A stretch of 64,000 bases of DNA from a virus, in IMG/VR virus record IMGVR_UViG_3300050138_000621, positions 1 through 64,000 of that record. The stretch is one strand, 5' to 3'. The notes beneath the pieces are model-generated. The model saw only the letters and a program-made list of their open reading frames with translations, was not told the DNA's origin and made no database searches. Positions 1 to 64,000 of this stretch are shown here, piece by piece; position 1 is the stretch's first letter, and every line of letters starts with the position of its first letter. The position numbers and the translations under genes are program-made.

Positions 1-394
1 CCTCGGCCTTGGTGCCATCGAAGGTCGCGACGATGTTCGCGACCAGCGTGGTGCGGCGAAGCTCCGAGTAGTACGACATCGGAACGGTTGCTCGGATGTA
101 GTCCGAGACCTCTTCCTGGCCGACCTGACCCTCCGTGCGCGCCGAACCACCGAGGATGCCGTGGCTGAGCACGCGGTTGAACTGCACGAGGTTGCTCTTG
201 TACGGCTTGCAGTCCATCTCCTTCTGCAAGGAGATCTGCTCGTTGCCGACGGTCACGCTGTGCATGATGTCGTCCAGCTCTTCACGCTGCAGGGCGCCGC
301 CCTGGGTGAGAGTGCTGGGGGCCGTGTCGTAGTTGCCGGCTTCCAGTTGAAGCGCCTTCTTGAGCTGCGCGATGATGTCCATGTTCGTTCCCAT
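1..394 (-). CDS. major capsid protein (HK97-fold type), N-terminal ~131 codons; CDS continues past window start
   Basis: Not in the ORF track because no stop lies in-window. Manual translation from ATG 394 gives MGTNMDIIAQLKKALQLEAGNYDTAPSTLTQGGALQREELDDIMHSV... GGAG lies 6 nt upstream. The GGaLxxEEL-type segment is typical of the start of the capsid domain. Sits directly downstream of the scaffold-like gene. Confidence 0.55.
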   Translation of the reverse strand, partial: MGTNMDIIAQLKKALQLEAGNYDTAPSTLTQGGALQREELDDIMHSVTVGNEQISLQKEMDCKPYKSNLVQFNRVLSHGILGGSARTEGQVGQEEVSDYIRATVPMSYYSELRRTTLVANIVATFDGTKAE

Positions 395-445
395 TTTTGT
401 CTCCGATGTGTCCTGTAAGAGTTTGCGAAATCTGAAACCTGTGAA

Positions 446-1393
446 TTAGGCGACGAGAAGGTCCTTCACCGACTCGACGTCCTCGTACTTCCCGCTGATG
501 AAGTCGTGCATCCGAGCCCGATCGTTGGCCGAGAGGGGTTTCTCGACCGTCTTTCGAACAAGAACCTTCATCTCGCTCTTGCTCAACGAAGCGAAGTCGA
601 CCGTGGCAGCGCCGAGGGCGGCGCCAGTGGCACGACGAACTTCGGAGAGCGAAGCTGCCGACTTGCGGATTGGCCGCTCGGCGTGCTTTTTGAGCGCCGC
701 AGAGATGTCGATCAGCTCGGCGATGACCGCAGTCTGATCGGTGACCTGTTTCTTCAGGTCCTCGATCAGCTTCTCGGATTTCTTGATCTCCGAGACCGAT
801 CCGTTGGGATCCGCCGGCATTTCCGCCTTGAGGGTCGGGTCCGCCATCGGAGGAACCGCCGGAGGAGCTGCAGAAGGGGCCATCGGAGGCGCCGCGGGAG
901 GAGCTACCGCTGCGGGGGGCGCCGCGATCGGAGCCTCCGGAGCAGGAGCCGCCGCCGGCATCGCCGCCATCATCGCGGCCCTGATCGCCAGGTAATGCAC
1001 CTGCAGCTCTTCGAGCGGCAGAGTGCTGTACGCGGCTTGCAGAGCCTCCGGGCTGTCGATGTCGCCATCGGCGGCCGGATCGATGAGGCCATCGTCCACC
1101 GGAGGACCGTCCACCGGGGCTTCCGGAGCGGGCGGTTCGTCGGTGGGCGCGTCCGCCGGCTTGTCGTCGGCGGGCGGAGCGTCGTCCTTGGGGGGCGGCG
1201 CAGTGGCCTTGTCGTCGGAGGCTTCCTTGGTGGCCGAGTCGTCCTTGGGGACTTCGTCCGTCGTCGACTCTCCGGGGATCGCCTTCGACAGCTTCTCGGC
1301 GGCCCTCAGGACCTCCGCTTTCACAACGGGTTCGAGCTGGGTGCTGACCTCTCGGAGGATCGCGTCAAGCTCTTTGAGTGGGATCTTTTTCAT
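446..1393 (-). CDS. putative scaffolding protein (helical ends, long Pro/Ala/Asp-rich centre)
   Basis: 315-aa ORF immediately upstream of the capsid gene. Low-complexity acidic Pro/Ala core flanked by helical segments. GGAG-type RBS (caggagaccagccaATG). Confidence 0.45.
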   Translation of the reverse strand: MKKIPLKELDAILREVSTQLEPVVKAEVLRAAEKLSKAIPGESTTDEVPKDDSATKEASDDKATAPPPKDDAPPADDKPADAPTDEPPAPEAPVDGPPVDDGLIDPAADGDIDSPEALQAAYSTLPLEELQVHYLAIRAAMMAAMPAAAPAPEAPIAAPPAAVAPPAAPPMAPSAAPPAVPPMADPTLKAEMPADPNGSVSEIKKSEKLIEDLKKQVTDQTAVIAELIDISAALKKHAERPIRKSAASLSEVRRATGAALGAATVDFASLSKSEMKVLVRKTVEKPLSANDRARMHDFISGKYEDVESVKDLLVA

Positions 1394-1435
1394 TGGCTGG
1401 TCTCCTGTGTGCGGCCTTTGGGTTTCGGGGCCGAC

Positions 1436-1891
1436 TTATTGCGAGGAGCGGGCGCCGTTGTAGAGGTTCGGGTAGACGGAGGCGACCGGGTTGCCGGTGA
1501 TGCCGGCGACGGCGGGGGCGCTGCCGTTGGCGACCTGGTACCAGTCCAGGCGAGTCCCGAAGGTGTTCAGAACCATCAGGAGCGACGCCAGCTCGACGGG
1601 GGTGAGGTACCCGACCGTGTGGGCCAGGGTCGAGTCGACCGACTCGGTCACCAGTTGGCAGACCGTCGGGGTGGGCACGTCGGCCGCCTGGCCGATCGCA
1701 TTCAGGGCCGGACCGGCGCTGGCTGCGATGAAGCGGATGAACGCGCTCTTGCTGCCCGCGGTGCCGGCGCCACAGGAGATCGTGGTGTTGCCGTTGGCGT
1801 CGTTGCCGACGGTGACGGGAGTCATGGTCGCGAGGCGCTTCGCCAGCTCGTCGCCGACCCGCTGCCCGACTGCATATGCTTTGTAGCTCAT
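1436..1891 (-). CDS. hypothetical head-module protein (possible decoration or minor capsid protein)
   Basis: ORF 1436..1924. The internal ATG at 1891 (MSYKAYAVGQRV...) is preferred, but 1924 is possible. Position between the protease fusion and scaffold genes. Confidence 0.55.
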   Translation of the reverse strand: MSYKAYAVGQRVGDELAKRLATMTPVTVGNDANGNTTISCGAGTAGSKSAFIRFIAASAGPALNAIGQAADVPTPTVCQLVTESVDSTLAHTVGYLTPVELASLLMVLNTFGTRLDWYQVANGSAPAVAGITGNPVASVYPNLYNGARSSQ

Positions 1892-2031
1892 TTGAAATTC
1901 TTTCTCGCCCCTTGCCGGGGACATTCAGAGTTGTGGGCCTCTTGCCCGTTGGGGCGTTGAGGCCAATTCGCTTGTACATAGATGGTTGACGTTCTTGCGC
2001 GGCAAAAAAACCGGTGACAATCATCCTTTGC

Positions 2032-2391
2032 ATGAAAGAGACCTATCGCTGTTCGCAATGCAGGTTCCCCAAGGACCGATCCGAGTTCCACGAGGAGTTG
2101 CGGCCCGACCGGAAGCGGCCCGTTTCTTCCAAATGCAGCGATTGCCGCTCGGACAACTATCACGCGACCAAATACGACCAGAAGTGCATGGCCTGCCTGA
2201 AACCTCGTGCCCTGGACTCAAACGGGATCTGCAATCGCTGCAACGATGCCGCCGGCAAGCGCCAATGCAGGCTTTGCAATGAAATGCGGCTTCGTTACTT
2301 CGACTTCTACGAGCGGCGGCGCGTCTGCCGCCACTGCATGGCCGCGAGGCGGACGAAAATTACGCCGCCTTCGGCTGCTTTGGCGTCGTAG
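2032..2391 (+). CDS. Cys-rich multi-CxxC zinc-ribbon protein (opposite-strand insert in head module)
   Basis: ORF 2014..2391. ATG 2032 gives MKETYRCSQCRF...CSDCRS...CMAC...CNRC...CRLC...CRHC. CAATCAT lies 7 nt upstream of the ATG. Confidence 0.55.
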   Translation: MKETYRCSQCRFPKDRSEFHEELRPDRKRPVSSKCSDCRSDNYHATKYDQKCMACLKPRALDSNGICNRCNDAAGKRQCRLCNEMRLRYFDFYERRRVCRHCMAARRTKITPPSAALAS

Positions 2392-4783
2392 GCGGCTTTG
2401 GGGCCCCCGAGGCCGCCGTACTGGGCATCTTCGGCGGCGCCGGACTTGGGGACGCTTCCGGCTTCGGCATCTTCGGCTCGGGAGGAGCCGCGGCGGGGTT
2501 CGACGGAGGCTTGGGAGGCTCGGCGTTCGCTGCAAGCGCGTTCGTCTGGGCGCTGCGGAGGGGGATGGCGCCTTCGGAGCCCGGGACCAAGGAGTGGGCC
2601 ATGTTTGGTGTGGAGCCCACTGGAAAGACGCGGCGCCGATCGCGTTCAGAAATTGCCTCTTGGCCGGGGTGGTACTTCTGAGTCTTGGCCTGAAGAAGCG
2701 CTTGGTCGGCCTGCTGCGGGTTGACCCCAAATCCCATCCCCGTCGAGATCTTGTGGATCCCACCCATCGGCGGCAGCGCCTCCAGCTTCTCGTGGAGCTT
2801 GCGCGTGAACGCCATCGCGTGCTCGTTCGACGGAAAGTGGGCCGTCATCTCGTCGCCACCTACCCGGAACAACTTCCCAGTACCCGGCGCGGCTTCATCG
2901 GCCGCTTCTCGCAGCGTTCTGCCGTAGGTGCGGATCGCGTCGTCGCCCATGTCGTGGCTGTGATCGTTCAGGGACTTGAGGTCGTTCAAGTCCATGCCCA
3001 CGTACACGCCCGGCTTGTTCTTGGAGCGAAACTCCTCCCACGCCTTCCTGTTGCCCAGGCCGGGGACCATCGGATCACCGTAAACGTGCTGGGTCATTCC
3101 CTCGGAGGTTCCGGCGGGGATGTGGCCGGCCGCCTCGGCGGCGCGTATGTGGGCGAGGAGGTCCTGGGCGTGGGGGGTGGACGCGGGATTGAGAGGGGTT
3201 GTGCCGGCGTCCGGGGAGGCCGTCTTGAGGCCAGGCGGTTGCCGCATTCCCTTCATGAGATCGCCGAACTGCTCCTCCATCTTGGCGATGGTCCCGGCCA
3301 GGTCCGGCGCCTTGTAGCGCAAGGTCGCGGCGCCGCTGCTGACGTTGGCCAGGATGGCCGCGGCCTCCTCGGGCGTGATGAGCTTGGCGTCCAGCAAGAC
3401 GTTGCCGTCGTGGAATTCGACGGTATGGGGCTCGTCGAAGCCAACGCGGTGGTAGTCGAACACCGGCGCGCGCACGGGGGCCGGCGGCGGGGGCGGCGCA
3501 TCGGGCTGCGGCTGCACTTCGTTGCCCTGGGGCTCGGGCGGCACGTACGGAGTCTCTTTGACGTCCAGCTCCGGGCTCTGCTGCATCGCCTGGATCATGT
3601 TGATCGTCGAGCTGGTCAGCGGGCCCTCGGGGATCGCCTTGGCGATCAGGCCGAAGTAGTCCTCCAAAATATGAACTGTATCGCCGATCAGCATGAACCG
3701 GCCGGCGAGGCGCGGTTCTCCGTTGATCTTCATGCTGACCGAATAAATGGTCGGCTTCCGAGGGTCGCCAAAGAGGATGGACGACCGCAAGTCGGTGAGG
3801 CTCTTGCGGAGCTGGATGCCCCACGAGTCCAGCAGGACCATCGGGTCGGTCTTCTTCACCTGCGAGCGGCCGACGCGGACGTCGTCGACGATCTTCTCGA
3901 AGTGGGCCAGGTACTCGTCGCTGGCCTCGGGCATCTCGGAGCGCATGAAATCCCGCAGCTCGCCCTTGTCGAAGGTCACGGCCTTCTCCAGGTACCGGCG
4001 GAGGGCGTCGACCGTCGTCGATACCATCTTTTTCTTCTTGGAGCCGTCGAGCGACTCCCGCTGCAGGGCCGCGCCGCCGGTCAGGGTGCTCGGCGCCGCG
4101 TCGTAGCTGCCGGCGGTGAGGGTTTTGGCGATCGGGTCCTCGACGATCGGGTTGTACACCCAGCCCAGCGCGCCACCGAGCTTTCGGGCGCGGGCCTCTT
4201 CCGGCAGCTCGCTCTTGAAGGCGGCTTCGAGGAGGCTGGACGTCTTCTTTTCGTTCGGGGTCTTGTCGAAACCGGCCGGGGCCTGCGGGTCCTCCAGCAG
4301 AATCGTGTCGCAGACCTTGTTGCAAGGGGTCCAAGTGGCCGCCAGCGCGATGGCCATGCTCTCTTTGAGGATGTTGCCTTCCCGGGACAGTGTGCTGCCC
4401 TCGATCGACCAGCGGACCAGCACCTTTTCGTCGTTCGCGACCTGATCACGGATGGAAGCCGCCAGGGCCATGGCCCCCGAGTGGCCGGCGCCGTCGAAAA
4501 GGCGGACGTGGCCAAAAACCAGGGGCTGGCGGACGCTCAACCAAGCCCGATGCTCCATGTCTGAGGTGCAATCCTTGGCCGAGAAGATCTTTTTTGCGTC
4601 CAGAACGACGCCGACCTTCTCCTCCCCGTTTGAGTCCTTAGCGTCCTTGTGCTCGTAATTCACGCTGGCAGTCCCGTCCTGAAAGGACGAGATGTCCAAG
4701 CCGTCGATCATCAGGCGCTCGCCGCTGCTGTCGATCGTCTCCGCGGCGAAGATGCCCGCCAAGATCATTCCAGTAGACGCCAT
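2360..4783 (-). CDS. prohead-protease-like N-terminal domain fused to a long linker and a GGDEF (diguanylate-cyclase-type) domain, with a Pro-rich tail
   Basis: 807-aa ORF. The N-terminus (AETIDSSGERL...VNYEHKD...WSIEGS) resembles the caudoviral prohead serine protease. Residues ~570-705 carry ordered GGDEF landmarks (PGLGNRKAW, MDLNDLKSLNDHSHDMGDD, RVGGDEM, STGMGFG, ADQALLQAK). Confidence 0.75.
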   Translation of the reverse strand: MASTGMILAGIFAAETIDSSGERLMIDGLDISSFQDGTASVNYEHKDAKDSNGEEKVGVVLDAKKIFSAKDCTSDMEHRAWLSVRQPLVFGHVRLFDGAGHSGAMALAASIRDQVANDEKVLVRWSIEGSTLSREGNILKESMAIALAATWTPCNKVCDTILLEDPQAPAGFDKTPNEKKTSSLLEAAFKSELPEEARARKLGGALGWVYNPIVEDPIAKTLTAGSYDAAPSTLTGGAALQRESLDGSKKKKMVSTTVDALRRYLEKAVTFDKGELRDFMRSEMPEASDEYLAHFEKIVDDVRVGRSQVKKTDPMVLLDSWGIQLRKSLTDLRSSILFGDPRKPTIYSVSMKINGEPRLAGRFMLIGDTVHILEDYFGLIAKAIPEGPLTSSTINMIQAMQQSPELDVKETPYVPPEPQGNEVQPQPDAPPPPPAPVRAPVFDYHRVGFDEPHTVEFHDGNVLLDAKLITPEEAAAILANVSSGAATLRYKAPDLAGTIAKMEEQFGDLMKGMRQPPGLKTASPDAGTTPLNPASTPHAQDLLAHIRAAEAAGHIPAGTSEGMTQHVYGDPMVPGLGNRKAWEEFRSKNKPGVYVGMDLNDLKSLNDHSHDMGDDAIRTYGRTLREAADEAAPGTGKLFRVGGDEMTAHFPSNEHAMAFTRKLHEKLEALPPMGGIHKISTGMGFGVNPQQADQALLQAKTQKYHPGQEAISERDRRRVFPVGSTPNMAHSLVPGSEGAIPLRSAQTNALAANAEPPKPPSNPAAAPPEPKMPKPEASPSPAPPKMPSTAASGAPKPPTTPKQPKAA

Positions 4784-4804
4784 GAGTCAATGATTGCCGT
4801 CGCA

Positions 4805-4824
4805 TTTTGGTGTTGACACCAAAA
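4805..4824. promoter_or_regulatory. perfect 8-bp inverted repeat TTTTGGTG-TTGA-CACCAAAA overlapping the -35 box (operator candidate)
   Basis: Read directly from the sequence. Lies in the 65-nt divergent region between starts 4783(-) and 4849(+). Confidence 0.45.
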
Positions 4825-4841
4825 CCGGGGTTCGCTATAAA
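4813..4841 (+). promoter_or_regulatory. sigma-70-type promoter TTGACA-17 nt-TATAAA driving the 4849..6250 insert
   Basis: TTGACA at 4813-4818 and TATAAA at 4836-4841. ATG 4849 lies 7 nt after the -10 box. The -10 region is a variant (GGTTCGCTATAA, 4829-4840) of the 12-mer. Confidence 0.5.
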
Positions 4842-4848
4842 AGAGGAC

Positions 4849-5550
4849 ATGGACAAGGACGTCAAAGTCGACACCCACCCCTCGTACGGCCAGGCGGTGT
4901 TCCACCGGGTGACCGGGAGCGTCGGGAAGCTCTACGGGAGCCCCCTCGCCGACCACCACTCGGTCATCCGGCTGACGATCAGCCGGTCGGAGATGAACCA
5001 CGATCTCGGCCGCGACTGGCGGTTCGGGCGCGACCAGCTCATCGAGGTCACGTTCTCCGCGGCACAATTCGCGGACCTCCTCACGAACATGAACGTGTCG
5101 GAGGGCGCCCCCTGCACCATCGACTTCATCCAGGGTGAGGGGAACATCGAGCCGCCGCCCGCAGACCAGGAGGTCGAGCACGAGAAGGTGACCAAGGCCT
5201 TCGAGGGTCAGGTCGCGGGGACGGCCAACCGGCTCCGGGAGAACCTGATCCAGCTCGGCGCCCTGCTGGAGAAGAAGGCCCTCAACAAAGAGGACAAGGG
5301 CAAGATCTACTGGATGGTCGAGAAGGCCCTCCAGGACGTCGAGTCGAACGCCCCCTTCATGGTGGAGCAGTTCGGCGAGGCCACCGAGAAGCTCGTGACC
5401 GCGGCGCGCGCCGAAGTGGCGGCCTCCACCGTCGCCATCGTCCAGAAGCTCGGGTTCGAGAAGCTGGAGGACATGCGCCAGGTGGCCGCGGCGCCCGAGC
5501 GGCGGTCCCACTTCGAGTACCTCGACGCGCCGAAGGGGGCGGGCAAGTGA
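4849..5550 (+). CDS. hypothetical protein (first gene of opposite-strand three-gene insert)
   Basis: ORF 4807..5550. ATG 4849 (MDKDVKVDTHPSYG...) lies 7 nt after a TATAAA -10 box. Confidence 0.65.
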   Translation: MDKDVKVDTHPSYGQAVFHRVTGSVGKLYGSPLADHHSVIRLTISRSEMNHDLGRDWRFGRDQLIEVTFSAAQFADLLTNMNVSEGAPCTIDFIQGEGNIEPPPADQEVEHEKVTKAFEGQVAGTANRLRENLIQLGALLEKKALNKEDKGKIYWMVEKALQDVESNAPFMVEQFGEATEKLVTAARAEVAASTVAIVQKLGFEKLEDMRQVAAAPERRSHFEYLDAPKGAGK

Positions 5551-5900
5551 AGCCGATCTTCCTCACCCTTGCGCTCCTGGCTGCAGTATCAGGCTGCCAC
5601 TCGAACAAGCTCCGCCCGGAGTGCTGGAAGAGCAAGAATGAGCGTCCGGCGAACTGCGAACCAAGCTGGTGCGGAGAGGGTGGAGAGTGCCCGGACGAAT
5701 GGGCGTTCCAGTGGATCGGTGGCTACGACAAGTGTCTGGAGCAATGGACCGACGAAGAGGTTCTTCACAACGAACTTCTCAAAGGCGAAACCACGGCCAA
5801 ACAGCACTGCTACAACTGGTACCTCAGGGCCCATCAAGGGGTCACCAAGGATCAGATGGAGCGGTATCGCCTGCTGAACCCAGCCAGGAGCGCACGCTGA
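5547..5900 (+). CDS. lipoprotein (signal peptide plus lipobox LAAVSGC)
   Basis: MKPIFLTLALLAAVSGCHSNK... is a classical lipoprotein signal. Start overlaps the upstream stop. Confidence 0.7.
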   Translation: MKPIFLTLALLAAVSGCHSNKLRPECWKSKNERPANCEPSWCGEGGECPDEWAFQWIGGYDKCLEQWTDEEVLHNELLKGETTAKQHCYNWYLRAHQGVTKDQMERYRLLNPARSAR

Positions 5901-6250
5901 TGGCCCGGCGTCAGTTTTGCGACGGACCCCACGCCTGGAGGGAGCACCAGCACCGCGGCAAAGTCGAGCTGCAGTGCTTAAAGTGTCCGGCCACCTTTCC
6001 TTGCCGAGATTCCTGCGCACACACCGACTGCGAGGACTACACCGGCCGCACCGCCGTCTGCCCGGTCTGCAAGAAGGAGGTCCCCTTCGCCGACGGGTTC
6101 CACTTCACCCGCTACGGGAAGCTGATCCGGACGTGCGCGGAGACCTGCCGGGAGGCTTTCGAGGGCCAACAGCACGACGAGACCTCGGAAGAGGCGCCCG
6201 AGCCCGAAACACGAGAGGAAGCTGCGGCACCTTCGGGCAGTTCAGCGTAG
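5900..6250 (+). CDS. Cys/His-rich zinc-binding protein
   Basis: In-frame ATG 5900 within ORF 5669..6250, overlapping the upstream TGA (ATGA). MARRQFCDGPHAWREHQHRGKVELQCLKCP...CPVCKK... Confidence 0.55.
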   Translation: MARRQFCDGPHAWREHQHRGKVELQCLKCPATFPCRDSCAHTDCEDYTGRTAVCPVCKKEVPFADGFHFTRYGKLIRTCAETCREAFEGQQHDETSEEAPEPETREEAAAPSGSSA

Positions 6251-6277
6251 AGGCGGTCGAAGAGCATCCAAGGCCGA

Positions 6278-6679
6278 CTATGGGATCGCGCTCCTGGCCG
6301 GCGGCCGACGGAACCGCGACAGAAGGTTGTTGAGGAACCCCACGCCACCGGCGCGCTTGTCGACGGCGAGCTGTTGTTGGGGGCCATTCGGGGTCACGGG
6401 GGGCCGGTGAGGCCGCTGCGAGGCGCGGTTATTGAAGAACCCCACGCCACCGTGGCGCTTGTCGTCGGCGAGGTGCCGGTGGGCCGTGGCCTCGGCCGTG
6501 GCAGCGGCGGAGGCCGGGACCTCCAAGCGGTCGGCCTCAGCGGCGATCTGCTCGCCGACGATCTTGACGTCGTTCACCGCCGCTAACTCTTCTGCGCTCC
6601 TCACATTCAGCTTGAGGTAGCTGGAATCGCCGATGAGCGAAAAGGCCCAATTTCTCATCCGATGGAATAATGGTCGCAT
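6278..6679 (-). CDS. hypothetical protein with an internal 13-aa duplication (DKRxGGVGFxNN)
   Basis: Internal ATG 6679 of ORF 6278..6970 (the upstream part overlaps the head-morphogenesis gene). Contains a 41-nt direct repeat at 6330..6370 and 6432..6472. Confidence 0.4.
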   Translation of the reverse strand: MRPLFHRMRNWAFSLIGDSSYLKLNVRSAEELAAVNDVKIVGEQIAAEADRLEVPASAAATAEATAHRHLADDKRHGGVGFFNNRASQRPHRPPVTPNGPQQQLAVDKRAGGVGFLNNLLSRFRRPPARSAIP

Positions 6680-6719
6680 GTCCCCAAAATGCTCATCGCT
6701 GGGGGTCTTGTCAAGGCCG

Positions 6720-7493
6720 TTACCCCCGCTGGGCCTTGTACTCGTCCCATCCGGGACTGATGTACGTGATCTTGCCGGCGCCATCGAAGCCGTAGCCGGG
6801 CAGCAACGTTGCGGGTCGGCACCTGCAGCTCGGATGGAGCCCGCACATGCTCGGGGCCTCCTCACCTCGCTTGTGAAACCCCGCGTTGATCTCCGACAGC
6901 TTCCAGGCCCGGGGCGTGACCTTGTTGGGCAACAGGTGGAGGCGCGTGCACTCTTCGCAGGCGTGGCCATCGCGAACGATGATGAAGAACATCGTCGGGT
7001 CAGAGATCCCCGAGGCCGCGTTGACCCTCACGATCCCTTCGAGGGTACCAAGATTGCTGGCGGTCGTGGCTTGACTGTCGACGATCTTGTTGACCTCCGA
7101 CGTCACCTGACCCCAAACCCGCGACAACTCGCCTTCGAGAACCGTCTCCAGGTCTGTCTTGACCTTCTTCGAGTACGCGTTCCGGAGCCATGAGTCCACA
7201 GCTCCCACGACGCGGGCCTTCGCGCGCTCGCGCTCCGCGTCCAGATAGGCCTCGGTGATCCTAGCAAATCCGTCCAGAGCCGTGTCGTTCGCCGTGGTGC
7301 CCTCTTCGGCGGCGGCGCGCTGATAGAGGCCGGGTAGGCTGAAGTGCTCGCGGTGACCGAAGCCGATCGTCTTCGCCTCGCGAGACGAAAGGTAGTCCGG
7401 GCCCAGGACCCGGGACTTGATGCGGTTGAAAACGGTCTCGACCGCTCGGTGGATCGTACCTACCGACTGCCGCGACAGGGGAACGATCTTCAT
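6720..7493 (-). CDS. head morphogenesis protein (SPP1 gp7 / Mu F-like)
   Basis: C-terminal CEEC...W...GLHPSCRCRP signature of the family. Lies directly downstream of the portal gene. Confidence 0.65.
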   Translation of the reverse strand: MKIVPLSRQSVGTIHRAVETVFNRIKSRVLGPDYLSSREAKTIGFGHREHFSLPGLYQRAAAEEGTTANDTALDGFARITEAYLDAERERAKARVVGAVDSWLRNAYSKKVKTDLETVLEGELSRVWGQVTSEVNKIVDSQATTASNLGTLEGIVRVNAASGISDPTMFFIIVRDGHACEECTRLHLLPNKVTPRAWKLSEINAGFHKRGEEAPSMCGLHPSCRCRPATLLPGYGFDGAGKITYISPGWDEYKAQRG

Positions 7494-7496
7494 CGT

Positions 7497-9512
7497 TTAG
7501 TTCCTCGGCGCTTGCTTCTTGGCCGCCTCAACGATGTCTTTCGTGGCCTCTTTCAGGTCGGCTTCGAGCCCCTGAGTGAATCGCTCCATGATCTTCCGGT
7601 GCTGAGACAGGAGCCGGCGCTGCGACTTGGGGAGCTGCTCCTCTTTCTTGGTCAGCAGCCCGATGGCCTGATCGATCGACCTGGTCAGATCTTCGCCGCC
7701 GTCGCCGGCGGGCTGATCTGTGGGCGCGTCACCTTTTCCGCCTTCGGCCGGTGGGGCTCCGCCGGGCGGCACAGCTGCCGCGGCCTGTTGCGCGGCAGCG
7801 TCCGCCTGGACCTGCTGAAAATAGAAGGGATCGCGGAGGTACTGGAACTTCGGGTCCGCCGAGGCCCCGGGCACGTCGAAGAACGTCTCCATGATGACGC
7901 CGACGGGGACGTACTTGTCGAGGACGGCCTGCCACTGCGGGTTGAGGAGGAAGTCGCCGCCGAACTTCTTCGGGAGCGTCGGCTTCTCCACCTTCTGCAT
8001 GATCTGGTTGATCGTGAGGTGGAGAGCGGCGTCCTGCTGAAGACGGACCGATTCCTTTTCCTCGGTGTCCGCGTCCAGACCGGTGAGTTCCACTCGGCAC
8101 ATCTGCGCCAGCTCGGGATCGATCAGCGGGAAGAGGACGTTGTTGGTGAAGTCCTCGAACTTCGTGAGCAGGGGCCGAATCCCGACGTCCCGCGCGGCCG
8201 TCATCTGGAACTGGTTGTTCGACTCCGACAGCGCCTGGCTGTTCGGGCCCTTCGAAAGGTAGGCCCAGCCCGGCAGCTCGTCGGGGCTCATCATGAACGC
8301 GCTCAGGATCGAGCGGGCGTTCATGTCGGTGAGGTACGTGAACTCGGCGTCGCGTGAGGCGCCGTCCATCGTGATGAACTCGACCTCGTCGTTGGGCGAA
8401 ATCGAGAACGTCGGCAGGCGCCAGGAGTTGTTCACCCCGTTGATGGATGCCTGGAAGTTCTGCTGGATCGTCTTCAGCATGTTCTCATCGACGTCGTCCG
8501 ACTTGAACACCAGCATCCCGCGCGCGGCGCGGCCGGTCTGGAAGTAGAGCTGGTTGTGCTGGGTGATGTTCAGGTGCGTGAGCACCGCCTTGATGCAGGT
8601 GTCGAGCGGCGGGACCGGGTATCCGTCGTTCTCCCAGTCGTTGACCGGGTCGAAACTGAAGACTGCAAGCTCTTTGTCGGTGAAGACCTGCCAGGTGACG
8701 CCATCGATCACTTGCACCCAGTCGAAGTGCTCGGGGGCCCCGCCCTCGGTCACCAGCTTCAGATTCTTCAGTTTCTCCAGGGCGATCTTCGACCGCTCGC
8801 GGACGCCGTCTTGGCCAGCGTCTTGTGGGTTGGCAAAGAAGATCGTCGAGACGTCGACGGGCCGGAAGTGATGGAACTCGTCCTTCCCTCCAAACTTGGT
8901 CTTGGGGATGATTTCCGTGGCGATACGCCCCAGGACGACGGCGTTGCGCGCGATCATTTGGAGGTAGGTGGCGAAGGACATCTGATCCTTCTGGGCTACC
9001 TCGTCGGTGTCACCGCAGGTGCTCAGTCTCGCGACCGCTGAGTCGATCTTCTTCTGCAGTTCCGTCTTCTGGATGTCGCTGAGGTTGTCGAGGACGCCGG
9101 CCTTGGCGTTGATCTTGAACCCAGTCTTAAAACGGGTCGGGCGCGGGCGGCCGAAGGACCCGATCTGCATCTCGCGGGCGCGGACGATCGCGGCCACGAG
9201 GTCGTCCTGGATGGCGATCCGCTTCAGGAACGAGTCCGGGACGCCCCTGGTCTTGGGCTTGTAGATCGAAATGTACTTGCCCTGCGTGGGCGAGACCTCG
9301 AACGCGAGGCGCTCGATGGTCCGGCCGCCGCCGCTGAGCACGCCGACGAGGGCCTTTTCCAGGGTCTCGTTCTTGCCCAGCTCCGCGCTCTTGGAGTCGA
9401 TGCTGAACCGGACCGGCTTACCCTTCTTGGCCGGAGGCGGCGCCGTCGTCAGGAGCGGGAACCGCTTCGTAAGCGACGACTCGGACTTTTTGAATAGATC
9501 GGTGGCGCTCAT
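7497..9512 (-). CDS. portal protein
   Basis: 671-aa ORF between the terminase region and the head-morphogenesis gene. Size and position are typical of a portal. No motif-level proof. Confidence 0.55.
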   Translation of the reverse strand: MSATDLFKKSESSLTKRFPLLTTAPPPAKKGKPVRFSIDSKSAELGKNETLEKALVGVLSGGGRTIERLAFEVSPTQGKYISIYKPKTRGVPDSFLKRIAIQDDLVAAIVRAREMQIGSFGRPRPTRFKTGFKINAKAGVLDNLSDIQKTELQKKIDSAVARLSTCGDTDEVAQKDQMSFATYLQMIARNAVVLGRIATEIIPKTKFGGKDEFHHFRPVDVSTIFFANPQDAGQDGVRERSKIALEKLKNLKLVTEGGAPEHFDWVQVIDGVTWQVFTDKELAVFSFDPVNDWENDGYPVPPLDTCIKAVLTHLNITQHNQLYFQTGRAARGMLVFKSDDVDENMLKTIQQNFQASINGVNNSWRLPTFSISPNDEVEFITMDGASRDAEFTYLTDMNARSILSAFMMSPDELPGWAYLSKGPNSQALSESNNQFQMTAARDVGIRPLLTKFEDFTNNVLFPLIDPELAQMCRVELTGLDADTEEKESVRLQQDAALHLTINQIMQKVEKPTLPKKFGGDFLLNPQWQAVLDKYVPVGVIMETFFDVPGASADPKFQYLRDPFYFQQVQADAAAQQAAAAVPPGGAPPAEGGKGDAPTDQPAGDGGEDLTRSIDQAIGLLTKKEEQLPKSQRRLLSQHRKIMERFTQGLEADLKEATKDIVEAAKKQAPRN

Positions 9513-10502
9513 TTATTCGGCCGAGATGACTGACCCGTTGGCCGTGGCGGACGAGCGGTTGATCAACGTCGCCTGCCACACGGGGCCGAACTTCATGAAC
9601 ACGCCCATGAAGCGGCTGTTCCCGGGCAGGAGCGGCGTGACCTCGTTGGAGACGTCGGTGCTCCCATTGAGCTGGACGATGATCTCCTGGTCGGTCTCGA
9701 TGAGGAGGAAGCGCTTGGCGGACGTGTAGACGGCGACGCCTGCCGCGGTGGGCTCGATCCCGGTCTGGTTCGCCAGCGGCAACAGGGCCTGGAACTCAAT
9801 CCAGCCGGCCGTGACCGCCAGGATCTCGTACGAGGACAGGGCGCTGGCGGCAAATCCCGCTGAAAGTCTCAGGGTGTCGCCGATCTGGGTCCCGGACGGC
9901 GAAAATGCGAAAAAAGAGACGTCATCCGAGGGAGTGACGGTCTCGGAGGTGGCCGAGAACGCGCCCGTGCCGCGGGTGAGCACCAGGACCGTCGAGGAGG
10001 CCGTGAGTACGGTCCACCAGCCCTCGTTGAGCGAGCTGAAGGGGCCGGCGGGGTCTCCGGTCGACAGCCCCGGGACGAACACCTGGTCGCCAGCCAGGAT
10101 CGCCGAGAACGGGGTGCCGGACTGGGCGGTGAACGAGACGCTGAGGTTCGCGTTCACCGTCACCACGACGGCGATGGTGTTCAAGGTGACGGCGCGGGCG
10201 GTGCGGAAGCCAGGGGCGGTGCCGCCGGTGGCAGCCAATCGGTAGCGGGAGGCGGAGAGCGGGCTGGAAGTGAGCGAAAAGACGGTCGTATTGTCGACCG
10301 TGAGGCTTCTCGTGCCATTCAGGAACGTCTGGGTGGCGCCGGGGGGCAGCTCGAACGGAACGGTGCCGGGGTTCTCGAAGGGAAGGTTGATCAGCGAGGC
10401 CCCCCACCTGATTGGTGTCTTCAGGGGGTTGCTGGTTCTCGCCGAGTCGTTGTAGGCGACGACCTTCATGGCGAGCGAAAGGTTAGAGAGAGCCATCGTC
10501 AC
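9513..10502 (-). CDS. hypothetical beta-rich Ser/Thr/Ala-rich protein between terminase and portal
   Basis: 329-aa ORF with a GTG start. CAATCAT lies 3 nt upstream (9 nt from the in-frame ATG). Confidence 0.6.
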   Translation of the reverse strand: MTMALSNLSLAMKVVAYNDSARTSNPLKTPIRWGASLINLPFENPGTVPFELPPGATQTFLNGTRSLTVDNTTVFSLTSSPLSASRYRLAATGGTAPGFRTARAVTLNTIAVVVTVNANLSVSFTAQSGTPFSAILAGDQVFVPGLSTGDPAGPFSSLNEGWWTVLTASSTVLVLTRGTGAFSATSETVTPSDDVSFFAFSPSGTQIGDTLRLSAGFAASALSSYEILAVTAGWIEFQALLPLANQTGIEPTAAGVAVYTSAKRFLLIETDQEIIVQLNGSTDVSNEVTPLLPGNSRFMGVFMKFGPVWQATLINRSSATANGSVISAE

Positions 10503-10526
10503 TCCATGATTGCGGGTCGGCTGAGA

Positions 10527-13500
10527 TCAGAGCGCATACTTGAAGCCACCCTTCTTGCCGGACTGACCGTCCGGGCCGCCCTCGATGATCCCGTTGTCCT
10601 CTTTCCACTTTTGGAACCAGTTGGCGGTGTGCTTCCGGAAGTTCTCCAATGGGGTCGGGGGCGCCTTCTTGGCGTCGTTGGCTGGGGCGGAAACGATGCG
10701 CTTGTTGGGCGGGAACTCGTTCATGACGAGATAGCGGAGGCCGTCACATTCGTCGTCGTCCTCCTCGTCCGGGACGTCGGTGGGGTCCCCTTGGGAGTCG
10801 ATCGTCCAGTGGTACTGGGACATGTTCTTGTAGAGCACCTCGACTCCGGGGTCGCCGGCCAGGAAGTAGAGCAGGGGCTCGCCGAGGGTCGGGCGGAGGC
10901 GCATGCAGACGATATCAATGCCATCGTTCACGGACCCCGAGCCCTTGTTCCATTCCCGCATCCGATACCCGGATTTCTTGAACATCGCGATCAACTGCGG
11001 GCTCGCGGTGTCGGGCCAGATCGACGGGTTGAACGATTTGATGTCCGCGTCACACTTGTGGATCATCGCGTCCGGCAGGAGTTCGGGAGCGCTGATGCAG
11101 GCGATGACGAAGGCGCGGGCGCCATCGATCGCCGCCAATGGCACGGCGAAATTGTGCTTGAAGCCGAAGTCCATGCCGGCGGCGAAGCGGACGCCGCGGA
11201 GTTTGAGGAAGACGATCAGCTCCGCTTTCGTCATATCCGGCCTGACCGTCTCGCCTGTGATTTTCTGGACGATTTGGGCCGGAGTGAGCATGTGGATGCT
11301 GCGCTCCAGGTGCGGGTAGATGAGACCCTCGGTTGAGGGCTTGCGGCAAAGGAGTTGGGCGTTGGCGGTCGGCACCGAAACCGTGCGGAACTGGGCCTGA
11401 GTGAAGGAAATGGACCGAAGCAGAGGAGAGGTCGACTTCTGCTCGGTGGCGAGGAAGCCGCGGCAATTGTGCACTGCAACGCCATCGGCGATATAGCTAT
11501 GATCCTCTTCTACCTCTAGGTTGAATACCTCGCCGGCATAGGCCGTCACGGAGCTGTCATCTAGGCGATATTGATTATATCCATTCTCGAATTTGTACAC
11601 GCTGGAGCGATGGCGCAGAACATGGCCTATGCGATTCCAGGACACCTGATAAGACTGTCTCTTGCCAGCGATCGGGGGGAGGGTCCTAAATCGCGGACAG
11701 AGCCCAAGCCTGGATGCAATAAGGAACAGTTGGGAGGCAAGGTCGCGGCCCGTGATGTCTATATCAGATCTGCTCTCCAAGCCCTTCTTCCCGTCCCCGT
11801 CAAAAACCCCATTGAGGATGGCCGCCTGGACCTTCAAATCCATGTCCAGCAATGAGGGATGGATCTTTTTCTCATCGCAATATTCGCCACATAAGGCAGA
11901 GAAAAGATCTGCCATCGTAGAGCCGTATATGTACGTGGCCGCTCCAAGCGATCGTGCGCTTTTGGGCGAAGTCTTATAGGGCAACCCGAAAGACTCCGCA
12001 AATGCATGGAGACGGGCGTGGAAGTCGACCTCCTTTACGTGGCTAGAAAAGCACAGTGAATTCTTCGCCCTCTTCCCCCCACGCGCATGTTTTCCAAAAC
12101 TCCCCTCCGCCAGAAAGAAACCAAGAGTCCACGCAAAGTCTTCGGTGATTTGGATATCTACGGGCAGCGCATATGCGCGCTCCGTCCTGGACCCAGTACG
12201 CGCACGGTGGTTGTGGACCAGCATCGGAGCGCGGATGAAATCGATCAACGATATCTGAGAGGCTCTGGTTGGAGAAAAGCCGGACGGAAGCGACAAAAAG
12301 TCATTTGGCGTACGTATCCCGTCAGGAACGTGACCCGTAAAAGAGAGATCCGAAGCCTGCATGCGAGAGGCCTCTACGAAATCGTTCCCGTTAATAAAAT
12401 ACGGATGCTCAGGAGTAACGATCGTGTCTATCGCCCAGGCCCCGTGACGAACGGAGAGGGCGGGGCCGCTATAAGGCCTGCTCATGACCTCAGTTACTCG
12501 GCGGCGTGCCCCAGTGTGTGAAATAATAACGTCCCCGATAGAGATCTGGCAAATACTTCGGAACGTACCGTCCCCCATCAGAATCTGAGTGTCAGGAGCA
12601 AAGCAGGAGGCGAAGAGCTTGCAGTTCGTCAGGCAGCCGGTGTAGCCCTCCTTCTCGACGAACTTCCTCCGAGCGTCGGGATCCAGCTTGTCGTACTTCT
12701 CCTGGGAGAGTGCGACAAGATTCGGCTCGTCCAGGTAGATCGGCAGCCGGGGGAGGTCGGGGCGGTGGCGCGAGGCCGGACAGGCCTCCGTAACGTCGAT
12801 GATGTTCCAGTGTCGGATGTGAAGGCGGCGGTCCCCGTCCTTGTCGAACTCGTTGTCGATTTCCTTCTGGACCAGACCGAACGAAAACTTCCGGCTGGAC
12901 GTGAGCATCGAGATCGGGTTGACGCCGGGCCTGTCGGCTGCCGGGATCATCAGCGATTCCTGGAACGCGGCGATGTCGTTGATGACGTCCAGCTCGTCGG
13001 TACAGAAATAGGAGGCGTGAAGCCCGTTCGCCCCCTTCATCGTGCAAACGACGACCTTGATGAAGTTGCGAACCTCCACGAACGGGAGCTTTTCGACCTC
13101 TGAAAGGAGTTCGTACTCGCCCTTCGAGAGGGTCAAGCCGTCGTTGCGGTTGATGTAACGGAGGATCACCGTCGCGCCCTTGGCGTCCCCTTCCACGAAG
13201 TCGCGGAACGGCAGCTTCGCAAAGAAGCCTCTGACGTAGCCGAGGCTGATGTGGCTCTGCACCTCCACCGCGGCCATGTGCGCGACGTTGCGATTGAGGT
13301 GGAACACCATCAACAGCTCGATGATGGCCGCCGAGAGCGTCTTGAAGCATCCGCGGGCCGCATAGAACAGGGCGCGGCTGTAGTCGGGGTCGTTTGCTCG
13401 CGCCTTGGAGTAGATCTCGTAGATCATGTCCATCGGCGAGCTGTTCGAGTCCGGGTCCACGATGCAGTCGGGGATGTCCAGTTCCAAAAATAGAAGGATC

Positions 13501-13601
13501 CAGCGATGAAGCGCCTCTTTGGAGTCGCACGGGATCGCGAAGATCTTCCGCTTGATCGCTTCCTTCTGTTCGTCAGTGGTCAGGGGCGTTGGGTCGCTCA
13601 T
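10527..13601 (-). CDS. terL: terminase large subunit interrupted by an intein
   Basis: 1024-aa ORF. The exteins resemble a terminase ATPase and nuclease. Residues 333-712 form the intein. Confidence 0.7.
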   Translation of the reverse strand: MSDPTPLTTDEQKEAIKRKIFAIPCDSKEALHRWILLFLELDIPDCIVDPDSNSSPMDMIYEIYSKARANDPDYSRALFYAARGCFKTLSAAIIELLMVFHLNRNVAHMAAVEVQSHISLGYVRGFFAKLPFRDFVEGDAKGATVILRYINRNDGLTLSKGEYELLSEVEKLPFVEVRNFIKVVVCTMKGANGLHASYFCTDELDVINDIAAFQESLMIPAADRPGVNPISMLTSSRKFSFGLVQKEIDNEFDKDGDRRLHIRHWNIIDVTEACPASRHRPDLPRLPIYLDEPNLVALSQEKYDKLDPDARRKFVEKEGYTGCLTNCKLFASCFAPDTQILMGDGTFRSICQISIGDVIISHTGARRRVTEVMSRPYSGPALSVRHGAWAIDTIVTPEHPYFINGNDFVEASRMQASDLSFTGHVPDGIRTPNDFLSLPSGFSPTRASQISLIDFIRAPMLVHNHRARTGSRTERAYALPVDIQITEDFAWTLGFFLAEGSFGKHARGGKRAKNSLCFSSHVKEVDFHARLHAFAESFGLPYKTSPKSARSLGAATYIYGSTMADLFSALCGEYCDEKKIHPSLLDMDLKVQAAILNGVFDGDGKKGLESRSDIDITGRDLASQLFLIASRLGLCPRFRTLPPIAGKRQSYQVSWNRIGHVLRHRSSVYKFENGYNQYRLDDSSVTAYAGEVFNLEVEEDHSYIADGVAVHNCRGFLATEQKSTSPLLRSISFTQAQFRTVSVPTANAQLLCRKPSTEGLIYPHLERSIHMLTPAQIVQKITGETVRPDMTKAELIVFLKLRGVRFAAGMDFGFKHNFAVPLAAIDGARAFVIACISAPELLPDAMIHKCDADIKSFNPSIWPDTASPQLIAMFKKSGYRMREWNKGSGSVNDGIDIVCMRLRPTLGEPLLYFLAGDPGVEVLYKNMSQYHWTIDSQGDPTDVPDEEDDDECDGLRYLVMNEFPPNKRIVSAPANDAKKAPPTPLENFRKHTANWFQKWKEDNGIIEGGPDGQSGKKGGFKYAL
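11466..12605 (-). mobile_element. intein with LAGLIDADG homing-endonuclease domain in terL (380 aa)
   Basis: Begins CFAPDTQILMGDG (block A) and ends ...HSYIADGVAVHN followed by +1 Cys. Two dodecapeptide motifs: LGFFLAEGSF and ILNGVFDGDGKKG. GC content is visibly lower than the flanks. Confidence 0.8.
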
Positions 13602-13940
13602 TTATTCCCGCGCAGTCAGGGCGCCGCCCGAGACACGAAAGAGCACCCGCTTCGAGATGCATGTTTCACAGGCGGCCGTGGCCGTGAATTCGAAAGATCC
13701 CCGCATCGGCCGGCAGGTGGTGACCAGGCTGAATGCGCCAGCGCCTCCTTCGATGGGCTCGGCTCGGGTGACGGGCATGCTCTCCGCGCAGGAGTAGTCG
13801 ACCGCGAAGAGCTGGCCGTCGATCGCGTAGTACGTCGCCCCGGGCGTCAGGTCGAACGTGTAGAGCTGGACGATCTCTTCCCCGCACTCACAGAGGACCG
13901 CGTCGGAGCGACTGCCGGCACGCACGATGGCGGGAATCAC
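13602..13940 (-). CDS. hypothetical protein
   Basis: 112-aa ORF tightly packed between the terS-like and terL genes. Confidence 0.55.
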   Translation of the reverse strand: MIPAIVRAGSRSDAVLCECGEEIVQLYTFDLTPGATYYAIDGQLFAVDYSCAESMPVTRAEPIEGGAGAFSLVTTCRPMRGSFEFTATAACETCISKRVLFRVSGGALTARE

Positions 13941-14569
13941 TTCGGCACCTCGGTTACGTCAATGATCTTCTCGCCCAGGAGCTGACGTGCGATGGCGTCT
14001 GCCTCGGCCGACGACATCGAGTTCGCCGCCCCTTGCTGTCCCTGGGCGACCGTCACCTTGCCGCTGAATTCGATCCGCTTCTTGTCCTGCCCCGTCGTCT
14101 TCATGAGCAGCTCTACAAGCTCCTTCAACTCCTTGGCGTTCTTCACCAAGATGACGCCCTTCAGGTCGTCCTCGTTGCGGGTAAGCATGTACCTGTCGAT
14201 CGCATCTGACATCCGCATCTGATTAACGGTCAGGAGCTTGGAGATGAAGTCGACTGTCTCCAGGGTCGTCTGGATTGCCCGATCCGGCACCGTCATCTGC
14301 AACGTCTCTTTGTACTTCGAGACGCGAGCGTCCCAGCCGTACTTGATCCGACACGCAACTATCTGGCCGAGGCTGTATCCTTTGTTGACCTTGCGAATGT
14401 CCTCGCAGGCCTTCCCGGCCAGGAACATCTCGTACATCCTCTCGGCGGTGTCTTCGGCGATCTCCAACGACTTCACCTTCAGGACGTACCGGTAGGCATC
14501 CATCTCGCGCTGATCGAGTCCATTCAGGGCGATCGTCAGGGCGGTTTCGGCGGGAGTGCTAGGCGACAT
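13937..14569 (-). CDS. putative terminase small subunit
   Basis: 210-aa helical protein two genes upstream of terL. Assignment is by position only. Confidence 0.3.
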   Translation of the reverse strand: MSPSTPAETALTIALNGLDQREMDAYRYVLKVKSLEIAEDTAERMYEMFLAGKACEDIRKVNKGYSLGQIVACRIKYGWDARVSKYKETLQMTVPDRAIQTTLETVDFISKLLTVNQMRMSDAIDRYMLTRNEDDLKGVILVKNAKELKELVELLMKTTGQDKKRIEFSGKVTVAQGQQGAANSMSSAEADAIARQLLGEKIIDVTEVPK

Positions 14570-15032
14570 TCTCCGCCTCCGCTTTCAGGCGATCGATGAT
14601 GCCCTGGATGTTCGCCCCTTTGCGCTTCTGGCCGGAGCGCGAGAACATCTTCTCGCCGTTGATGATGATGGCGAAGTCGAAGTGCTTGCCCAGGATGTCC
14701 CAGATCGAGCGATGCAGGGCGCGGTAGATCTTGTCGGCGTTCCTGGGGGCCTTGGCGTTGGTGAGGCCACGGAACTCGACCCGGTTCTCGTCCGTGAGCG
14801 TGTCGGTGGTCCCCGCCCGGCTCCCGTCGTCGCTGCGGGCAGTACCCAAAGTGGGCAGGGCGACCGCGATCTCGACATCGTGGCAATGGGGGAGGGCGAG
14901 TCGGCTCCAGTACTTCAGGTGCATCACCTGGAAGTCGTTGATGCCGCCGAAGTTCTCCGTGAACATCCGCGCCTTGACCACCTGGTCGGCAACGTTGTTG
15001 ACAGTCGGTTTCTGTTTTGCCTTAGATGCCAA
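14559..15032 (-). CDS. hypothetical protein
   Basis: 157-aa ORF overlapping its neighbours by a few nt. Confidence 0.55.
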   Translation of the reverse strand: MASKAKQKPTVNNVADQVVKARMFTENFGGINDFQVMHLKYWSRLALPHCHDVEIAVALPTLGTARSDDGSRAGTTDTLTDENRVEFRGLTNAKAPRNADKIYRALHRSIWDILGKHFDFAIIINGEKMFSRSGQKRKGANIQGIIDRLKAEAENVA

Positions 15033-15990
15033 GACGTTCCCGGATCATGGTTGAGAGCGTTTCGGTGGAGGTCCCGTAGCGGGGTATGTACTTGCCGAGA
15101 AAGCTGCGGAGCGCGGCTGGGATCCCCTCGGACTCGCGGACGACGACCTTTTTTGTGTCAGTCTTGAAGGTCCGAATCTTCGCGCCCGGGATCTGGAGGG
15201 CTTCCTTCTGGGCCTGGACGAAGTCGGCTGGGCCGCGAATGTCGATCCGCCAGTCGACTTCTGGGTCGGGGACGAGGTTGAAGGGGTTCTCGGGCGTGAC
15301 CTCGACGTAGCGGATCTGTCGGCAGACGGTTCCGGTGTCGAACGACGTCTTTTCGATGACGTTCCCAACGTCGTCAAAGACGTACAGCCAGATCGCGCGC
15401 GGTGTGTTGGCGTCGCTCAGGCTGCGCCAGCGCGGGGCGCCGATGTACGTGATCTTTCCGAAGGTGGAGGGCTTGTGGATGTGGCCCGAGAGCACTTCCT
15501 CTTGGGGGATGTCGGCTGGCTCGACGCCGTCGGGGGCGTACATGCCGTTCTCGAACTGCGCCCCCATGAAGGTCTCGTGGCAGACGACCGTTCGGGTCGG
15601 GTTCGCCCTGCAAGCGGCAACGAAGCCGGCCTTGTCGGGGTAGTAGGGAAGGAAGAGGACGCCGTCGAGCACGAGCGGCTTGTCGATCACCACGATCTGC
15701 TCCTCGTGCGCGGCCATCGCGTGGATGCTGTTGCCCTCGCCGCTGATGTCGTGGTTCCCGACCAGGGCCGAAACGGGTATCCCGGCCTCCTTGAATGCCT
15801 TGAAGGTCGAGCGCCAGAAGTTCATGACCTCTGAGCGAATGATCTGATGGCTGTGGTACTGATCCCCGAGGAAGAAGGCCTCGGCGAGCTGCTCCTTGGC
15901 CGTGGCCCGGACGAAGTCCATCAGGGCCTGGCAGTCGCCCAGCTCTGACGGCACGGCGTGGACGTCGCCTACGAAGAGAACGCGGCGCAT
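15022..15990 (-). CDS. Mre11/SbcD-like metallophosphoesterase nuclease
   Basis: Internal ATG 15990 of ORF 15022..16092 gives MRRVLFVGDVHA. Ordered calcineurin-like motifs: GDVH, GDQYH, GNHD, GHIH. Confidence 0.7.
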   Translation of the reverse strand: MRRVLFVGDVHAVPSELGDCQALMDFVRATAKEQLAEAFFLGDQYHSHQIIRSEVMNFWRSTFKAFKEAGIPVSALVGNHDISGEGNSIHAMAAHEEQIVVIDKPLVLDGVLFLPYYPDKAGFVAACRANPTRTVVCHETFMGAQFENGMYAPDGVEPADIPQEEVLSGHIHKPSTFGKITYIGAPRWRSLSDANTPRAIWLYVFDDVGNVIEKTSFDTGTVCRQIRYVEVTPENPFNLVPDPEVDWRIDIRGPADFVQAQKEALQIPGAKIRTFKTDTKKVVVRESEGIPAALRSFLGKYIPRYGTSTETLSTMIRERLGI

Positions 15991-15995
15991 GGGTG

Positions 15996-16331
15996 CTACG
16001 CGCGATCCTGCGGAGCAGCGCGCGCCCACGGCTCCTGAGTCGCCTGCAGGACGTGCTTCACCGCAATGATCTGCTCGGGCGGGCAAACGCATACCTGCTT
16101 GCCGTCGATCTCGACGGTGGCCTGCCCCCAGGACTTTTGCCCTTCACCGTTGACGAAAATGACGTCGCCAGGCCAGATGTCCTTGCCGTTGCCGAAGACC
16201 ACCGTCAATCTAACGCAGACGGTTTTGTGCTTGGCGGTGGCGAATCCATTGCTTTCGAGGGCCTCCACGCCCTTTCGCTCGAAAGGACCGCAAAGGATTT
16301 TCCCGTTGTAGCCGACCGTCGTTGATTCCAT
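15996..16331 (-). CDS. hypothetical protein, possible GroES/gp31-like co-chaperonin
   Basis: ATG 16331 lies 8 nt after a 12-mer copy. The upstream part of ORF 15996..16358 would read through the motif. About 110 aa, with ...FGNGKDIWPGDVIFVNGEG...EIDGKQV...EQIIAV resembling the GroES core. Confidence 0.35.
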   Translation of the reverse strand: MESTTVGYNGKILCGPFERKGVEALESNGFATAKHKTVCVRLTVVFGNGKDIWPGDVIFVNGEGQKSWGQATVEIDGKQVCVCPPEQIIAVKHVLQATQEPWARAAPQDRA

Positions 16332-16339
16332 GTCCTTAC

Positions 16340-16351
16340 CTATAGCGAACG
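16340..16351 (-). promoter_or_regulatory. 12-nt element CGTTCGCTATAG
   Basis: Exact match, 8 nt upstream of ATG 16331. Confidence 0.6.
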
Positions 16352-16375
16352 GGGGCAACGATTATTTGATCAGCC

Positions 16376-18016
16376 TCATGACCCGCAGGACCCCGCTTTG
16401 AACCGGTCGCAGACGTCCACCGACTCGACGAAGATCTGACCGACGTGCTTCTCGGCAGTGGAGTACTTAACTGGGCTCAAAGGCTGCCCTCCACGCGCGC
16501 CGTCCGGATAGCAGGTGATCCCGCGTAGATTTGGGAGGTGTTTGTAGAGCATCTCCCCGAAGCTCCTGACACCCTTGGAGTTGTTGTCGTCGGAGCCCCA
16601 CGCAGGCAGGTTGATTGTCGAGGAAATGCCGTGGTCGACATAGCCTTGCACCCAGGCCTGGAATTGCACCCTCCGATCGACATCAATCGAGTAGGCGTCC
16701 TCGATGGTGTCGGGGTTCACGCCAGAGTCGACCAGGCGCTTCGCGGTGGGATCGAGGACGTACTGGTACGTCATGTCGCTCTTCACCCAGTAGCGACGCT
16801 TGTAGGCGACACAGAAGATCGGCTCGATGCCGGTCGTCGTCTCGGCCACGATCCCGATGGTTCCGGTCGGCGCGATTGCGCGAACCTTTACCGGCGTGCT
16901 GAGTTCCCAGAGCTTCGAGAAGTGAGCTGAGGCCTCGTTGCTGACGTCGCGATAGACCTCCAGCCACGTCCCCAGTTCCTCGTCCGGGCCGTACTTCTTG
17001 CCGCGCTTCAGGAGCCACTCGTGCATGCCCATGAGCCCGAGCCCGAGGCGTCGGTTCTTTGTGCGGATCTGGTCGACCTTGCCGTACGGGACGTCGGAGT
17101 AGACGGTTCCAGCGATGAGGAAGCCAATGGCGTCCCAGACGATGGTGCGGAACTCCTCGATCGTGTTCACGCGTGCGAGATTCACGGACCCGAGGTTGCA
17201 GATGTCCGAGTCGTCGCGGGACGTGATCTCGGTGCAGGCGTTCCGGAGGTCTTCGCCGTCATCCGCACCTACGTTGACACTGAAGCCGGGCTCGCCGGTC
17301 GACAGCATCTGCAGGATGACCTGCCAGTAAACTTTGTGCGCCAGCTCGTGGTTCTTGTTCTTCGAGTTGTCGTAGGCCTTGAAGAAGGCGGTGTCGAGAA
17401 TGACGGAGATGTTCGTCATGTCCATCGGCGCCGATGCGTTCATGTCCTTCAACTTCGCGGCCTTGATGTCGTCGGACCAATCCTTGATATGGATGAACTT
17501 GAACACATCCGGGTGGTTCCAGTGGAGGCCCGCCCAGATCGCGCCACGGCGGTCGCCACCCTGGCGAATGAAACGGCCGACCTCGTTCACTCCTTGCATG
17601 AGCGAGATGGGGCCCGAGGATACGCCGCCCGTCTTCCGGATCGGGGCGCCCTCGGCGCGAAGGTCGCTGTACACGCCGCCGATGCCGGCGCCGGTCATGA
17701 GTGCCATCATCGAGTTGTGGACGTGCTGAGCCCAACCTTCGCGCGAGTCCTGCGCTCTCATGAGCAAGCAGTTCTGGACCTGATGGAACGGACGCCCGGT
17801 GGCGTAGAGGTATCGACCGCCAGGCATGAACGTCTTGGCTACGATGTGTCCCTGGACCGCGCTGACCAGCTCTTTGGGGGCGTCGACCGCCTTCAGGACG
17901 TTCTTGGCGACCCGGTGTCCGAGTACGTCCCAGGTCTCTTTGCTGCCATCTTGCAGGGTGTGCGCGTACTTCGCGTTGAGGGTCGTCAACGCGAACTTGG
18001 ACATGTCACTTTTCAT
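16376..18016 (-). CDS. nrdJ: ribonucleotide reductase, class II (B12-dependent) type
   Basis: 546 aa. Contains NCLLM, GGDRRGA, CTEI...CNLGSVNL and PTGTIGI...TTGIEPIF blocks characteristic of the RNR catalytic barrel. No separate beta-subunit gene nearby. Confidence 0.7.
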   Translation of the reverse strand: MKSDMSKFALTTLNAKYAHTLQDGSKETWDVLGHRVAKNVLKAVDAPKELVSAVQGHIVAKTFMPGGRYLYATGRPFHQVQNCLLMRAQDSREGWAQHVHNSMMALMTGAGIGGVYSDLRAEGAPIRKTGGVSSGPISLMQGVNEVGRFIRQGGDRRGAIWAGLHWNHPDVFKFIHIKDWSDDIKAAKLKDMNASAPMDMTNISVILDTAFFKAYDNSKNKNHELAHKVYWQVILQMLSTGEPGFSVNVGADDGEDLRNACTEITSRDDSDICNLGSVNLARVNTIEEFRTIVWDAIGFLIAGTVYSDVPYGKVDQIRTKNRRLGLGLMGMHEWLLKRGKKYGPDEELGTWLEVYRDVSNEASAHFSKLWELSTPVKVRAIAPTGTIGIVAETTTGIEPIFCVAYKRRYWVKSDMTYQYVLDPTAKRLVDSGVNPDTIEDAYSIDVDRRVQFQAWVQGYVDHGISSTINLPAWGSDDNNSKGVRSFGEMLYKHLPNLRGITCYPDGARGGQPLSPVKYSTAEKHVGQIFVESVDVCDRFKAGSCGS

Positions 18017-18630
18017 TGGATCCTCTGAGTGAACGCGCGCCCCATCAAGATCGCGTCGGCAACGTCGTTATCTTTTTGAATCAGCGTCAGACCGTACAGC
18101 TCGTTGGCCATGCGAACAGCAAGGTGTTTCTTGTTCACCTTGCCTTTGATGCCCAGAGTCTTCTTGTCGACCTTCTGACCAGCGGCCTTGGCCGCCTTCG
18201 TTGCCTTCGAGAGCGCGGTATTGGCTTTCTTGTCCTCCTTGCTCATCCACATGCCGACGGCCTTGCGCCACTCCGAAGTGTCCATGTAGATCATCGGGAG
18301 CCTGTTCTGGATGCGTTTGAGAAATGCGAAGTGGATGAACTCAAGAGCACGCTGTGTGTTTCGGTTCTTGCCCTTGTTGGTGTTCTCGGCGACGAGCGCG
18401 TCCACCCCGCCCACGGAGGCGATCAGCTCGTCGATCTGGTCGACCACCTTCTCGGCGGCGGTAACGATGTTGTAGGGGTAGGCTGGCGATTTCTGAGGGT
18501 CTTTGTTCACGTTGAAGTCCGTGATTAGGACCTTTGGGAGTAACCCAGAACGTTCCAGCTTCCCGTCGACAAACAGCGCCCAACCAGTCGATGTGCTGAT
18601 GTCCAAAGAGAGCACACGCGCGGGACTCAT
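18013..18630 (-). CDS. RuvC-like Holliday-junction resolvase
   Basis: VLSLDISTSTGWA (first Asp), ...VAENTN... (Glu), ...NDVADAILMG (terminal Asp pair). CAATCAT lies 9 nt upstream. Confidence 0.65.
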   Translation of the reverse strand: MSPARVLSLDISTSTGWALFVDGKLERSGLLPKVLITDFNVNKDPQKSPAYPYNIVTAAEKVVDQIDELIASVGGVDALVAENTNKGKNRNTQRALEFIHFAFLKRIQNRLPMIYMDTSEWRKAVGMWMSKEDKKANTALSKATKAAKAAGQKVDKKTLGIKGKVNKKHLAVRMANELYGLTLIQKDNDVADAILMGRAFTQRIQ

Positions 18631-18650
18631 CGTCCCCCGATGATTGGGAG

Positions 18651-18914
18651 CTAGGTCTCCAGCTCGTGGATCTCGAACGAGTCGTCGGTCGACATCCCGA
18701 GCACCAACACCTTCGTGTCCTCGCCCAGTGCCAGATCCTCCCTGATACGGCCCTGGATGGGACCGAGGCGCTCGGCGAGTCGATGGTCGTCAGACTTGAA
18801 TACGAGAAAAAGCGTTCGCCTATTCCCGGTCTCGATGACGAACTTCTCCCCGACGAATCCCTCTGCCGACACTTCGGAAGAGGGAAGTCGGACGAGATTG
18901 AGCTTCTTGCTCAC
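18651..18914 (-). CDS. hypothetical protein
   Basis: 87-aa ORF in an operon context. Confidence 0.5.
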   Translation of the reverse strand: MSKKLNLVRLPSSEVSAEGFVGEKFVIETGNRRTLFLVFKSDDHRLAERLGPIQGRIREDLALGEDTKVLVLGMSTDDSFEIHELET

Positions 18915-18920
18915 GATCTA

Positions 18921-19250
18921 CTAGAGCCCCTGCTCGCGCTCGGAGCCGTTCTGGTTCTCCTCGGCGACCTCGTCGGCAACGAACTCGCCCGTGTCCTTGC
19001 CGCCGTCTTCGAGGGCGCGGTGGCAGAAGAGGATGCGAATCTTGTTCATCTTCGTCCCCTCGCGGTAGATGGCACCGGCATCCGAGGCGGCCTGGCGCTT
19101 CTGGATGAGGTCCAGGTCTTCGTCTTTGGCGTTCATCAGGTTCACCTGGTCGAGCGAGACCTTCGCGATCAGGTCGCGAATCCGCTCCTCACTCATCTTG
19201 GCGACGTTGTCCTTGAAGTCGGAGTCGAGTGCGGCGAATGGATCTTTCAT
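18921..19250 (-). CDS. hypothetical acidic protein
   Basis: 109-aa ORF. A 12-mer lies 46 nt upstream, with an AAGGA RBS in between. Confidence 0.6.
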   Translation of the reverse strand: MKDPFAALDSDFKDNVAKMSEERIRDLIAKVSLDQVNLMNAKDEDLDLIQKRQAASDAGAIYREGTKMNKIRILFCHRALEDGGKDTGEFVADEVAEENQNGSEREQGL

Positions 19251-19296
19251 TTGGGCCTGTCCTTTTGCGAAACGAATGTGGAAACGGTTGATCTGT

Positions 19297-19308
19297 CTAT
19301 AGCGAACG
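19297..19308 (-). promoter_or_regulatory. 12-nt element CGTTCGCTATAG
   Basis: Exact match, 46 nt upstream of ATG 19250, 2 nt after upstream stop 19311. Confidence 0.6.
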
Positions 19309-19310
19309 CC

Positions 19311-19623
19311 CTAGCTGACGGTCGCGTGTGGATCCAGGAGCGTCTCCGCCTCGATCAGCTCCCCGAGGGCGTCGTACTCGCAGAGCACCACGCGAATGTG
19401 CTCCTCGGACGTGCGAGCCGAACCCAGGACGTCCGTGAGCTTGTTCGTCGCGACGATGGCCTTGATGCCGAAGAAGACGCCTAGCACGTCCTGGGCGGTG
19501 GGCGGCCTCGTCCTTCGTTCGGTAGACGCGCAGGGTCAGGGACTTGTTCGGCAGATCGATCTCGGAGAAGGCCGAGCCGAGGTCGTCGAGGTAGAAGACC
19601 GCCTCCGGGACCGCGCCGATCAC
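19311..19623 (-). CDS. hypothetical protein readable only with a +1 frame change near 19495-19503 (indel, pseudogene or programmed frameshift)
   Basis: GTG 19623 (GTGA overlap with the upstream stop) reads ...IGAVPEAVFYLDDLGSAFSEIDLPNKSLTLRVYRTKDEAA. Protein-like sequence then continues only in the +1 frame: TAQDVLGVFFGIKAIVATNKLTDVLGSARTSEEHIRVVLCEYDALGELIEAETLLDPHATVS, stopping at 19311. Confidence 0.45.
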
Positions 19624-19811
19624 GCCGGCACCTTGTGGCACTCGAAGTCGTGCTCGCAGCGCAGGCAGAAGCGTTCCGAGGTCCCGCTGGCGCCGCCCTG
19701 GAACTCCTCGCAGACCGCGGGGACGTCGTTCGGGTCCATGTAGGTCAGCGGATCGCAGATGCAGCCCTCGGGGCGCACCGGCGGCGTGAAGGCGTGCGCG
19801 CTGCAGCTCAT
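19620..19811 (-). CDS. small Cys-rich protein
   Basis: Internal ATG 19811 of ORF 19620..20000 gives MSCSAHAFTPPVRPEGCICDP...CLRCEHDFECH. Confidence 0.5.
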   Translation of the reverse strand: MSCSAHAFTPPVRPEGCICDPLTYMDPNDVPAVCEEFQGGASGTSERFCLRCEHDFECHKVPA

Positions 19812-20086
19812 AGCGACGCCCCTCCGGTCTCTTCTTCGATGACCTCCTGGACCTCCGTGTAGGGCTCCGGGTAGAAGCCCTGCGTGAGTTCGGGAGGGGT
19901 GATCCCCACCCGATTCATGTGCAGCATGACAGCGCCGGTCCAGGACAGGACCTGCTTGTCCGACTCCGTCAGATCCGTGGTCATCCCCTTGAGGCGGCAC
20001 CGGGAGGGGAGCGCCTGGAAGGCCACAATGGCCCCCTCTCGAATGGCTACGATGTCTCGAATTCCGAACTTGAAGTCTTTGCCCAT
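19808..20086 (-). CDS. hypothetical protein
   Basis: 92-aa ORF. ATG lies 7 nt after a 12-mer copy with no SD. Confidence 0.6.
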   Translation of the reverse strand: MGKDFKFGIRDIVAIREGAIVAFQALPSRCRLKGMTTDLTESDKQVLSWTGAVMLHMNRVGITPPELTQGFYPEPYTEVQEVIEEETGGASL

Positions 20087-20093
20087 ACCCGGT

Positions 20094-20105
20094 CTATAGC
20101 GAACG
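20094..20105 (-). promoter_or_regulatory. 12-nt element CGTTCGCTATAG
   Basis: Exact match, 7 nt upstream of ATG 20086. Confidence 0.6.
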
Positions 20106-20110
20106 TCCTC

Positions 20111-22231
20111 TTATTCGATCCGCGACTCCCCGTCCTCGTAGGTCACGTTGATGACGCGCTCAAAGGCTCCCTGCATCTCGCTGGCGTGGTCCACCACGAT
20201 GACCAGGCGTTCCTTGCTATATTTTTGAAGGATCTCGACGCAGCTCTCCTTGCTCACTGTGTCAAGGCCGTCAAAGCTCTCGTCGAGGACGAGCCAACCC
20301 GGGCAGACCCCGGAGCGCCGGCTGATCACCGCACCTACAGCCAGATCTGTCGCCAGCTCGACCGTGGTCAACATCCCCCCGCTCAGACCACCCTTGACGG
20401 ACGTCTCGTTACCGTGAACCGTCAGCACCGGTTTGATCTCTTTCGAGACCTCCCCTTTCTGGGTCACGTTCTCGGAGCGGAACTCCAGGGTTACGTGGCG
20501 CGTGTTCGCAACGCTGGCGAGCACGCCATTCGTCTCGTCGCTGATCTCCTGCAGGACCTCGTCAAAGATGAGCCCGAGGAACCCCTCGCGCCCGATCAGG
20601 TGTGCGAAGTCTCGCTCCGCGCGAAGACCGAGGTCGAGAACCGTGCGGCGGCCTCGAACCTGGGCCAGCTCGTCTGCGATGGCCTTCGCCTGCTTCTCCT
20701 GGGTCTGGAGTCGCGTGGCCTGAATCCGAAGCTCCGTGAGTCCCTCCATGTCCTTCGAGAGCGCGCGGCGCTCGATCTCCATCTCGACCATCTGCTCTTG
20801 GGTCGACGCGGCCGTCAGCGCCATGCACCGGGAGGCTTCCTTCTGCAGCTCCCCTTCGACCTGGGCCAATCCAGCATCTGCCACTGCGATCTCTTTGCGT
20901 CGCTCTGCCTGGACCAGCGCGACCGCACCGCGAAGCTTCTGCTGCTCGGTAGCGAGCTGACCCGACATCTTGGCGGCAGCCTCGTGGAGCTTGGCGATCA
21001 TCGGGTTCGGCTCGAACGACGGGATCGCGGCGATCTGGGCGGACAGCTCCTCCGCCATCGCAGCAACGGCCATCGCGGCGGCAATCTTCTCGTCCAGGGC
21101 AGCGAGCGTGGCCTTGAGGCGCTCTCGGTGATCGCAGGCCTTGTCCCAGTCACGTTCACAGGTGGGGCAGATGTCGACTGCGAGCTTCTTCAGCTCCTGC
21201 TCAGCTGCTAACTTCTCCCGAACGAACCCGCCTTTGGCTGCAGCTTTCGAGGAAAGGGCGCGCAACTCCGTGTTCAGAGAGCTACTCTTCGCGTCCATCT
21301 CCTTTCGGCTAACGTTGTCTTCGGCCGTCAGTTTTTTGAGCCGCACGTCGCACTGGGCGACCAGGCCTTCGAGGCGTGCGATCTCCGCCTCGACTGTGGG
21401 ATCGTTCTGCGGCTGGACGTTCTTCAGCTCCGCCCGCAGCGTCGCACAGCGAGCCTTGGCGACGTCGATCCTCGCCTGGAATGCGTCGCCGATCTGCATC
21501 AGGTCCCGGTTACCGGCGGCTTGGATGCCTTCCACCTGGCTGGCCAAGAAGTCGAGCTTGGTTTTTCTCTCTTCCGTCCGGTTCTTGAGCTGCGTGCCCG
21601 CCGCCATGACCTCTTCCAGGTTGCAGTCGGAGGCGAGCGTCCCCATCTGGCGCTCCAAGGAAACGATCTGGGCGTCGAGGGCGGCGACCTCTTTCTCGGC
21701 CACCGAAACGGCCGCGGCGCTCTGCTTCGCCTGCTGCTCGAACTTGTCCAGCCCGAGGACAGGCGTCAGGAAGGCCTTCTTCTCGGAGTCGGTCTTGGAA
21801 AGGAAGATGCCAGGCTGGCGCTGTCCGCGGTAGGTGAGCGCGAGCACCGTGTCCATGTCGAGCCCGCCGAACAGAGAGCGGATGCGCTCCTCCTTTTGGG
21901 GGTTCGAACCGGGCTCGGAGACGCCCGCGATCGTGACTTCGAGCTTCTTGGCTCGCTGGATGGTGATCGGGACGTCGTCGTTCTTGAGCCCGAGGAGCGA
22001 CGAGGCCGGCTGTTTGGAGCCCCACGAGCTGAGCAGCGTGCCCGGGATCTCACACGCCCCGAAAGCGTGGGTGACGCCCATGGCTACGCTGGACTTGCCG
22101 CCTCCCGACGAGCCGCCGGTGTCAAGATTCTTGCTCGACAGCAAGTAGAGGCCTGTGGGCGCAAACTGGATCCTCGCCTTCTTGACGAATGAGCGAAAAC
22201 CAGTCAGTTCGAGGTAGTCGAGAGTGAGCAC
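20111..22231 (-). CDS. SbcC/Rad50-like SMC ATPase
   Basis: N-terminal Walker A (GGSSGGGKSS), long coiled coil with a CPTC zinc hook, C-terminal LSGGM signature and LVLDESFDGLD Walker B. Confidence 0.8.
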   Translation of the reverse strand: MLTLDYLELTGFRSFVKKARIQFAPTGLYLLSSKNLDTGGSSGGGKSSVAMGVTHAFGACEIPGTLLSSWGSKQPASSLLGLKNDDVPITIQRAKKLEVTIAGVSEPGSNPQKEERIRSLFGGLDMDTVLALTYRGQRQPGIFLSKTDSEKKAFLTPVLGLDKFEQQAKQSAAAVSVAEKEVAALDAQIVSLERQMGTLASDCNLEEVMAAGTQLKNRTEERKTKLDFLASQVEGIQAAGNRDLMQIGDAFQARIDVAKARCATLRAELKNVQPQNDPTVEAEIARLEGLVAQCDVRLKKLTAEDNVSRKEMDAKSSSLNTELRALSSKAAAKGGFVREKLAAEQELKKLAVDICPTCERDWDKACDHRERLKATLAALDEKIAAAMAVAAMAEELSAQIAAIPSFEPNPMIAKLHEAAAKMSGQLATEQQKLRGAVALVQAERRKEIAVADAGLAQVEGELQKEASRCMALTAASTQEQMVEMEIERRALSKDMEGLTELRIQATRLQTQEKQAKAIADELAQVRGRRTVLDLGLRAERDFAHLIGREGFLGLIFDEVLQEISDETNGVLASVANTRHVTLEFRSENVTQKGEVSKEIKPVLTVHGNETSVKGGLSGGMLTTVELATDLAVGAVISRRSGVCPGWLVLDESFDGLDTVSKESCVEILQKYSKERLVIVVDHASEMQGAFERVINVTYEDGESRIE

Positions 22232-22488
22232 TACAGATCGTCTTCTGCGGAACTGGGACCCATGGCGGCTCGCTCCCTGTACAGCCGCTCGGCCTCCGGA
22301 TGCCGCTCCACTCGGCGAGTCATCAGGCCGTTGTCGATCGTCTCTACGACCTCGCTGGATGTCGCAGGCGTGCTGCGGGCCAAGGACTCACCGCAGATGC
22401 AGTATTGCGCCTGGATCTGCTCCCCCGGCTCCAGCATCTTGCGGACCGTCTTGTCACAGACAGCACAAAAGAAACGGTAGAGCGGCAT
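22231..22488 (-). CDS. zinc-ribbon protein (FmdB-like CxxC...CxC)
   Basis: MPLYRFFCAVCDKTV...YCICGE. Confidence 0.5.
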   Translation of the reverse strand: MPLYRFFCAVCDKTVRKMLEPGEQIQAQYCICGESLARSTPATSSEVVETIDNGLMTRRVERHPEAERLYRERAAMGPSSAEDDL

Positions 22489-22665
22489 CTACTGAGCCGC
22501 GTCCCAGTCCTGAACTTTCGGCGCCAGCGCCAAGTCGACCAGCTTCGGGTCCAGGTCGTCGTCGAGATCGGACTCGGCGATGTCGAGGAACCGGTCGTTC
22601 TTGACCTTGACGAAGACGGCCACCAGGCCGGCTCCTAACAGCAGAATCAGTACAGCAGAGATCAT
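22489..22665 (-). CDS. small single-pass membrane protein (58 aa, below ORF-track cutoff)
   Basis: Manual translation: MISAVLILLLGAGLVAVFVKVKNDRFLDIAESDLDDDLDPKLVDLALAPKVQDWDAAQ. GGAG lies 5 nt upstream. Confidence 0.5.
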   Translation of the reverse strand: MISAVLILLLGAGLVAVFVKVKNDRFLDIAESDLDDDLDPKLVDLALAPKVQDWDAAQ

Positions 22666-22674
22666 GCGGGCTCC

Positions 22675-24447
22675 TTATTCGGAAAAGGTCTGTTGTTCGG
22701 GCTCGACCGTCTCGCGCATGAACGCCGCCGTCGACTTGGCCTCGGCTCGTTCCAGCTCGGAATCGCGCGGAATGACGACGAGTCCCCCCAATGTGCCGTG
22801 CTGCGAGGCGATGGAGATCGAGTTGCGGATGGCCTCCAGGACGGCCGGGGTGCTATCGAGGACGCCCGCCGTGTACGGGTCGACGTGCTTCCAGTTGAGG
22901 AAGTCGTAGACCACCGGCGGCTCGTCGGCGGCGATGGGGGCCATGATGCCGGCGAGGATGTCCTGGGCCTCCTTCACGTCGTAGATCCCGCAGTTCGACA
23001 CCAACCGCTTGAAGGGCTCGATCAGCGACTTGCGAAGGACCTCCGAATTGATGTCATTGTTCGGAAGCTCGTGAAGGACCTTCAAAAGCGTCCACGCGCC
23101 GCCGGGCAGGCAGCCCGACTTGATGGCCCCGCGGACGGCGCAGACCGCGTCGTCGGCCCTGTCGCGCTTTTCCTTCAGCTCACCGTTGGACACGCCGAAC
23201 ACCTTGAGGTTGGCGATCCCGTTGGCGAGATTGGCCTTCCGCTTCCGGATAGACATCGCGTCCAGTTCCGACTCCGGCGCCTTGAGCTGCTGCTCCAACT
23301 CCTCGACACGCATCCCGAGCAAGTCCGGGTCCGCGTGGCCGACGATCGTCGAACGGAATCGCGAGACCTCGAACCTGGCGACACCTGGCCCCAGGTCATC
23401 CAGCTCGGCCCGCTCCGGCGGATTGGAGATGGCGTCGAGGATTTTGGCTCCCGTGATCGCCTGCAGGTCCTTGAGAAAATCCGACTGCCCGTTCGAAAAC
23501 GGGTTCGGGGGGATCATGAGGGGGAAGACGTTGATGGTGCTCTGGACGGGGAAGTTCGTCGCAAGATCTGCCAGCACGGAGTCCGAGAAGCCGGTGGCGA
23601 CCAGCACCACGTTGCTGTGGGGGTAGTCCTTGGCGGTCCCCCAGTGGAACCCGATCTTCTCCAGGAGCATCTGGACAGTCTGGGTGTTGGAGAGGTGCCC
23701 ATTGAAGAGGACGAAGACTGGCCGATCGAGGACGCAGCGCTGGGTGCCGGCGTCGTTGATGAACACCGAGCTGTAGCGCATACAGCAGTCGTCGTAGCCG
23801 ATGTGGATCGGGAAGCCCTCCACTCGCTCGACCTCGTACCGGGACGGTCCGCTGTTCTCGGAGATGGTGACGTTGCCCTCGTCGCCGGTGATGCGGAAGC
23901 ATTCGAGGACCGCGTCGGCCAGGTCGGTGTCGCCGTTGGCCGAGATGGTGGCGACAGCCTTTAGGAGGGCTTGGCCTTCGGCCGTATCGGGATCCGCCTT
24001 GCGGGAGAGCTGGGTGATCAGAGGGGCGATGACATCCCGGAAGGTCTTCTCCAGGTGCCGCACGATCTTCTGGGGAGAGATCTGGCGGTTGGACTCGCAG
24101 TACGCGTAGAGGTGCCGCACGATCGACTCGGCCAGTATCGTTGCCGTGGTCGTTCCGTCTCCGGCCTCGGTGGCAGTGCGCTTGGCGGCGTCGCGGGCCG
24201 TCTCCATGATGACGTGCGCGGCGGCATCCTCGAAGCCGAGGGATTGGAACACGGTTACGCCGTCCTTGGTGATGATGGGCGGCACGCCGTTCTCGTAACG
24301 TTCGATGAGAACGACCTGACCTCCTGGGCCCAACGTTGACCCGACGATGTCGGAGATGGTCTTCATGGTCTCCAGGATCACCTTCTTGAGACGGGGACCT
24401 TTGACTTCGATACGTTTGCCGGTCGACTTGACTTTTTTGTAGTCCAT
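22675..24447 (-). CDS. groL: GroEL-like (Cpn60) chaperonin
   Basis: 590 aa. TEAGDGTTTATILAESIV matches the Cpn60 ATP-binding signature and the length fits. A 12-mer lies 11 nt upstream. Confidence 0.8.
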   Translation of the reverse strand: MDYKKVKSTGKRIEVKGPRLKKVILETMKTISDIVGSTLGPGGQVVLIERYENGVPPIITKDGVTVFQSLGFEDAAAHVIMETARDAAKRTATEAGDGTTTATILAESIVRHLYAYCESNRQISPQKIVRHLEKTFRDVIAPLITQLSRKADPDTAEGQALLKAVATISANGDTDLADAVLECFRITGDEGNVTISENSGPSRYEVERVEGFPIHIGYDDCCMRYSSVFINDAGTQRCVLDRPVFVLFNGHLSNTQTVQMLLEKIGFHWGTAKDYPHSNVVLVATGFSDSVLADLATNFPVQSTINVFPLMIPPNPFSNGQSDFLKDLQAITGAKILDAISNPPERAELDDLGPGVARFEVSRFRSTIVGHADPDLLGMRVEELEQQLKAPESELDAMSIRKRKANLANGIANLKVFGVSNGELKEKRDRADDAVCAVRGAIKSGCLPGGAWTLLKVLHELPNNDINSEVLRKSLIEPFKRLVSNCGIYDVKEAQDILAGIMAPIAADEPPVVYDFLNWKHVDPYTAGVLDSTPAVLEAIRNSISIASQHGTLGGLVVIPRDSELERAEAKSTAAFMRETVEPEQQTFSE

Positions 24448-24458
24448 GTGCTCTCTCC

Positions 24459-24470
24459 CTATAGCGAACG
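24459..24470 (-). promoter_or_regulatory. 12-nt element CGTTCGCTATAG
   Basis: Exact match, 11 nt (GGAGAGAGCAC) upstream of the groL-like ATG 24447. Confidence 0.6.
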
Positions 24471-24474
24471 GGGT

Positions 24475-25998
24475 CTACGCCGCCTTCGATTGTGTCGAGG
24501 TCGGAGCTAGTTTGGATGGAACCGGTTTGGGCTGAGCCCCCTTCCGCGACCACACGATCTGGCCCCTGGCCCACGGCGGGCGTTCCCCGGTTTCGTTCCA
24601 AACCGTGTCCGCCTTCGATGACTTTCCCAACACGTAGGTGTCTCCGTACGCTCCGTACTTGAAGAACGGAACGATCGTGTACGACGTTCGGGAGGCGCCG
24701 TAATCGCGAGACTTCAGGAAGCGCACCAGGGTCGGGTTCCCGTTGAATTTGGCGCGCAGCTCAGTGGAGGGGAACTTTTCTTCCTCGATGTGCGCGGTCT
24801 GGGATTGCGCGATCACCCAGGTGGCGACCTTGGAGACGCTGCCCGACCCGTAGATGTCGTCCATGGACGGCAGGAGTGTGTGAAACCGCTTCGCCTCCTG
24901 CTGCTTCTTCACGTGGGCTGCCAAAATGATCGGAATGCCCAGCCGCAGGTTCAGGTCACGAAGCCGCTTCATGATGAATTCGAGCGACTCCGTCTCGGTC
25001 ATCCCTTTGGCACGGTCGATGTAGTGCAAGTGGTCGATCAAGACCACGTCGATGTCGCCGCGGATATTCGAGATGTCCCGCTCGATCTCCTCAACCCCGT
25101 ACCGGCTGTTCTTTTTGTACGTTACGGAGACGTATTTCAAAATCTCCTTGAGAGCGCGGGGGTCCTCGTACGCCTTGGTCTCGGGATGAAGGCCGCGCTT
25201 CCAGGATCCGTAGTCGATCGCGCTGTAGACCCTGTTCGCCGCGCGCTGCTCCATCATCTCGCGGTACATCAGCCGCATCTCGATCTCGTGGTCACCGGCT
25301 TCCAGTGCGAAGAACTTCGCCCGCTTCTTCTGCATGGCGAACGACTTGGCGAGCATCGACATCAGGGCCGTTTTGCCTTGCCCCGTCGGTGAAGCGATGA
25401 CGAGCAGGTCGTCGTGGCACAGGCCGCCCATGGGCTCATCGAGGAACGACAGGCCTGTGGTGATGAGCTTGCCCGCCATCTGGTCCTTGGCCGCCAGACC
25501 GGCGTCGATGCCCTGGTCCATCGTGTACGTGTGCTGGCTCGGGTCGCACTCGCGGAGTTGGTCTGCAAGACCGAGGACGATCGACTGCACTTCATCCAGC
25601 GAGCTGGCGTTGTACTTCTGGATCATCGACTCGCCCGCGGTTCGGACCAGCCACGATTTTCTGAACTCGGAGAGGTCCTGGATCAAGACGTCCAAAGCGA
25701 CTCGGTTGAGGGCCGCCATGCCCGCGTCCAGGTCGGCGCTCATTCGGGCCACGACGCGCGGGTCCTCCTGGGTCCACTGCTTCATCCCCTGGAGTTCGTC
25801 AGTGGTAGGGACCCGGTGGTTGGCCGCGTGGAACTCTTGGACGAGCTTGTAGACTTTGCCGGCGGGGATCGACTCAGAAAACCAACTCGGCTCCGTCACG
25901 TAACGGGACACGAGATCGTACCCGGTATCGGAACTCACCGCGTAACCAAGGGCCGCGAGCTGCTTGGCCTTGGAAAAGATCATCTCTGCGTATGCCAT
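24475..25998 (-). CDS. dnaB: DnaB-like replicative helicase
   Basis: Walker A IASPTGQGKTALM, Walker B VVLIDHLHYI, RecA-like C-terminal domain, helical N-terminal domain. Confidence 0.7.
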   Translation of the reverse strand: MAYAEMIFSKAKQLAALGYAVSSDTGYDLVSRYVTEPSWFSESIPAGKVYKLVQEFHAANHRVPTTDELQGMKQWTQEDPRVVARMSADLDAGMAALNRVALDVLIQDLSEFRKSWLVRTAGESMIQKYNASSLDEVQSIVLGLADQLRECDPSQHTYTMDQGIDAGLAAKDQMAGKLITTGLSFLDEPMGGLCHDDLLVIASPTGQGKTALMSMLAKSFAMQKKRAKFFALEAGDHEIEMRLMYREMMEQRAANRVYSAIDYGSWKRGLHPETKAYEDPRALKEILKYVSVTYKKNSRYGVEEIERDISNIRGDIDVVLIDHLHYIDRAKGMTETESLEFIMKRLRDLNLRLGIPIILAAHVKKQQEAKRFHTLLPSMDDIYGSGSVSKVATWVIAQSQTAHIEEEKFPSTELRAKFNGNPTLVRFLKSRDYGASRTSYTIVPFFKYGAYGDTYVLGKSSKADTVWNETGERPPWARGQIVWSRKGAQPKPVPSKLAPTSTQSKAA

Positions 25999-26071
25999 TT
26001 GTTGTGCTGTCTCCTGGTAGTTGTTTGGCGGCCCCAGCCGCGCTGGGACACCGAGGCAATCGTGATCGGGT

Positions 26072-26083
26072 CTATAGCGAACG
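26072..26083 (-). promoter_or_regulatory. 12-nt element CGTTCGCTATAG
   Basis: Exact match, 73 nt upstream of ATG 25998, directly after hairpin 26084-26098. Confidence 0.6.
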
Positions 26084-26098
26084 CCCCCCGTTGGGGGG
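26084..26098 (-). terminator. GC hairpin CCCCCC-AAC-GGGGGG after the replication-gene stop (no U tract)
   Basis: Perfect 6-bp G:C stem starting 8 nt downstream of stop 26106 and abutting the next 12-mer. Confidence 0.3.
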
Positions 26099-26105
26099 TC
26101 AGCGC

Positions 26106-27026
26106 TTAATAGGGGGCCGGAGCGTCGTCTTCAGGTGCCGCCAGCGAGTCGGGATTGAACGGCCTCTCCTGATCCTGCCAACGTTCGACAATGAACGTGT
26201 AGAGAAACCCAAGGTACGTACGATCTCCTCGGGCCCTGGACGCCTCAACGGCCCAATTGAGCCGCTCCGAAAAGGCGGACCAGTTCTCGGCGTTGATGTG
26301 CTTCGTGAACGCCTTCCGGGCGGTCGTGAGGTTGAACTCCTCGGGGTGCCGTCCGGCGTTCCCCCAAACCTCCCTGGTCACGTTCCACGACGCCTCGGGG
26401 TCGAACGGCCCAAATACCCCCACCTCGCCCTCGGTCTCGGGCGCCGCCGTCACCTCGGGTTCGGATTGTGGATCTTTTTCGGATTTCGACAGGCTGGGGG
26501 GGAGTGCTGACGGGAGAACGGGTGCCGGTTTTTTCTGAGTTGATCTGAGTTGATCTGAGTGGTCATTTTTGTCATTGCCGTCATTTTTCGTCAGCACTGA
26601 AGAATTCTGCGCACTTGGGCCAGCAGCAGCCTCCAGAGCGTTCCGCTCCTGCGTGTCCTTCGCTCGCTTGCGTTCCATGTACTCGCGTTGCCGGCGGGCG
26701 GCGGCCTCGCGCTTCTCGTCTGCCGACTGAGCGTCGCGGTACTTGGCGTGATTCAGGAGTTTCCATCCGCCGTCGACCTCGACCAAACGACGGCCCTCCC
26801 AATCCTTCGTTCGCGACTTGGGATCCGGAGCCGAAAACAGCGCCAGCGCCTTCTCCGTGATCTCCTCGGACACCAATGCGGCCCGAGCGATCCCTTCGCT
26901 ACTCGCGCCGATGTAACCGTCGCGGTCCGCCAGCGCCATGAGGGTGAACCAAACCTTAACGATCTCGGGGCGTTCCTTCCAAACGGTCGAGTAAATGATG
27001 TTCGTGTCCAGCTTCGTGTACGCCAT
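26106..27026 (-). CDS. putative replication initiator / replisome-organizer protein
   Basis: Winged-helix-like N-terminus (FTLMALADRDGYIGAS...GIARAAL), low-complexity linker whose DNA carries phased repeats, positioned next to the helicase gene. Confidence 0.35.
   Translation of the reverse strand: MAYTKLDTNIIYSTVWKERPEIVKVWFTLMALADRDGYIGASSEGIARAALVSEEITEKALALFSAPDPKSRTKDWEGRRLVEVDGGWKLLNHAKYRDAQSADEKREAAARRQREYMERKRAKDTQERNALEAAAGPSAQNSSVLTKNDGNDKNDHSDQLRSTQKKPAPVLPSALPPSLSKSEKDPQSEPEVTAAPETEGEVGVFGPFDPEASWNVTREVWGNAGRHPEEFNLTTARKAFTKHINAENWSAFSERLNWAVEASRARGDRTYLGFLYTFIVERWQDQERPFNPDSLAAPEDDAPAPY
26535..26593. repeat. phased short direct repeats: 3 x CTGAG at 10-bp spacing, then 4 x GTCA at 9/9/10-bp spacing, in a locally AT-richer patch (iteron / origin candidate)
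   Basis: ctgagttgatctgagttgatctgagtggtcatttttgtcattgccgtcatttttcgtca, inside the linker-coding part of 26106..27026. Confidence 0.45.
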
Positions 27027-27096
27027 CTAGTTTGGGGTCCCTTCGTTGCGGTGGACGTCAGCAATGACGTTGTGACGTTAGCAATGGTTGTCAGTC

Positions 27097-27108
27097 CTAT
27101 AGCGAACC
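27097..27108 (-). promoter_or_regulatory. 12-nt element, variant GGTTCGCTATAG
   Basis: 11/12 match, 70 nt upstream of ATG 27026. Divergent partner of 27126. Confidence 0.55.
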
Positions 27109-27125
27109 GCGTCGGCGAGGAGGGG

Positions 27126-27137
27126 CGTTCGCTATAG
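27126..27137 (+). promoter_or_regulatory. 12-nt element CGTTCGCTATAG
   Basis: Exact match, 10 nt upstream of ATG 27148. Confidence 0.6.
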
Positions 27138-27147
27138 GGGTTGTACG

Positions 27148-28683
27148 ATGATGCAGTGTGTCAAGCCCCCGACGAAGCGAACGCCGCCCTCGCTCGTTGC
27201 GGAGACGCCAACGAAACTCCGCATCAACGACATCAACGAAACCGAGCGGGCAGCGCTGGTTGAGGTGCTTTCGTACGTCGACAAGAAGGTCGATTACGCC
27301 CTCCGCAAACTCAAAGGCGGCAGCGCGTGGTTCATTCGGAACCAAGGCCGGGCGCTGTACCAGGCCCGACTCGAAGACCTCCAGCGGCAGCGGGATAAGT
27401 GTTTGCTGTTCAAGGACGAGAAGGGGTACTGGACGTACACCGGCGTCGCCAAGCTCGTCGCAGATACGATCGACACGCCTCCGCCGCGCATCTCCTACGC
27501 GATGCCGGAGCCCAAGTTGGTCCCGTGGGCCAAGGTGCCTGAGAAGAAGCTGCGGAAGTACCAGGAGGACATGGTCGCCGCGCTCATCGCCGCGGCGCCG
27601 TTCGGGCCGGCCGCGGTCGAGGTAGGGACCGGGCTCGGGAAGTCCCTCAGCGCTCTCCAGGTCGTGAAGGAGCTGGGGCTCCAGACCGTCGTGATGGCCC
27701 CGTCAGCGTCGATCGCTGGCCAGCTCTACAACGACTTCGTCGAGCACTTCGGCAAGGCCAAGGTCGGGATGTACGGCGACGGCAAGAAGGAATTCAAGAA
27801 GCAGTTCACGATTGCGATCGGAGCAAGCCTGACCCGCGTCGACGAGGGGTCCCCGGTATGGAAGGCGTTGTCGACCGCACAGGTCTTCATCGCCGACGAG
27901 AGCCACCAGACGCCGGCCGCCACGCTCGCCAAGGTGTGCTTCGGACTCCTGGCCTCTGCCCCCTACCGATTCTTCTTCAGTGGCACCCAGTTGAGGGGAG
28001 ACGGCCTGGACCTCGTCCTCGGTGGAATCACCGGACCCATCGTCTACACGATGTCGGTCCAGGACGGTGTCGACCAGGGCTTCCTCGCCAAGCCCGTGTT
28101 CCGGATGGTCTGGATGAAATCCACCGTCGAGTGCGACAGCGACGACGTCAATGATCTGACTCGCGCGCACGTTTACTACAACGAGTTAGTCAACAAGACC
28201 GCTGCAATGTTCGCCAACAAGGCGGTTGCCGTCATGGGGCGACCGACGCTCATCCTCATCGACGAGCTGGAGCAGTTCTCCAAGCTCCTGCCGTACCTCG
28301 GGTACGACGTTCGATTTGCCCACGGTGGCGTGACCTCGGAGAACAAGAAGTTCGTCCCCGAGAAGTACCACGACAGCGATCCGGACCTGTTCGTCGAGGA
28401 GTTCAACGACGGCAAATTCCCAATTCTGGTTGGGACGTCCTGCATTGCGACGGGAACCGACATCAAGGTCGCTGCGGCAATTATCTACCTCCGCGGTGGC
28501 AAGTCCGAGGTTGAAGTTCGCCAGGGCGCGGTCGGCCGCGGAACCCGGCTTGTGCCTGGGAAACAAGACTGCGTGGTCATCGACTTCGGAATCGAGAACG
28601 TAGAGCCCCTGAAGCGCCACGCCGAGGCCCGCCGAGCCATCTACAAGTCCGTGTACCCATCGTACACCGAGATCCGTCTCTAA
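27148..28683 (+). CDS. superfamily-2 (DExH) DNA helicase
   Basis: Motif I VGTGLGKS, motif II FIADESHQ, motif VI QGAVGRGTR. A 12-mer lies 10 nt upstream. Confidence 0.75.
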   Translation: MMQCVKPPTKRTPPSLVAETPTKLRINDINETERAALVEVLSYVDKKVDYALRKLKGGSAWFIRNQGRALYQARLEDLQRQRDKCLLFKDEKGYWTYTGVAKLVADTIDTPPPRISYAMPEPKLVPWAKVPEKKLRKYQEDMVAALIAAAPFGPAAVEVGTGLGKSLSALQVVKELGLQTVVMAPSASIAGQLYNDFVEHFGKAKVGMYGDGKKEFKKQFTIAIGASLTRVDEGSPVWKALSTAQVFIADESHQTPAATLAKVCFGLLASAPYRFFFSGTQLRGDGLDLVLGGITGPIVYTMSVQDGVDQGFLAKPVFRMVWMKSTVECDSDDVNDLTRAHVYYNELVNKTAAMFANKAVAVMGRPTLILIDELEQFSKLLPYLGYDVRFAHGGVTSENKKFVPEKYHDSDPDLFVEEFNDGKFPILVGTSCIATGTDIKVAAAIIYLRGGKSEVEVRQGAVGRGTRLVPGKQDCVVIDFGIENVEPLKRHAEARRAIYKSVYPSYTEIRL

Positions 28684-28769
28684 ACCTGTGCCCCGTAAAG
28701 GAACCATGGCCCGCCCAAGCAGCACTCAGCGGACGAAAAAAGCCCAAAACGACGACCTATTTGGAAGCA

Positions 28770-29066
28770 ATGGAGAGTTCGTGGCCTCGGGGCCGCTATC
28801 TCGTCGAGTTGATAGAAGGAAGCACGAAGACCAGGACCGAAAAGGACACGATCAAGGCCCTGCGGTTCGCAAAGGAGAGGCTGAACCAAGAGATTGATCG
28901 CCTCGCGAAGAAGCGCACCTCCGTCCTAGCCTCCCTGGTCCGACTCTGTACCCACCCACTCGAACAAACCCAAATCACAGAGACCCACGAAGAGGCCGAG
29001 GACGTCTACACAGTCACCTGTGGCAGCTGCTCGGCCGAGTTGCGCGTTCACAAAAAGGAAATCTGA
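28770..29066 (+). CDS. hypothetical protein (coiled coil plus C-terminal CGSC)
   Basis: ATG 28770 within ORF 28761..29066. Confidence 0.5.
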   Translation: MESSWPRGRYLVELIEGSTKTRTEKDTIKALRFAKERLNQEIDRLAKKRTSVLASLVRLCTHPLEQTQITETHEEAEDVYTVTCGSCSAELRVHKKEI

Positions 29067-30107
29067 ATGAAAACGACCACCGTTGACGAGCATTTTCGCC
29101 AATTCGCCCATTCCGTCGAATTGGGGATCCGACACGTGGGGGCCAAGGACCGTAATGGCCACCAGCTCGACGCGGTAAACACACTCCTCGACCTGGAGGA
29201 CCGGTTCAAGGTCGCGATCCTGCGGTCGAAGCACAAAATCGACGTGTACTCGGCCTTCATCGACCACATCCGCCTCGAACGCCACAACATCCTCGACGCC
29301 CGTCCGTTCTTCCGAGAGCGCAAAGAGACGTTCTCGGACCAGATCAGCGATGCGTTCAAGCAGGAACGCCCGGAAATTCTCTTCAGGTACCGGATCAACT
29401 ACCGATTCGTTACGTTCGTCATGGGGCTCGGCCTGTTCATCCCGACGAGCCGGGTGGCAGTGCTCGCGAAGAAGATCGAAGCCCTCCGACAGGAGCTGGC
29501 GGTCGTCCTGCTTCCCTTGTGCATCAACCGGGCGCGTGTTTTCTACCGCAAGACCCCGAAGGCGCACTTGGCCCACATGGACATGGTCCAGAACGCGTTC
29601 GAGGGCCTGCTCTGCGGGATGGACAAATATTGCCCCGAAGAGGGCCAGCCCATCGACATGGTGGTCTTCCGCTCGACGGTCATCGGCCGCATCTCCGGCA
29701 ACCTGATCTCGGACTACAACCAGACCGCGATCCACTTCTACCCGTTGGAGCGTCGCAAGCTCTACCGCGCCCGCAAGGCGGCCGTCAGGGCGGTCGCCGG
29801 GGGAATGGATTCCGCCCAAATTGCCTCGATCGTGAACGAAGACCTCGGCGCGGAGAACACCGAGCTTCACACCACGGCCTCGGAAATCGCGGAGCTGATG
29901 GCGGCGTCGTCGCCGGTATCGGCGGACAGTGCTCCAATCCAAGATCCCGAGGCAATTGGGCTGCTCGACCGTTACGCAGCGCCGGAGGAAGGGCGACCGG
30001 ATGTGTTGGTTGAGGAAAAGGGCGCGATGTCGTCGTTGGCGAGGGCATTTGCTCAATTGACCCCGTACGAACAGAAATTCATGAGGCTGCGGGGCGTACG
30101 CCTGTAA
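29067..30107 (+). CDS. divergent sigma-70-family factor apparently lacking region 4.2
   Basis: Region-2-like MDMVQNAFEGLLCGMDKYCPEEG...FRSTVIGRISGNLISDY. C-terminus LTPYEQKFMRLRGVRL resembles region 4.1, then stops. Confidence 0.55.
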   Translation: MKTTTVDEHFRQFAHSVELGIRHVGAKDRNGHQLDAVNTLLDLEDRFKVAILRSKHKIDVYSAFIDHIRLERHNILDARPFFRERKETFSDQISDAFKQERPEILFRYRINYRFVTFVMGLGLFIPTSRVAVLAKKIEALRQELAVVLLPLCINRARVFYRKTPKAHLAHMDMVQNAFEGLLCGMDKYCPEEGQPIDMVVFRSTVIGRISGNLISDYNQTAIHFYPLERRKLYRARKAAVRAVAGGMDSAQIASIVNEDLGAENTELHTTASEIAELMAASSPVSADSAPIQDPEAIGLLDRYAAPEEGRPDVLVEEKGAMSSLARAFAQLTPYEQKFMRLRGVRL

Positions 30108-30110
30108 GGG

Positions 30111-30122
30111 CGTTCGCTATAG
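30111..30122 (+). promoter_or_regulatory. 12-nt element CGTTCGCTATAG
   Basis: Exact match, 3 nt after the sigma-gene stop and 45 nt upstream of ATG 30168. Confidence 0.6.
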
Positions 30123-30167
30123 GGAAGGGTAAGGGAAGATTCGTCTCCCCACCGAAAGGAAATGTAG

Positions 30168-31004
30168 ATGCCGACCGACTTCTTCGACGATGAGAACCAG
30201 ACCGAGGTCCCGAGTACGGAGTTCGAAGAGGACGGCGGCATCGACCTGGGAGGAGCGGGCTTCGAGGCGGAAGCAGTTGCCGAGGATTTCGTCGCCAACA
30301 TGACGAGGGAGTCGACCGACATCGCCAACATGAGCGAAGCGGAGCGCCGCCTGGACATCGCCAGCTACTACCGTCAGCTCTTGCGCGGTTCGATCTTCGA
30401 AAGTAACGAGCCAGGCGCGCGCCAGGTCAACTCCGAGTTGGCGGCCTTCGCTGAGGGAAGGCTCCAGATTCTCCTGGGCATACGTGCCGACCACCAGCCC
30501 ATCGCGATAGTGAAGCCGCAATTCAGCGACGAGGAAGCAGCGTCGTTGCGCAAGTTCGCCGCCATGTCGGAAGCAGAGCTGAGGGTTCTCCGGGCCCTGC
30601 TCGCGACCGCGGCCCGCTCCAAGAGCGTCGTGGGCGCGCCGGCGGTCAAGGATCAGCCGGCCCCAGCGAAGGCCGGTCTCGTTCAGCAGGCAGTGAAGCC
30701 TGTCCCGACCATCAGGAGAGTCGCGGCTCCGATCAGCGCTCCGGCACCTGCCCCCCGCACCGCCAGACCTGCAGCGCAGCCGCAGCCGCAGCCGCAGCCG
30801 GCGTCGCGACCTCGTCCTCCCGCCCAGCAGCCCCAGCCGGCCGAAGCGCCATCCGCGGGCCCGCCCAAGCCACTCCGTATGCCCAGAGGGAAGGCAATGG
30901 AGGGCGTGATGATGCACACGGCGATCTCTCAGGCGACCTCGGGCGAGCGCATCGACGAGGCCTATCGCAGCGGACGTTCCGGCGACACCAAAGTTCAACG
31001 CTAG
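30168..31004 (+). CDS. hypothetical protein (acidic N-terminus, Pro/Gln-rich C-terminal half)
   Basis: 278-aa ORF. A 12-mer lies 45 nt upstream, with an AGGAAA RBS. Confidence 0.6.
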   Translation: MPTDFFDDENQTEVPSTEFEEDGGIDLGGAGFEAEAVAEDFVANMTRESTDIANMSEAERRLDIASYYRQLLRGSIFESNEPGARQVNSELAAFAEGRLQILLGIRADHQPIAIVKPQFSDEEAASLRKFAAMSEAELRVLRALLATAARSKSVVGAPAVKDQPAPAKAGLVQQAVKPVPTIRRVAAPISAPAPAPRTARPAAQPQPQPQPASRPRPPAQQPQPAEAPSAGPPKPLRMPRGKAMEGVMMHTAISQATSGERIDEAYRSGRSGDTKVQR

Positions 31005-31055
31005 CAACGTTCCGCGTAGCGGCGCGACAAGACCAAACAACAAGGAGATTCAAGT

Positions 31056-31745
31056 ATGGGTTCAGGTATCGGCAAACGGGCAAACGACAACGCTCTCTCG
31101 GCTCTGCAACGGATCGCTCGGGCGGAGGGCCAGATCGCTCTCTTGAACGAGGACCGAATGAAGTTCATCGAGGCTATCAACGGCGTCATCGCACAGCAGA
31201 GAGAGAAGCTGTCGACCATCGAAGGCGTCGTCAACGCGATCGTCGACGTCCTGGACAAGACGACGTCCAACTTGGTCGCGAGCAAAACCCTCACGATCAG
31301 CCCCGGGACCGTCCTGGAGACCTTGAAGACACATCTGGCGATCCGTAAGGCGGCCCAGGTCGAGCGCGACAAGGCGGCAATCGCAACCTTGACCGAGAAC
31401 GGATCGCTGGTGGCGTCCGAGGAGATCGCCGAGGACTCGCTGATCGTCGGCGAAGAGCTGAACGACAAGGACGGCGGCCCGGGATGGGTCCAGATGGAGT
31501 TCGGCAACGTCCTGGAGGAGTTCCAAGCGCTCCTGATTGGGAAGCACGTCGGCGACGAGGTCCTGCTCGGGGCGCACACGCTCGTCGTGAAGGAGATCTA
31601 CAAGATCGTCCCGACCGTGGACGTGCCGTCAGCGAGCGAAGCTCCGCCGGTGCCGACCGAAGAGGCCCCGGGGACCGGCTACGTCGCCCAGACGTTCGCC
31701 GAGGCGCAGATCCCCGCCGACAACGCCACCGCCGAGGTGGCTTAG
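31056..31745 (+). CDS. hypothetical coiled-coil protein
   Basis: 229-aa ORF with an AAGGAG RBS. Confidence 0.6.
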   Translation: MGSGIGKRANDNALSALQRIARAEGQIALLNEDRMKFIEAINGVIAQQREKLSTIEGVVNAIVDVLDKTTSNLVASKTLTISPGTVLETLKTHLAIRKAAQVERDKAAIATLTENGSLVASEEIAEDSLIVGEELNDKDGGPGWVQMEFGNVLEEFQALLIGKHVGDEVLLGAHTLVVKEIYKIVPTVDVPSASEAPPVPTEEAPGTGYVAQTFAEAQIPADNATAEVA

Positions 31746-31748
31746 TCC

Positions 31749-33356
31749 ATGTCGAACGCCCCCCAATGTCCCAATTGCAACGGGGACATGAAGCCCCGCT
31801 CGAAGTCGCCCGGCGGCAAGACCCGCTGGGAGTGCAGGACCTGGGAAGGAGGAGTCGAGCGCTACTGCTACTCGACCACCACCCCGGGTGCTCCTGCCAA
31901 GGCTTCGAACGGGCGCTCCAGGGGGGCGAAGAAGAGCCCGGTGTTCAAGCGCAAGCTCAAGGACACCCAGGTCTACGTAATCACTGCGGCCCAGAACTCA
32001 ACGCCTGTCCACCCGGTGTTCTGGGGCGGACTCCGACAGATCGTGAAGCACCGCAACGCCGAGTTGATGGTGGTGCCGATCCGCTACAAGAACCCGACCA
32101 GTCGCTGGACGAACTCCCAGGCGAACGCTGAGATCTGGGTCGAAGAAGTCCGGCCGTTCCTCTGGAACCAGCGCAAAGTCCTGAACCAGAACCTGGTGCT
32201 GTTGGGCGACGTCAAGACGCAGCCCACCGCGGTGAGCCCCCTTTCGGGCTTCGATCCTATTTCTGGGGCGTCGAGCGCAATCCTAGGTCACACGAAGCTG
32301 GAGCTGAACTCGGTCGCGACGCCGTCCAATCGGATGGCGAAGATCATGACGACCACTGGCGCCTGCACGGTTCCAAACTACACGGACAGCAAGGCGGGAC
32401 GCCTAGGTAAGTTCCATCACGCGCTCGCGGCCGTGATCGTCGAGGTTGTGGGGAAGACGTTTTTTCTTCGCCATCTCAACTTCGACACGAAGACGGAGAG
32501 CTTCACGGATATCGGCACCCGTTATTACGAGGACCGCCATGAGCCGGCTCCGCGCGCCCTCGCGCTCATCATGGGGGACACCCACACCGACTTCATTTCG
32601 AAGGAGGTGGAGGCGGCCACCTTTGGGACCGACGGCATCGTCGAGGTCATCAAGCCCCAGCACCTGATCTGGCACGATCTACTCGACGGCTACGCTGTGA
32701 ACCCGCATCACAAGGGCAATCCTTTCAACAGTATCGCCAAGATCCAGGGCGGCCGTTCTGACATCAAGGCGGAGGTCGAGCGTGCCTGCCACTTCGTCAA
32801 GGATCACACGCCGGCCGACACACTCTCGGTGATCGTGCCCAGCAACCACGATGACTTCCTTCGACGCTGGATCGTCACGGCCGACTGGAAGACGGAGCCC
32901 GGCAACGCTGAATTCTACCTGGCGACCGCGCTGGAGATGGTCCGGCGGACTCGGTTTGTTGAGGGCTTCGGGACCTGGTACCCGAGCCCGTTCCCGATGA
33001 TCTTTCGGCGGACCGTCGAATGCAGCAACGTCGAGCTTCTAGAATCGGACCCGGAGCGCCCGGAGAAGAGCTTCACTCTAGCCGGCATCGAGTTGAGCAT
33101 GCACGGCGACCGCGGCCCGAACGGAGCACGCGGCAGCATCCAGAACCACAAGCGCCTCGGCGTCCGCTCCGTCATCGGGCACTCGCACAGCCCCGGCATC
33201 AAAGAGGGCGCCTACCAGTGCGGCACCAGCACGAACCTGCGGCTGGAGTACACCGGTGGCCCAAGCAGTTGGCTGAACTGCCACTGCGTCATCAACGCGG
33301 ACGGCAAGCGCCAGCTCCTCATCATCGTTGGGGACAATTGGCGGGGCGACATTTAG
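31749..33356 (+). CDS. metallophosphoesterase with N-terminal zinc ribbon
   Basis: CPNCNG...WEC at the N-terminus. Ordered GDTHTD, HDLLDG, SNHDDF, HGDRG, GHSHSPG motifs. Confidence 0.55.
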   Translation: MSNAPQCPNCNGDMKPRSKSPGGKTRWECRTWEGGVERYCYSTTTPGAPAKASNGRSRGAKKSPVFKRKLKDTQVYVITAAQNSTPVHPVFWGGLRQIVKHRNAELMVVPIRYKNPTSRWTNSQANAEIWVEEVRPFLWNQRKVLNQNLVLLGDVKTQPTAVSPLSGFDPISGASSAILGHTKLELNSVATPSNRMAKIMTTTGACTVPNYTDSKAGRLGKFHHALAAVIVEVVGKTFFLRHLNFDTKTESFTDIGTRYYEDRHEPAPRALALIMGDTHTDFISKEVEAATFGTDGIVEVIKPQHLIWHDLLDGYAVNPHHKGNPFNSIAKIQGGRSDIKAEVERACHFVKDHTPADTLSVIVPSNHDDFLRRWIVTADWKTEPGNAEFYLATALEMVRRTRFVEGFGTWYPSPFPMIFRRTVECSNVELLESDPERPEKSFTLAGIELSMHGDRGPNGARGSIQNHKRLGVRSVIGHSHSPGIKEGAYQCGTSTNLRLEYTGGPSSWLNCHCVINADGKRQLLIIVGDNWRGDI

Positions 33357-33788
33357 GTGACCGCGCTCGACGAGATCTGTTTCCTTGAGCAGCAGATCCA
33401 CGACCTGGTCCGTTCGTCTCAGGAGTACGAGGGCCGCGCGGTCCGGGCACGGATAGACATCAAGAAGCTTCAAGCGACCCTGGAGAAAGCAGCGATAGAT
33501 CGGCAATTCCACGAGAACAACGTCCTCCACGTCAAACGGACCGACATGGAACTCCCGGTGAACCTCATGGATTTCGCCAAGTCCAAAAAGAACCTCCAGA
33601 AGGCCCAAATCAGCTACGAGAACGCGAAGGTTGGCATCCTGCATGCGGAAGGGGTCATTTCGAGGTGCCAAGAGGATGTGGACGGCAACGCGAGGCGCAT
33701 CGCCTCAATCAGGGCACGCCTGGCCGAGTACGGACAGGTCCTCGAATTCCCAGAGCTTCTAAAGGAGTCAGCAAATGGAAACGAATGA
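33357..33788 (+). CDS. hypothetical coiled-coil protein
   Basis: 143-aa ORF with a GTG start abutting the upstream stop. Confidence 0.5.
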   Translation: MTALDEICFLEQQIHDLVRSSQEYEGRAVRARIDIKKLQATLEKAAIDRQFHENNVLHVKRTDMELPVNLMDFAKSKKNLQKAQISYENAKVGILHAEGVISRCQEDVDGNARRIASIRARLAEYGQVLEFPELLKESANGNE

Positions 33789-34032
33789 AAAGAACGCGGC
33801 TGAGCTGGCGACGCCTCGCGTGAAGGCTGAGGACCCACGCGAGCGCGTCCTCCGGGACTACGATTTTGTGAACGCCAAGCGAATGAATAACTCGCTGGCG
33901 GTCGTTGAGGAGAAGTATGCGGAAGGGGCTCCGGACCACGTCATTGCGACGTTGCTGGCGATCACCGTAGAAGAGGTCGAGCAGGAGAACAAAGCGATCA
34001 CGGAGAAGCTGCGTCGTTTGATGAAGGTGTAG
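33775..34032 (+). CDS. hypothetical protein
   Basis: 85-aa ORF. Confidence 0.5.
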   Translation: METNEKNAAELATPRVKAEDPRERVLRDYDFVNAKRMNNSLAVVEEKYAEGAPDHVIATLLAITVEEVEQENKAITEKLRRLMKV

Positions 34033-34036
34033 GGAG

Positions 34037-34048
34037 CGTTCGCTATAG
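34037..34048 (+). promoter_or_regulatory. 12-nt element CGTTCGCTATAG
   Basis: Exact match, 9 nt upstream of the dnaE ATG 34058. Confidence 0.6.
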
Positions 34049-34057
34049 ACCGAGTAG

Positions 34058-35842
34058 ATGTCCCGTCGCTTCGCCAATTTCGTTTCTTGCCACGTCCATC
34101 CGAACAGCCTCGACAGCGGATCGACCCCGGAGTCGTTCGCCGAGCGAGAGGCTGAGCTGGAGACCGGTGCCCTTACCTGCACCGATCACGGCACCCTCCA
34201 GGCCGCGCGCAAGATTTACGACCTCGGCAAGGAGAAGGGGCTGACGCCGATCGTTGGCATCGAGGCGTACTTCCGGGATGACGAGTGCAGCATCCTCACT
34301 GCCAACGGCTACCAGAAGAACGAGCGCGGCGGGTTCATCAGCGCTCCCAAATACTCGCACATTACTTTGCACGCAATGGACTACACCGCGTACCGGTGCA
34401 TGGTCCGGCTGATCTCGCGCGCCGACACCCGCCTCGAAGACGACAAGCTTCGGATGGAGCCCGCCCACCGGAAGATGGGGAGCGAGCGGAAGGCTTTGTT
34501 TCGTTGGTCCGACCTGGAGGAGCTGGGCACGTACAACGTGACGGCGACCTCGGGCTGCATGACGGGGATCTGCAAGCGCCACATCTTCGACAACGACGAC
34601 CCGAAGACGGCGATCCAATACTTCGAGCGCCTCAAGGCCACGTTCAAGCCCGGCAATTTCTACGTCGAGCTGAATCCCCACGATACCAGCCACGACTGGA
34701 TCCAAGGCGTGTTCATCACGATGATCGACGGGACCGAGCACAAGCTCTACGACGGCAAGATCGTGATGACGGACGCCGGGGAGATCCGGGCCGGGCAGTT
34801 GGCGAAGGAGTGGACATTCGGGAAGCACAACGTCCTCAAGTCCATCAAGGACCGCAGCAAATGGCGGGAGATGGCCGAGGCAAAGATCGTTAAGGTGGAG
34901 CAACGCGAGGGGTTCGAGCGCAACGAGTGCCGACCCTGGGCACAGGACGGCAACTACGAGGCCGCCTTGAACCGCTTCATGTTCATTCTGGCGAAGAAGC
35001 ACAGGGTCCCAATCACCCTCGGGGACGACTCGCACTACTCGACCCCGGATGCGGCCATCGTCCAGGACGTTCGCCTGGCCCAGAACGGGCCCTGGCGCTT
35101 CTATACCGGCGGCCCGCACAACACCTACCACCGGATGACGAGCGACGAGGCCTGGACCCACTTCCAATCCATGCCGGGCGTTGGCGAGAAGGAATTCGAG
35201 AGCTGGATCGGCAACTCCCACGACCTCGCGAGCCGCTTCAAGGACTTCAAGTTCGAGTCGGCGCCGTCGTTGCCGACCAAGTTCTACGAGACGGAGTACC
35301 AAAAGCGGCCTTGGTACGTGGCAGGGAAGGCCGACAACAGCGTCCGCTACACCATGGAGCTGATCCGTAAGCAGGGCCGGATGCGCTGGGACGACGCGAA
35401 GTACGTCAGACGTCTCAGGGAAGAGATCGACCTGCTGCACGGTAACGGGACGATTGACTTGTTGCCGTATTTTATGATCGACGAGGACGTTTGCTCCACT
35501 TACGAGCTGGCGGAGGAATTGACGGGCCCGGGCCGAGGTTCGGCGGCCGGCGCCCTGATCTCGTTCCTCCTCGGGATCACTCACGTAGATCCGTTACGTT
35601 TCGACCTCTCCCTCGATCGGTTCTTGACGAAGGACCGGATTGCGAGCGGCAAATTGCCGGACATAGACCAGGATCTCTCAAGCCGCGACCTTCTAACTGG
35701 CGGTGTCAGTTACGTCGAGATCGAGCTGGACAACGGTACGAAGAGGATCGTCCGGGCCTCGGCCCAGGTCACCACGGACGAAGGCGATGTCACCGTCCAG
35801 GAAGCGTTCGACCGAGGACTCGACATTCGGAGTTGGGCATGA
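34058..35842 (+). CDS. dnaE: DNA polymerase III alpha (DnaE) N-terminal fragment: PHP domain through the catalytic PDIDxD motif
   Basis: CHVHPNSLDSGS...TDHGTLQ (PHP), GPGRGSAAGALISFLLGITHVDP, LPDIDQDL. Ends with a TGA that overlaps the next ATG (ATGA). Confidence 0.8.
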   Translation: MSRRFANFVSCHVHPNSLDSGSTPESFAEREAELETGALTCTDHGTLQAARKIYDLGKEKGLTPIVGIEAYFRDDECSILTANGYQKNERGGFISAPKYSHITLHAMDYTAYRCMVRLISRADTRLEDDKLRMEPAHRKMGSERKALFRWSDLEELGTYNVTATSGCMTGICKRHIFDNDDPKTAIQYFERLKATFKPGNFYVELNPHDTSHDWIQGVFITMIDGTEHKLYDGKIVMTDAGEIRAGQLAKEWTFGKHNVLKSIKDRSKWREMAEAKIVKVEQREGFERNECRPWAQDGNYEAALNRFMFILAKKHRVPITLGDDSHYSTPDAAIVQDVRLAQNGPWRFYTGGPHNTYHRMTSDEAWTHFQSMPGVGEKEFESWIGNSHDLASRFKDFKFESAPSLPTKFYETEYQKRPWYVAGKADNSVRYTMELIRKQGRMRWDDAKYVRRLREEIDLLHGNGTIDLLPYFMIDEDVCSTYELAEELTGPGRGSAAGALISFLLGITHVDPLRFDLSLDRFLTKDRIASGKLPDIDQDLSSRDLLTGGVSYVEIELDNGTKRIVRASAQVTTDEGDVTVQEAFDRGLDIRSWA

Positions 35843-38800
35843 AGATCACGTCGTTGAAGGTCGTCTCGGACGCAGATAGCGGATGGCTCCATCGCAGGTT
35901 CGGGGACCATGTCGCTCAGATCTCGGTCGAGACCAAGATGAAGATGAGGCTCGCAGTCCGCGACGTCTCCAGGCAGCAGCGCGGGTTCGTCACCTCCGAG
36001 ATCGAGACGCTGGCCAAGAAGTTTCCGCAGCCCCCACAGGGAGTGGAGGATCTAGACTTCGTCCTTGGATACGACAACGACGAAGGGCACCAGCAGGGCG
36101 CCATCGAGGTCGATGAGGCGATCCAGGAGTACGTTCGCCTCTACCCCAAGGACTGGGAGATCGTGCAGCAGTGCCTCGGGCTGGCGCGCCAGCGCTCCCG
36201 TCACGCCTGCGCCTACGTCATAGGAAACGAGCCAATCGAGCAGATGATCCCGCTCACCACCGTGGGCGGGGTGCGAGTCACGGCTTACAACGCCCCGGCC
36301 GTCGAGGCTGTTGGCGGGCTCAAGATGGACTTCCTCGTCGTCAACTCGCTGATGGACATCGGCGACTGCATCAAGCTGGTCCAGAAGCGCCATCGGGAGG
36401 TCGAGTACAAGGAGGCCGCGCTCAGCGGGCTTCGCGTGCCCCGGTTCCGCCAAATCCCCATCCCCGGCGGCGGCCTGGCGGACATCTGGAACCTGCCGGA
36501 CGACCAAAACGTGTTCACCGACGTGTCCCAGGGCCGCACGGAGACTGTTTTTCAATTTAATACGGAATCAGCCCGCAAGTGGTTGAAGCACTTCAACTAC
36601 AGGAAGGCCAACGGCAACTACGCGATCGACTCGATCGCGACGATGGCCTACTTCACGGCCCTCGATCGCCCTGGCCCCCTCGACGCGTACGTGTCCAACC
36701 CCGAAGAGGAGGACACCAAGCACAACATGCTCGTCGAGTACGCGCGCCGCGTCCGCGGCGCCCCGAAGAGCCCCGACATCCTGCCGATCTTCGACGAGCT
36801 GCTGCCGCACATGAACGGGATCATGATCACGCAGGAAGCCCTTCAATACATGTACCAGCGCCTCACGGGGTGTTCTGGTCCGGAGGCCGAGGACTTCCGC
36901 TCGAACATAGCGAAAAAGAAGATGGCCAAGGTCGAGAAGGCCTACCTGCCGTTCATCGAGTCCGCAACCAAGACGATCGGCAAAGAGAACGCCGAGGCCG
37001 TGTGGAAGAACTTCATCACCTTCGGCCAGTACGGATTCAATCAATCTATTGATGGAGACACAATCATCTCCACATGCGATGGAACGATGAGGCGACTCCG
37101 GGACTACAACGCGGGCGACAGCGTGAACGCGGTGGACGATCGCGGCAACGCGATCAGCACGGCAGTAATGGCCCTTCACGATCACGGAATGCTGGAGGGG
37201 TTCGAGGCGACGTTCGACGATGGATATTCATTGATCATTTCGTCCGATCACAAATTTCTCACCGCCCAGGGACAAAAGCCGCTGTACGAGATCGTCGCGC
37301 GGGGGATGGAGGTTCTGTCTAGTGGCCGCCAAGCTTATGGATGGATGGACGGCACGTTGCGGGGAGGGGTTCCTAACGAGACGGTCATTGCAGTCTCACC
37401 TGAATCAATGCACGGACTGCATGAACCACCGGGGTATGGGCCGCAAGCCCGACCCTCGCGGATACCTGGTGAGGTGCGGGACGAAGGTCAAGAAAGCGAC
37501 GGACGTAAAAACCCATCAGAGCATTTGCGAACGGTGCTGGGAGATGTTGTGGCGCCGGCCAAACAACGCTGGCTGGGCAGCTCGCTGCGGGCAGATCTGT
37601 CCTGGAAAGAGGGATCGTGCGGAACATCACCGGACGTGCTCAGTGTGCGCGGCGGTGAAGAAAGAAAACATCAAAGTCAGGCAGGCGAAGTTGGCGGCAA
37701 GCCCAGGGTTCCGAGAAATGTGTTCGGAAACGGCCAAGAAAACTTCCATGCGGAGGGACATTCAGCTTCAGCGCGCGGGGAGGCTGAAGGCTTGGAGAGA
37801 CGGCAATCCGGAGAAGTTTCAAGAGATAGTCAAAAAACTGACCCACTCCCCAAAGAACTCGAAGGCGGAGGCATGGCTTCGACAGGAGGGGATCCTAATG
37901 TGGCCAGATGCTCAAATTGTTTGTGGGACGGAGCGGAAGCAGGTGGATTTTGTAAGCCCGGATCACAAAGTGTGGGTGGAGATGGACGGAGGATTCCACT
38001 TCTTCCCTCTGACGAAGGGGAGGAAGGCGACGCCTGCAGAACACCTGGAGTACGTCCAGGGGCGGGACGCGATGCTCAAAATGGAAGCGTTGCGCCGGTC
38101 AGATGTGACATTGATCCGAATATCTTGCGAGTGTTTCAGGGGAAACTCGAAGAGAAAACTGAAAGACGAGTGGCTCGGGACACTTACGCAAATGCTCCAC
38201 TTTCCTCAACCGGGGATTTGGTGCTTAGGCGAATTGTACAAGTCCGTTCTGTGGGCCCAAGACGGATGTACGATCTTGAGGTCTCCCATCCCAAGCACAA
38301 TTTTGTTCTCCCGAACGGAGTGGTCACCTCCAATAGCCACGCCGTCTGCTACTCCGTCATCGGCTACGCCTGCGCCTACCTGAAGCACCACTACCCGCTG
38401 GAATGGTGGACCTCGGTTCTCTCCAACGCCTCGAAGAACGAGGTCTCCGACAAGTTTTGGAAGCATTGCGGGCAGCTCATACGCCTCCCCGACGTCACGA
38501 AGTCCGGGGCGAAGTTCACCATCTCCGGGGAGCACATCCAGGCCCCGCTCAACATCATCAAGGGCGTCGGCGACGGCGCCGACAAGCAGCTCTCGAAGTA
38601 CGCTCCCTACACCGACATTCTCGACTTCTGTCGCAAGATCGAGAAGCACCGCATGGACGGCGGCGGCTACGTCATGAAGACGGTGAAGTACAAGGACAAG
38701 GACAACAAGGTCCTCAATCCCGAGACCGGCCGAATGGTAGCGACCGATGCCATCAAGGAGGAGCGAACGTTCAAACGGGGCCCCAACACTCTCAATGCGG

Positions 38801-39588
38801 GCGTCATCAAGGTGTTGATTGCCTCGGGCGCCATGGACGGCCTCTTCTCCGAGAATGTCCTCCTCGAAGAGCAGATGACGGAATACGAAAAGGCGATGGC
38901 TGCCGCGGAAACCGAGACCAACATAGCAACGGCGCCCGCCGGAAAGACCGTCCGCCCCATTAAGCCCAAGAAGGTGGATCCGAGCGAATTCAACCTGAAT
39001 GCTTTACAGCGGTACCAGTCCCGCAAGGCAGTGTTGCCGATTTACGGAGCCGACCTCATTCCCATGGTGGTCCGCTCGGGCAAAGCCAACGGCCTCAAAC
39101 AGTACCCTGGGCGTGCACTTATGGAGTGGATCTCCCCGTTCAACGGGAAGGAGAGCATCGTCGAGCTGATTGGCGCAGACGCCCTGTCACACGACGAGGA
39201 TTTCATCGTCAAGGACAAGAAATCGGTCAACGTGGCGGTCGCCGCGTACATCGAAGAGGTGGAGATCCGTAAGTACGGGCCGCTGCTAAAAGAAATGGTT
39301 AAGGTCAAGCTCGACGTCGAGGGCGCTCGGTTCGAGTTCGTCAAGTTCTCCGGTAAAACTGGGGTAGTCGCGGACTGTTTCAGGCAGCCGTTGCAGGGCG
39401 CGGTCGCCGTTGTGATCCTCAACAAATGGACCAACGATCGGCCGTTTGGGCCCGAGGACGTGCTCGTTGTGGAGCCACCAATCAACGTGAAGACACCTGA
39501 CCCGGACCCGGCGCCTGCGGACGTCGAGCAAGCTTTGGACAACCGGCAACCATCGGATGAGGTCGATTGGACCGGGCGTTCGCTATAG
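35839..39588 (+). CDS. dnaE: DNA polymerase III alpha (DnaE) C-terminal fragment, interrupted by an intein
   Basis: ATG 35839 inside ORF 35491..39588. FGDHVAQISVETKMKMRLAVRDVSR, RHACAYVIG, GGLKMDFLVVNSL, FGQYGFNQ[intein]SHAVCYSVIGYACAYLKHHYP. Confidence 0.8.
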   Translation: MKITSLKVVSDADSGWLHRRFGDHVAQISVETKMKMRLAVRDVSRQQRGFVTSEIETLAKKFPQPPQGVEDLDFVLGYDNDEGHQQGAIEVDEAIQEYVRLYPKDWEIVQQCLGLARQRSRHACAYVIGNEPIEQMIPLTTVGGVRVTAYNAPAVEAVGGLKMDFLVVNSLMDIGDCIKLVQKRHREVEYKEAALSGLRVPRFRQIPIPGGGLADIWNLPDDQNVFTDVSQGRTETVFQFNTESARKWLKHFNYRKANGNYAIDSIATMAYFTALDRPGPLDAYVSNPEEEDTKHNMLVEYARRVRGAPKSPDILPIFDELLPHMNGIMITQEALQYMYQRLTGCSGPEAEDFRSNIAKKKMAKVEKAYLPFIESATKTIGKENAEAVWKNFITFGQYGFNQSIDGDTIISTCDGTMRRLRDYNAGDSVNAVDDRGNAISTAVMALHDHGMLEGFEATFDDGYSLIISSDHKFLTAQGQKPLYEIVARGMEVLSSGRQAYGWMDGTLRGGVPNETVIAVSPESMHGLHEPPGYGPQARPSRIPGEVRDEGQESDGRKNPSEHLRTVLGDVVAPAKQRWLGSSLRADLSWKEGSCGTSPDVLSVRGGEERKHQSQAGEVGGKPRVPRNVFGNGQENFHAEGHSASARGEAEGLERRQSGEVSRDSQKTDPLPKELEGGGMASTGGDPNVARCSNCLWDGAEAGGFCKPGSQSVGGDGRRIPLLPSDEGEEGDACRTPGVRPGAGRDAQNGSVAPVRCDIDPNILRVFQGKLEEKTERRVARDTYANAPLSSTGDLVLRRIVQVRSVGPRRMYDLEVSHPKHNFVLPNGVVTSNSHAVCYSVIGYACAYLKHHYPLEWWTSVLSNASKNEVSDKFWKHCGQLIRLPDVTKSGAKFTISGEHIQAPLNIIKGVGDGADKQLSKYAPYTDILDFCRKIEKHRMDGGGYVMKTVKYKDKDNKVLNPETGRMVATDAIKEERTFKRGPNTLNAGVIKVLIASGAMDGLFSENVLLEEQMTEYEKAMAAAETETNIATAPAGKTVRPIKPKKVDPSEFNLNALQRYQSRKAVLPIYGADLIPMVVRSGKANGLKQYPGRALMEWISPFNGKESIVELIGADALSHDEDFIVKDKKSVNVAVAAYIEEVEIRKYGPLLKEMVKVKLDVEGARFEFVKFSGKTGVVADCFRQPLQGAVAVVILNKWTNDRPFGPEDVLVVEPPINVKTPDPDPAPADVEQALDNRQPSDEVDWTGRSL
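37045..38334 (+). mobile_element. intein (430 aa) in dnaE at the conserved GFNxSH site
   Basis: Starts SIDGDTIIST (block A, Ser1). Block B is IISSDHKFLT. Blocks F/G are RRMYDLEVSHPKHNFVLPNGVVTSN, followed by +1 Ser. The extein junction restores FNQSHA. Confidence 0.75.
37322..38383 (+). CDS. nested endonuclease gene in the +1 frame of the dnaE intein: three Cys/His fingers plus a Vsr/DUF559-like nuclease core
   Basis: 353-aa ORF (ATG at 37337). Three repeats of RCG-x10-13-H-x3-C-x2-C. QVDFVSPDHKVWVEMDGGFHF...GRDAML...LIRIS resembles the DUF559/Vsr fold. The tail beyond ~38200 is probably fortuitous read-on. Confidence 0.55.
   Translation: MAAKLMDGWTARCGEGFLTRRSLQSHLNQCTDCMNHRGMGRKPDPRGYLVRCGTKVKKATDVKTHQSICERCWEMLWRRPNNAGWAARCGQICPGKRDRAEHHRTCSVCAAVKKENIKVRQAKLAASPGFREMCSETAKKTSMRRDIQLQRAGRLKAWRDGNPEKFQEIVKKLTHSPKNSKAEAWLRQEGILMWPDAQIVCGTERKQVDFVSPDHKVWVEMDGGFHFFPLTKGRKATPAEHLEYVQGRDAMLKMEALRRSDVTLIRISCECFRGNSKRKLKDEWLGTLTQMLHFPQPGIWCLGELYKSVLWAQDGCTILRSPIPSTILFSRTEWSPPIATPSATPSSATPAPT
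39577..39588 (+). promoter_or_regulatory. 12-nt element CGTTCGCTATAG
   Basis: Exact match. Its TAG is the dnaE stop. 27 nt upstream of ATG 39616. Confidence 0.6.
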
Positions 39589-39615
39589 AGAGAAACACAT
39601 TCAAAGGACCCCCCC

Positions 39616-40500
39616 ATGAAACGACCCCTCAAGACGATCCTCGCCGACATCGCTGACAACGCCGAGACCATGGCGCGAGATCTAGATGCCCTTCCCCCGA
39701 GCGTCCGTCCGGGTCACCAGGGTGCCATCCGCCGTGCGCAGGAGGCGGCCCCAGCGCTGCTACAGGAGTACCGAGAGGCGGTCCTGGCCAACTCTCTGGC
39801 CTTCTTCGTGTCGGGAGGAGCGGATGGAGCGCCCATGCAGTTCGCGGAGATCGCTTACGACGAGGGCGCCTTGCCAGCCGACTTCGGAGCGATGTACGCC
39901 GCCCTGGCGGACCAGCTCGGACCCCTCATGGGCAAATCTGTGGATTTCGGGATGGACCAGGTCGTTCGTTTGGATTTCCTTCTCCGGGGCATCGCCACCA
40001 CGTCTGGATTCGGACGCGCCGTCGATCTGCCGCGAACCGCGGCGACCTACGCGGTCAAGGGCAAGCGGGCGCTCACCGACCACATCCGGAAGCTCGCCGA
40101 GACGACGACCGACGGGGCAAAACTGAACCTCCTCGTCACGACCAAGAAGCTGATCGAGGCGGCGGTGTCGCATCGGTTCGCGCGCAAGACATTCAAGGTC
40201 GTGGTCATCAACGCCAGCGCCGCCGACCGGAAGCTCTTGGAGGCCCTGTTCACTCGGAGCGTGACGGTCGACCTGACTGACGTAGAGACGATCGATGTGG
40301 GTTTCGTTGTTGGCGCTTTCAAACGGGCCCACAACGAAACGCCTCCGGCGCCCCCCGAGTGTGCCGCCGCCAGCTCCCAACGCAACAACGTAGGGGCGTT
40401 CGCTATAGGTAGTGTGAACCAACAACGCAACGAGCCAAGTAACGGAGAAATGAATGAGCAACGTTTTCGGTACCCCCAAGTTCGGCAATTCAGGCGGTGA
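39616..40500 (+). CDS. hypothetical protein
   Basis: 294-aa ORF. A 12-mer lies 27 nt upstream. The 3' end overlaps the next 12-mer and the next start, so the true C-terminus is uncertain. Confidence 0.55.
   Translation: MKRPLKTILADIADNAETMARDLDALPPSVRPGHQGAIRRAQEAAPALLQEYREAVLANSLAFFVSGGADGAPMQFAEIAYDEGALPADFGAMYAALADQLGPLMGKSVDFGMDQVVRLDFLLRGIATTSGFGRAVDLPRTAATYAVKGKRALTDHIRKLAETTTDGAKLNLLVTTKKLIEAAVSHRFARKTFKVVVINASAADRKLLEALFTRSVTVDLTDVETIDVGFVVGAFKRAHNETPPAPPECAAASSQRNNVGAFAIGSVNQQRNEPSNGEMNEQRFRYPQVRQFRR
40397..40408 (+). promoter_or_regulatory. 12-nt element CGTTCGCTATAG
   Basis: Exact match, 45 nt upstream of ATG 40454. Lies in the 3' end of ORF 39616..40500. Confidence 0.6.
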
Positions 40501-41680
40501 CTACAAGAAGACCCGCACTGTCGGAGCCGGAGACACGTACTTCCGCGCTCTTCCCCCGATGTTTTCGCTGCGCGATGTCGGCGAGTGGCGGAAGTATTTT
40601 GCCACGCACTGGGGCTACGAGGGCGTGAGCGATCGCGACCCTTCGAAGACGTTCCAGAAGCCCTTCCGCTGCATCCTCGACAAGGATCGGCGCACGGGTC
40701 TCGTTCGCCAGGAATGCCCGGCGTGCAATAAGCGCGCTCAGGTCGAGAAGGAGCTGGCAGACCAGGAGAAGGCGATCCGCGCTCAGATGGTCGGCAAGGA
40801 CGAGGCGGTGATCGTGGCGCGCCTGACCAAGGAGCTGGCGCCGATTGTCCAGTGGCTGGAAGACCACCGGCTCGACGGCAAGTGGTACGTGAACGCGAAG
40901 TTCAAGGACGGGACCTTCGGCAGCATCAAGCTGAATCACAAGTTCCACATGTCCCGCATCCTGGAGATCATCAACGGCAAGGCCGCGACCGCGACAACTC
41001 CGGCCGTGCCGGGGCTGATGGAGGCCGAAGGGATCAACCCACTCGATCCGGCCCAGGGCGTGTGGTTCGTGGTCCATCGTACCGGCGCCAAGCGCTCGGT
41101 GGTCGACACGACGGACATCGAGATGGAGAACGTGGTCGGCGTGGTGAACGGTCAGAACCGCAACCTCAAGCAGATCGTCCCGGCCCCGCTCACCGACGAA
41201 GAGTGTGAGAAGGCGGGGAAGGACTGTGAAGACCTCGCGACCCTGGGCGGCGCCGCTCTCACGTTCGAGCAGATCGACTCGCTCGTGAACGGCAGCGGAG
41301 ACCCGGAAGAGATCGACCAGGCGATGTCGACCGCCGAGACGGAGGCGGCGCAAGCCGCTGCGGCTCGCCAGGCAGCTGCCACCGCGCAGCTCGAAGCCGA
41401 CAAGGCCACCGCGGCTGCCAGGGTCGCACATCTGGAAGCGGAGGCGAAGAAGGCCCCCGTAGCTCCGGCGGCCGGCACCGCGCTGAACGATGCCGTCAAG
41501 GAGCGTCTCGCCGAGATCGCCGCCCGCGAGGCAGCGAAGAAGGCCAAGGAAGAAGAGACCGCCCGCAAGGCCGCCGAGGAAGCTGCCGCGGCAGCGAAAC
41601 CCGCTCCGTCCGTCGACATCGCCACCATGAGCGACGCCGACTTCTTGCGGGACTACGGCCCGGGCGCGGGGATGGCGTAA
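40454..41680 (+). CDS. putative gp32-like single-stranded DNA-binding protein
   Basis: Zinc-site-like FRCILDKDRRTGLVRQECPACNK, Ala/Glu-rich C-terminal region ending ...MSDADFLRDYG, positioned before the recombinase gene. Confidence 0.4.
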   Translation: MSNVFGTPKFGNSGGDYKKTRTVGAGDTYFRALPPMFSLRDVGEWRKYFATHWGYEGVSDRDPSKTFQKPFRCILDKDRRTGLVRQECPACNKRAQVEKELADQEKAIRAQMVGKDEAVIVARLTKELAPIVQWLEDHRLDGKWYVNAKFKDGTFGSIKLNHKFHMSRILEIINGKAATATTPAVPGLMEAEGINPLDPAQGVWFVVHRTGAKRSVVDTTDIEMENVVGVVNGQNRNLKQIVPAPLTDEECEKAGKDCEDLATLGGAALTFEQIDSLVNGSGDPEEIDQAMSTAETEAAQAAAARQAAATAQLEADKATAAARVAHLEAEAKKAPVAPAAGTALNDAVKERLAEIAAREAAKKAKEEETARKAAEEAAAAAKPAPSVDIATMSDADFLRDYGPGAGMA

Positions 41681-42286
41681 ATGATCGAGTCCACGGACTT
41701 GGTCGTCCCCCTGGGGGACGGATCCGCCGAGCTGCGGATCTCCCTCGGGGACATCATGACCGCCGAGATCCGGCAGGACGAGGTCGCGTGCGTGACCCCG
41801 GGCAAGGCGCCCGAGCTGCTCTCCACCTACAACCGGGCGTGGCGTGAGACGCACCAGTGGGTGTCCCGCCTGGAGGCCGAGAAGAACCGGGCAGAGAAGG
41901 CCCAGAGGGCGAGAAAGGGCGTCCTCCTTCTGGAGGTCATCCCGGAGAAGTTGAAAGCGCTGGACATGAAGTCGAGCGCCGACATCCGCGAGGCTGTCAT
42001 CGACACGGACATCGAGTACGGCCTGCTGACGGACCGGGTCGACCAGATCAAGGCCGCCATCATGTTCCTGAAAGGGAAGCTGGAGTCGTTCGAGAACGCC
42101 TTTACTTCCGTCAAGAAGATCATGGGGGAGAGCACGTACTCGTTCAGTGGCCCCAGTCTTCCCGCTGGGACCGGCACTGGCCGAGTCGGCGGTGGCGGGG
42201 GATCCGCCCACCAGGGCGGTGGAGGCCCAATCGCCGGCACCGGCGGCGCGAGCCGCGGTGGCGTATTCGGCAAACCGAAGTTCTAA
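41681..42286 (+). CDS. hypothetical protein with Gly-rich C-terminus (possible recombination mediator, by position only)
   Basis: 201-aa ORF between the SSB-like and RecA-like genes. Confidence 0.5.
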   Translation: MIESTDLVVPLGDGSAELRISLGDIMTAEIRQDEVACVTPGKAPELLSTYNRAWRETHQWVSRLEAEKNRAEKAQRARKGVLLLEVIPEKLKALDMKSSADIREAVIDTDIEYGLLTDRVDQIKAAIMFLKGKLESFENAFTSVKKIMGESTYSFSGPSLPAGTGTGRVGGGGGSAHQGGGGPIAGTGGASRGGVFGKPKF

Positions 42287-42316
42287 ATCACTCAGCGACT
42301 TGAAGGAGATTCACGT

Positions 42317-43414
42317 ATGGCGAAGAAATGGCTGACGGCGTTGCAGAAGATGGAGGGGGCGGTTTTGGGGGACTACAACCCAAACGATCACGTGTTGCGG
42401 AGCCCGTCTCCGTCGTTCAACTTCATGTTCGGCAACGGACACGGGCTGCCGCAGGGGTTCACGATGGTCCTGGGCGGCGTTCCCAAGGGCGGGAAGAGCG
42501 TCATTTGCAACGCCATGATCGGCCAGCTGCACAAGGACGATCCGGACGGCTTCGTCATCAAGTTCGACACGGAGTACCGCGAGTCCGGTCAGCTCACCAG
42601 CGAGCAGGCCGGGTTGTGGGGCATCGATCGCGAGCGATACCTTTGCTACCAGACCAACTCCGCGGCCGTGGTGTTCGATCGCATCGAGAAGGAGATCGCG
42701 GCGCTGTGTCAGGAGGGGATGCCGCTCAAGATGATCATCATCGACTCCATCAATGCCATGCAGGGCATTCGCGGGCAGAACTCGGACGGTCTCGAAGCGC
42801 AGGTTAATCAGTTCGGTGACCTCGCCCGCGCCCTCCCGGAGGCGTTCAAGCGGATCGTGCCGATGCAGCGGAAGTACCGGATCGGCCTGATCCTCACCTG
42901 CCATGTGCGGGCGGAGATGGACGCTCAGGAGCAGCGTCGCACCGGGTCCAAGACGCGGCTCGCGCTGCCCTTCGGCGCCGCCCACTTCGCGGAGAGCTTC
43001 ATTTCCGTCGAGCCGAACCGCAACAAAGACGCCAAGACGGACCTCTCCGGCAACGAATTCCGCAACGAGTCCTTGGGCGACATCGCCGACAACTCGGAGC
43101 AGACCGGGCACAAGATCCGCGCCAAGATGGTGAACGCTTCGATGGGCCCCAAGGGCCGCGTTGCCGAGTTCACCCTCGACTACCACAAGGGGATCATCAA
43201 TACCCACGAGGAGGTCTTCCTCCTCGGCAAGAACCGCGGCGTCATCACGATGCCGAATCAGCTCTCCTACGAGTTCGGTGGCCAGAAGTGGGTCGGCAAG
43301 CAGGCGATGCTGGACGCGCTGGCGAAGGATCGGGTGCTATACGATGCCGTTCTCGCCGAGGTCTACCGGCGCGATACGAACCACAACGAAGCCGAAGAAG
43401 TCCCGGCGGCCTAA
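42317..43414 (+). CDS. RecA/UvsX-like recombinase
   Basis: Walker A GGVPKGGKS, Walker B MIIIDSINAM, AAGGAG RBS. Confidence 0.65.
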   Translation: MAKKWLTALQKMEGAVLGDYNPNDHVLRSPSPSFNFMFGNGHGLPQGFTMVLGGVPKGGKSVICNAMIGQLHKDDPDGFVIKFDTEYRESGQLTSEQAGLWGIDRERYLCYQTNSAAVVFDRIEKEIAALCQEGMPLKMIIIDSINAMQGIRGQNSDGLEAQVNQFGDLARALPEAFKRIVPMQRKYRIGLILTCHVRAEMDAQEQRRTGSKTRLALPFGAAHFAESFISVEPNRNKDAKTDLSGNEFRNESLGDIADNSEQTGHKIRAKMVNASMGPKGRVAEFTLDYHKGIINTHEEVFLLGKNRGVITMPNQLSYEFGGQKWVGKQAMLDALAKDRVLYDAVLAEVYRRDTNHNEAEEVPAA

Positions 43415-43423
43415 GAGCACCGC

Positions 43424-44464
43424 ATGGACTGCGATCCGGGACGCCTGGAGGCCTTCATTGAGGCCTCCGGGCTCTCTTTCCGTCAAAACAGTGTGTCGTG
43501 GATATTTGCGTGCCCACGCTGTAGCAAGAAAGACAAGCTGTATGTGCGACGCTCGGACGGCAGGTTCGTTTGTTGGAGCTGCCGCACCGAGACCGGCTTC
43601 CAGGGCAAGGCCGAGTATGCCCTCACCGAGCTGACGGGCCTCCCGATGAAGGAGGTTCGTCGTGTCCTGTACGGACAGAGGGACGTCGAAGGCGCTTCGG
43701 AGTTCAGGACCCTTGATGTTGGCGACTTCTTCGGCAGCGGGGACGATCTGGATGTCGACGCCGTCGAGATCCCGACGATGTACTGGCCGTACGACGACTA
43801 CTTCCCGATCGACGATCCGCGTGCCGCCAGGGGCCGCGCATACCTGGAGGGCCGCGGCGTACCCCTGGAGATTGCCAGTCAGTACGGGATCAGGTATTCG
43901 GCCAAGAAACGCAAGGTTGTGTTCCCGGTCGAGATCGGCGGCAGATTGGTCGGCTGGCAGGAGCGCACGATTCTCCCGACCAAGCGCTGGGACGAGGCGA
44001 AGCAGGACGTCGTTGTCACCGCCAAGATGCTCTCCTCGAAGGGGATCCCCACCTCCCAGACTGTCATGTTCCTGGACCGGTTGGTCGGCAAGGACTACGT
44101 CGTCGTGTGCGAGGGCCCCTTGGACGCCATCAAGTTGCACCGTGCTGGGGGCAACGTCTGCACGATGGGTAAGGAAGTCACTGATGGGCAGCGGGCTACG
44201 ATGCGCGATGCGAACCGGCTCTCACGGAGCGACCTGGGCCTGATCTTCAACTCTGGCATCAAACGGATATACCTAGCCCTGGACCCGGACGCGGCAACCG
44301 AGACGACTCGGCTGATCAGCGACTTCAGCGACCTGGAGACGTACCTGATCTCGGTTCCGAAGCCGCACAAGGACTTCGGGGACATGTCAGTCGACGCAGC
44401 CTACGACGCTTTCCTCGCCGCCAAGAGAGTTACCCCCAGCAACTGGATCGGCCACTTCGGGTGA
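43424..44464 (+). CDS. DNA primase (zinc finger plus TOPRIM)
   Basis: CPRCSKKDKLYV...FVCWSC, TOPRIM VVCEGPLDAIKL and YLALDPD. Confidence 0.7.
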   Translation: MDCDPGRLEAFIEASGLSFRQNSVSWIFACPRCSKKDKLYVRRSDGRFVCWSCRTETGFQGKAEYALTELTGLPMKEVRRVLYGQRDVEGASEFRTLDVGDFFGSGDDLDVDAVEIPTMYWPYDDYFPIDDPRAARGRAYLEGRGVPLEIASQYGIRYSAKKRKVVFPVEIGGRLVGWQERTILPTKRWDEAKQDVVVTAKMLSSKGIPTSQTVMFLDRLVGKDYVVVCEGPLDAIKLHRAGGNVCTMGKEVTDGQRATMRDANRLSRSDLGLIFNSGIKRIYLALDPDAATETTRLISDFSDLETYLISVPKPHKDFGDMSVDAAYDAFLAAKRVTPSNWIGHFG

Positions 44465-45493
44465 TTCCGGCGCCGGGCACTGGGAGCAGCCCTCTTCTCG
44501 GTGGCGCTCCAGCCGCTTCTCGGCCTCGCGGCGCGCGTCGGGATGGATGCGATCGTTCTCCACCACGGCCGTCAAGGTCTCGACCATCTTGTCGTGCCCC
44601 ATGGCCGAGAGCAGGTCCGAAAGCTCCTGTCCGATGCCGGCCGCCCGATGGGCGACGCCCTCGGCGATTGCGCGCTTGGCGTCCTCGTCCAAGTCCTCCC
44701 CACAGCTCTCTTCTTTTTCGCGCTCGGGAGCCGTGATCCAGTGGGTGGGGTCCGTCTGGTAGCGGCCCTCGTTGTCATGATGGTGACGGAAGTCCGAGCG
44801 CTCGCGGGTGTAGCCGTACAAGGCGATGCTGGCGTCGTCAGGCTTGGGCAGCTCGTTGCGGCCCTTGTTGATGAGGATGGTGCGAAACTCATTGAAGCGC
44901 TGGATGAGGTAGGTGTGGAGAAGCTTGTCGTTCGCGGTCTGCGTCAGGTCCGCGCGCTCGTAGAGCCCGATGAAGTTGCAGGTCCAGATGGCCGCATGGC
45001 TCTTGAGGTCGTCGATGTCCAGCATGTGGTCCTGGCAGCGCCACTGGTCGCGGGAGAAGAACTCTTTGCTGGCCTGGGTGATGAGCCACTGGTAGCTGGC
45101 GAGCTTTTCGTCCGAGGGGTTGGGTACGCGGCGGAACTCCGTGTGGCGGAAGGCGGCCAGATCAGAGTCCTCGCCGTTGCTCAGCTTGCGGTCCAGGACG
45201 GGGCCACGGTTGACCGGGCTCGACGCCTCGAATCCGAGGGCGACCTGCAACTCGGCGAATGCGGCCAGGGCCGTGGAGAGATTCCGGTGCGTCAGACGTT
45301 TGACGTCGACGGCGTATGGACCCGTCTCGCCCTCGACTGCAAGGGTCACGCGGCGTTCCATTCCTTCCGCATCCGTGACGACCATGGAAACGCCGTTACG
45401 TTCCAGGACTTTGACGCCAGAACTCTGGCACCAGCTCGCCAGGATGTTCATCGCTCGCGAAATGATCTGGGGGCTCATGCGGGTGATAGCCAT
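44387..45493 (-). CDS. hypothetical protein, the lone minus-strand gene in the plus-strand block; weak sigma region-2-like segment
   Basis: 368-aa ORF. Its 3' end overlaps the convergent primase gene by 78 nt. It has a 204-nt leader after a 12-mer. LDIDDLKSHAAIWTCNFIGLYE...LLHTYLIQRFNEF is only vaguely sigma-like. Confidence 0.5.
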   Translation of the reverse strand: MAITRMSPQIISRAMNILASWCQSSGVKVLERNGVSMVVTDAEGMERRVTLAVEGETGPYAVDVKRLTHRNLSTALAAFAELQVALGFEASSPVNRGPVLDRKLSNGEDSDLAAFRHTEFRRVPNPSDEKLASYQWLITQASKEFFSRDQWRCQDHMLDIDDLKSHAAIWTCNFIGLYERADLTQTANDKLLHTYLIQRFNEFRTILINKGRNELPKPDDASIALYGYTRERSDFRHHHDNEGRYQTDPTHWITAPEREKEESCGEDLDEDAKRAIAEGVAHRAAGIGQELSDLLSAMGHDKMVETLTAVVENDRIHPDARREAEKRLERHREEGCSQCPAPESPEVADPVAGGNSLGGEESVVGCVD

Positions 45494-45697
45494 GTGATTC
45501 TGCTCCGTTAGGTGTTTGGGGCGGGGAGACGGACTTTACTCTCGTCCTTAAAGAGTAACGCTGCTTACAGTTCCGAAGATACTGGACCGGGGATAACCTG
45601 ACAAGATCTTTTCGTCACAACGTTACGTTTTCCGCCACGACGTGACATTTCGTGGTTACCATCCGGTCCTGAATTTTTGATCACCATCCTGATCCGC
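45494..45697 (-). promoter_or_regulatory. 204-nt untranslated, lower-GC, structured leader or small RNA downstream of a 12-mer
   Basis: Long-range helix GGACCGG..TAACC (45584-45598) pairs with GGTTA..CCGGTCC (45654-45669). Hairpin TTACTCT (45536-45542) / AGAGTAA (45552-45558). No credible ORF. Confidence 0.35.
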
Positions 45698-45709
45698 CTA
45701 TAGCGAACG
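45698..45709 (-). promoter_or_regulatory. 12-nt element CGTTCGCTATAG
   Basis: Exact match, 204 nt upstream of ATG 45493. Divergent partner of 45720, 10 nt apart. Confidence 0.6.
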
Positions 45710-45719
45710 CCTCGAACCC

Positions 45720-45731
45720 CGTTCGCTATAG
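45720..45731 (+). promoter_or_regulatory. 12-nt element CGTTCGCTATAG
   Basis: Exact match, 7 nt upstream of the clpP-like ATG 45739. Confidence 0.6.
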
Positions 45732-45738
45732 GACCTGT

Positions 45739-46299
45739 ATGGAAGAAGCTCCGACCTCTCCTGACGACCCGAAGGCCCGCGTCATCTTCCTGTTCGGCTC
45801 CCTCGACGACGAGAAGGCAGCCGGAGTGGCGGTCGGGCTGCGGCAGCTTCAAGAGCAAGGCCCGGAGCCGATCCAGATCGTTCTTTGCTCAACCGGCGGC
45901 GGTGAAACGGCCGGCTGGGCCATATACGACGCGATCCGGTTGTGCCCGAACCACGTCAACATAGACGCAATCGGCTCGGTGTGGAGCATGGCCGTGGCCG
46001 TCCTTCAGGCCGGGGACACGCGGCGGATGTCACCAGAGTGTAGGTCGATGATCCACGCCGGCAGCGCGGCGTTGAGCGATTCAGTCGACCAGAAGACCTT
46101 CATCGCACTCGGCCGCGAGGCAAAGAAGACGAACCGCCGCTACCAGCAGGTGCTGGCCAGGCATACAAGCCTCTCCACCAAGCGGATGCGCGAGTTCTGC
46201 GACACCGAATCCTTTTTCTCCGCCAAGGAAGCCCTGAGGCTGGGCTTCATAGATTCGATCACCACCTACCCCGCCAAGTTTCCAGGAGCAGCTCAATGA
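45739..46299 (+). CDS. clpP: ClpP-family serine protease
   Basis: RVIFLFGSLDD..., STGGGETAGWAIYDAI, GSVWSMAVAVLQAG (Ser), RSMIHAG (His), collinear with ClpP. A 12-mer lies 7 nt upstream. Confidence 0.75.
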   Translation: MEEAPTSPDDPKARVIFLFGSLDDEKAAGVAVGLRQLQEQGPEPIQIVLCSTGGGETAGWAIYDAIRLCPNHVNIDAIGSVWSMAVAVLQAGDTRRMSPECRSMIHAGSAALSDSVDQKTFIALGREAKKTNRRYQQVLARHTSLSTKRMREFCDTESFFSAKEALRLGFIDSITTYPAKFPGAAQ

Positions 46300-46907
46300 C
46301 CCCCACGTCCAGCAAGATCGCCAAAGTCGCCATCGTCGTCGCTCTCGTCGTCGGGGGTTACGCCCTTGGCCGCTACGCACAGCCGGCCAAGGTCGTCGTC
46401 ACCGAGCGTGTCGTGACCGTCGAGAAGCAGGTCGTTGTCACCCAGGTCGTTACCAAGACCCAGATCCAGGTCGTCAAGGTGCGTGACACGCAGAAGGACG
46501 TCCACAAGGTCGAGGTCACGGAGAAGAAGGCCGACGGCACCGTGACGACGACAGTCACCACCGACGACAAATCGAAGTCGCAGACCGATCTCAACAAAGA
46601 CGTGAACGCCGCCACTCAGACGAATGTCACCGCCAAGACGGTCCTCTCCCAGACCGACGACAAAAAGACGGTCACAACCTTCGGCAGCAAGCCACAGTGG
46701 TCGCTCGTCCTGCAGCCCGGCTTCGAGTTCGGTGAAGCGCTCGGGGTCACCAACAGCTCCTACAACCTGCTCTCCAAGGCGCTGCCCATGGCCCCCCACC
46801 TGATGGCTAACATCGGCATCGAGCACCGGTTCATTGGCCCGATCTTCCTGGGTGCCTGGGCGAACACCCGCCTTGACGCCGGCCTCAGCATCCGCCTGGA
46901 GTGGTAG
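46296..46907 (+). CDS. membrane-anchored Val/Thr/Gln-repeat protein with an OMP-like C-terminal signal (...GLSIRLEW)
   Basis: N-terminal TM helix (VAIVVALVVGGYALG), repetitive VVT/VTT stretch, terminal aromatic residue. Confidence 0.55.
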   Translation: MTPTSSKIAKVAIVVALVVGGYALGRYAQPAKVVVTERVVTVEKQVVVTQVVTKTQIQVVKVRDTQKDVHKVEVTEKKADGTVTTTVTTDDKSKSQTDLNKDVNAATQTNVTAKTVLSQTDDKKTVTTFGSKPQWSLVLQPGFEFGEALGVTNSSYNLLSKALPMAPHLMANIGIEHRFIGPIFLGAWANTRLDAGLSIRLEW

Positions 46908-47491
46908 TGGACAAACACTCTGAGCTGGAGCTGAAGTTCGCCGCCGACCACGTGGATCCGGTCAAGTTCAAGGCCTGGGGCATGGCCATGCGGCCGACCC
47001 GGTTCAACAGCGCCTGCTACCCCGACGTCTACTACTTCCGCGGCGACAACGTGGTCCGTCACCGGCTCCTGAGTGGCCCCGGCGAGCTGACTGTGAAGAG
47101 GCGGAAGAGAGTGGACAGCATCACCGACCGCCAGGAGATCGACCTCACCTTCGCTCCCTTGGTCACCGCGGCCGACATCGCCGCGTTCTTGCTGGCCGCG
47201 GGATGGGAGGTCGCGTTCACTCTCCAGAAGCACTTCTCGTACCCGTTCTGGTTCAAGCACGTCGACGCTCACGTCGTGGTGTCGCTGTACGAGGTCGAGC
47301 GCACTGACACGAGGGAAACGCGACGGTTTCTGGAGATCGAGGTCGACAAGGACTCCGAGGTGTCCGACATCGCCGCCCGCAATCTCCTGAATCTGTGGGC
47401 CAGTACCGCAGCCGACGAGTTTGACCTGGGCGTTCCCGTGGATCTCTCGCTCTACGAGCTGTACAGCGGTCGGCGCTACCTCGGCGTGTAG
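46901..47491 (+). CDS. CYTH / triphosphate-tunnel metalloenzyme-like protein
   Basis: N-terminal ELELKF (ExExK signature) and a late RFLEIEV strand. About 196 aa. Confidence 0.45.
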   Translation: MVVDKHSELELKFAADHVDPVKFKAWGMAMRPTRFNSACYPDVYYFRGDNVVRHRLLSGPGELTVKRRKRVDSITDRQEIDLTFAPLVTAADIAAFLLAAGWEVAFTLQKHFSYPFWFKHVDAHVVVSLYEVERTDTRETRRFLEIEVDKDSEVSDIAARNLLNLWASTAADEFDLGVPVDLSLYELYSGRRYLGV

Positions 47492-47494
47492 GTC

Positions 47495-47998
47495 GTGGAG
47501 ATTCGGCTCACCCAGGGGCAAGCCGCGGTCGTTGACGACGACGACGCCGACCTGGCGACGTCGAGGTGGTACGCATGGAAGGTCAAGTACGGCAAGACGT
47601 TCTACGCCGTCCGCAACGTGCGAAAGCCAGACGGCAAGCGGACGACAGAGCGCCTCCACCAGGTCATTGCCGGTCGCATGTGCATTGCGGGAGTCCCTGA
47701 CCACATAGACCGAAATGGCCTGAACAATCGTCGAGACAACCTGCGCCCTGCCAACGATTCTCAGAACCAAGCAAACCAGTCGCTCCAGACCAACAATACC
47801 AGCGGCTTCAAGGGAGTTTGCTGGGGCACGCGCGACGGCAAGTGGATGGCCTACATCACCGTTAGCCGCAAGAGGCGCTACCTCGGCGTCTTTGGCGACC
47901 CGATCGAAGCCGCGAGGGCCTACGACCGCGCGGCCGAGGAGGCGTTCGGCGAGTTCGCATTCCTGAACTTCCCCGACGCACAGCAGCGTTCGCTATAG
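47495..47998 (+). CDS. HNH endonuclease with AP2 DNA-binding domain (homing-endonuclease type)
   Basis: HIDRNGLNNRRDNLR (HNH) and SGFKGV...GKWMAYI...LGVF...EAARAYDRAA..FGEFAFLNF (AP2). The stop codon is the TAG of a 12-mer. Confidence 0.75.
   Translation: MEIRLTQGQAAVVDDDDADLATSRWYAWKVKYGKTFYAVRNVRKPDGKRTTERLHQVIAGRMCIAGVPDHIDRNGLNNRRDNLRPANDSQNQANQSLQTNNTSGFKGVCWGTRDGKWMAYITVSRKRRYLGVFGDPIEAARAYDRAAEEAFGEFAFLNFPDAQQRSL
47987..47998 (+). promoter_or_regulatory. 12-nt element CGTTCGCTATAG
   Basis: Exact match. Its TAG is the stop of the HNH-AP2 gene. 6 nt upstream of ATG 48005. Confidence 0.6.
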
Positions 47999-48004
47999 GC
48001 GACC

Positions 48005-48310
48005 ATGGACAAAGATACGGTAAAAGAAATCGTCACCTTCGAGTTGGAGTCGAGCTGCCCGGATTCCGCGGACATCGAACGATGCGCCGAAGGGATCGCC
48101 GAGAAGCTCGGCGACGACTTCGCACCGCTCCTCTATCGGGTCCGCACGGTTGTCCTGGACGGCCTCCAGACCTTGGAAGACTGCCTCGTAGAGGCGGAGA
48201 TCCAGCAACTGGCAAGAGAGATCGCCGAAAAGCTCTGCGCGGGATCTGAGTTCGAAGAGGACGAAGAGGAGTTTCTCCTCGAAATCGAGGACGAAGAGGG
48301 AGAGGAATGA
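48005..48310 (+). CDS. small highly acidic protein
   Basis: 101 aa, ending EFEEDEEEFLLEIEDEEGEE. A 12-mer lies 6 nt upstream. Confidence 0.6.
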   Translation: MDKDTVKEIVTFELESSCPDSADIERCAEGIAEKLGDDFAPLLYRVRTVVLDGLQTLEDCLVEAEIQQLAREIAEKLCAGSEFEEDEEEFLLEIEDEEGEE

Positions 48311-48558
48311 CAAGATCCGTTCGATCTGTCGAGATCGGGGACCACGTCACACCCCTGAAACGCCACTTCTTGGTCATCGCCGACAACCCCTCGGGTCCAT
48401 CCCCGATCGACATCAGCGCCCGGCTAGTGACCTTCCTCCAGGAGATGTTGGCCATGCCCAGCCTTCTGGCGGTCGGACCAGTGGCCACGCCACACTACAG
48501 CATCAGTCACGACGGGGAACGGTGGACGATCCGGGGCGAGGGCGAATCGGCGCAGTAG
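48307..48558 (+). CDS. hypothetical protein
   Basis: 83-aa ORF overlapping the upstream stop. Confidence 0.5.
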   Translation: MTRSVRSVEIGDHVTPLKRHFLVIADNPSGPSPIDISARLVTFLQEMLAMPSLLAVGPVATPHYSISHDGERWTIRGEGESAQ

Positions 48559-48562
48559 GGCC

Positions 48563-48574
48563 CGTTCGCTATAG
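48563..48574 (+). promoter_or_regulatory. 12-nt element CGTTCGCTATAG
   Basis: Exact match, 7 nt upstream of ATG 48582. Confidence 0.6.
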
Positions 48575-48581
48575 ACTGATC

Positions 48582-48923
48582 ATGGACAAGTTTTTCAGCG
48601 TTACCGGCAACGTCCGGAAGGACCACTTCGGCCGAATCGTCGTCGACACCTGTTCGTCCGATCCCGACCACCTGCGTGAGTCGAGGACGGACCCGGCTCG
48701 GAACCGACCGCTCTGCAGGAAGCTGGTCGAGGATGCTTTCGAGGGCTTCCTGGGGAAAACCGGGACGCTGGTCATGACGATCTCGCTCAAAGAGGACAGC
48801 GTTGGCGCGATCCCGGGCGCAGAGATCCACACTGCTGTCACGGTCCAAAACAAGTCCTGCTCAACAGGTGGCCTGGAAGAAGCCGTGATTGCGGCACTGG
48901 AGCAGCTCGATGGCACGCTCTAA
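48582..48923 (+). CDS. hypothetical protein
   Basis: ATG 48582 (MDKFFSV...) lies 7 nt after a 12-mer. The upstream part of ORF 48522..48923 spans the motif. Confidence 0.55.
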   Translation: MDKFFSVTGNVRKDHFGRIVVDTCSSDPDHLRESRTDPARNRPLCRKLVEDAFEGFLGKTGTLVMTISLKEDSVGAIPGAEIHTAVTVQNKSCSTGGLEEAVIAALEQLDGTL

Positions 48924-49458
48924 GAAGCCCGTCTCGTTCGCGGAGAATCAGTGGGAGACGCTCTGGAAGCCTCTCGTCACCACCAACGGCCGCATCGATA
49001 AGGCCAAGCTGATGACGGAGCTGGCGGACTTCTCGATACTGATGGAGGAGGCCGGCAAGGTCTACAACCACGTCAGCGGCGGCCGGATCACCACCGTCAG
49101 AGTCATGTCCGGCGACGTCATCAACGCTGCGACCGAAGCCGACAACGACGCGCTCCGGGAGATCCTCGCCGACGAGAAGACGCGCTGGGACGAAGAGCGC
49201 GCAGAGCGAGATTCGGTGGTCGAACTCGAAGATGCAGATGTCGAACAACTCGAAGACGTTTGCTACGTAAGCATCGGATCGCCGACGCTGAGCTTCAAGG
49301 GCCACCACGTCCACGTCACGGTCCCCGGCGGCACGTACGTCGCGGCCTGGTCCTCGGAAACAGGCCAGCTCTTTCTCGACGAAGCGCGACCGCTGCCGGC
49401 GGACTGGGTAGATACCACGAAAGAAGCCGCCAGGGCCCTGCTGAGCAAGGAGCGATAA
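48910..49458 (+). CDS. hypothetical protein
   Basis: ATG 48910 (MARSKKPVSF...) in ORF 48889..49458. Confidence 0.55.
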   Translation: MARSKKPVSFAENQWETLWKPLVTTNGRIDKAKLMTELADFSILMEEAGKVYNHVSGGRITTVRVMSGDVINAATEADNDALREILADEKTRWDEERAERDSVVELEDADVEQLEDVCYVSIGSPTLSFKGHHVHVTVPGGTYVAAWSSETGQLFLDEARPLPADWVDTTKEAARALLSKER

Positions 49459-49459
49459 G

Positions 49460-50092
49460 ATGTTCACCAAAGAAGAGCACGATCGGCTGCACGACCTGGT
49501 TTTTCGCGACGATTATTCGGGCTACAAGCCGACCGTTCTGGAGAGCCCAAACGGCGACGGCAAAATCGACGTCGAGAAGCGTTACGCGCACATTGCAACA
49601 AAGTACTTCACGACCGCCCAGCAGCGCATCGATCTGCTGCCCTTCCTGCAGCTCGCCCACGCGGCGGCCTCGGAGATCGCTCGCGCCATTCGGCTGCCGC
49701 CCGAGTTCCATCCGCAGCTGGAGGTAAGCGCCCTTCGCGTCCTGGAGTACCCACCTGGAGCCTTCAGCAACGAACATGTGGACGCCGATCTGTTCACGCT
49801 GATGCTTTACCGCGATCAAGTCGATCGGTTCTGTTCGAAGGACATGGGCAACCAGACGCTGCGCTACGTCCGCCACTTCAATCTACAGGCCCATATTGGT
49901 CAGATGGGCACGGAGATGGGACTCGGGGAGGCAACTCCCCACTGGGTTCTGCCGAGCGATACAATCCAGCACTCCATCGTCTACTTCGCGATCCCCGCCC
50001 ATGACAGCAAGATGCCGAGTGGGGTGTTCGTTCGCGACTGGCTGAACGAGCGGATGGCTCGGATGCGATCAGACTTCAAGGAGTACGAGTAG
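49460..50092 (+). CDS. 2OG-Fe(II) oxygenase-superfamily protein
   Basis: LRVLEYPPG...NEHVDADLFTLM (HxD) and a later ...HWVLPS..IQHSIVYF pattern. Confidence 0.5.
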   Translation: MFTKEEHDRLHDLVFRDDYSGYKPTVLESPNGDGKIDVEKRYAHIATKYFTTAQQRIDLLPFLQLAHAAASEIARAIRLPPEFHPQLEVSALRVLEYPPGAFSNEHVDADLFTLMLYRDQVDRFCSKDMGNQTLRYVRHFNLQAHIGQMGTEMGLGEATPHWVLPSDTIQHSIVYFAIPAHDSKMPSGVFVRDWLNERMARMRSDFKEYE

Positions 50093-50524
50093 ATGCTCGC
50101 CTGGAAGAAGCTCGCGAAGCGCTACAGTGATCGCGTCCGCGATTTCAGTGCCAACCCGGCCCTTTTGCTCGGGATGATGGTCATGCAATCGGACGGCGAC
50201 GAGAACAAGATGGCTTATCGCGCTGCCGAGTGCCTCTCGTGGGTGTTCGAGTGGATGCTGCGCCACAACCCGCAGGCGAAAAACTACGTTGAGATCGCGA
50301 TGATCACCGGCGACGGAGAGCAGTTCTTTGTCACCGTCCAGCGGCCGGGCGGGAAGACGCCGTCCCAGCTCTACACCGCGGCCAAGGCCGAACTGGAGCA
50401 ACTCCGGAAGGCTGACGGGAGGCGGAAGTGCCTCAAGGACGGCTGCGACACGTGGTACCGGCCGGGCGTGCTCGGCGATGGGGGTCCGCGGCACTGCCCC
50501 GCCCACAACGACCTGAATCCATGA
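50093..50524 (+). CDS. hypothetical protein (C-terminal Cys/His cluster)
   Basis: 143-aa ORF. Confidence 0.55.
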   Translation: MLAWKKLAKRYSDRVRDFSANPALLLGMMVMQSDGDENKMAYRAAECLSWVFEWMLRHNPQAKNYVEIAMITGDGEQFFVTVQRPGGKTPSQLYTAAKAELEQLRKADGRRKCLKDGCDTWYRPGVLGDGGPRHCPAHNDLNP

Positions 50525-50694
50525 TCGTCTTCGACCTCATCAGGTCCCCGCGGTTCTTTCCTGGGATCATTATCGCGCTGCAAGCCTGCGCGGCGATTCG
50601 CTGGGGCTTCGCCGGCAGCGCCTGGAATATGTTCTATTGGGCCTTCGCCGTTGGTCTCAATACGATCGTTACGTTCGGAAAGCTGGGGCAGTAG
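50521..50694 (+). CDS. small hydrophobic protein (about 2 TM segments)
   Basis: ATG 50521 (ATGA overlap) gives MIVFDLIRSPRFFPGIIIALQACAAIRWGFAGSAWNMFYWAFAVGLNTIVTFGKLGQ. Confidence 0.45.
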   Translation: MIVFDLIRSPRFFPGIIIALQACAAIRWGFAGSAWNMFYWAFAVGLNTIVTFGKLGQ

Positions 50695-50703
50695 GATAGT
50701 AGG

Positions 50704-52020
50704 ATGTCGATCTCGACGATGAACAAGCCTGGCCAGGTGGTGCCGGTCAAGCTGTGGACAGAGCTGCACGAGGTTGAGTCCGAGGCCCTGGACCAGCTGG
50801 AGAAGGTCGCCAGCCTGCCGTGGGCTTTCCACCACGTCGCCGTCATGCCCGACGTCCACTATGGCAAAGGCGCTACCGTAGGCTCGGTCATCGCCATGAA
50901 GAACGCGCTGGCGCCGGCGGCGGTTGGTGTCGACATCGGCTGCGGCATGGGTGCCATCAAGACCTCGTTGAAAGCGTCAGACCTTCCCGACAATCTGGAA
51001 GCGATCCGCACATCGATCGAGGCGGCAATCCCCGTCGGCTTCATGTCTCACGAGGAGCCGCCGATCACGGGCTCGTCCGCTGAGGCCATCAAGCGCGCTG
51101 GAGCCAAACTGTTCTCGGAATTCAGCGGCCTGACGCCTAAAGTCCAAGACCTTCTCGGGCGTGCGCGTCGCCAAGTCGGGACGCTGGGCGGCGGCAACCA
51201 CTTCATCGAGATATGCCTGGACGACAGGAAATGTCCGAACTGTGAAAACGGATCTGGGTACACCCGACACCTCGGGATGGACAACGATGAGGTGGTCGAG
51301 GACTGCAAGAACCACCAGGAAGATCCGCAGGTCTGGCTGATGCTCCACAGCGGCAGCCGCAACATCGGCAAAGAGCTGGCCGAGTTCCACATCGGCATCG
51401 CCAAGAAGCTCCTCCACAATCAGGAGCTGCCCGATCGCGACCTCGCCGTCTTCCTGTCGGGAACATCGGAGATGGAGGCCTACCGCAACGACCTGTTCTG
51501 GGCGCAGCGGTACGCGTTCTTAAACCGCAGGGTCATGTTCGAGCTGTTCAAGGAGGTGGTCAGGAACGCCTTCCCGTACCACACCGCTGGCGAGCCCGAT
51601 CTGGTGTTCTTCGATGAGCCCATCCTCTGCCATCACAACTACGTCAGCGAGGAAACCCACTTCGGCGAAGGCGTGATCGTGACCCGCAAGGGCGCCATCC
51701 GCGCAGGCGTCGGAGAGATGGGGATCATCCCGGGCTCGATGGGCACCAAGAGCTACATCGTGCGCGGCCTCGGCAATCCGGAGTCGTTCTCCAGCGCGAG
51801 CCACGGGGCTGGCCGCCGCATGTCCCGAACCAAGGCCCGGAAGACGTTCACGCTCGACGACCTCGCGGCTCAGACTTCGGGCGTGTGCTGCCGCAAGGAC
51901 CGTGAAGTAATCGACGAGATCCCGGGCGCCTACAAGTCGATTGAGCAGGTGATGTCGAACCAGGCCGACCTCGTCGAGGTCGTGGCGACTCTCAAGCAGG
52001 TTCTATGCGTCAAAGGATGA
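50704..52020 (+). CDS. rtcB: RtcB RNA ligase (3'-phosphate/5'-OH)
   Basis: PDVHYGKGATVGSV, DIGCGM, GGGNHFIE, HSGSRNIG, CHHNY, PGSMGTKSY, SASHGAGR, all in canonical order. Confidence 0.85.
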   Translation: MSISTMNKPGQVVPVKLWTELHEVESEALDQLEKVASLPWAFHHVAVMPDVHYGKGATVGSVIAMKNALAPAAVGVDIGCGMGAIKTSLKASDLPDNLEAIRTSIEAAIPVGFMSHEEPPITGSSAEAIKRAGAKLFSEFSGLTPKVQDLLGRARRQVGTLGGGNHFIEICLDDRKCPNCENGSGYTRHLGMDNDEVVEDCKNHQEDPQVWLMLHSGSRNIGKELAEFHIGIAKKLLHNQELPDRDLAVFLSGTSEMEAYRNDLFWAQRYAFLNRRVMFELFKEVVRNAFPYHTAGEPDLVFFDEPILCHHNYVSEETHFGEGVIVTRKGAIRAGVGEMGIIPGSMGTKSYIVRGLGNPESFSSASHGAGRRMSRTKARKTFTLDDLAAQTSGVCCRKDREVIDEIPGAYKSIEQVMSNQADLVEVVATLKQVLCVKG

Positions 52021-52028
52021 GCCCGCAG

Positions 52029-52040
52029 CGTTCGCTATAG
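52029..52040 (+). promoter_or_regulatory. 12-nt element CGTTCGCTATAG
   Basis: Exact match, 7 nt upstream of the dut ATG 52048. Confidence 0.6.
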
Positions 52041-52047
52041 GATCAGC

Positions 52048-52539
52048 ATGTACGAAAACGTCTTCATCAAGATCAAGAAGCTGCACACCGACGCCAAGCT
52101 GCCCGTGTTCTCGACGGCGGGCGCCGCCGGTGCAGACCTGCACGCGTACGTCCGCCTGGATGACGAGCGCCTCCGTTACGACGACAAAAACTGCCCGTTC
52201 GTCCGCATCTACCAGGACGAACACAGGGTCATCGGCTGCGGCATCGCCATCGAGGTGCCCGAGGGCTTCGAGGCGCAGGTTCGCCCGCGCTCGGGGCTCG
52301 CCGCAAAGCTCGGGATTTCCATCGTCAACAGCCCGGGCACGATCGACAGCGACTACCGTGGCGAGATCGGGGCCATCCTCATCAACCACGGAGCGCATCC
52401 ATTCGACGTGCGGTCCGGAGACCGTATCGCGCAGATCGTCGTGGTCCCGATCCCCAAGGTCACCTTCATCGAGGCCAACGAATTGACCGACACCAAGCGC
52501 GGCGCCGGGGGCATGGGCAGCACGGGGGTATCGTCATGA
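52048..52539 (+). CDS. dut: dUTPase
   Basis: GAAGADL, RPRSGL, NSPGTIDSDYRGEI, GDRIAQ, RGAGGMGSTG motifs. A 12-mer lies 7 nt upstream. Confidence 0.85.
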   Translation: MYENVFIKIKKLHTDAKLPVFSTAGAAGADLHAYVRLDDERLRYDDKNCPFVRIYQDEHRVIGCGIAIEVPEGFEAQVRPRSGLAAKLGISIVNSPGTIDSDYRGEIGAILINHGAHPFDVRSGDRIAQIVVVPIPKVTFIEANELTDTKRGAGGMGSTGVSS

Positions 52540-52820
52540 AAACGATCGAGATGAGAGGCTGGGTGCCCGAGGCCATCAACACCTGTGAGGACAACGAGCT
52601 TCTCATCCAGGACATCGTTCAGACGCTGAGCGGCCAGGAACCGGGCACCAACACGGTTTCGGTCGGCGGCGAAACGCTCATCTTCGGCGCCGTCGACGTC
52701 GATGGAAAGCTCTGCATTTACGAGTGCGAGATTCGCCGCGCCAGTGTGAACGTCGTCGAGGACATCGTCCCGGACGGTTGCGTGGGGACGAACGTCACAA
52801 AACAGACGCACTTCTCGTAA
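52536..52820 (+). CDS. hypothetical protein
   Basis: 94-aa ORF with an ATGA overlap. Confidence 0.5.
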   Translation: MKTIEMRGWVPEAINTCEDNELLIQDIVQTLSGQEPGTNTVSVGGETLIFGAVDVDGKLCIYECEIRRASVNVVEDIVPDGCVGTNVTKQTHFS

Positions 52821-52921
52821 CTCCACGGTATCCCTGGGCCGGTCCACGGGATTCCGTGGCTGAGCTGGGTACACTTTGTGCATGGCAGCGCCCTTCCTGG
52901 CGTGCTACGCTTCTCGTTAAC

Positions 52922-53287
52922 ATGCCCGAAACGCAATTTGAAGTGGTCACCAGGAGCAACCCCTTAACGGCCGTGAAGCTTAAGATCGAGAGCCTGATAG
53001 CATCCAGGCTGGGGATTTTGCACTGCGAAGCGTCAGACCTGGCTGCCGACATGGAGGCGCTGATCGGGCGCCTTCGTAGCAGGGGCCACAAGGCCAAGGT
53101 CGACGACCTCAAAGCTGGCAGATGGTACAGAACGGCCTCGGACCTCCGTCTTCTACAGGAGCTGTACACGTTCGTCTGCGATGTGGGCGGCGTAGATGAG
53201 TCGCCGATCGAAATGGAGATCATGGACGCCGAGAGCGGGCCCTCCGAGATCCAAGACGAGGTCACGGAGTCGCACAGGTTCCGGTGA
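52922..53287 (+). CDS. hypothetical protein
   Basis: ATG 52922 (MPETQFEVV...) in ORF 52724..53287. Confidence 0.5.
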   Translation: MPETQFEVVTRSNPLTAVKLKIESLIASRLGILHCEASDLAADMEALIGRLRSRGHKAKVDDLKAGRWYRTASDLRLLQELYTFVCDVGGVDESPIEMEIMDAESGPSEIQDEVTESHRFR

Positions 53288-53288
53288 G

Positions 53289-53300
53289 CGTTCGCTATAG
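53289..53300 (+). promoter_or_regulatory. 12-nt element CGTTCGCTATAG
   Basis: Exact match, 6 nt upstream of GTG 53307. Confidence 0.6.
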
Positions 53301-53306
53301 AGATGC

Positions 53307-53861
53307 GTGGGACAGCTTCTACGCCTCTGGGTTGACGATGAGCGACCGGCGCCCGAGGGTTGGTTTCACGTAAAAACGGCGCGGGACGCCATCGACGTCC
53401 TGAGCACTCAGGAGGTTCACGAGCTGTCGCTCGACCACGACCTCGGGCACTGCGAGAAGTGCGTCGGCTGTAAGGGGTACAAATCGAAGTGCGGGTGCCA
53501 GTGCCACTGGTCCGGGTACTCGGTCGCCCTCTTCATGTCGACCACCGGGCGCTGGCCCGAGAAGAAGCCGACCTGCCACAGCGCCAACCCCGCCGGCAAG
53601 GCGAACATCGAGGCGACGATCCATCGCTACTTCGGGCAAAAGCTCGCGGCGTCGACGGGCGAGTTCCGGCTGACGTGGAAGGAGCTGGAGATCTCCAAGC
53701 GGTTCACCACACGGCACGTCATTCGCCATCGCAAGGAAAAGAAGACAGCGATCGGAGGCCGGTTCACCTACAGCTTCACGCCGACGAGTCTCGGCGAGAT
53801 CGCGGCCATCCGTTGCGCGTGCGGCAAGAAGAAGACGCTCACCGACTTCTCGGACTGGTAG
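53307..53861 (+). CDS. hypothetical protein; N-terminal domain resembles the phage 'cyclic-phosphate processing receiver'-type domain (WxDDxR...DHDLG)
   Basis: LWVDDERPAPEGW...AIDVL...ELSLDHDLG, followed by a Cys-rich insert. GTG lies 6 nt after a 12-mer. Confidence 0.4.
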   Translation: MGQLLRLWVDDERPAPEGWFHVKTARDAIDVLSTQEVHELSLDHDLGHCEKCVGCKGYKSKCGCQCHWSGYSVALFMSTTGRWPEKKPTCHSANPAGKANIEATIHRYFGQKLAASTGEFRLTWKELEISKRFTTRHVIRHRKEKKTAIGGRFTYSFTPTSLGEIAAIRCACGKKKTLTDFSDW

Positions 53862-53863
53862 GG

Positions 53864-53875
53864 CGTTCGCTATAG
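53864..53875 (+). promoter_or_regulatory. 12-nt element CGTTCGCTATAG
   Basis: Exact match, 6 nt upstream of GTG 53882. Confidence 0.6.
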
Positions 53876-53881
53876 ATTGGG

Positions 53882-54382
53882 GTGGTAACGATCCGGCTCA
53901 CCCAGGGCAAAGTCACGTTTATCGACGACAAGCACGCCGACCTGGCGGGACTGGGGTGGTATGCGGTCAAGCGCAAAAGATCGAAAACCGTCTACGCCGC
54001 TCGACACGTCCCCGAACGCCCAGGTCGCCCGCTAGAATATCTCCACCAGCGGATCGCCGAACGCATGGGCATTGTAGGGGCGCCCGACCACAGGGACCGT
54101 GACGGCCTCAACAATCGCGAGAGCAACCTGAGGCCTGATCCAAATGGCCGAAACGCCGCCAACGTCGGACGGCGGACTGACAATACTAGCGGCTTCAAGG
54201 GCGTCAGTCCCCACAAGGCCAGTGGCAAGTGGCAGGCCCGAATCATGGTCGACCGCAAGAGCCGCTATCTCGGCCTCTTCGATGACCCGATCGAGGCAGC
54301 CAAGGCCTACGATCGCGCAGCCCCGGAAGCATTCGGGGAGTTCGCAGTCCTGAACTTCCCCGCAACGGAGGCGGGGGCTTAG
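53882..54382 (+). CDS. HNH endonuclease with AP2 domain (paralogue of 47495..47998)
   Basis: HRDRDGLNNRESNLR plus SGFKGV...GKWQARI...LGLF...EAAKAYDRAA..FGEFAVLNF. GTG lies 6 nt after a 12-mer. Confidence 0.75.
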   Translation: MVTIRLTQGKVTFIDDKHADLAGLGWYAVKRKRSKTVYAARHVPERPGRPLEYLHQRIAERMGIVGAPDHRDRDGLNNRESNLRPDPNGRNAANVGRRTDNTSGFKGVSPHKASGKWQARIMVDRKSRYLGLFDDPIEAAKAYDRAAPEAFGEFAVLNFPATEAGA

Positions 54383-54717
54383 ACGCCGGTGCGGCGGGTG
54401 TACGCCATATCGACCGGGGCGACCTGGGTCTCGATGCAGAGCGTGGCGCTGCCATTATAGGCGCTCACGTCAATCGGGCTGTTGGACTGGGACGAGAAGC
54501 CGTTCTTCCCCACCACCGGGTCTGCGTTGCCCACGACGACCGTGGTCGCTGTCGGGCAACGGAGGAGTTTGACGTGAACCGATGCCGATGCGTCGTTCAG
54601 GGTCAGCCAGGCGGTCGTGCCTGGGAACAGCGAAGCGGTCTCATCGACCGTCAGCACGCCTTCGTTCGTGGCCGCGCTGACGGCCTTGGACGACTTGAAG
54701 ATGGGGATACCGGCCAT
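54379..54717 (-). CDS. hypothetical late protein
   Basis: 112-aa ORF. CAATCAT lies 6 nt upstream. Confidence 0.55.
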   Translation of the reverse strand: MAGIPIFKSSKAVSAATNEGVLTVDETASLFPGTTAWLTLNDASASVHVKLLRCPTATTVVVGNADPVVGKNGFSSQSNSPIDVSAYNGSATLCIETQVAPVDMAYTRRTGV

Positions 54718-54738
54718 GACTTGATGATTGGTGCCGGA

Positions 54739-55314
54739 TTAGATCCAGGCCCAGATGCGGTGCCAGGTGCGCCCAATCCACCCGGAGGCGGCGTTCGCGT
54801 CTTCCTTGGCCTGGGCCCCCAACTCCTTGGCGGCGGCCACAACGGCGGCCTGGGTGGCTTTGGCGGCCATGGCGGCGGTGGAGTCGACAATGGCGACGAC
54901 CACGGGGTTCTTCAGGTGGTCGACCACCGTCTCCAGCTCCTTGATCGCGCTGGACTTGGCGGCCTCGTCCTTGACTGCTTTGACGAAGGAGGTCAATGCA
55001 GTCGACACGGCCTCGATGGCGGCGTGGGCGTCGCTTTCGAGCTTCTTGGCCTCGGCCTCGGCGGCTGCGGCGACCTTGACGGCTTCCGCCTTCGCGGCGG
55101 CATCCATCTTCTCGCACTCGGCGCAGACGAACTTGCAGCCCTTGGCGGCGATCTTCTCGACCTCGGTCATGAGGCCCTTGACGTCGGCGACGACCGCAGT
55201 TTCGATCTTTTTGGCCTCTGCGACGACTGCAGTTTCGACCTTTTCGGTCCTGGTCTCGACCGCAGTTTCGGCCTTCTTGATGGCCCCTTCGACACTCTCG
55301 ACGATGTTGCTCAT
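54739..55314 (-). CDS. Ala-rich helical-repeat protein with Trp-rich C-terminus
   Basis: ATG 55314 (MSNIVESVEGAIKKAETAVE...) inside the long ORF 54739..56055. CAATCAT lies 10 nt upstream. Confidence 0.55.
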   Translation of the reverse strand: MSNIVESVEGAIKKAETAVETRTEKVETAVVAEAKKIETAVVADVKGLMTEVEKIAAKGCKFVCAECEKMDAAAKAEAVKVAAAAEAEAKKLESDAHAAIEAVSTALTSFVKAVKDEAAKSSAIKELETVVDHLKNPVVVAIVDSTAAMAAKATQAAVVAAAKELGAQAKEDANAASGWIGRTWHRIWAWI

Positions 55315-55322
55315 TTGTGGTC

Positions 55323-55793
55323 CTATGATTGAGGCGCTCGGGGGACGATTGTGAACGCGCTGATGAACGGGATCTCCGGCAACGTGCTTTTGAACTCGTA
55401 CTTCGTTCCGTTCTCTACCAGCTCGCCGGAGATAGTCTGCGTGCAGATGTAGGTGGTGCTTGGGGCGATCCCCGTGCCCTTCCCGCACTTCGAGCACGCT
55501 GGCGGACTGACCGACATCCACACCGTTGGGTAGTCGTGGGCGCCGCCCATGGGGCACATGTCGTTGTAGACAAAGCTCGGCCACGGATCCGGGAGCGGGT
55601 ACTGCGGCTGGTAGGGCACATCGATGAGCTTGCCGATGCTCTCCTTGTCCCCGAGGCCGGGACACGCGGGATTCGCGGGCGGAGTGAGAGTGACCTTCGG
55701 TAGCAGCGTAGGATCGATGATGGAGGCCAGCTCGGCTGCCGTCCCTTCCATTTCGATGACGGTGCCATCCCCTTTTGTGATCTTCGCTTTCAT
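55323..55793 (-). CDS. hypothetical protein
   Basis: 156-aa ORF. Confidence 0.55.
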   Translation of the reverse strand: MKAKITKGDGTVIEMEGTAAELASIIDPTLLPKVTLTPPANPACPGLGDKESIGKLIDVPYQPQYPLPDPWPSFVYNDMCPMGGAHDYPTVWMSVSPPACSKCGKGTGIAPSTTYICTQTISGELVENGTKYEFKSTLPEIPFISAFTIVPRAPQS

Positions 55794-56116
55794 TACACTC
55801 CCGTGGTGATTTCGAGATTTTCTGTACGCATAAGGTGGTCCACCTTGCGATCCAAGGACGCGAACCCTTCGTCAATCGCGGCCACCTGGGCGTGGGCCCA
55901 GTACACGAACTTCGGGTGAACAGACAGGCGCCGAAGGGCTTCCCGGCGATTCTGGTGCTGGGATCGCTGGGACTCGGACTCGCCGATGGCGCCGGACGGC
56001 TCGTGAGTGAAGCGGATCGCGCTCGAAGTCTTGTTGCGCTTCTGCCCGCCCGCACCGGAGCCCCGGTACTGTTCTTCGCGCAGGTCTGCGAGCTTGACAG
56101 AGAATACGCGGGCCAT
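55793..56116 (-). CDS. GGQ-motif peptidyl-tRNA hydrolase domain protein (ArfB / release-factor-like)
   Basis: YRGSGAGGQKRNKTSSAIRFTHEPSG...SQRSQHQNRREALRRL is collinear with the RF-1/ArfB catalytic domain. 107 aa. Confidence 0.75.
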   Translation of the reverse strand: MARVFSVKLADLREEQYRGSGAGGQKRNKTSSAIRFTHEPSGAIGESESQRSQHQNRREALRRLSVHPKFVYWAHAQVAAIDEGFASLDRKVDHLMRTENLEITTGV

Positions 56117-56139
56117 CAGGCCCTGAATGATTGGAACGA

Positions 56140-56631
56140 TTACGCGATGCGGACGTACCCCTTGCGCTCCGGGTCGCTGACGGTGCGGCGATTCAAGAGA
56201 AAGACGCCGACGCCTTCTCTCGATCCTCCATTGTTCGAATTGGGATCGACGGTCTGCAGGTGCCCCGTGGCCTCGTCAAGGCCGACGATCAAGAAGCAAT
56301 GTCCGTGCTGCCCATCGGCATCTTGGTTGATGCCGAGGCACGGAATGTCGGCCGACGTCAGCTCGGTGAAGAACAGGTCGGGGTTGTTGCGAACGACGCC
56401 CAGGGCGCTCCCGCTCTTCTTGAACTCCGGAGTGACGCCCAGGGCCTGGGCGGCTTCGTGAATCCAGAGCGAGCAAGCGGAGCTGCAGTAGGCGCTTCCG
56501 AGGGGAAGTCCAGTGTAGGCCTGATACTCATCGACGCGCGCGCCGCGATTGGAGCCCAAAGGGACCTCCATCACGCCAACGTCGTGGGAGGCGATTTCAG
56601 CGGTGGCACGGGCTAAATCAGTTGCTTCCAT
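56140..56631 (-). CDS. CHAP/NlpC-P60-type peptidoglycan hydrolase (endolysin candidate)
   Basis: ATG 56631. GSNRGARVDEYQ...GSAYCSSACSLWI (Cys) and GQHGHCFLIV (His). Confidence 0.55.
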   Translation of the reverse strand: MEATDLARATAEIASHDVGVMEVPLGSNRGARVDEYQAYTGLPLGSAYCSSACSLWIHEAAQALGVTPEFKKSGSALGVVRNNPDLFFTELTSADIPCLGINQDADGQHGHCFLIVGLDEATGHLQTVDPNSNNGGSREGVGVFLLNRRTVSDPERKGYVRIA

Positions 56632-57157
56632 TCGAGGTGTCCTTTGATTTGTGAGCACGAGCGTATTCAAGCGCCCGCGCCAGGGAGGTTTCGTTGTCGC
56701 GAAATAAACCAAGGGCTTTGTTGCAGGGGCCACACAGCAGGCCTCGAACGCAAATCGAGCACCCGTGCATCCCCGAGCAGTGGCCGTGATCGTGATCGAT
56801 GTGCGGAATGACCGTTTCGAGGTCGATCAAGCAGATTCGGCAAACGCCACCCTGATCGATCCAAATCGCGTCGAATCGCTCCTGGGTGATCCCGTGGCGC
56901 TTAAGAAGACTCTTCCTCTTGGAGAGCTTGCCAGCCTCGGAGGTCTGGTACTCCGCAGTGCGCGCATATAGAGTCGCCCTTGTGTCAGGATCCTGGCGAC
57001 GTCGGTGCGAATACTGACGATTTCGTTCCCGTTCTCTCTCGGCGAATACTGGATCGAGGCGCCGTAGGCGCTGATATTCCCGCTGGTGGGCCCTGCTTTC
57101 TTCGGACCTGCCTCGCTTTACGGTTTTATCGCAGGCGAGATCTGTTGCTTCGGGCAT
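56618..57157 (-). CDS. endonuclease VII-type resolvase
   Basis: HIDHDHGHC...VRGLLCGPCNKALGLFRD matches the T4 endo VII family core. CAATCAT lies 6 nt upstream. Confidence 0.7.
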   Translation of the reverse strand: MPEATDLACDKTVKRGRSEESRAHQREYQRLRRLDPVFAERERERNRQYSHRRRQDPDTRATLYARTAEYQTSEAGKLSKRKSLLKRHGITQERFDAIWIDQGGVCRICLIDLETVIPHIDHDHGHCSGMHGCSICVRGLLCGPCNKALGLFRDNETSLARALEYARAHKSKDTSNGSN

Positions 57158-57301
57158 GGCCTAATGATTGGGAGTGGACCTGCCGATTCTCGGGCGTTGG
57201 GCCGACACTGTTAACGCACCGTGCACTAATTTGATGTCGATCGCGAAATCGCCATTGAGGTCGAGAGCAAAAAAGACGATGCTGTTTTCAAGGAGATCAC
57301 G

Positions 57302-58138
57302 ATGAAGACCCTGACCAAGACCCTGTTCGCTTTCGCCCTCTTCTTTGGCATCCAGGCCTGCGGCACGGTGGACCCCGCCACATTGGGCGGTCCCGATGCC
57401 GGCGCCGGCGCCGGCGGCGCGGCCGCCGGGGGAGACACGGGCACAGGGGGAACGATGGCGGCAGCCGGCGCGCCAGGGACTGGCACCGGCGGTTCGGTTG
57501 CGACCGCGGGCCAGACCGGCGCAGGTGGGCAGCCTGCCACTGGTGGGTCAACGGGCACCGGGGGAACCAAGGCGGGCGGCGGGTCAACGGGAACCGGCGG
57601 CGCAGCTCCGGTGACCAGCTGCATGTTCCAGGGCACGAGCGGGTCCCAGCACGGCGTTTCCCAGGCAGGCACCTGCCGAGCCTGTGCCATGGATTCAGAG
57701 TGCGTTACGGCGTACGGAACCAGTCAAGAGTGTCTGGCCGGATCCTGCACGCTCGTAGGCCCCTTGGGTCCGATGCCGCGCATGACCTGCAACATCTTCA
57801 GCGCGAGTTTCGCGAATGGACCTGCGTCTGTGACCAGCTCCTCGGCTGTCGATCAGACGAATGCCTCCTGCGTCACGCAGGCAGCCAATTTCTTGGCCAA
57901 CCGCCCCAGTGTTACCCTCTGCATGGGCGTGCCGAATGGCTACACCGCAACCGTCCTGTCGGTCACGACCAGCTCAGCGAATAGCGACGACAACGGCAAC
58001 TGCAACGCCACCGTCGTGGCTCAAATGAACGGTGCCAGCGGCTGTCTCTTCGACATCACCATGAACATGCTGGCCCAGGCGCCTCCGAAGGCAACTCCGG
58101 ATCAGCCGGGACCTTTCCCGCCCCCGAGCTGTAACTAG
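57302..58138 (+). CDS. lipoprotein with Gly/Thr/Ala-rich linker and Cys-rich globular domain (opposite-strand insert in late arm)
   Basis: MKTLTKTLFAFALFFGIQAC lipobox. AAGGAG RBS. Flanked by minus-strand late genes. Confidence 0.7.
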   Translation: MKTLTKTLFAFALFFGIQACGTVDPATLGGPDAGAGAGGAAAGGDTGTGGTMAAAGAPGTGTGGSVATAGQTGAGGQPATGGSTGTGGTKAGGGSTGTGGAAPVTSCMFQGTSGSQHGVSQAGTCRACAMDSECVTAYGTSQECLAGSCTLVGPLGPMPRMTCNIFSASFANGPASVTSSSAVDQTNASCVTQAANFLANRPSVTLCMGVPNGYTATVLSVTTSSANSDDNGNCNATVVAQMNGASGCLFDITMNMLAQAPPKATPDQPGPFPPPSCN

Positions 58139-59013
58139 ACGACGGGGCCGAGAGCGGTCGAAAGGCCGTTCACATGGTAGGTATGACCTGCGGCACCTGC
58201 GGCACCTGCGACGCCTGAACCGTGACCGGCGCCGCCGGCGCCGCCGGCGACGTTGATGGAACCGCTGAGAATCAGCTGGCTGTAGACGAGAATGATGGTC
58301 CCGCCCCCGCCGCCGCCACCACCGCCATTGTTTCCTGCCGCATTGCCGGCGCCGCCGGCACCGCCAACACAAGAGAGGGTTCCAGCAATTTCGATAATGG
58401 GCGCGGCCAAGTAGATGACGTTGGCTCCGCCACCGCCGCCGCCGCCGCCCGCGGCCGTGTCGCCGCCACCACCGCCACCACCGGTGCCGCCGCCGATGTA
58501 CACGATGCTGCCGCCCTGGACCACGCACCAGCCATTGAACAGGGTGCTGTAGTTCAGGTGCTGCCCGAGCATGTTGCTCAGCAGGACCAGGCCGCCGGTG
58601 GCGCCGTTATGGGAGCCCGAGTTGCCGCCGGTGCCACCGGCGCCGCCAAGGCCCTTCCAGTTGGAACTCATGTTGGCGCCGGCCACGCCGTCGCCGCTGG
58701 AGCCGCCGTTCCCCCCTGCTTCCGCAGCCCCGAGGGTCCCAGCGGTTCCGATACCGGCGACGACGCCGCCGGTATTTCCGCTGGCGGCCAGACCGTCGCC
58801 CTTTATCGTGGCGCCGGCGCCGATCGTGATCTTGCTCCGGGCCACGATGCGGTTGCAGAAGGCGGTCAGGATTGTGCCTGAGCCCGTCACTGAGAAGGTA
58901 TCACAGTAGACGTCGCCCGAGGTGGAAATGTCGTTGTTCGACGTGTACGAAACAGCTCCGGTCCCGAGCCCGAAGAGGATCTTGTCGATGCCGCCTGTGC
59001 CTGAGAGAGCCAT
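58135..59013 (-). CDS. glycine-rich tail fibre/spike protein with poly-Gly runs
   Basis: 292 aa. GGGTGGGGGGGDTAAGGGGGGGGAN and NNGGGGGGGGGTIIL. Start overlaps the upstream stop (TAATG). Confidence 0.5.
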   Translation of the reverse strand: MALSGTGGIDKILFGLGTGAVSYTSNNDISTSGDVYCDTFSVTGSGTILTAFCNRIVARSKITIGAGATIKGDGLAASGNTGGVVAGIGTAGTLGAAEAGGNGGSSGDGVAGANMSSNWKGLGGAGGTGGNSGSHNGATGGLVLLSNMLGQHLNYSTLFNGWCVVQGGSIVYIGGGTGGGGGGGDTAAGGGGGGGGANVIYLAAPIIEIAGTLSCVGGAGGAGNAAGNNGGGGGGGGGTIILVYSQLILSGSINVAGGAGGAGHGSGVAGAAGAAGHTYHVNGLSTALGPVV

Positions 59014-60758
59014 TACGAAGCCGGTCCTTCCGCGATGACGCTCGTGTCACCATTTTTCCAGGTGACGATGAGCTGCTGACGATTGTTGGGCGATGCGATC
59101 CCATTGCTCTGGAACGAGATCAGGGCGTCGATTGGGAACGTGCTGGTCGGAGCTACCGCGGGGAACCCCCCGGATCCGGCGGAACGGAACCCGAGCGTCC
59201 CGTTCGCATAAATGACGAAGTTGGTCTCGAAACGACTGAATCCCGCATTGTAGCCGCGAAACCTGGCCGCTAGGTTCCTGACGTCGCTGGGCATGCTTCC
59301 GACGAACGGCTGCGCGTTCTGGACAGTCAGCGGCGCACCCTCGGGAGTCGTATTCCACGCTTTCGTGCCCTGAACCACGACCTCGTCCTGGTTCCGCGTG
59401 GTCGTCAGCGTGATGTTGTGGTCGTTGCCGTACCCACCAATGGCGAGATCGCCGGCGCCACCGAAGAAGTCGGAGCCTCGGCTCAGGCCGCCGGCGTATG
59501 CGACGAACGTGGCCGAGTCGACGGTCGCGACGGCTGCCGGCGACACCGCCAAGCTGTCGGTAGCCGAGAGCTTCACGTTGCCCGCGGCTGAAGTCGTCGC
59601 CAACTTGAAGCTGGAGCCGATCGCGTACGACTGGTCGCGAGTGAAGATGCTGGACCCGTAGCGCCACGCAAGGATCCAGCGGCTACCGGGGACCGAAGGC
59701 GTCCCCAGCAGTGCCAGCGCCGCCTTCTGGGCGATCAGGGCGGTGCTGCCGCCGCGGGTCCGGGTCAGCGTTCGGTCCAGGTCGACGTAAAGGCATTCTC
59801 CGTCAGCGAGATCGGTGGTGCCGGCGGCGTCGGTGGTCTGGTTGACGACCTCGTTGTAGATGCCCGTGCTGTTGGAGAAAGTGATCGCGACCCCCTGCCA
59901 GTGCAGGTTGGTGCCGGTCCACTCGAAGTACTCCCCGTTCGAGGAGAACGGACTCCCGGTTCGAACCATCACCACGTTGCGGTCCGCGGCGGAGCTGTAC
60001 CAGTATTCGCCGCCGCCCAGTTCCCAGGCGCGGGTCATGATCGAGTCCATCCACGACTTCATGCTCCCGATGGCCTTGTCGCCTCCGAGAAACGGATCGG
60101 CGGAGGTGGCCTCGTTTCGGCCGGCCGGCCACGAGTACGTGTTCTTGGTGTTGGGCGTCGAGCCGCCGGTGCCCAGGCGCCACAGGATGTTCCGGGCGTC
60201 CTGCACGGACGTGATGCTGCTGTTCGCGTCGAGGGTGACCTTCGAGAGCGGGCAGACGCCGCTGTTGGAGTCGAAGTCCGAAGCCGAAATGATGATCGTG
60301 TAGTCGAGCGTGCGGCCGAGGGGGACCGTCTTTGTCACTTCGGCGCCCTGATCCGTGTCGTAAAACTGTATAGCATCGGCCGTCGTGGGATCGTTCGCGC
60401 GCGAGAAGTCCAGCCCGATGTAATTCGTCTGGTTCGGAAGAAATGAGCCCTGGATCTTGGGGTTGGTGCTCGACAGGACTTCGTTGGGACGATTGGCGTC
60501 GACCTGGAAGATGGTTCCTGCATCCGTAGCGTAGTAGTGCATCAGCACGCCGCCGGCCACCTGGATCTGAAGGGCTCCGGGCTGCGTGATGCCGGACGTG
60601 ATCAGGTTGAATCCCGAGACGATGGCCGGGATCCTGTTGGCCATGATCGTTCCGGCCAAGAGGTCGAAGTCGGCCGCAACGGCACTTTCGATGGCCCGCA
60701 AAAATGGAACGTCAACCCGCTGCTGCGCGTTCCAGGAGACTTGACGTTTTACTGCCAT
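59013..60758 (-). CDS. tail fibre / baseplate-associated protein
   Basis: 581-aa Ser/Thr/Gly/Ala-rich beta-type sequence in the tail arm. CAATCAT lies 12 nt upstream. Confidence 0.45.
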   Translation of the reverse strand: MAVKRQVSWNAQQRVDVPFLRAIESAVAADFDLLAGTIMANRIPAIVSGFNLITSGITQPGALQIQVAGGVLMHYYATDAGTIFQVDANRPNEVLSSTNPKIQGSFLPNQTNYIGLDFSRANDPTTADAIQFYDTDQGAEVTKTVPLGRTLDYTIIISASDFDSNSGVCPLSKVTLDANSSITSVQDARNILWRLGTGGSTPNTKNTYSWPAGRNEATSADPFLGGDKAIGSMKSWMDSIMTRAWELGGGEYWYSSAADRNVVMVRTGSPFSSNGEYFEWTGTNLHWQGVAITFSNSTGIYNEVVNQTTDAAGTTDLADGECLYVDLDRTLTRTRGGSTALIAQKAALALLGTPSVPGSRWILAWRYGSSIFTRDQSYAIGSSFKLATTSAAGNVKLSATDSLAVSPAAVATVDSATFVAYAGGLSRGSDFFGGAGDLAIGGYGNDHNITLTTTRNQDEVVVQGTKAWNTTPEGAPLTVQNAQPFVGSMPSDVRNLAARFRGYNAGFSRFETNFVIYANGTLGFRSAGSGGFPAVAPTSTFPIDALISFQSNGIASPNNRQQLIVTWKNGDTSVIAEGPAS

Positions 60759-60784
60759 TGGTCAGTCCTTATGATTGCAACGGC

Positions 60785-61207
60785 TTATCGCGAAAGTTCG
60801 TTGCCGGCGTCGATCGAGAGGAAAGTGACAGTCCCTTTGACGATCCCGCGCTCGGGGACCGACCAAGATTGGCCTGAAATTGCCACGCGTTGCGACTGGA
60901 AGAGGACCCGCTTGGACCGGCGCTCCAGGAGGACGAGCGACACGTACCGGGTCTTCCCGACGTCGATCAGCGGCGCCGTCATGCCCGCGCCCTCGGCCCC
61001 GCCGTCGTTGAGCGTCCGCAGCACGTACAGGGTCCCGCCAACGGACGTGTTGGAGTTCGCGAGTTCGTACGGCTGGGGACAATCAACCCCTCGAAGCTCT
61101 TCGATCGGAGTCGCGACGTCCCAATCGATCGCAGTCACCCGCCCGTAAGGGCCGGCGTTGACAAACAAGATTACCTGCGCGTTGGAGATCGTGATGGGCT
61201 GGCTCAT
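60785..61207 (-). CDS. hypothetical tail-module protein
   Basis: 140-aa ORF abutting the upstream giant gene. Confidence 0.55.
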   Translation of the reverse strand: MSQPITISNAQVILFVNAGPYGRVTAIDWDVATPIEELRGVDCPQPYELANSNTSVGGTLYVLRTLNDGGAEGAGMTAPLIDVGKTRYVSLVLLERRSKRVLFQSQRVAISGQSWSVPERGIVKGTVTFLSIDAGNELSR

Positions 61208-64000
61208 TTAGTCGCCCTCCCGGAGCGCCGCGAGTTCGTCTTCCAGGCTGTCTCCGCCCCAGACCTCGGTGGCGTCAGAGAGCTTCTGAGCCCCAGAAGT
61301 GGGCAAACCCTCTCCTCCCAATCCTCGATCCGACGGGTACACGACCGATCTCTCGATGGCGAGTCCCGAGGCCTGGATGTCGTCCAGGGCCGCCCCGGCT
61401 GCGATGCGGCCGGCGGCGGAAGAGGTGAGGTAGAAGTTGCCCGTCAAAGGATCTGCGTTGGGATCCGGCACAAATGGGAGGTTGGACTGTAGGAGCGTCA
61501 CGGTGACCCCAGCCGGGATGGAAGCCGGGAAGCGGAAGGAAGCGTCGAGCTTCAGCGATACGTTGTCGAGCCGGCCGATGTACTTCACGGGCCCGCTCTG
61601 GCCCTTGAAGCCGAAGTCGAACGCCAGGTAGCCGACCTCGTCGGGGAACAGGAGCGCTGGATTCGGGCCACTGCCGGTGTCGAGAGCGAAGGTGGCGTAG
61701 CTCTGGTTGCCGTTGATGGCTTGTCCCAGCGTTGCCACGATCCCGGTGACCGAGAGCCCGGCCTTGGTATCGTACGAGAACGGCCCGGGCAGACCCGCAG
61801 GCGCAGGCAGCGCTTTCGAGGGCGTGACGGTAGCCCCGGTCGTCTCGACGTAGGGGGCTCCGCGTGAGATGGAGTCCGAAACCGAGTAAGTGAACGTGGT
61901 GGGGCTCGGGACCGAGGCGATGGAGGCTTGACGGTTCATGCCACCTGCCCGGACGACGTCCGAGCCTGGCACGACGACGTAGTTGAGCTTGGTGGTGTTG
62001 TTGGCGTCCTGGAGACCACCTACCACCACGAAGGCGTCGGTCGCAGCCAGGCCGCCGCCAGGCAGCGTGAGCGCGGTGCCAAGGACCGCCCGCGACTTCC
62101 TCCAGCGCATGGTGGCGACGTCGAGCATCTCAACGACGGAGCTGCCCCCGCCCACCACGAAGACGGCATTGCGCGTCGGCAAGTAACTGATGACCGGGCT
62201 CACGCGGCCGACAGACATCGGGGGCAACGGCGCCCAGAGCCCAGTGCCCGGGTCGTAGATCTCGCAGCTCGCGAGCGTGTTGTTGTAGGAGTGCTGGGTG
62301 GCGTTGCCACCGGTGCCGCCGAAAACGAGTACGCGGCCATCGGGGAGGACCACGGCACCGAAGTCGCGGCGCGCGTCCGTCATGGGAGCTACCGTGGCCC
62401 AGGTGTGCCCGGTGACGGAGTAGGACTCGACCGAGTTCAAGATGTTCGAGGACCCGTCGACTCCGCCGATGGCGAGCCCGTTTCCGTTGGCGAGAGCGAC
62501 GATCTGGTGCCACATGCGCGCACGCACCATGGATCCGCGCGCGGTCCAGGTGACGGTGGCAGGATCGAAGGTGTAGGAGGTCGCGACCACGGCGCCTCCG
62601 CTCCAACCTCCTCCGATGAGGGCATTGCCGCCGATCAGGGTGCACTGGCTGTGACCGGCCTTGACCGCCGGCAAGGTCCCGCTCGTCAGCAAGTTCTGCG
62701 CCGGCACGTTTGTGTACGTGTAGAGGTCCCAGTTGTTCCGGGCAGTGCCCGAGACGTCGGTGTCGCTGTTGGTGCCGCCGGTGACGAGGACACGGCCGTC
62801 CAGGAGCGCTGAGGCCCCCATGCCACGCTTGCCGACCGTCTGCGTGTGCGTGGCGAGATTGGTCCATTTGTACCCGAGCTGCCGGCCTCCGTTGCCGAGC
62901 ACGGTGTCGCTCGTGATCTCGAAGATCTTGGGGTTGGCGATGGCGGTGTTGGTGCCGGGCGCGGTCTGGGTCATGCCCCCCACCAACATCAGCAGGCCTT
63001 CGGCCGTGCGCACCATCCTATGGTTGACGGCCTGGACGGTATCCGCTTCGCTTGCCATCGACTGCAGGGACGCGCTCGTGGCGCCGGTCGCGATGTTCGA
63101 GCTGAAGTCGCCGCTGATCGTGCCGGCCGTGATGGGCGGCGCGGCGCCGGTCGGGATCGCGCCGTCGATGAATACCTGATCCCCAACTGACATTCCGTGG
63201 GCGGCGGCCGTCACACCTGTCACGACCCCACTGGGAGCCCGAATCAGAGAGGTGAGAGGGATTGGGACCTGCACGTTCACGTACGCGCCGGTGCCGGGAC
63301 CGCGCCGAACGATGTTCGTGGTGGCTGGCAGCTCGACCTTCCCGAGCTGGGTTACGATCACGTGGCGCTGCTGGTCGTACAACGTCGCCTTCGTGGGCCG
63401 GTAGAACACCGCGCTCGTGAAGTCGGACTGCACGTACGCGCCAATGGGCACATCCACGTAAGCGATCTCGAAGTACTGATGGACGGTCGGCGACCCCGAC
63501 GCCACGATGTAGTACGTGTCGACCGCGGCGATGGGGAACGTACCTTGGATCCCGGCAACTGCGAATGGATCGGTCGGTCCGCCGAAGATGCACACGACGT
63601 CGTCGACGCGCAGTTTTGACAGGTCGAAGCCCACCGAGCTGGTCGAGAACCGGGCGACGCCGGGGGCCGGGGAGGAGACGGTCCAGGTGGTCGAGGAGAA
63701 GTCTGCGACGTCGAAGACGGGCGTCGGGAACTTGAGCCAGCGCTGCGCGGACCCTCCGAGCACCCTGACGCTGGACGAGAGGCCTCGGCTGCCACTGTAG
63801 ATGCGGACGTAGGTACCGCGGGTGGTGGGATCGACATACGCGACAGCGTAGGCGTTGCTTCCGGCTTCGCTGAGGGCACGGTTGATCTCGCCGCTCACCT
63901 CAAGGGCCGAGGCGGCGGCGATGGAGGTGTAGTGGGTGCGATCGATTGTGACGTTGACCGTGAGCTTCTCGTCCAGAAGGAGCACCAGTGTGTCCTGGTC
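61208..64000 (-). CDS. giant tail protein with Kelch-type beta-propeller repeats; 5' end lies outside the window
   Basis: The frame is open to base 64000, so the track's 63985 start is only the first alternative start codon. Repeated ...GG..G......YDP....W....M...R... units (residues ~330-620). Confidence 0.6.
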   Translation of the reverse strand, partial: DQDTLVLLLDEKLTVNVTIDRTHYTSIAAASALEVSGEINRALSEAGSNAYAVAYVDPTTRGTYVRIYSGSRGLSSSVRVLGGSAQRWLKFPTPVFDVADFSSTTWTVSSPAPGVARFSTSSVGFDLSKLRVDDVVCIFGGPTDPFAVAGIQGTFPIAAVDTYYIVASGSPTVHQYFEIAYVDVPIGAYVQSDFTSAVFYRPTKATLYDQQRHVIVTQLGKVELPATTNIVRRGPGTGAYVNVQVPIPLTSLIRAPSGVVTGVTAAAHGMSVGDQVFIDGAIPTGAAPPITAGTISGDFSSNIATGATSASLQSMASEADTVQAVNHRMVRTAEGLLMLVGGMTQTAPGTNTAIANPKIFEITSDTVLGNGGRQLGYKWTNLATHTQTVGKRGMGASALLDGRVLVTGGTNSDTDVSGTARNNWDLYTYTNVPAQNLLTSGTLPAVKAGHSQCTLIGGNALIGGGWSGGAVVATSYTFDPATVTWTARGSMVRARMWHQIVALANGNGLAIGGVDGSSNILNSVESYSVTGHTWATVAPMTDARRDFGAVVLPDGRVLVFGGTGGNATQHSYNNTLASCEIYDPGTGLWAPLPPMSVGRVSPVISYLPTRNAVFVVGGGSSVVEMLDVATMRWRKSRAVLGTALTLPGGGLAATDAFVVVGGLQDANNTTKLNYVVVPGSDVVRAGGMNRQASIASVPSPTTFTYSVSDSISRGAPYVETTGATVTPSKALPAPAGLPGPFSYDTKAGLSVTGIVATLGQAINGNQSYATFALDTGSGPNPALLFPDEVGYLAFDFGFKGQSGPVKYIGRLDNVSLKLDASFRFPASIPAGVTVTLLQSNLPFVPDPNADPLTGNFYLTSSAAGRIAAGAALDDIQASGLAIERSVVYPSDRGLGGEGLPTSGAQKLSDATEVWGGDSLEDELAALREGD

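Follow-up and report, generated by a model that had tools for sequence, protein, structure and literature searches.

The gene at 2360..4783(-) of the window (the whole 64,000-nucleotide stretch of IMG/VR record IMGVR_UViG_3300050138_000621 analysed here) encodes an 807-aa protein in which a GGDEF domain of catalytically competent appearance is joined to a domain with the fold of a prohead protease, within a block of phage head genes. The reading we prefer, with a probability of roughly one half, is that this protein provides a c-di-GMP synthase without product inhibition, which is carried into the prohead with a protease-scaffold protein and possibly delivered to the host. Judged by its sequence, the window is part of a ~169-kb soil myophage related to Myxococcus phage Mx1, and a homologue identical to the 807-aa product (P0001) is encoded on a 168,646-bp JGI contig. 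A myxobacterial host is assumed only from Mx1 as the nearest isolate. The parts of the protein are as follows.

2360..4783 (-): gene of the 807-aa polyprotein, running protease, linker, helical region, beta domains, GGDEF domain and tail (translation)
4274..4783 (-), aa 1-170: predicted prohead (capsid-maturation) protease domain of the assemblin/T4 gp21 fold (AF2, Foldseek, BFVD)
4649..4651 (-): His45 codon, candidate catalytic histidine (invariant in 69 homologues and 28 N-domains)
4406..4408 (-): Ser126 codon (SIEGST), candidate catalytic serine (invariant in the same 69 homologues and 28 N-domains)
4043..4123 (-), aa 221-247: capsid-protein-like motif TLTAGSYDAAPSTLTGGAALQRESLDG in the linker (likeness to the capsid N-terminus)
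3770..4045 (-), aa 247-338: scaffold-like stretch of four long helices, at the end of the module common to all relatives (AF2 secondary structure)
3551..3751 (-), aa 345-411: small beta-rich domain that always accompanies GGDEF (AF2 pLDDT >90)
3257..3463 (-), aa 441-509: second small alpha/beta domain (AF2 model; R489 and Y490 conserved)
2561..3169 (-), aa 539-741: GGDEF diguanylate-cyclase module with two N-terminal helices and a conserved C-terminal strand PNMAHSLVPGSEGAIP (Pfam, Foldseek, residue conservation)
2846..2860 (-), aa 642-646: GGDEM active-site loop (translation; GGDE kept in ~57-62 of 67 modules)
2363..2560 (-), aa 742-807: variable Pro/Lys-rich low-complexity tail (not conserved between relatives)

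The 807-aa translation is free of stops, and the GC fractions at codon positions 1, 2 and 3 (0.63, 0.47 and 0.86) mark 2360..4783(-) as the coding frame; the third-position value is even along the whole gene. The overlapping 785-aa ORF 2207..4564(+), with a GC3 of 0.64, is a shadow ORF. The window derives from a metagenome contig, so a frameshift, misassembly or chimeric contig might have created the fusion, or the likeness to GGDEF might be due to chance, an explanation to which we give practically no weight. The fused architecture is found in 64 of 207 homologues, at 35-83% identity and in many independent metagenomes (JGI, Logan, ENA and NCBI assemblies), and is therefore not an assembly artefact; it recurs at 17 loci, GC3 is uniform through the coding frame, and Pfam, structure prediction and fold search agree on GGDEF. 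The artefact reading is refuted.

The original prediction had recognised a GGDEF domain by its landmarks, and all of them (DPMVPGLGNRKAW, VYVGMDLNDLKSLNDHSHDMGDD, KLFRVGGDEMTAHF, ISTGMGFG and ADQALLQAK, in that order) are found in the translation, with the GGDEM loop at the place claimed. The profile and structure checks proposed for the domain came out in its favour. Pfam PF00990 matches aa 580-702 with E 2.9e-8 and 34.1 bits, above the curated cut-off of 23.8 bits, and homologues reach matches as good as E 2.8e-14; a sequence search of the PDB at E < 0.1 returned diguanylate cyclases alone. The AF2 model of the domain has a pLDDT >90, and the best 50 Foldseek matches listed against the PDB are all GGDEF diguanylate cyclases or GGDEF domains, including WspR, PleD, SadC and DgcB (E 1e-7 to 1e-4, probability 1.0, TM up to 0.68). 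NCBIfam gave six matches, all diguanylate cyclases and each under its own cut-off; TIGR00254 scored 24.0 bits, below its cut-off of 37.4 bits, which points to a divergent member of the family. A tblastn search with the domain against 50,697 phage records found no close relative except Mx1. Residues 580-702 look like a genuine GGDEF domain, competent for catalysis.

PleD, WspR, SadC and DgcB are like this domain in fold and in the GG(D/E)EF loop, and they have in common with it the Mg ligands, the Asn/Asp that bind guanine and the Lys that binds phosphate. When aligned to PleD, with numbering verified against PDB chains, D598 corresponds to D327, N606 to N335, D614 to D344, R640 to R366, GGDE to G368-E371 and K700 to the phosphate-binding K442; the roles of the metal, guanine and phosphate residues are described in PMC7288161. 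The Mg2+ ligands D598 and D644 align to PleD D327 and E370, D598 being kept in 58 of 61 modules, and the guanine-binding residues are kept in 58 of 62 (N606) and 53 of 62 (D614). With its preceding conserved Arg, the loop reads R640-V-G642-G-D-E-M646. Its fifth residue is Met here; across the family the counts are 41 modules for F, 5 for M, 4 for Y and 3 each for A and T. The position of the phosphate-binding Arg of PleD, R446, is occupied by Y704, beside a K703 that is invariant in 17 close homologues and kept in 55 of the 60 modules with a residue there. As far as the alignment goes, every catalytic and guanine-binding residue checked is present save at this R446 position. Of 67 modules, 53-62 retain the PleD-aligned residues for catalysis and guanine binding, which speaks for selection for catalysis. 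Sensor-type GGDEF domains typically lose these catalytic residues.

Compared with the bacterial cyclases, the window protein lacks both the RxxD I-site and any input domain of the receiver, PAS, GAF or coiled-coil type; it also carries an extra conserved C-terminal strand (consensus PNxAHSLVPGxEG), has a non-conserved R446 position and is encoded in a virus head operon. The lack of an RxxD inhibitory site upstream of GGDEM had been noted beforehand and was borne out: none lies 6-9 residues before the GG of the 807-aa protein, where PGTG stands, and just 2 of 55 modules have one in the 12 residues before the motif, leaving 53 without the I-site. The enzyme is for this reason predicted to be free of product inhibition, with family membership unaffected; the near-complete active site and the missing RxxD together lead to the prediction of feedback-free c-di-GMP synthesis.

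It is improbable that the module makes another product, such as cGAMP, c-di-AMP, linear pppGpG or an oligonucleotide acting against CBASS or type III CRISPR. Hypr-type GGDEF enzymes do yield cGAMP (PMC7288161); Mx1 resists an M. xanthus CBASS/type III-B island that stops Mx4, and the authors of that work suspected unknown countermeasures in its large genome (PMC11506125); and Iyer et al. 2017 proposed interference with host nucleotide responses for the GGDEF domains of polyvalent proteins. However, the D614 position is Asp in 53 of 62 modules and never Ser in those tabulated, which argues for GTP and c-di-GMP over Hypr-type cGAMP; N606 is also kept, both residues pointing to guanine. The best 50 fold matches listed are, as above, GGDEF proteins, and nothing ties the cyclase gene to the resistance of Mx1.

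The N-terminal domain had been proposed to be a prohead serine protease, and this stands by fold but not by sequence. The AF2 model of aa 1-170 has a pLDDT >90, and its top eight Foldseek matches in the PDB are herpesvirus proteases (assemblins) and T4 gp21 (5jbl; probability 0.96, TM 0.52), at E values of only 0.008-0.1. Among the predicted viral structures of BFVD, 133 matches reach E <= 1e-3, many labelled prohead protease, and those so named have E 1e-10 to 1e-6. Besides the invariant His45 and Ser126, H101 is almost invariant among the homologues (69 sequences; 28 N-domains). The Pfam check for a prohead protease was negative, with no match at E <= 10 apart from GGDEF; a profile of the 28 N-domains matched nothing among PDB sequences; and the weak match to phrog_1028, 'head maturation protease' (E 0.057), is confined to the linker motif. 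The probable assignment as a protease draws on fold and two invariant residues, with no sequence family. The N-terminal module alone accounts for 782 representative clusters, whose products range from 270 to about 1950 aa.

The gene had also been placed between the portal and capsid genes, and the annotation agrees, with the portal gene at 7497..9512(-) and the capsid gene starting at nt 394(-). The neighbourhood comprises the following genes.

1..394 (-): major capsid protein, first 131 codons, cut by the window edge (tblastn with the Mx1 capsid protein, 49% identity, E 9e-33)
446..1393 (-): putative scaffolding protein, 315 aa, directly upstream of the capsid gene (matches the 313-aa counterpart gene of relative L005)
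1436..1924 (-): conserved head-block gene, 162 aa (48% identity to a 151-aa L005 gene; GC3 0.88)
7497..9512 (-): portal protein (phrog_12, E 7e-21)
10527..13601 (-): large terminase subunit, interrupted by an intein (PHROG terminase matches on the C-terminal part)

The putative scaffolding role of 446..1393(-) is suggested by its position, a weak coiled-coil-type Pfam match being all that its product returned. The Pfam Phage_portal match of the portal gene is weak (E 2e-8, 34.2 bits, under the 39.1-bit cut-off), and the intein in the terminase is recognised by Hint and LAGLIDADG matches within aa ~332-718. The ORFs 4765..5511(-) and 1365..2033(-) are spurious, the real neighbours being 4807..5550(+) and 1436..1924(-).

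The nearest isolated relative is Mx1 (OR576727), whose protease (WNM70322, 1239 aa) and 'nucleotide cyclase' (WNM70324, 243 aa) are known from annotation only. Its genome announcement gives neither functions nor virion data for them, and the literature yielded no virion proteomics for the clade. Residues 3-307 of the 807-aa protein show 38% identity to the N-terminus of the Mx1 protease, and 38% is likewise reached between residues 567-733 and the Mx1 cyclase (Pfam GGDEF, E 1.3e-9). Both phages share the gene order terminase, portal, protease, cyclase and capsid; the protease lies between portal and capsid genes in Mx1 and in five metagenomic relatives. Mx1, however, encodes the cyclase on its own, two ORFs downstream of the protease, and its protease bears an added stretch of ~900 aa, weakly matching PI3K/PI4K-type kinases, that is absent from the window protein. 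Among 37 informative loci, defined as related loci with sufficient DNA downstream of the protease, the GGDEF module is fused to the protease ORF at 17, encoded as a separate downstream gene on the same strand at 16, including Mx1, and missing at 4. At every locus with a detected capsid gene, the separate gene sits upstream of it, so that the module lies in the protease-to-capsid block, fused or adjacent, at 33 of 37 loci. Long relatives join the protease, a ~600-aa kinase-like module and GGDEF in one polypeptide. Alternation of fusion with adjacency is a classic sign of interacting partners, and this conserved linkage suggests incorporation of the enzyme in the phage head and perhaps its entry into the host.

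The same distribution bears on the possibility that the cyclase, expressed together with the head genes, works in the infected cell's cytoplasm late in infection, with packaging absent or incidental. Raised c-di-GMP might then stop motility or pili, block superinfection or alter the envelope before lysis, the protease fusion serving only co-regulation and release by self-cleavage. We consider this rather unlikely. The module is a separate gene at 16 of the 33 loci that bear it; the separate versions have no recognisable targeting propeptide; the annotated GGDEF genes of other phages are regarded as genes for interaction with the host and are not reported among virion components; and an intact active site suits any catalytic role. 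On the other hand, at 33 of 37 loci the module stays within the block from protease to capsid, on the same strand, and at 17 it is fused; there is no obvious reason to tie a cytoplasmic enzyme to the one protein obliged to enter the prohead. In the long forms, GGDEF follows the kinase-like module, an arrangement resembling the multi-effector 'polyvalent' proteins that are predicted to be delivered. If the enzyme did act late in the cytoplasm, this would still be a clade-wide, conserved phage manipulation of c-di-GMP.

The linker adds a second tie to the head. It is mostly unstructured around aa 221-247 (mean AF2 pLDDT about 50-60), and its motif is 76% identical over 25 aa to aa 17-41 of the capsid protein (E 1e-11), where the copy lies at nt 272..346. 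In all 7 genomes compared, a protease-linker motif is paired with the capsid N-terminus (E 1e-11 to 2e-5), and the Mx1 protease linker has the motif too. The 25 residues end in a conserved Glu, E243 being at least 90% conserved, and aa 221-247 are a candidate Glu-specific cleavage site or mimic of the capsid N-arm. A physical link of the GGDEF module to the prohead is favoured because of this copy of the capsid N-terminal motif and because the module lies in the protease-to-capsid block at 33 of 37 loci. The homology of the 807-aa protein to Mx1 and all other relatives stops at about aa 307-313, in the helical region. The beta-rich domain at aa 345-411, without any Pfam or PDB sequence match, is also found in the stand-alone GGDEF proteins of L003 and L004.

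This layout resembles that of protease-scaffold polyproteins, namely herpesvirus pUL26 (assemblin-linker-scaffold), P2 gpO and lambda C/Nu3: an assemblin-fold protease at the N-terminus leads into a flexible linker and then a scaffold-like helical part, with conserved candidate self-cleavage sites after the protease and near the C-terminus. Those polyproteins are not known to carry an unrelated enzyme domain, unlike the 807-aa protein, and are cut at Ala/Ser, whereas cleavage here is predicted after Glu, as in T4 and giant phages. The prohead protease of SPN3US cuts after Glu, and propeptides direct proteins to the prohead (PMC10052503). Such a setting would suit a structural part of the prohead core, in which GGDEF merely binds nucleotides or dimerises, for example as a GTP-dependent switch that keeps the protease inactive until assembly, with no role in host signalling. 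Degenerate GGDEF domains that only bind GTP exist (PMC7288161), and the module always travels with two extra small domains. This role is nevertheless hard to credit, given that conservation extends to the whole catalytic set, with both metal ligands and the GGDE loop, and that four related loci have no module; the domain is therefore not essential for head assembly in this lineage.

A packaged cyclase could work in four steps. The assemblin-fold protease, the capsid-like linker motif and the helical region would recruit the protein to the assembling prohead. The protease would then cut after conserved Glu residues (candidates KSE192, LQRE243 and PGSE737). This would mature the capsid protein, in which the LQxE motif recurs ~40 residues past the N-terminus, and would release a folded fragment of ~55 kDa, aa 244-737, with the two small domains and GGDEF. 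Too large to leak, this fragment might be kept in the head and enter the cell with the DNA, on the model of T4 Alt and the T4 internal proteins; this is the least certain step. Once dimerised in the GTP-containing cytoplasm, the module would make c-di-GMP from GTP with no feedback.

T4 Alt and IPI-III are the working model: enzymes are loaded in the prohead core, trimmed by a Glu-specific protease, kept in the head and injected with the DNA, so that the host is reprogrammed (PMC5512222, which also gives MuF fusions and the N4 virion RNA polymerase as precedents for head-packaged, injected enzymes). The T4 gp21 protease shares its fold with aa 1-170. T4 cargo proteins, in contrast, are polypeptides in their own right, with a short capsid-targeting propeptide at the N-terminus. 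In the present case the cargo would be covalently attached to the protease, with GGDEF C-terminal to it and no targeting propeptide of the T4 type, and relatives encode adjacent cargo without a propeptide. The chemistry also differs, ADP-ribosylation in T4 Alt as against predicted second-messenger synthesis. Of the claim that a packaged signalling enzyme is fused to head assembly, the genuine GGDEF domain, its fusion to a prohead-protease fold and the head-assembly block have held up, while packaging, cleavage, ejection, c-di-GMP synthesis and any effect on host signalling are what we infer.

Several observations count against the reading as a packaged cyclase. The stand-alone GGDEF proteins (Mx1, L003 and L004) begin at the module, with neither a propeptide nor a capsid-like motif, which leaves capsid entry of those versions unexplained. 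The T4 prohead protease does not itself stay in the head, being degraded and lost; fusion to a protease is thus no guarantee of retention. Diguanylate cyclase activity needs a dimer, and no dimerising coiled coil is obvious before the GGDEF domain in the AF2 model. The score below the TIGR00254 cut-off, the Tyr at the PleD R446 position, the Met as fifth motif residue and a protease identity drawn from fold and two residues weigh in the same direction.

The original prediction knew of no characterised example of a nucleotide cyclase tied to capsid assembly, and none was found in the searchable literature. The idea is not wholly new, being preceded by the Mx1 annotation, a mention of GGDEF by Iyer et al. 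and the GGDEF genes of other phages. The Mx1 GenBank record places the 'nucleotide cyclase' two genes past a 'putative prohead protease'. GGDEF genes are also annotated in Yuavirus and Vojvodinavirus LK3 and in phage G ('DgcQ'); they are thought to alter host behaviour and are described as host-interaction genes, not as parts of a protease or head protein. The polyvalent proteins of Iyer, Burroughs, Anand, de Souza and Aravind (2017), from phages and conjugative elements, combine enzymatic domains of unrelated kinds in a polypeptide whose gene lies with the virion genes, and their delivery during invasion is predicted. The 807-aa protein likewise has two unrelated enzymatic domains in a head block, protease and GGDEF, and the long relatives with protease, kinase-like module and GGDEF fit the pattern. 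The paper lists GGDEF among the rarer polyvalent domains and suggests that invaders use cyclic-nucleotide signals; its phage fusions involve MuF or portal domains, its one named GGDEF example is a giant Acetonema prophage protein, and neither a prohead protease as carrier nor a clade-wide head-block GGDEF is described in the accessible text. In contrast, Pfam and PHROG found no MuF or portal domain in the 807-aa protein, whose carrier is the prohead protease.

Capsid-carried effector enzymes are a known kind, to which a protease-tethered GGDEF would add a variant. Phages degrade or sequester host cyclic nucleotides, and they inject ADP-ribosyltransferases and RNA polymerases. A c-di-GMP synthase inside the capsid, if confirmed, would be a new takeover of host signalling at the start of infection, and the prohead protease a previously unrecognised carrier of effector cargo, which bears on many uncharacterised long 'prohead protease' genes in metagenomes. 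The hypothesis is readily testable with the cultivable Mx1 and its host M. xanthus, which is genetically tractable and has a well-studied c-di-GMP biology. More tentatively, and with the odds against it, this could be the first virion-delivered second-messenger synthase, with tens of feedback-insensitive cyclase copies, tethered to the protease and in many relatives to the kinase-like module as well, injected with the DNA to flood the cell with c-di-GMP before phage gene expression. In a myxobacterial host, such a flood could stop type IV pili and motility, and could underlie the rounding of cells reported right after Mx1 adsorption (PMC6070905).

The fusion of a prohead-protease fold to a GGDEF module within a single product is real, conserved and unexplained by current annotation. 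Its gene, 2360..4783(-), is open throughout its 807 codons, and its GC content by codon position (0.63/0.47/0.86, within 62% GC sequence) identifies it as a real gene. The same statistic marks the opposite-strand 785-aa ORF 2207..4564(+) as a shadow ORF; together with 4765..5511(-), 1365..2033(-) and 506..1960(+), it has a GC3 of 0.52-0.67, in a GC-rich genome. GC3 and homology to the related locus L005 indicate that the real genes are 2360..4783(-), 4807..5550(+), 1436..1924(-) and 446..1393(-). An artefactual origin of the fusion is excluded. Scanning window positions 1-7600 for promoters and terminators returned background-level signals. The parts of the encoded protein (the window protein) are the following:

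aa 1-170: protease domain
aa 170-246: linker, mostly unstructured and modelled with low confidence (mean pLDDT about 50-60)
aa 247-338: four long helices in the AF2 model
aa 345-411: small domain of no assigned function, confidently modelled
aa 441-509: small domain of no assigned function, confidently modelled
aa 539-741: GGDEF module, with the additional conserved strand PNMAHSLVPGSEGAIP
C-terminal tail: variable, Pro/Lys-rich

Pro-rich linkers separate the two small domains. Judged from sequence profiles, the GGDEF domain is genuine, yet divergent. GGDEF (PF00990) is the single Pfam family matched by the window protein (aa 580-702, E 2.9e-8; 34.1 bits, where the gathering threshold is 23.8), and diguanylate cyclases are the only matches with E < 0.1 in a PDB sequence search. 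Every NCBIfam match is likewise a diguanylate cyclase, each falling under its own cut-off (for TIGR00254, 24 vs 37.4 bits). The AlphaFold2 model of aa 340-745 (33 homologues) has a pLDDT above 90 over the domain, and the best 50 PDB matches listed by Foldseek are all GGDEF cyclases or GGDEF domains, including WspR, PleD, SadC, DgcB and DgcR (E 1e-7 to 1e-4, probability 1.0, TM up to 0.68). Thus, the Pfam score above the gathering threshold and the structural matches to cyclases uphold the GGDEF assignment of the original prediction, whose sequence landmarks were all found in the order claimed, with GGDEM at nt 2846..2860.

The GGDEF family was aligned to the reference diguanylate cyclase PleD, whose sequence and numbering were checked against PDB chains 2wb4 and 9g85. 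The residue correspondences are listed below, the roles of D327, E370, N335, D344 and K442 being those given in PMC7288161:

D598: PleD D327, Mg ligand
D644: PleD E370, Mg ligand
N606: PleD N335, guanine binding
D614: PleD D344, guanine binding
R640: PleD R366, conserved Arg preceding GG
K700: PleD K442, phosphate binding

The position of PleD R446 is occupied by Tyr, adjoining Lys703, which does not vary among 17 close homologues and is retained in 55 of the 60 modules with a residue there. Since the PleD-aligned catalytic residues are kept in 53-62 of 67 family modules, the pattern is that of an enzyme rather than of a degenerate sensor. According to PMC7288161, Hypr enzymes, the GGDEF type making cGAMP, have Ser at the D344 position; the Asp found here favours GTP and c-di-GMP, and Hypr-type specificity was rejected. 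These residues argue for a module predicted to convert GTP into c-di-GMP. That the enzyme makes some other nucleotide directed against host immunity is improbable given the Asp/Asn guanine signature. The lack of an RxxD product-inhibition site near GGDEM, noted originally, was borne out in the window protein and extends to 53 of 55 relatives. Among 20 other large proteins of the window, Pfam searches detected neither PilZ, EAL or HD-GYP domains nor a second cyclase.

At the N-terminus, neither Pfam nor PHROG returned a protease family, and a profile of 28 N-domains searched against PDB sequences gave chance bromodomain matches only; the protease call therefore rests on the fold. An AF2 model of aa 1-340 (69 homologues) has a pLDDT above 90 at aa 1-170, and the top eight matches of a PDB fold search consist of assemblins from herpesviruses and gp21, the prohead protease of T4 (probability 0.96, TM 0.52, with E values of only 0.008-0.1). 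Predicted viral structures gave 133 matches at E <= 1e-3, many of them named prohead protease, COG3740, Peptidase U9 or XkdF. His45 and Ser126 are invariant across the 69 homologues. We accept from these models that the N-terminus adopts the fold of prohead proteases and has a conserved pair of His and Ser; the predicted protease stands on its fold and paired residues, with no match to a curated protease family in Pfam or PHROG.

The window derives from the large genome of a lytic phage; P0001, a protein identical to the window protein, is encoded on a 168,646-bp contig. As originally described, the fusion gene sits in a head-gene block, with the portal gene upstream and the putative scaffold and capsid genes downstream:

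10527..13601(-): large terminase, 1024 aa, upstream of the protease gene, with an intein within aa ~332-718 (Hint and LAGLIDADG homing-endonuclease parts)
upstream, same strand: portal gene
1436..1924(-): 162-aa gene, downstream
446..1393(-): 315-aa putative scaffold gene, downstream
downstream, to the window edge: major capsid gene, first 131 codons only

Megablast of window positions 1-14000 against 50,697 phage records found no match. The sole isolated relative is the 169.6-kb Myxococcus myovirus Mx1 (OR576727), and the similarity is at the protein level only. The N-terminal 307 aa are 38% identical to its 1239-aa 'putative prohead protease' (WNM70322), and the GGDEF part is 38% identical to a separate 243-aa 'nucleotide cyclase' (WNM70324), encoded two genes downstream of the protease and ahead of the capsid gene. 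The announcement of the Mx1 genome gives data on neither function nor virions. When the GGDEF domain alone served as query, tblastn recovered Mx1 and eight weak matches in human-faecal 'Bacteriophage sp.' records. The one large record inspected, MT835474, was dropped as a phage-head parallel because it looks like a conjugative element (T4SS coupling protein, topoisomerase). Its locus L007 (MT835474.1, 39031-57360) encodes a 946-aa protein whose C-terminus weakly resembles GGDEF, and directly after it a HipA_C-like protein, a gene pair that echoes the GGDEF and kinase-like pairing of the Mx1-like clade. Scanning GTDB representative genomes returned one relative, L008 (CALMSM010000181.1). Its 45-kb contig was assigned to a Candidatus Saccharibacteria MAG, probably through mis-binning of phage DNA, and gives no dependable pointer to the host.

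A word-indexed search yielded 76 homologues, about 34 with a fused GGDEF domain, whose products come in two size classes, one of 700-800 aa, comparable with the window protein, and one of 1130-1400 aa. They are built from three modules:

module A: protease, linker and helices, aa 1-310, in all members
module B: some 600 aa, weakly similar to PI3K/PI4K/HipA-type kinases, carried by the long forms and missing from the window protein
module C: the two small domains and GGDEF

Module A alone matched 782 representative clusters at E <= 1e-3, and in all but one of the best 150 of these it starts no more than about 35 residues from the N-terminus. In many relatives, module B lies between the protease and GGDEF parts or at the protease C-terminus, as in P0039, P0051, Mx1 WNM70322 (L001 11965-15684) and the loci L003 and L004, which have stand-alone GGDEF proteins. 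Its match to PF00454 (E 1.6e-5) is below the cut-off; from this resemblance, it may be a second effector cargo. No kinase-like module of the Mx1 type occurs elsewhere in the window. Module C was scored with family HMMs at 48 loci:

17 loci: within the protease ORF
16 loci: separate same-strand ORF downstream of the protease, and upstream of the capsid gene where that gene was detected
4 loci: absent in more distant relatives (L038, L046, L047 and L049), with the protease N-module present and 9-11 kb of downstream sequence
11 loci: too short to be judged

The repeated alternation of fusion and adjacency gives good grounds for a physical partnership between the protease protein and the cyclase module. 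The GGDEF module might instead have a structural or regulatory part in assembly, but this is very unlikely, as the catalytic set is intact and four loci dispense with module C. The stand-alone versions lack a propeptide, which would suit a cyclase acting late in the cytoplasm, a reading that we consider rather unlikely. In some loci of both the fused and separate types, homing-endonuclease or HTH-type genes adjoin or follow module C, so insertion of mobile genes may explain the two states, which may be tied to a hot spot for insertions in the gap behind the protease-GGDEF gene. In the window, this gap holds a Cys-rich 125-aa ORF on the opposite strand (2014..2391(+), GC3 0.76); relatives have Endonuclease_7, HTH-type or uncharacterised opposite-strand genes at the same spot.

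The protease also has a motif in common with the capsid protein. Linker residues aa 221-247, TLTAGSYDAAPSTLTGGAALQRESLDG, are 76% identical over 25 residues to capsid protein aa 17-41, with the consensus K-A-L-x-A-G-x-Y-D-A-A-P-S-x-L-x-x-G-x-A-L-Q-x-E:

4043..4123(-): motif in the protease linker
272..346(-): motif in the capsid gene

The pairing occurs in 7/7 genomes (the window and L001-L006; pairwise E 1e-11 to 2e-5), and the Glu at the motif end is at least 90% conserved. T4 gp21 cuts after Glu. In the giant phage SPN3US, the prohead protease, gp245, likewise cleaves after this residue, and in such phages propeptides target proteins to the prohead (PMC10052503). By analogy, the linker motif is a candidate maturation site; alternatively, it may mimic the capsid N-arm and recruit the protease. 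Under both readings, the window protein would therefore be inside the prohead. Flexible regions contain two further conserved Glu, E192 and E737. PNxAHSLVPG was rejected as a cleavage site only, as AHSL is modelled as a strand packed on the GGDEF domain; only the GxE that follows is kept as a candidate cleavage site. A degenerate version of the motif pattern matched 71 stretches in GTDB genomes, only one of them in a relative of the query, so head proteins of other phages may commonly carry the motif.

The best-supported explanation, at a probability of about one half, is a capsid-associated diguanylate cyclase free of feedback inhibition. It would enter the prohead attached to the maturation protease or alongside it, be released by Glu-specific cleavage and possibly be injected along with the DNA in the manner of T4 Alt. 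The original prediction of a packaged, possibly ejected signalling enzyme is partly supported: the analysis establishes what the domains are, that the active site is conserved, that the genes are linked and that the motif is common to both proteins, whereas packaging, cleavage, ejection, catalytic activity and the target in the host are steps that we infer. The closest working likenesses are T4 Alt with the T4 internal proteins, although the T4-type propeptide is missing in the window protein, and the 'polyvalent proteins' of Iyer et al., among which that work notes rare GGDEF domains. The carrier domain, a prohead protease, is new. The front half of the window protein resembles protease-scaffold polyproteins, for example herpesvirus pUL26 and P2 gpO. 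GGDEF genes are annotated in Yuavirus, Vojvodinavirus and phage G, though not within a head protein. The searchable literature yielded no characterised capsid-borne cyclase, in agreement with the earlier statement that no such example was known. If the host is a myxobacterium, c-di-GMP targets, including type IV pilus motility, are plausible leads. Rounding of the cells is reported to follow Mx1 adsorption (PMC6070905), which is a further lead.

Elsewhere in the window, 35491..39588(+) encodes a 1365-aa DNA polymerase III alpha-type replicase that also contains an intein (Intein_splicing match, aa 557-947), and 22675..24447(-) encodes a phage-borne Cpn60/GroEL-like chaperonin of 590 aa (Pfam Cpn60_TCP1, E 2e-35). 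Two products that are unusual for phage genomes are an RtcB RNA ligase of full length (50704..52020(+), E 8e-123) and a Kelch-repeat beta-propeller protein of 925 aa (61208..63985(-)).

Follow-up and report, generated by a model that had tools for sequence, protein, structure and literature searches.

The 12-nt element CGTTCGCTATAG, which recurs in a 64,000-nt window of a viral genome (positions 1 to 64,000 of IMG/VR virus record IMGVR_UViG_3300050138_000621), is most likely a phage-specific promoter that lacks a -35 box and lies so near to start codons that many of its mRNAs would begin at the AUG. Every in silico test that we ran favours this reading, which an initial annotation had put forward as a candidate -35-less promoter yielding leaderless or near-leaderless mRNAs. 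More specifically, we consider it fairly probable that CGTTCGCTATAG(R) is a -35-independent promoter used by a bacterial multisubunit RNA polymerase with a sigma-70-family factor, preferably the phage's own sigma. The phage itself has a large, Mx1-like genome.

The element is over-represented, intergenic and co-oriented with genes

Scanning the window recovered the 18 copies of the initial annotation, 17 of them exact matches to CGTTCGCTATAG and the sole inexact one, on the minus strand at 27097, carrying one mismatch (GGTTCGCTATAG). When up to two mismatches were allowed, the window held 21 matches as compared with 2.86 ± 1.80 in shuffled sequences (0 of 100 shuffles reached 21), and the 7-mer GCTATAG was found 18 times where 0.83 were expected, all 18 within the 12-mer. 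Each copy points in the same direction as the next gene, as had been claimed (18/18, p = 3.8e-6), and all lie within or at the edge of the non-coding part of the window, which makes up about 5% (5.4% under our gene model), 15 being fully intergenic. In two copies, the element coincides with the final 12 nt of the upstream ORF and its TAG doubles as the stop codon (39588 and 47998), and the divergent back-to-back pairs, 27097/27126 and 45698/45720, are real and sit exactly at coding-strand flips, with gaps of merely 17 and 10 nt, respectively. One placement was corrected: the copy at 40397 falls inside ORF 39616-40500 (the longest call), in its 3' tail, although the ortholog of this ORF stops 5 nt upstream of the element in an 82%-identical relative. 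The reported absence of the element from the structural arms held for exact sites, none of which lies in the structural operons, but not for a degenerate copy, GGTTCGCTATAA, at 4829-4840.

Spacing to the start codon and Shine-Dalgarno use

Distances from the element to the start codon proved to be bimodal, as initially described, with 11 genes at 6-11 nt. On the minus strand, the copy at 16340..16351 lies 8 nt from ATG 16331 (a 111-aa protein, followed by an Mre11-like and terminase block), that at 20094..20105 lies 7 nt from ATG 20086, with a 12/12 identical orthologous copy in relative L061, and that at 24459..24470 is separated by 11 nt (ggagagagcac) from the ATG of a GroEL-like chaperonin gene at 24447. 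The plus-strand copies of this class are 27126..27137, 10 nt from ATG 27148 of an operon encoding a helicase, a small ORF and a sigma factor; 34037..34048, 9 nt from ATG 34058 (N-terminal ORF of DNA polymerase III alpha); 45720..45731, 7 nt from ATG 45739 (ClpP-like protease); 47987..47998, which ends an HNH endonuclease ORF 6 nt before ATG 48005; 48563..48574, 7 nt (actgatc) from ATG 48582; 52029..52040, 7 nt from ATG 52048 (dUTPase); and 53289..53300 and 53864..53875, each 6 nt from a GTG (53307 and 53882).

The other seven genes lie 27, 45, 45, 46, 70, 73 and 204 nt downstream, and the claim that these long leaders carry a Shine-Dalgarno sequence was borne out by a GGAG, AGGA or AAGG core in 7/7. 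On the minus strand, they separate 19297..19308 from ATG 19250 (46 nt, AAGGA; this copy is also orthologous in L061), 26072..26083 from ATG 25998 of a DnaB-like helicase (73 nt, AGGAG), 27097..27108, the mismatched copy, from ATG 27026 (70 nt) and 45698..45709 from ATG 45493 (204 nt). On the plus strand, 30111..30122 begins 3 nt past the sigma stop codon and precedes ATG 30168 (45 nt, AAGGA), 39577..39588 supplies the stop of the PolIII ORF and precedes ATG 39616 (27 nt, AAGGA), and 40397..40408 precedes ATG 40454 (45 nt, GGAGA).

Short spacers had been described as free of Shine-Dalgarno sequences except at 24447. This gene is indeed the only one with a plausibly placed GGAG, although three short spacers contain an AGGA string, a product of TATAG running into GA or GTAAGGA that is too near the ATG for a Shine-Dalgarno role. 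The mean anti-Shine-Dalgarno duplex energy was -3.3 kcal/mol for short-spacer genes versus -6.0 kcal/mol for other genes.

Two local features were also seen: a C6/G6 hairpin directly upstream of the copy at 26072..26083, and an RtcB gene inserted, by comparison with two relatives, exactly at the upstream edge of the copy at 52029..52040.

The 12-mer is invariant while its flanks drift

Together with four related IMG/VR contigs of about 70-88% nucleotide identity, the window gives five genomes, which pooled hold 87 distinct copies of an essentially invariant 12-mer; the relatives were found by searching with the motif itself, so their copy numbers are a biased sample. In ten orthologous alignments the 12-mer was identical at 120/120 positions, while identity was 77% in the flanks and 70% in the 7-nt spacer, which points to selection on the 12-mer. 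The stated lack of a -35-like block was upheld on the 87 copies, since nothing is conserved upstream of -3 (information content about 0 from -40 to -6). One relative carries a 45-nt indel, consisting of the element and a Shine-Dalgarno leader, that the window phage lacks, which suggests promoter gain and loss.

Over the pooled copies, the distance to the start codon has a sharp mode: a start codon lies exactly 7 nt downstream in 46/87 (44 ATG, 2 GTG) and at 6 nt in 8. At 7 nt, the first T of TATAG falls 12 nt before the A of the ATG. In published signatures of leaderless genes, T-A-T-A stands at -12 to -9 relative to this A (PMC3160421; PMC12340547), and the spacing would thus set the element where the -10 hexamer of a leaderless transcript is expected. 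Of the 87 copies, 72% have a pyrimidine at position 19 (-1) and 77% a purine at position 20 (+1); in the 16 long-leader copies, position 20 is A in eight and G in two.

At more distant loci, around sigma genes whose products are 33-50% identical, the arrangement of a specific block, TATnnn, 6-7 nt and ATG is kept while the hexamer differs (TATATC, TATCAA, TATAAG, TATAGG). The -7 base varies by lineage (R, C, A or G) instead of being the near-universal T, which points to a co-evolving phage reader, not host SigA.

The element as a probable -35-independent promoter

The register is further fixed by the degenerate nineteenth copy, which is embedded in a canonical plus-strand promoter (4813..4848): a perfect TTGACA (4813-4818) is followed by 17 nt, TATAAA (4836-4841), 7 nt and ATG 4849. 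The exact 17-nt distance between TTGACA and TATAAA identifies the TATA block as the -10 position, and hexamer, spacing and TATAAA are all conserved in relative L211. The number of canonical sigma-70 promoters is at or below chance.

In the model that we propose, TATAGR would take the place of the -10 hexamer (-12 to -7) and CGTTCGC (-19 to -13) would act as a lineage-specific upstream extension substituting for the -35 contact. Transcription would begin about 7 nt past the element, at position 20, as placed from spacing only. In most copies this is the A of the ATG, predicting a leaderless mRNA, and spacers of 8-11 nt would give leaders of 1-4 nt, both presumably translated without a Shine-Dalgarno sequence; from the remaining copies, the identical promoter would produce a 27-204 nt leader with a normal one. 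In this way, nearly all non-structural genes or short operons, including those for replication, nucleotide metabolism and, in the relatives, many small genes, may each have an internal promoter of their own. Against this model stand the absence from TATAGR of the T at -7 normally required by sigma-70-type factors and that of a TGn extended -10.

The phage sigma factor and the host holoenzyme as possible readers

The window encodes a 346-aa sigma-70-family protein (29067..30107, plus strand) with regions 2, 3 and 4.1 that ends before the -35-binding region 4.2. It matches the RpoD/SigA family profile over regions 2 to 4.1 (E = 1e-7), the match ending at LRLKGV, the equivalent of sigma-70 LRMRFG, and NCBIfam sigma-70 models are matched just to position 129/165. 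Its AF2 model (pLDDT 83) has two helices beyond the linker, and all top Foldseek matches to this model are SigA. From its domain make-up, the protein may be the specificity factor of a promoter class without a -35. As its own operon begins with a copy of the element, a sigma without region 4.2 that reads the element would act in a self-reinforcing loop.

It is also possible, though in our view doubtful, that the promoter and its leaderless output are as described while the element is read by the host's primary sigma holoenzyme, either unaided or phage-remodelled with -35 recognition disabled, and the phage sigma reads CAATCAT/CAATCTT. CAATCAT is a second start-proximal motif found upstream of structural genes, and CAATCAT/CAATCTT is conserved throughout the phage group. 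Only one sigma homolog was found per genome for two motif classes. CAATCTT hardly varies, either in Mx1 or among phages whose sigmas share 33-50% identity, which would be expected of a conserved sigma-promoter pair. Without exception, the sigma gene lies in the element-driven helicase operon and, in the relatives and Mx1, immediately upstream of the Mre11-terminase-portal module; by analogy with T4 gp55, this would fit equally well a sigma serving CAATCAT/CAATCTT. Furthermore, arrays of small early-type genes follow the element in the relatives, so its reader must already exist at the start of infection. P23-45 offers a precedent: in this phage, the host holoenzyme reads middle and late promoters of the extended -10 type.

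However, TATAGR, TATATC and TATCAA do not have the -7 T on which primary sigmas depend, whereas AATCAT/AATCTT has both A-11 and T-7 and looks the more host-like motif. Among host extended -10 promoters, no counterpart of the conserved TTCGN extension is known, and this extension persists in phages of 39-65% GC, presumably with different hosts. In a scan of bacterial genomes, the 12-mer never occurred more than once in any stretch among the matches listed. By a small margin, we favour the phage sigma over the host holoenzyme as reader of the element, since a copy of the element opens the sigma's own operon.

Possible roles other than a sigma-dependent promoter

We think it improbable that the element acts in RNA, as a Shine-Dalgarno-independent translation-initiation signal or as an endoribonuclease site cut just before the AUG to give leaderless mRNAs. 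Its distribution mirrors that of the start-associated sequences of Cluster K mycobacteriophages, which are likewise asymmetric, restricted to non-structural genes, strongly ATG-associated within a few nucleotides and sometimes contain the upstream stop codon. Many copies are internal to operons, where read-through would transcribe them, as no enrichment of terminators was found. AGATC, the consensus of the spacer, has complementarity to GAUC in the 3' tail of 16S rRNA; were the 5' end further upstream, it could serve ahead of the AUG as a mini Shine-Dalgarno, which would count against leaderless mRNAs. The element, however, lacks a Shine-Dalgarno core and any conserved RNA structure (mean z = -0.13 over 78 contexts), and the seven long-leader copies, each 27-204 nt from a start with its own Shine-Dalgarno sequence, cannot be start-codon signals. 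Divergent pairs exactly at strand flips are promoter behaviour, the 4829 variant has a conserved -35 at 17 nt, and the conserved part is an AT-rich TATA at -10 distance.

More improbable still is a promoter for a T7-like single-subunit RNA polymerase encoded outside the window, with transcription starting at the G of TATAG and leaders of 7-12 nt. The -5 to +2 part of T7, SP6 and K11 promoters matches CTATAG followed by a purine, as does the element with its purine at position 13 in 86/87 copies, which would fit a +2 preference; its extreme invariance is typical for such polymerases, and about 100 kb of the genome lies outside the window examined. The hinted kinship with T7-group promoters was nevertheless not sustained. 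No RNA_pol domain was found in any large ORF of the window, no polymerase besides the sigma is annotated in the complete genome of Mx1, and the relatives' large ORFs look, from their translations, like helicases, methylases, AAA ATPases and tail proteins. Conservation spans just 12-13 nt rather than about 23, its upstream limit being 11 nt before the G, and distant relatives have T, C or A in place of the supposed +1 G while keeping the TATA-to-ATG distance; a fixed 8-nt leader would be left without explanation.

Least probable is an operator or stoperator-like site at which a phage DNA-binding regulator blocks or modulates transcription: an asymmetric site repeated many times without change in short gaps between genes recalls the 13-bp asymmetric stoperators of Cluster A mycobacteriophages and, with an orientation that correlates perfectly with transcription direction, gives the defining stoperator picture, but neither repressor nor integrase was seen in the window, Mx1, the only cultured relative, is a virulent myovirus, the fixed 7-nt ATG distance and -10-like TATA are unexpected for stoperators, the structural operons have no exact sites, and a 38-kb block would be left without any candidate promoter.

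Comparison with known phage promoters

Precedents for a promoter of this kind are found in phiYS40, P23-45 and the late promoters of T4. Gp39 of P23-45, which disables -35 recognition, would be the model for a remodelled host holoenzyme here, and gp55 of T4, which reads late promoters, that for a phage sigma reading CAATCAT/CAATCTT. A -35-less, leaderless strategy is already known from a few Thermus phages; the element described here would extend it to a new lineage with a new motif.

A 12-nt element precedes non-structural genes in the window

A search of the window for the 12-mer CGTTCGCTATAG recovered the same 17 exact copies and one single-mismatch copy, at the same positions, that the initial annotation had reported. 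With up to two mismatches allowed there were 21 matches versus 2.9 expected from dinucleotide-preserving shuffles, and the core GCTATAG was found 18 times versus 0.83 expected, never outside the element. In a gene model of the window built from GC3-biased ORFs, which leaves 5.4% of the sequence non-coding, 15 copies were wholly intergenic. Two copies form the last 12 nt of upstream ORFs, the TAG of the element serving as the stop codon at 39588 and 47998 as previously described, and the copy at 40397 lies within the 3' tail of ORF 39616–40500 as called, the ortholog of which stops 5 nt before the element in the closest relative.

All 18 copies are co-oriented with the next gene, the genes behind them including those for helicases, PolIII, GroEL, dUTPase and ClpP, and the proposed split in spacer length was borne out, with 6–11 nt for eleven genes and 27–204 nt for seven. 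A Shine-Dalgarno (SD) core was present in all seven long leaders as claimed, and the accompanying claim that short spacers, apart from that before 24447, have none holds in essence; the mean anti-SD duplex energy was -3.3 kcal/mol for short-spacer genes versus -6.0 kcal/mol for other genes. The members of the divergent pairs are separated by 10 and 17 nt. No exact copy lies in the structural arms (1–16.3 kb and 54–64 kb), but the statement that the arms are free of the element has to be qualified by a single near-copy, GGTTCGCTATAA, at 4829–4840. Canonical sigma-70 promoters were at or below chance throughout the window, a scan for intrinsic terminators showed no enrichment, Rfam returned no family for the whole window, and tRNA scans did not place the elements ahead of tRNA genes.

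Differences in gene content between the window and its relatives respect the borders of the element. The RtcB gene (50704–52020, within the region 50525–52047) is an insertion versus two relatives and has no element of its own; the junction of this insertion is the exact upstream edge of the copy at 52029. In addition, the 70-nt leader (27030–27096) of the minus-strand gene 26106–27026 carries two direct repeats, CATTGCT(A/G)ACGTC, between element and start, and ACGT-rich repeats also occur in the 245-nt region 45494–45738; both are possible regulator binding sites.

The element is conserved in relatives of the window genome

The window belongs to a large phage genome of lytic type (62% GC). 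It encodes a replication and repair set comprising PolIII alpha with an intein, DnaB-like and SF2 helicases, a primase-like Toprim protein, RecA-like and SbcC-like proteins and an Mre11-like phosphoesterase, as well as a class II-like ribonucleotide reductase, dUTPase, RtcB, ClpP-like and GroEL-like proteins, and portal, kelch-repeat and intein-bearing terminase-like proteins. A megablast of 8 kb gave no nucleotide match among GenBank phages, and the only similarity found was at the protein level, to Myxococcus phage Mx1, whose PolIII is 47% identical to that of the window and whose 169.6-kb genome has the same gene set. Promoters and motifs go unmentioned in the Mx1 genome announcement and in a 2026 preprint on myxobacterial viruses, and the 12-mer is absent from the searchable literature.

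Several genes of the window have unusual structures. PolIII alpha is divided between ORFs 34058–35842 and 35839–39588, which share an ATGA overlap and part company within the DNA_pol3_alpha domain; an intein occupies about residues 441–831 of the second, and in Mx1 the protein is encoded by one ORF of 1289 aa. A split gene, a frameshift or a further intervening element could each account for the arrangement. The ORF in the place of the terminase large subunit (10527–13601; 1024 aa) contains a Hint/LAGLIDADG intein, versus 635–650 aa and no intein in relatives. The 807-aa virion-module protein encoded at 2360–4783 has a GGDEF-like (nucleotide cyclase) domain, is conserved in L087, a locus of a distant relative, and corresponds to the 'nucleotide cyclase' annotation in Mx1. 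ARAGORN called a 94-nt tRNA-Ile(GAT) at 1465–1558 (+), inside the minus-strand ORF 1436–1924; its length is unusual and it may be false.

Scanning IMG/VR for GGCGTTCGCTATAG yielded four multi-copy contigs. The 96-kb contig is syntenic with the window at approximately 82% identity and the 43-kb contig is approximately 67–84% identical; alignment of the 30-kb contig is limited to about 450 nt (roughly 70% identity), and for the 16-kb contig no alignment exceeds 400 nt. Together with the window these provided 87 distinct copies. In the resulting position matrix the twelve positions of the element are essentially invariant, position 13 is a purine, a weaker consensus RYAGATC extends over positions 13–19, and position 20 is A in 59 of the 87 copies. 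Information content is close to 0 bits from -40 to -6 upstream, so that a -35-like block, which the initial annotation had also failed to see, is absent and not just weak. In ten orthologous alignments the element was identical at 120 of 120 positions, versus 78% for the 30 nt upstream, 70% for the 7-nt spacer and 77% for the first 60 coding nt. Between GroEL and the small gene that follows it, the 82% relative (L061) has a 45-nt insertion made up of an element and an SD leader, where the window (22666–22674) lacks the insertion and keeps only AAGGAG; this difference is a promoter gain or loss.

Scans of metagenomes and bacterial genomes with 14-mers gave, among the matches listed, mostly single chance matches, together with additional phage fragments (L117, L177, L178 and L194). 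Every bacterial stretch among the matches listed had one 14-mer match and no second copy of the 12-mer. A cellular promoter family was rejected, there being no bacterial locus with more than one copy of the 12-mer among the matches listed. The lineage-specific 14-mers ATTCGCTATATCCT and CGTTCGCTATCAAT gave chance matches only. As the spacer consensus AGATC before the ATG contains GATC, promoters of this kind may be methylated. In one stretch of a relative (L068), a minus-strand ORF of 701 aa appears, from the translation as read (DPPY motif), to encode a Dam-like adenine methylase split by an intein.

The element occupies the register of a -10 promoter at putative leaderless genes

A start codon lies exactly 7 nt past the element in 46 of the 87 copies (44 ATG, 2 GTG), at 6 nt in eight and at 8–9 nt in seven. 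ATG accounts for 61 of the 71 proximal starts, and nearly all ATGs at the 7-nt mode open ORFs of 50–780 codons. With a start 7 nt past the element, the first T of TATAG precedes the A of the ATG by 12 nt; this distance is exactly 12 nt in the same 46 copies, and it is 11–14 nt in 15 more. TA-like -10 signals 12 nt upstream mark leaderless genes in bacterial genomes, including 8 of 33 deltaproteobacterial genomes, in which they average approximately 16% of genes (PMC3160421), and the experimentally verified '-10 region adjacent to ORFs' of Deinococcus has the same distance to the start (PMC12340547). The element displays this leaderless-gene signature: a TA-like signal approximately 12 nt upstream, no SD and a strong preference for ATG.

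When A9 of the element is set as -11, position 19 becomes -1 and position 20 becomes +1. Position 19 is a pyrimidine in 72% and position 20 a purine in 77% of the 87 copies. Since position 20 is also a purine in 10 of 16 long-leader copies, and AGATCA is kept in several of these though no ATG follows, the data suggest that this position matters in itself, beyond its part in the start codon. T-12, A-11, T-10 and A-9 are invariant. At -7, where the canonical base is T, 86 of 87 copies have a purine and other lineages have C, A, G or T, and a TGn motif at -15 to -13 is likewise lacking, with CGC in its place, of which only the G at -14 coincides.

The near-copy at 4829–4840, the only one in a structural arm, allows this register to be compared with a canonical one. 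The promoter that contains it (4813–4851) is of the canonical sigma-70 type, the sole example in the window linked to the start of a gene, and consists of TTGACA, 17 nt, TATAAA, 7 nt and an ATG at 4849. The 82% relative (L211) keeps the -35 hexamer, the 17-nt spacing and TATAAA, and differs in the spacer at three positions upstream of the shared GTTCGC block. As TTGACA precedes TATAAA by 17 nt in the near-copy, the TATA block of the element occupies the position of a -10 hexamer. The gene behind this promoter, 4849–5550, encodes a 233-aa protein of PHROG 6452 (function unknown) and may be an immediate-early gene. A role of this product as a universal early factor was rejected, since neither Mx1 nor the 20-kb loci fetched from distant relatives (L087–L090) contain it.

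At the level of sequence analysis, the interpretation put forward in the initial annotation is supported, that of a putative phage promoter without a -35 region that would give rise to leaderless or nearly leaderless mRNAs; we take this promoter to be probably of the sigma-70-family type.

Distant relatives carry lineage-specific words at the same distance from the start codon

Using the putative phage sigma factor of the window (29067–30107, +) as a handle, we found 81 homologs, many on contigs of 150–180 kb (up to 181 kb), and fetched seven loci around sigmas 33–50% identical to that of the window. A repeated word particular to each locus precedes the helicase, GroEL and the gene that follows sigma. 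This word is CGTTCGC-TATCAA in L087 (sigma 50% identical); CGTT(C/T)GA-TATC(A/G/T)N, 7 nt and ATG in L573 (48%), where the helicase copy is followed by 10 nt and GTG; GATT(C/T)GC-TATATC, 6 nt and ATG in L088 (45%); TTCGT-TATATC, 6 nt and ATG in L574 (45%); GATTAGG-TATAAG, 7 nt and ATG in L575 (40%; 39% GC); GC-TATCAT, 6 nt and ATG in L089 (39%); and CGC-TATAGG or GC-TATATA, 6 nt and ATG in L090 (33%; 46% GC). Each lineage also has copies that are followed instead by a long, SD-containing leader. Mx1 (L001–L004) has the start-proximal motif AGATCAAC-N3-4-(G)TA-N10-ATG, with examples at 125841(-), 115767(-), 128518(-), 85286(-) and 84523(-), in which the T of TAGATC lies at -24 from the ATG. The Mx1 motif is also found after several tRNA genes, and its AGATCA is the spacer consensus in the window lineage too.

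Across lineages, TAT at -12 to -10 and the distance to the ATG are constant; the block further upstream and positions -8 and -7 vary. Such a combination would be expected of a -10-type promoter and not of a T7-type one, the start G of which would be lost in several lineages. Kinship of the CTATAG core with the T7 group, which the initial annotation had raised, was not supported by the comparison. The T7 promoter, ...CACTATAGGGAGA, does share the CTATAG-purine core, and the element could on that ground be read as the promoter of a T7-like single-subunit RNA polymerase; the comparative register argues against this, as the G of the core is replaced in related lineages with the TATA-to-ATG distance kept. 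The conserved block is also short, at 12–13 nt versus about 20–23 nt (-17 to +6). Finally, no single-subunit RNA polymerase was found by Pfam on the large ORFs of the 64-kb window (approximately 100 kb of the genome lies outside), the Mx1 annotation contains none of T7 type, and none was apparent by eye in the translated large ORFs of the relatives.

A signal acting at the RNA level, in the manner of the start-associated sequence (SAS) of Cluster K mycobacteriophages, would account for much of the distribution. The SAS is an invariant asymmetric 13-mer with approximately 10–20 copies, 3–7 nt from the starts of non-structural genes; the element is likewise asymmetric, in one orientation, a few nt from the ATG and restricted to non-structural genes. 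The SAS is strongly associated with ATG and may include the upstream stop codon, and its function was never shown (PMC3203893). However, the SAS (GGGATAGGAGCCC) as defined in PMC3203893 holds an AGGAG ribosome-binding core at the position of a ribosome-binding site, whereas the element, as the initial annotation had pointed out, contains no SD core and has a -10-like TATA. Unlike the SAS, it is also found 27–204 nt from starts. Neither these long-leader copies nor the divergent pairs where the coding strand flips can be explained by an RNA-level signal, and nor can the -35 hexamer conserved in the 4829 variant. No conserved RNA structure was found around the element.

The element also resembles the stoperators of Cluster A mycobacteriophages, identical asymmetric 13-mers, more than 20 in number, that lie in short gaps between genes and are oriented according to the direction of transcription (PMC9283540). 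An operator of this type would obey the same orientation rule, but stoperators are repressor sites of temperate phages that occur in all operons at no fixed distance from starts, unlike the element. The window proteins scanned yielded no repressor or integrase domain and, since canonical promoters are at or below chance, this reading would leave a 38-kb block promoterless. Sigma-54 (GG-N10-GC) and ECF (-35 GGAAC) promoters were rejected on spacing and the lack of an upstream block.

A phage sigma factor lacking region 4.2 is a candidate reader of the element

The product of 29067–30107 is 35% identical to an Mx1 protein annotated as a putative sigma factor. It had no Pfam or PHROG match, and NCBIfam sigma-70 models matched it below threshold, with matches that stop at 129/165 and 186/224. 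A profile of 33 members of the family matched RpoD/SigA PDB chains (E = 1e-7), profile positions 137–339 of 342 aligning with RpoD residues 374–568 of 617. The phage protein ends at LRLKGV, aligned with LRMRFG, just after which we take the helix-turn-helix of sigma-70 region 4.2, the reader of the -35 hexamer, to begin. An AlphaFold model (pLDDT 83) has only two helices after the region 3–4 linker, and each of its top 50 Foldseek matches was the chain of a primary sigma within a holoenzyme or an initiation complex; the TM-scores were low (about 0.4), as is usual when a protein has several domains. In the HMM alignment, non-aromatic residues of the phage sigma stand opposite the tryptophan pair of region 2.3/2.4. 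Profile searches of the window, Mx1 and all relatives revealed one sigma gene per genome and no second paralog, and Pfam, PHROGs and NCBIfam identified no separate region 4.2 or other transcription factor among the small neighbouring ORFs. The phage sigma, with predicted regions 2 to 4.1 and no 4.2, is thus a candidate factor able to work without -35 contact, which fits a promoter that has no -35. This truncated architecture, in which the 81 homologs end after region 4.1, appears to be uncharacterised.

A second start-proximal word, CAATCAT, occurs in ten copies in the window. Nine of these, at 2018–2024(+), 4790–4796(-), 10506–10512(-), 18640–18646(-), 54724–54730(-), 55325–55331(-), 56127–56133(-), 57164–57170(-) and 60771–60777(-), are 6–12 nt upstream of structural-arm gene starts and co-oriented with them. 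In the relatives and Mx1 the matching genes (portal-proximal, baseplate, tail and head) are preceded by CAATCTT; the word is probably a late promoter class.

Since the phage sigma gene belongs to an operon headed by the element and, in relatives, immediately precedes the late module, a T4-like cascade with sigma acting on the late motif would be no less natural than autoregulation. In favour of sigma reading the element and not CAATCAT/CAATCTT, both A-11 and T-7, bases required by every primary sigma, are retained in the late motif (AATCAT/AATCTT), whereas the non-structural class lacks T-7 and its -7 base varies by lineage. Furthermore, the TTCGN extension persists in phages of 39–65% GC, which presumably have different hosts. 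On balance we favour the element as the target of the phage sigma, at slightly better than even, and place the late motif a little below even.

These observations can be combined in a joint reading that we offer tentatively and would not yet bet on. In Mx1-like phages, TTCGN-TATnnn would serve non-structural genes and GCAATCTT/CAATCAT virion genes, as two -35-less promoter classes fused to start codons. With both classes at a fixed 6–7 nt from start codons, most phage mRNAs would be leaderless. The reader would be a novel type of sigma that has regions 2, 3 and 4.1 but lacks 4.2; the surfaces of its regions 2 and 3 would recognise an uninterrupted 13-bp word, and the choice of base at -7 would have co-evolved with the phage lineage. 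If this is true, leaderless translation would be a general takeover strategy outside Thermus phages.

Confirmation of the element as a promoter would provide a promoter map for an almost unstudied group of 150–180 kb phages, which has 81 sigma homologs in public data and Mx1 as its sole cultured member, and the motif would fix the true start codons of dozens of genes. It would also reveal a compact 20-bp cassette that couples transcription and translation start with no ribosome-binding site, and extend systematic leaderless expression by phages beyond those of Thermus. The lineages would form a natural sigma-promoter series, in which the -10 hexamer and upstream extension vary, useful for asking how sigma regions 2 and 3 read DNA without region 4.2.

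Comparison with known systems

Among the closest parallels in gene expression are the Thermus phages phiYS40 and P23-45, also large lytic phages with middle and late promoters that lack a -35 element. Their promoters are read by the host SigA holoenzyme and have a TG-extended -10 with T at -7. The element differs in its CGTTCGC extension, the purine at -7 and its 12-nt invariance, and the phage that carries it has its own truncated sigma and comes from a lineage with kinship to Myxococcus phage Mx1. In phiYS40 the majority of middle and late mRNAs are leaderless (review PMC3594737), and the promoters of P23-45 are of the extended -10 class (PMC7403470). Cellular genes of Deinococcus-Thermus, Actinobacteria and some Deltaproteobacteria similarly have a -10 motif adjacent to ORFs, with the first T approximately 12 nt upstream and no SD; this -10 alone is sufficient, and a -35 added at 17 nt boosts expression (PMC3160421; PMC12340547). 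In contrast to the element, which is invariant over 12 nt, specific to a phage lineage and missing the final T, the cellular signal is a degenerate TANNNT read by the housekeeping sigma.

T4 late promoters (TATAAATA) consist of a single short element in the -10 region with no -35 and are served by gp55 with the host core polymerase; gp55 has no -35-binding domain, and its gene is expressed from an earlier promoter class. These features would have a counterpart here: a short -10-region element with no -35, a candidate phage sigma without a -35-binding domain acting with the host core polymerase, and expression of the sigma gene from an earlier class. However, the T4 motif precedes late structural genes, whereas the element precedes replication and other non-structural genes and the virion genes have CAATCAT. 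T4 late mRNAs also have SD-containing leaders, unlike the short-spacer genes of the window, and gp55 retains only a region-2-like part, whereas the phage sigma keeps regions 2, 3 and 4.1.

The strategy itself, a promoter without a -35 set against the start codon and giving leaderless phage mRNAs, is already known, from phiYS40, the extended -10 promoters of P23-45 and cellular leaderless genes and, for phage sigmas reading a -10 element, from T4 (textbook). What is new is the word and its 12-nt invariance, and the non-canonical -7 base with the TTCGN extension, together with a putative sigma family that has regions 2, 3 and 4.1 and no 4.2, and a phage group whose whole genome two such promoter classes appear to organise.
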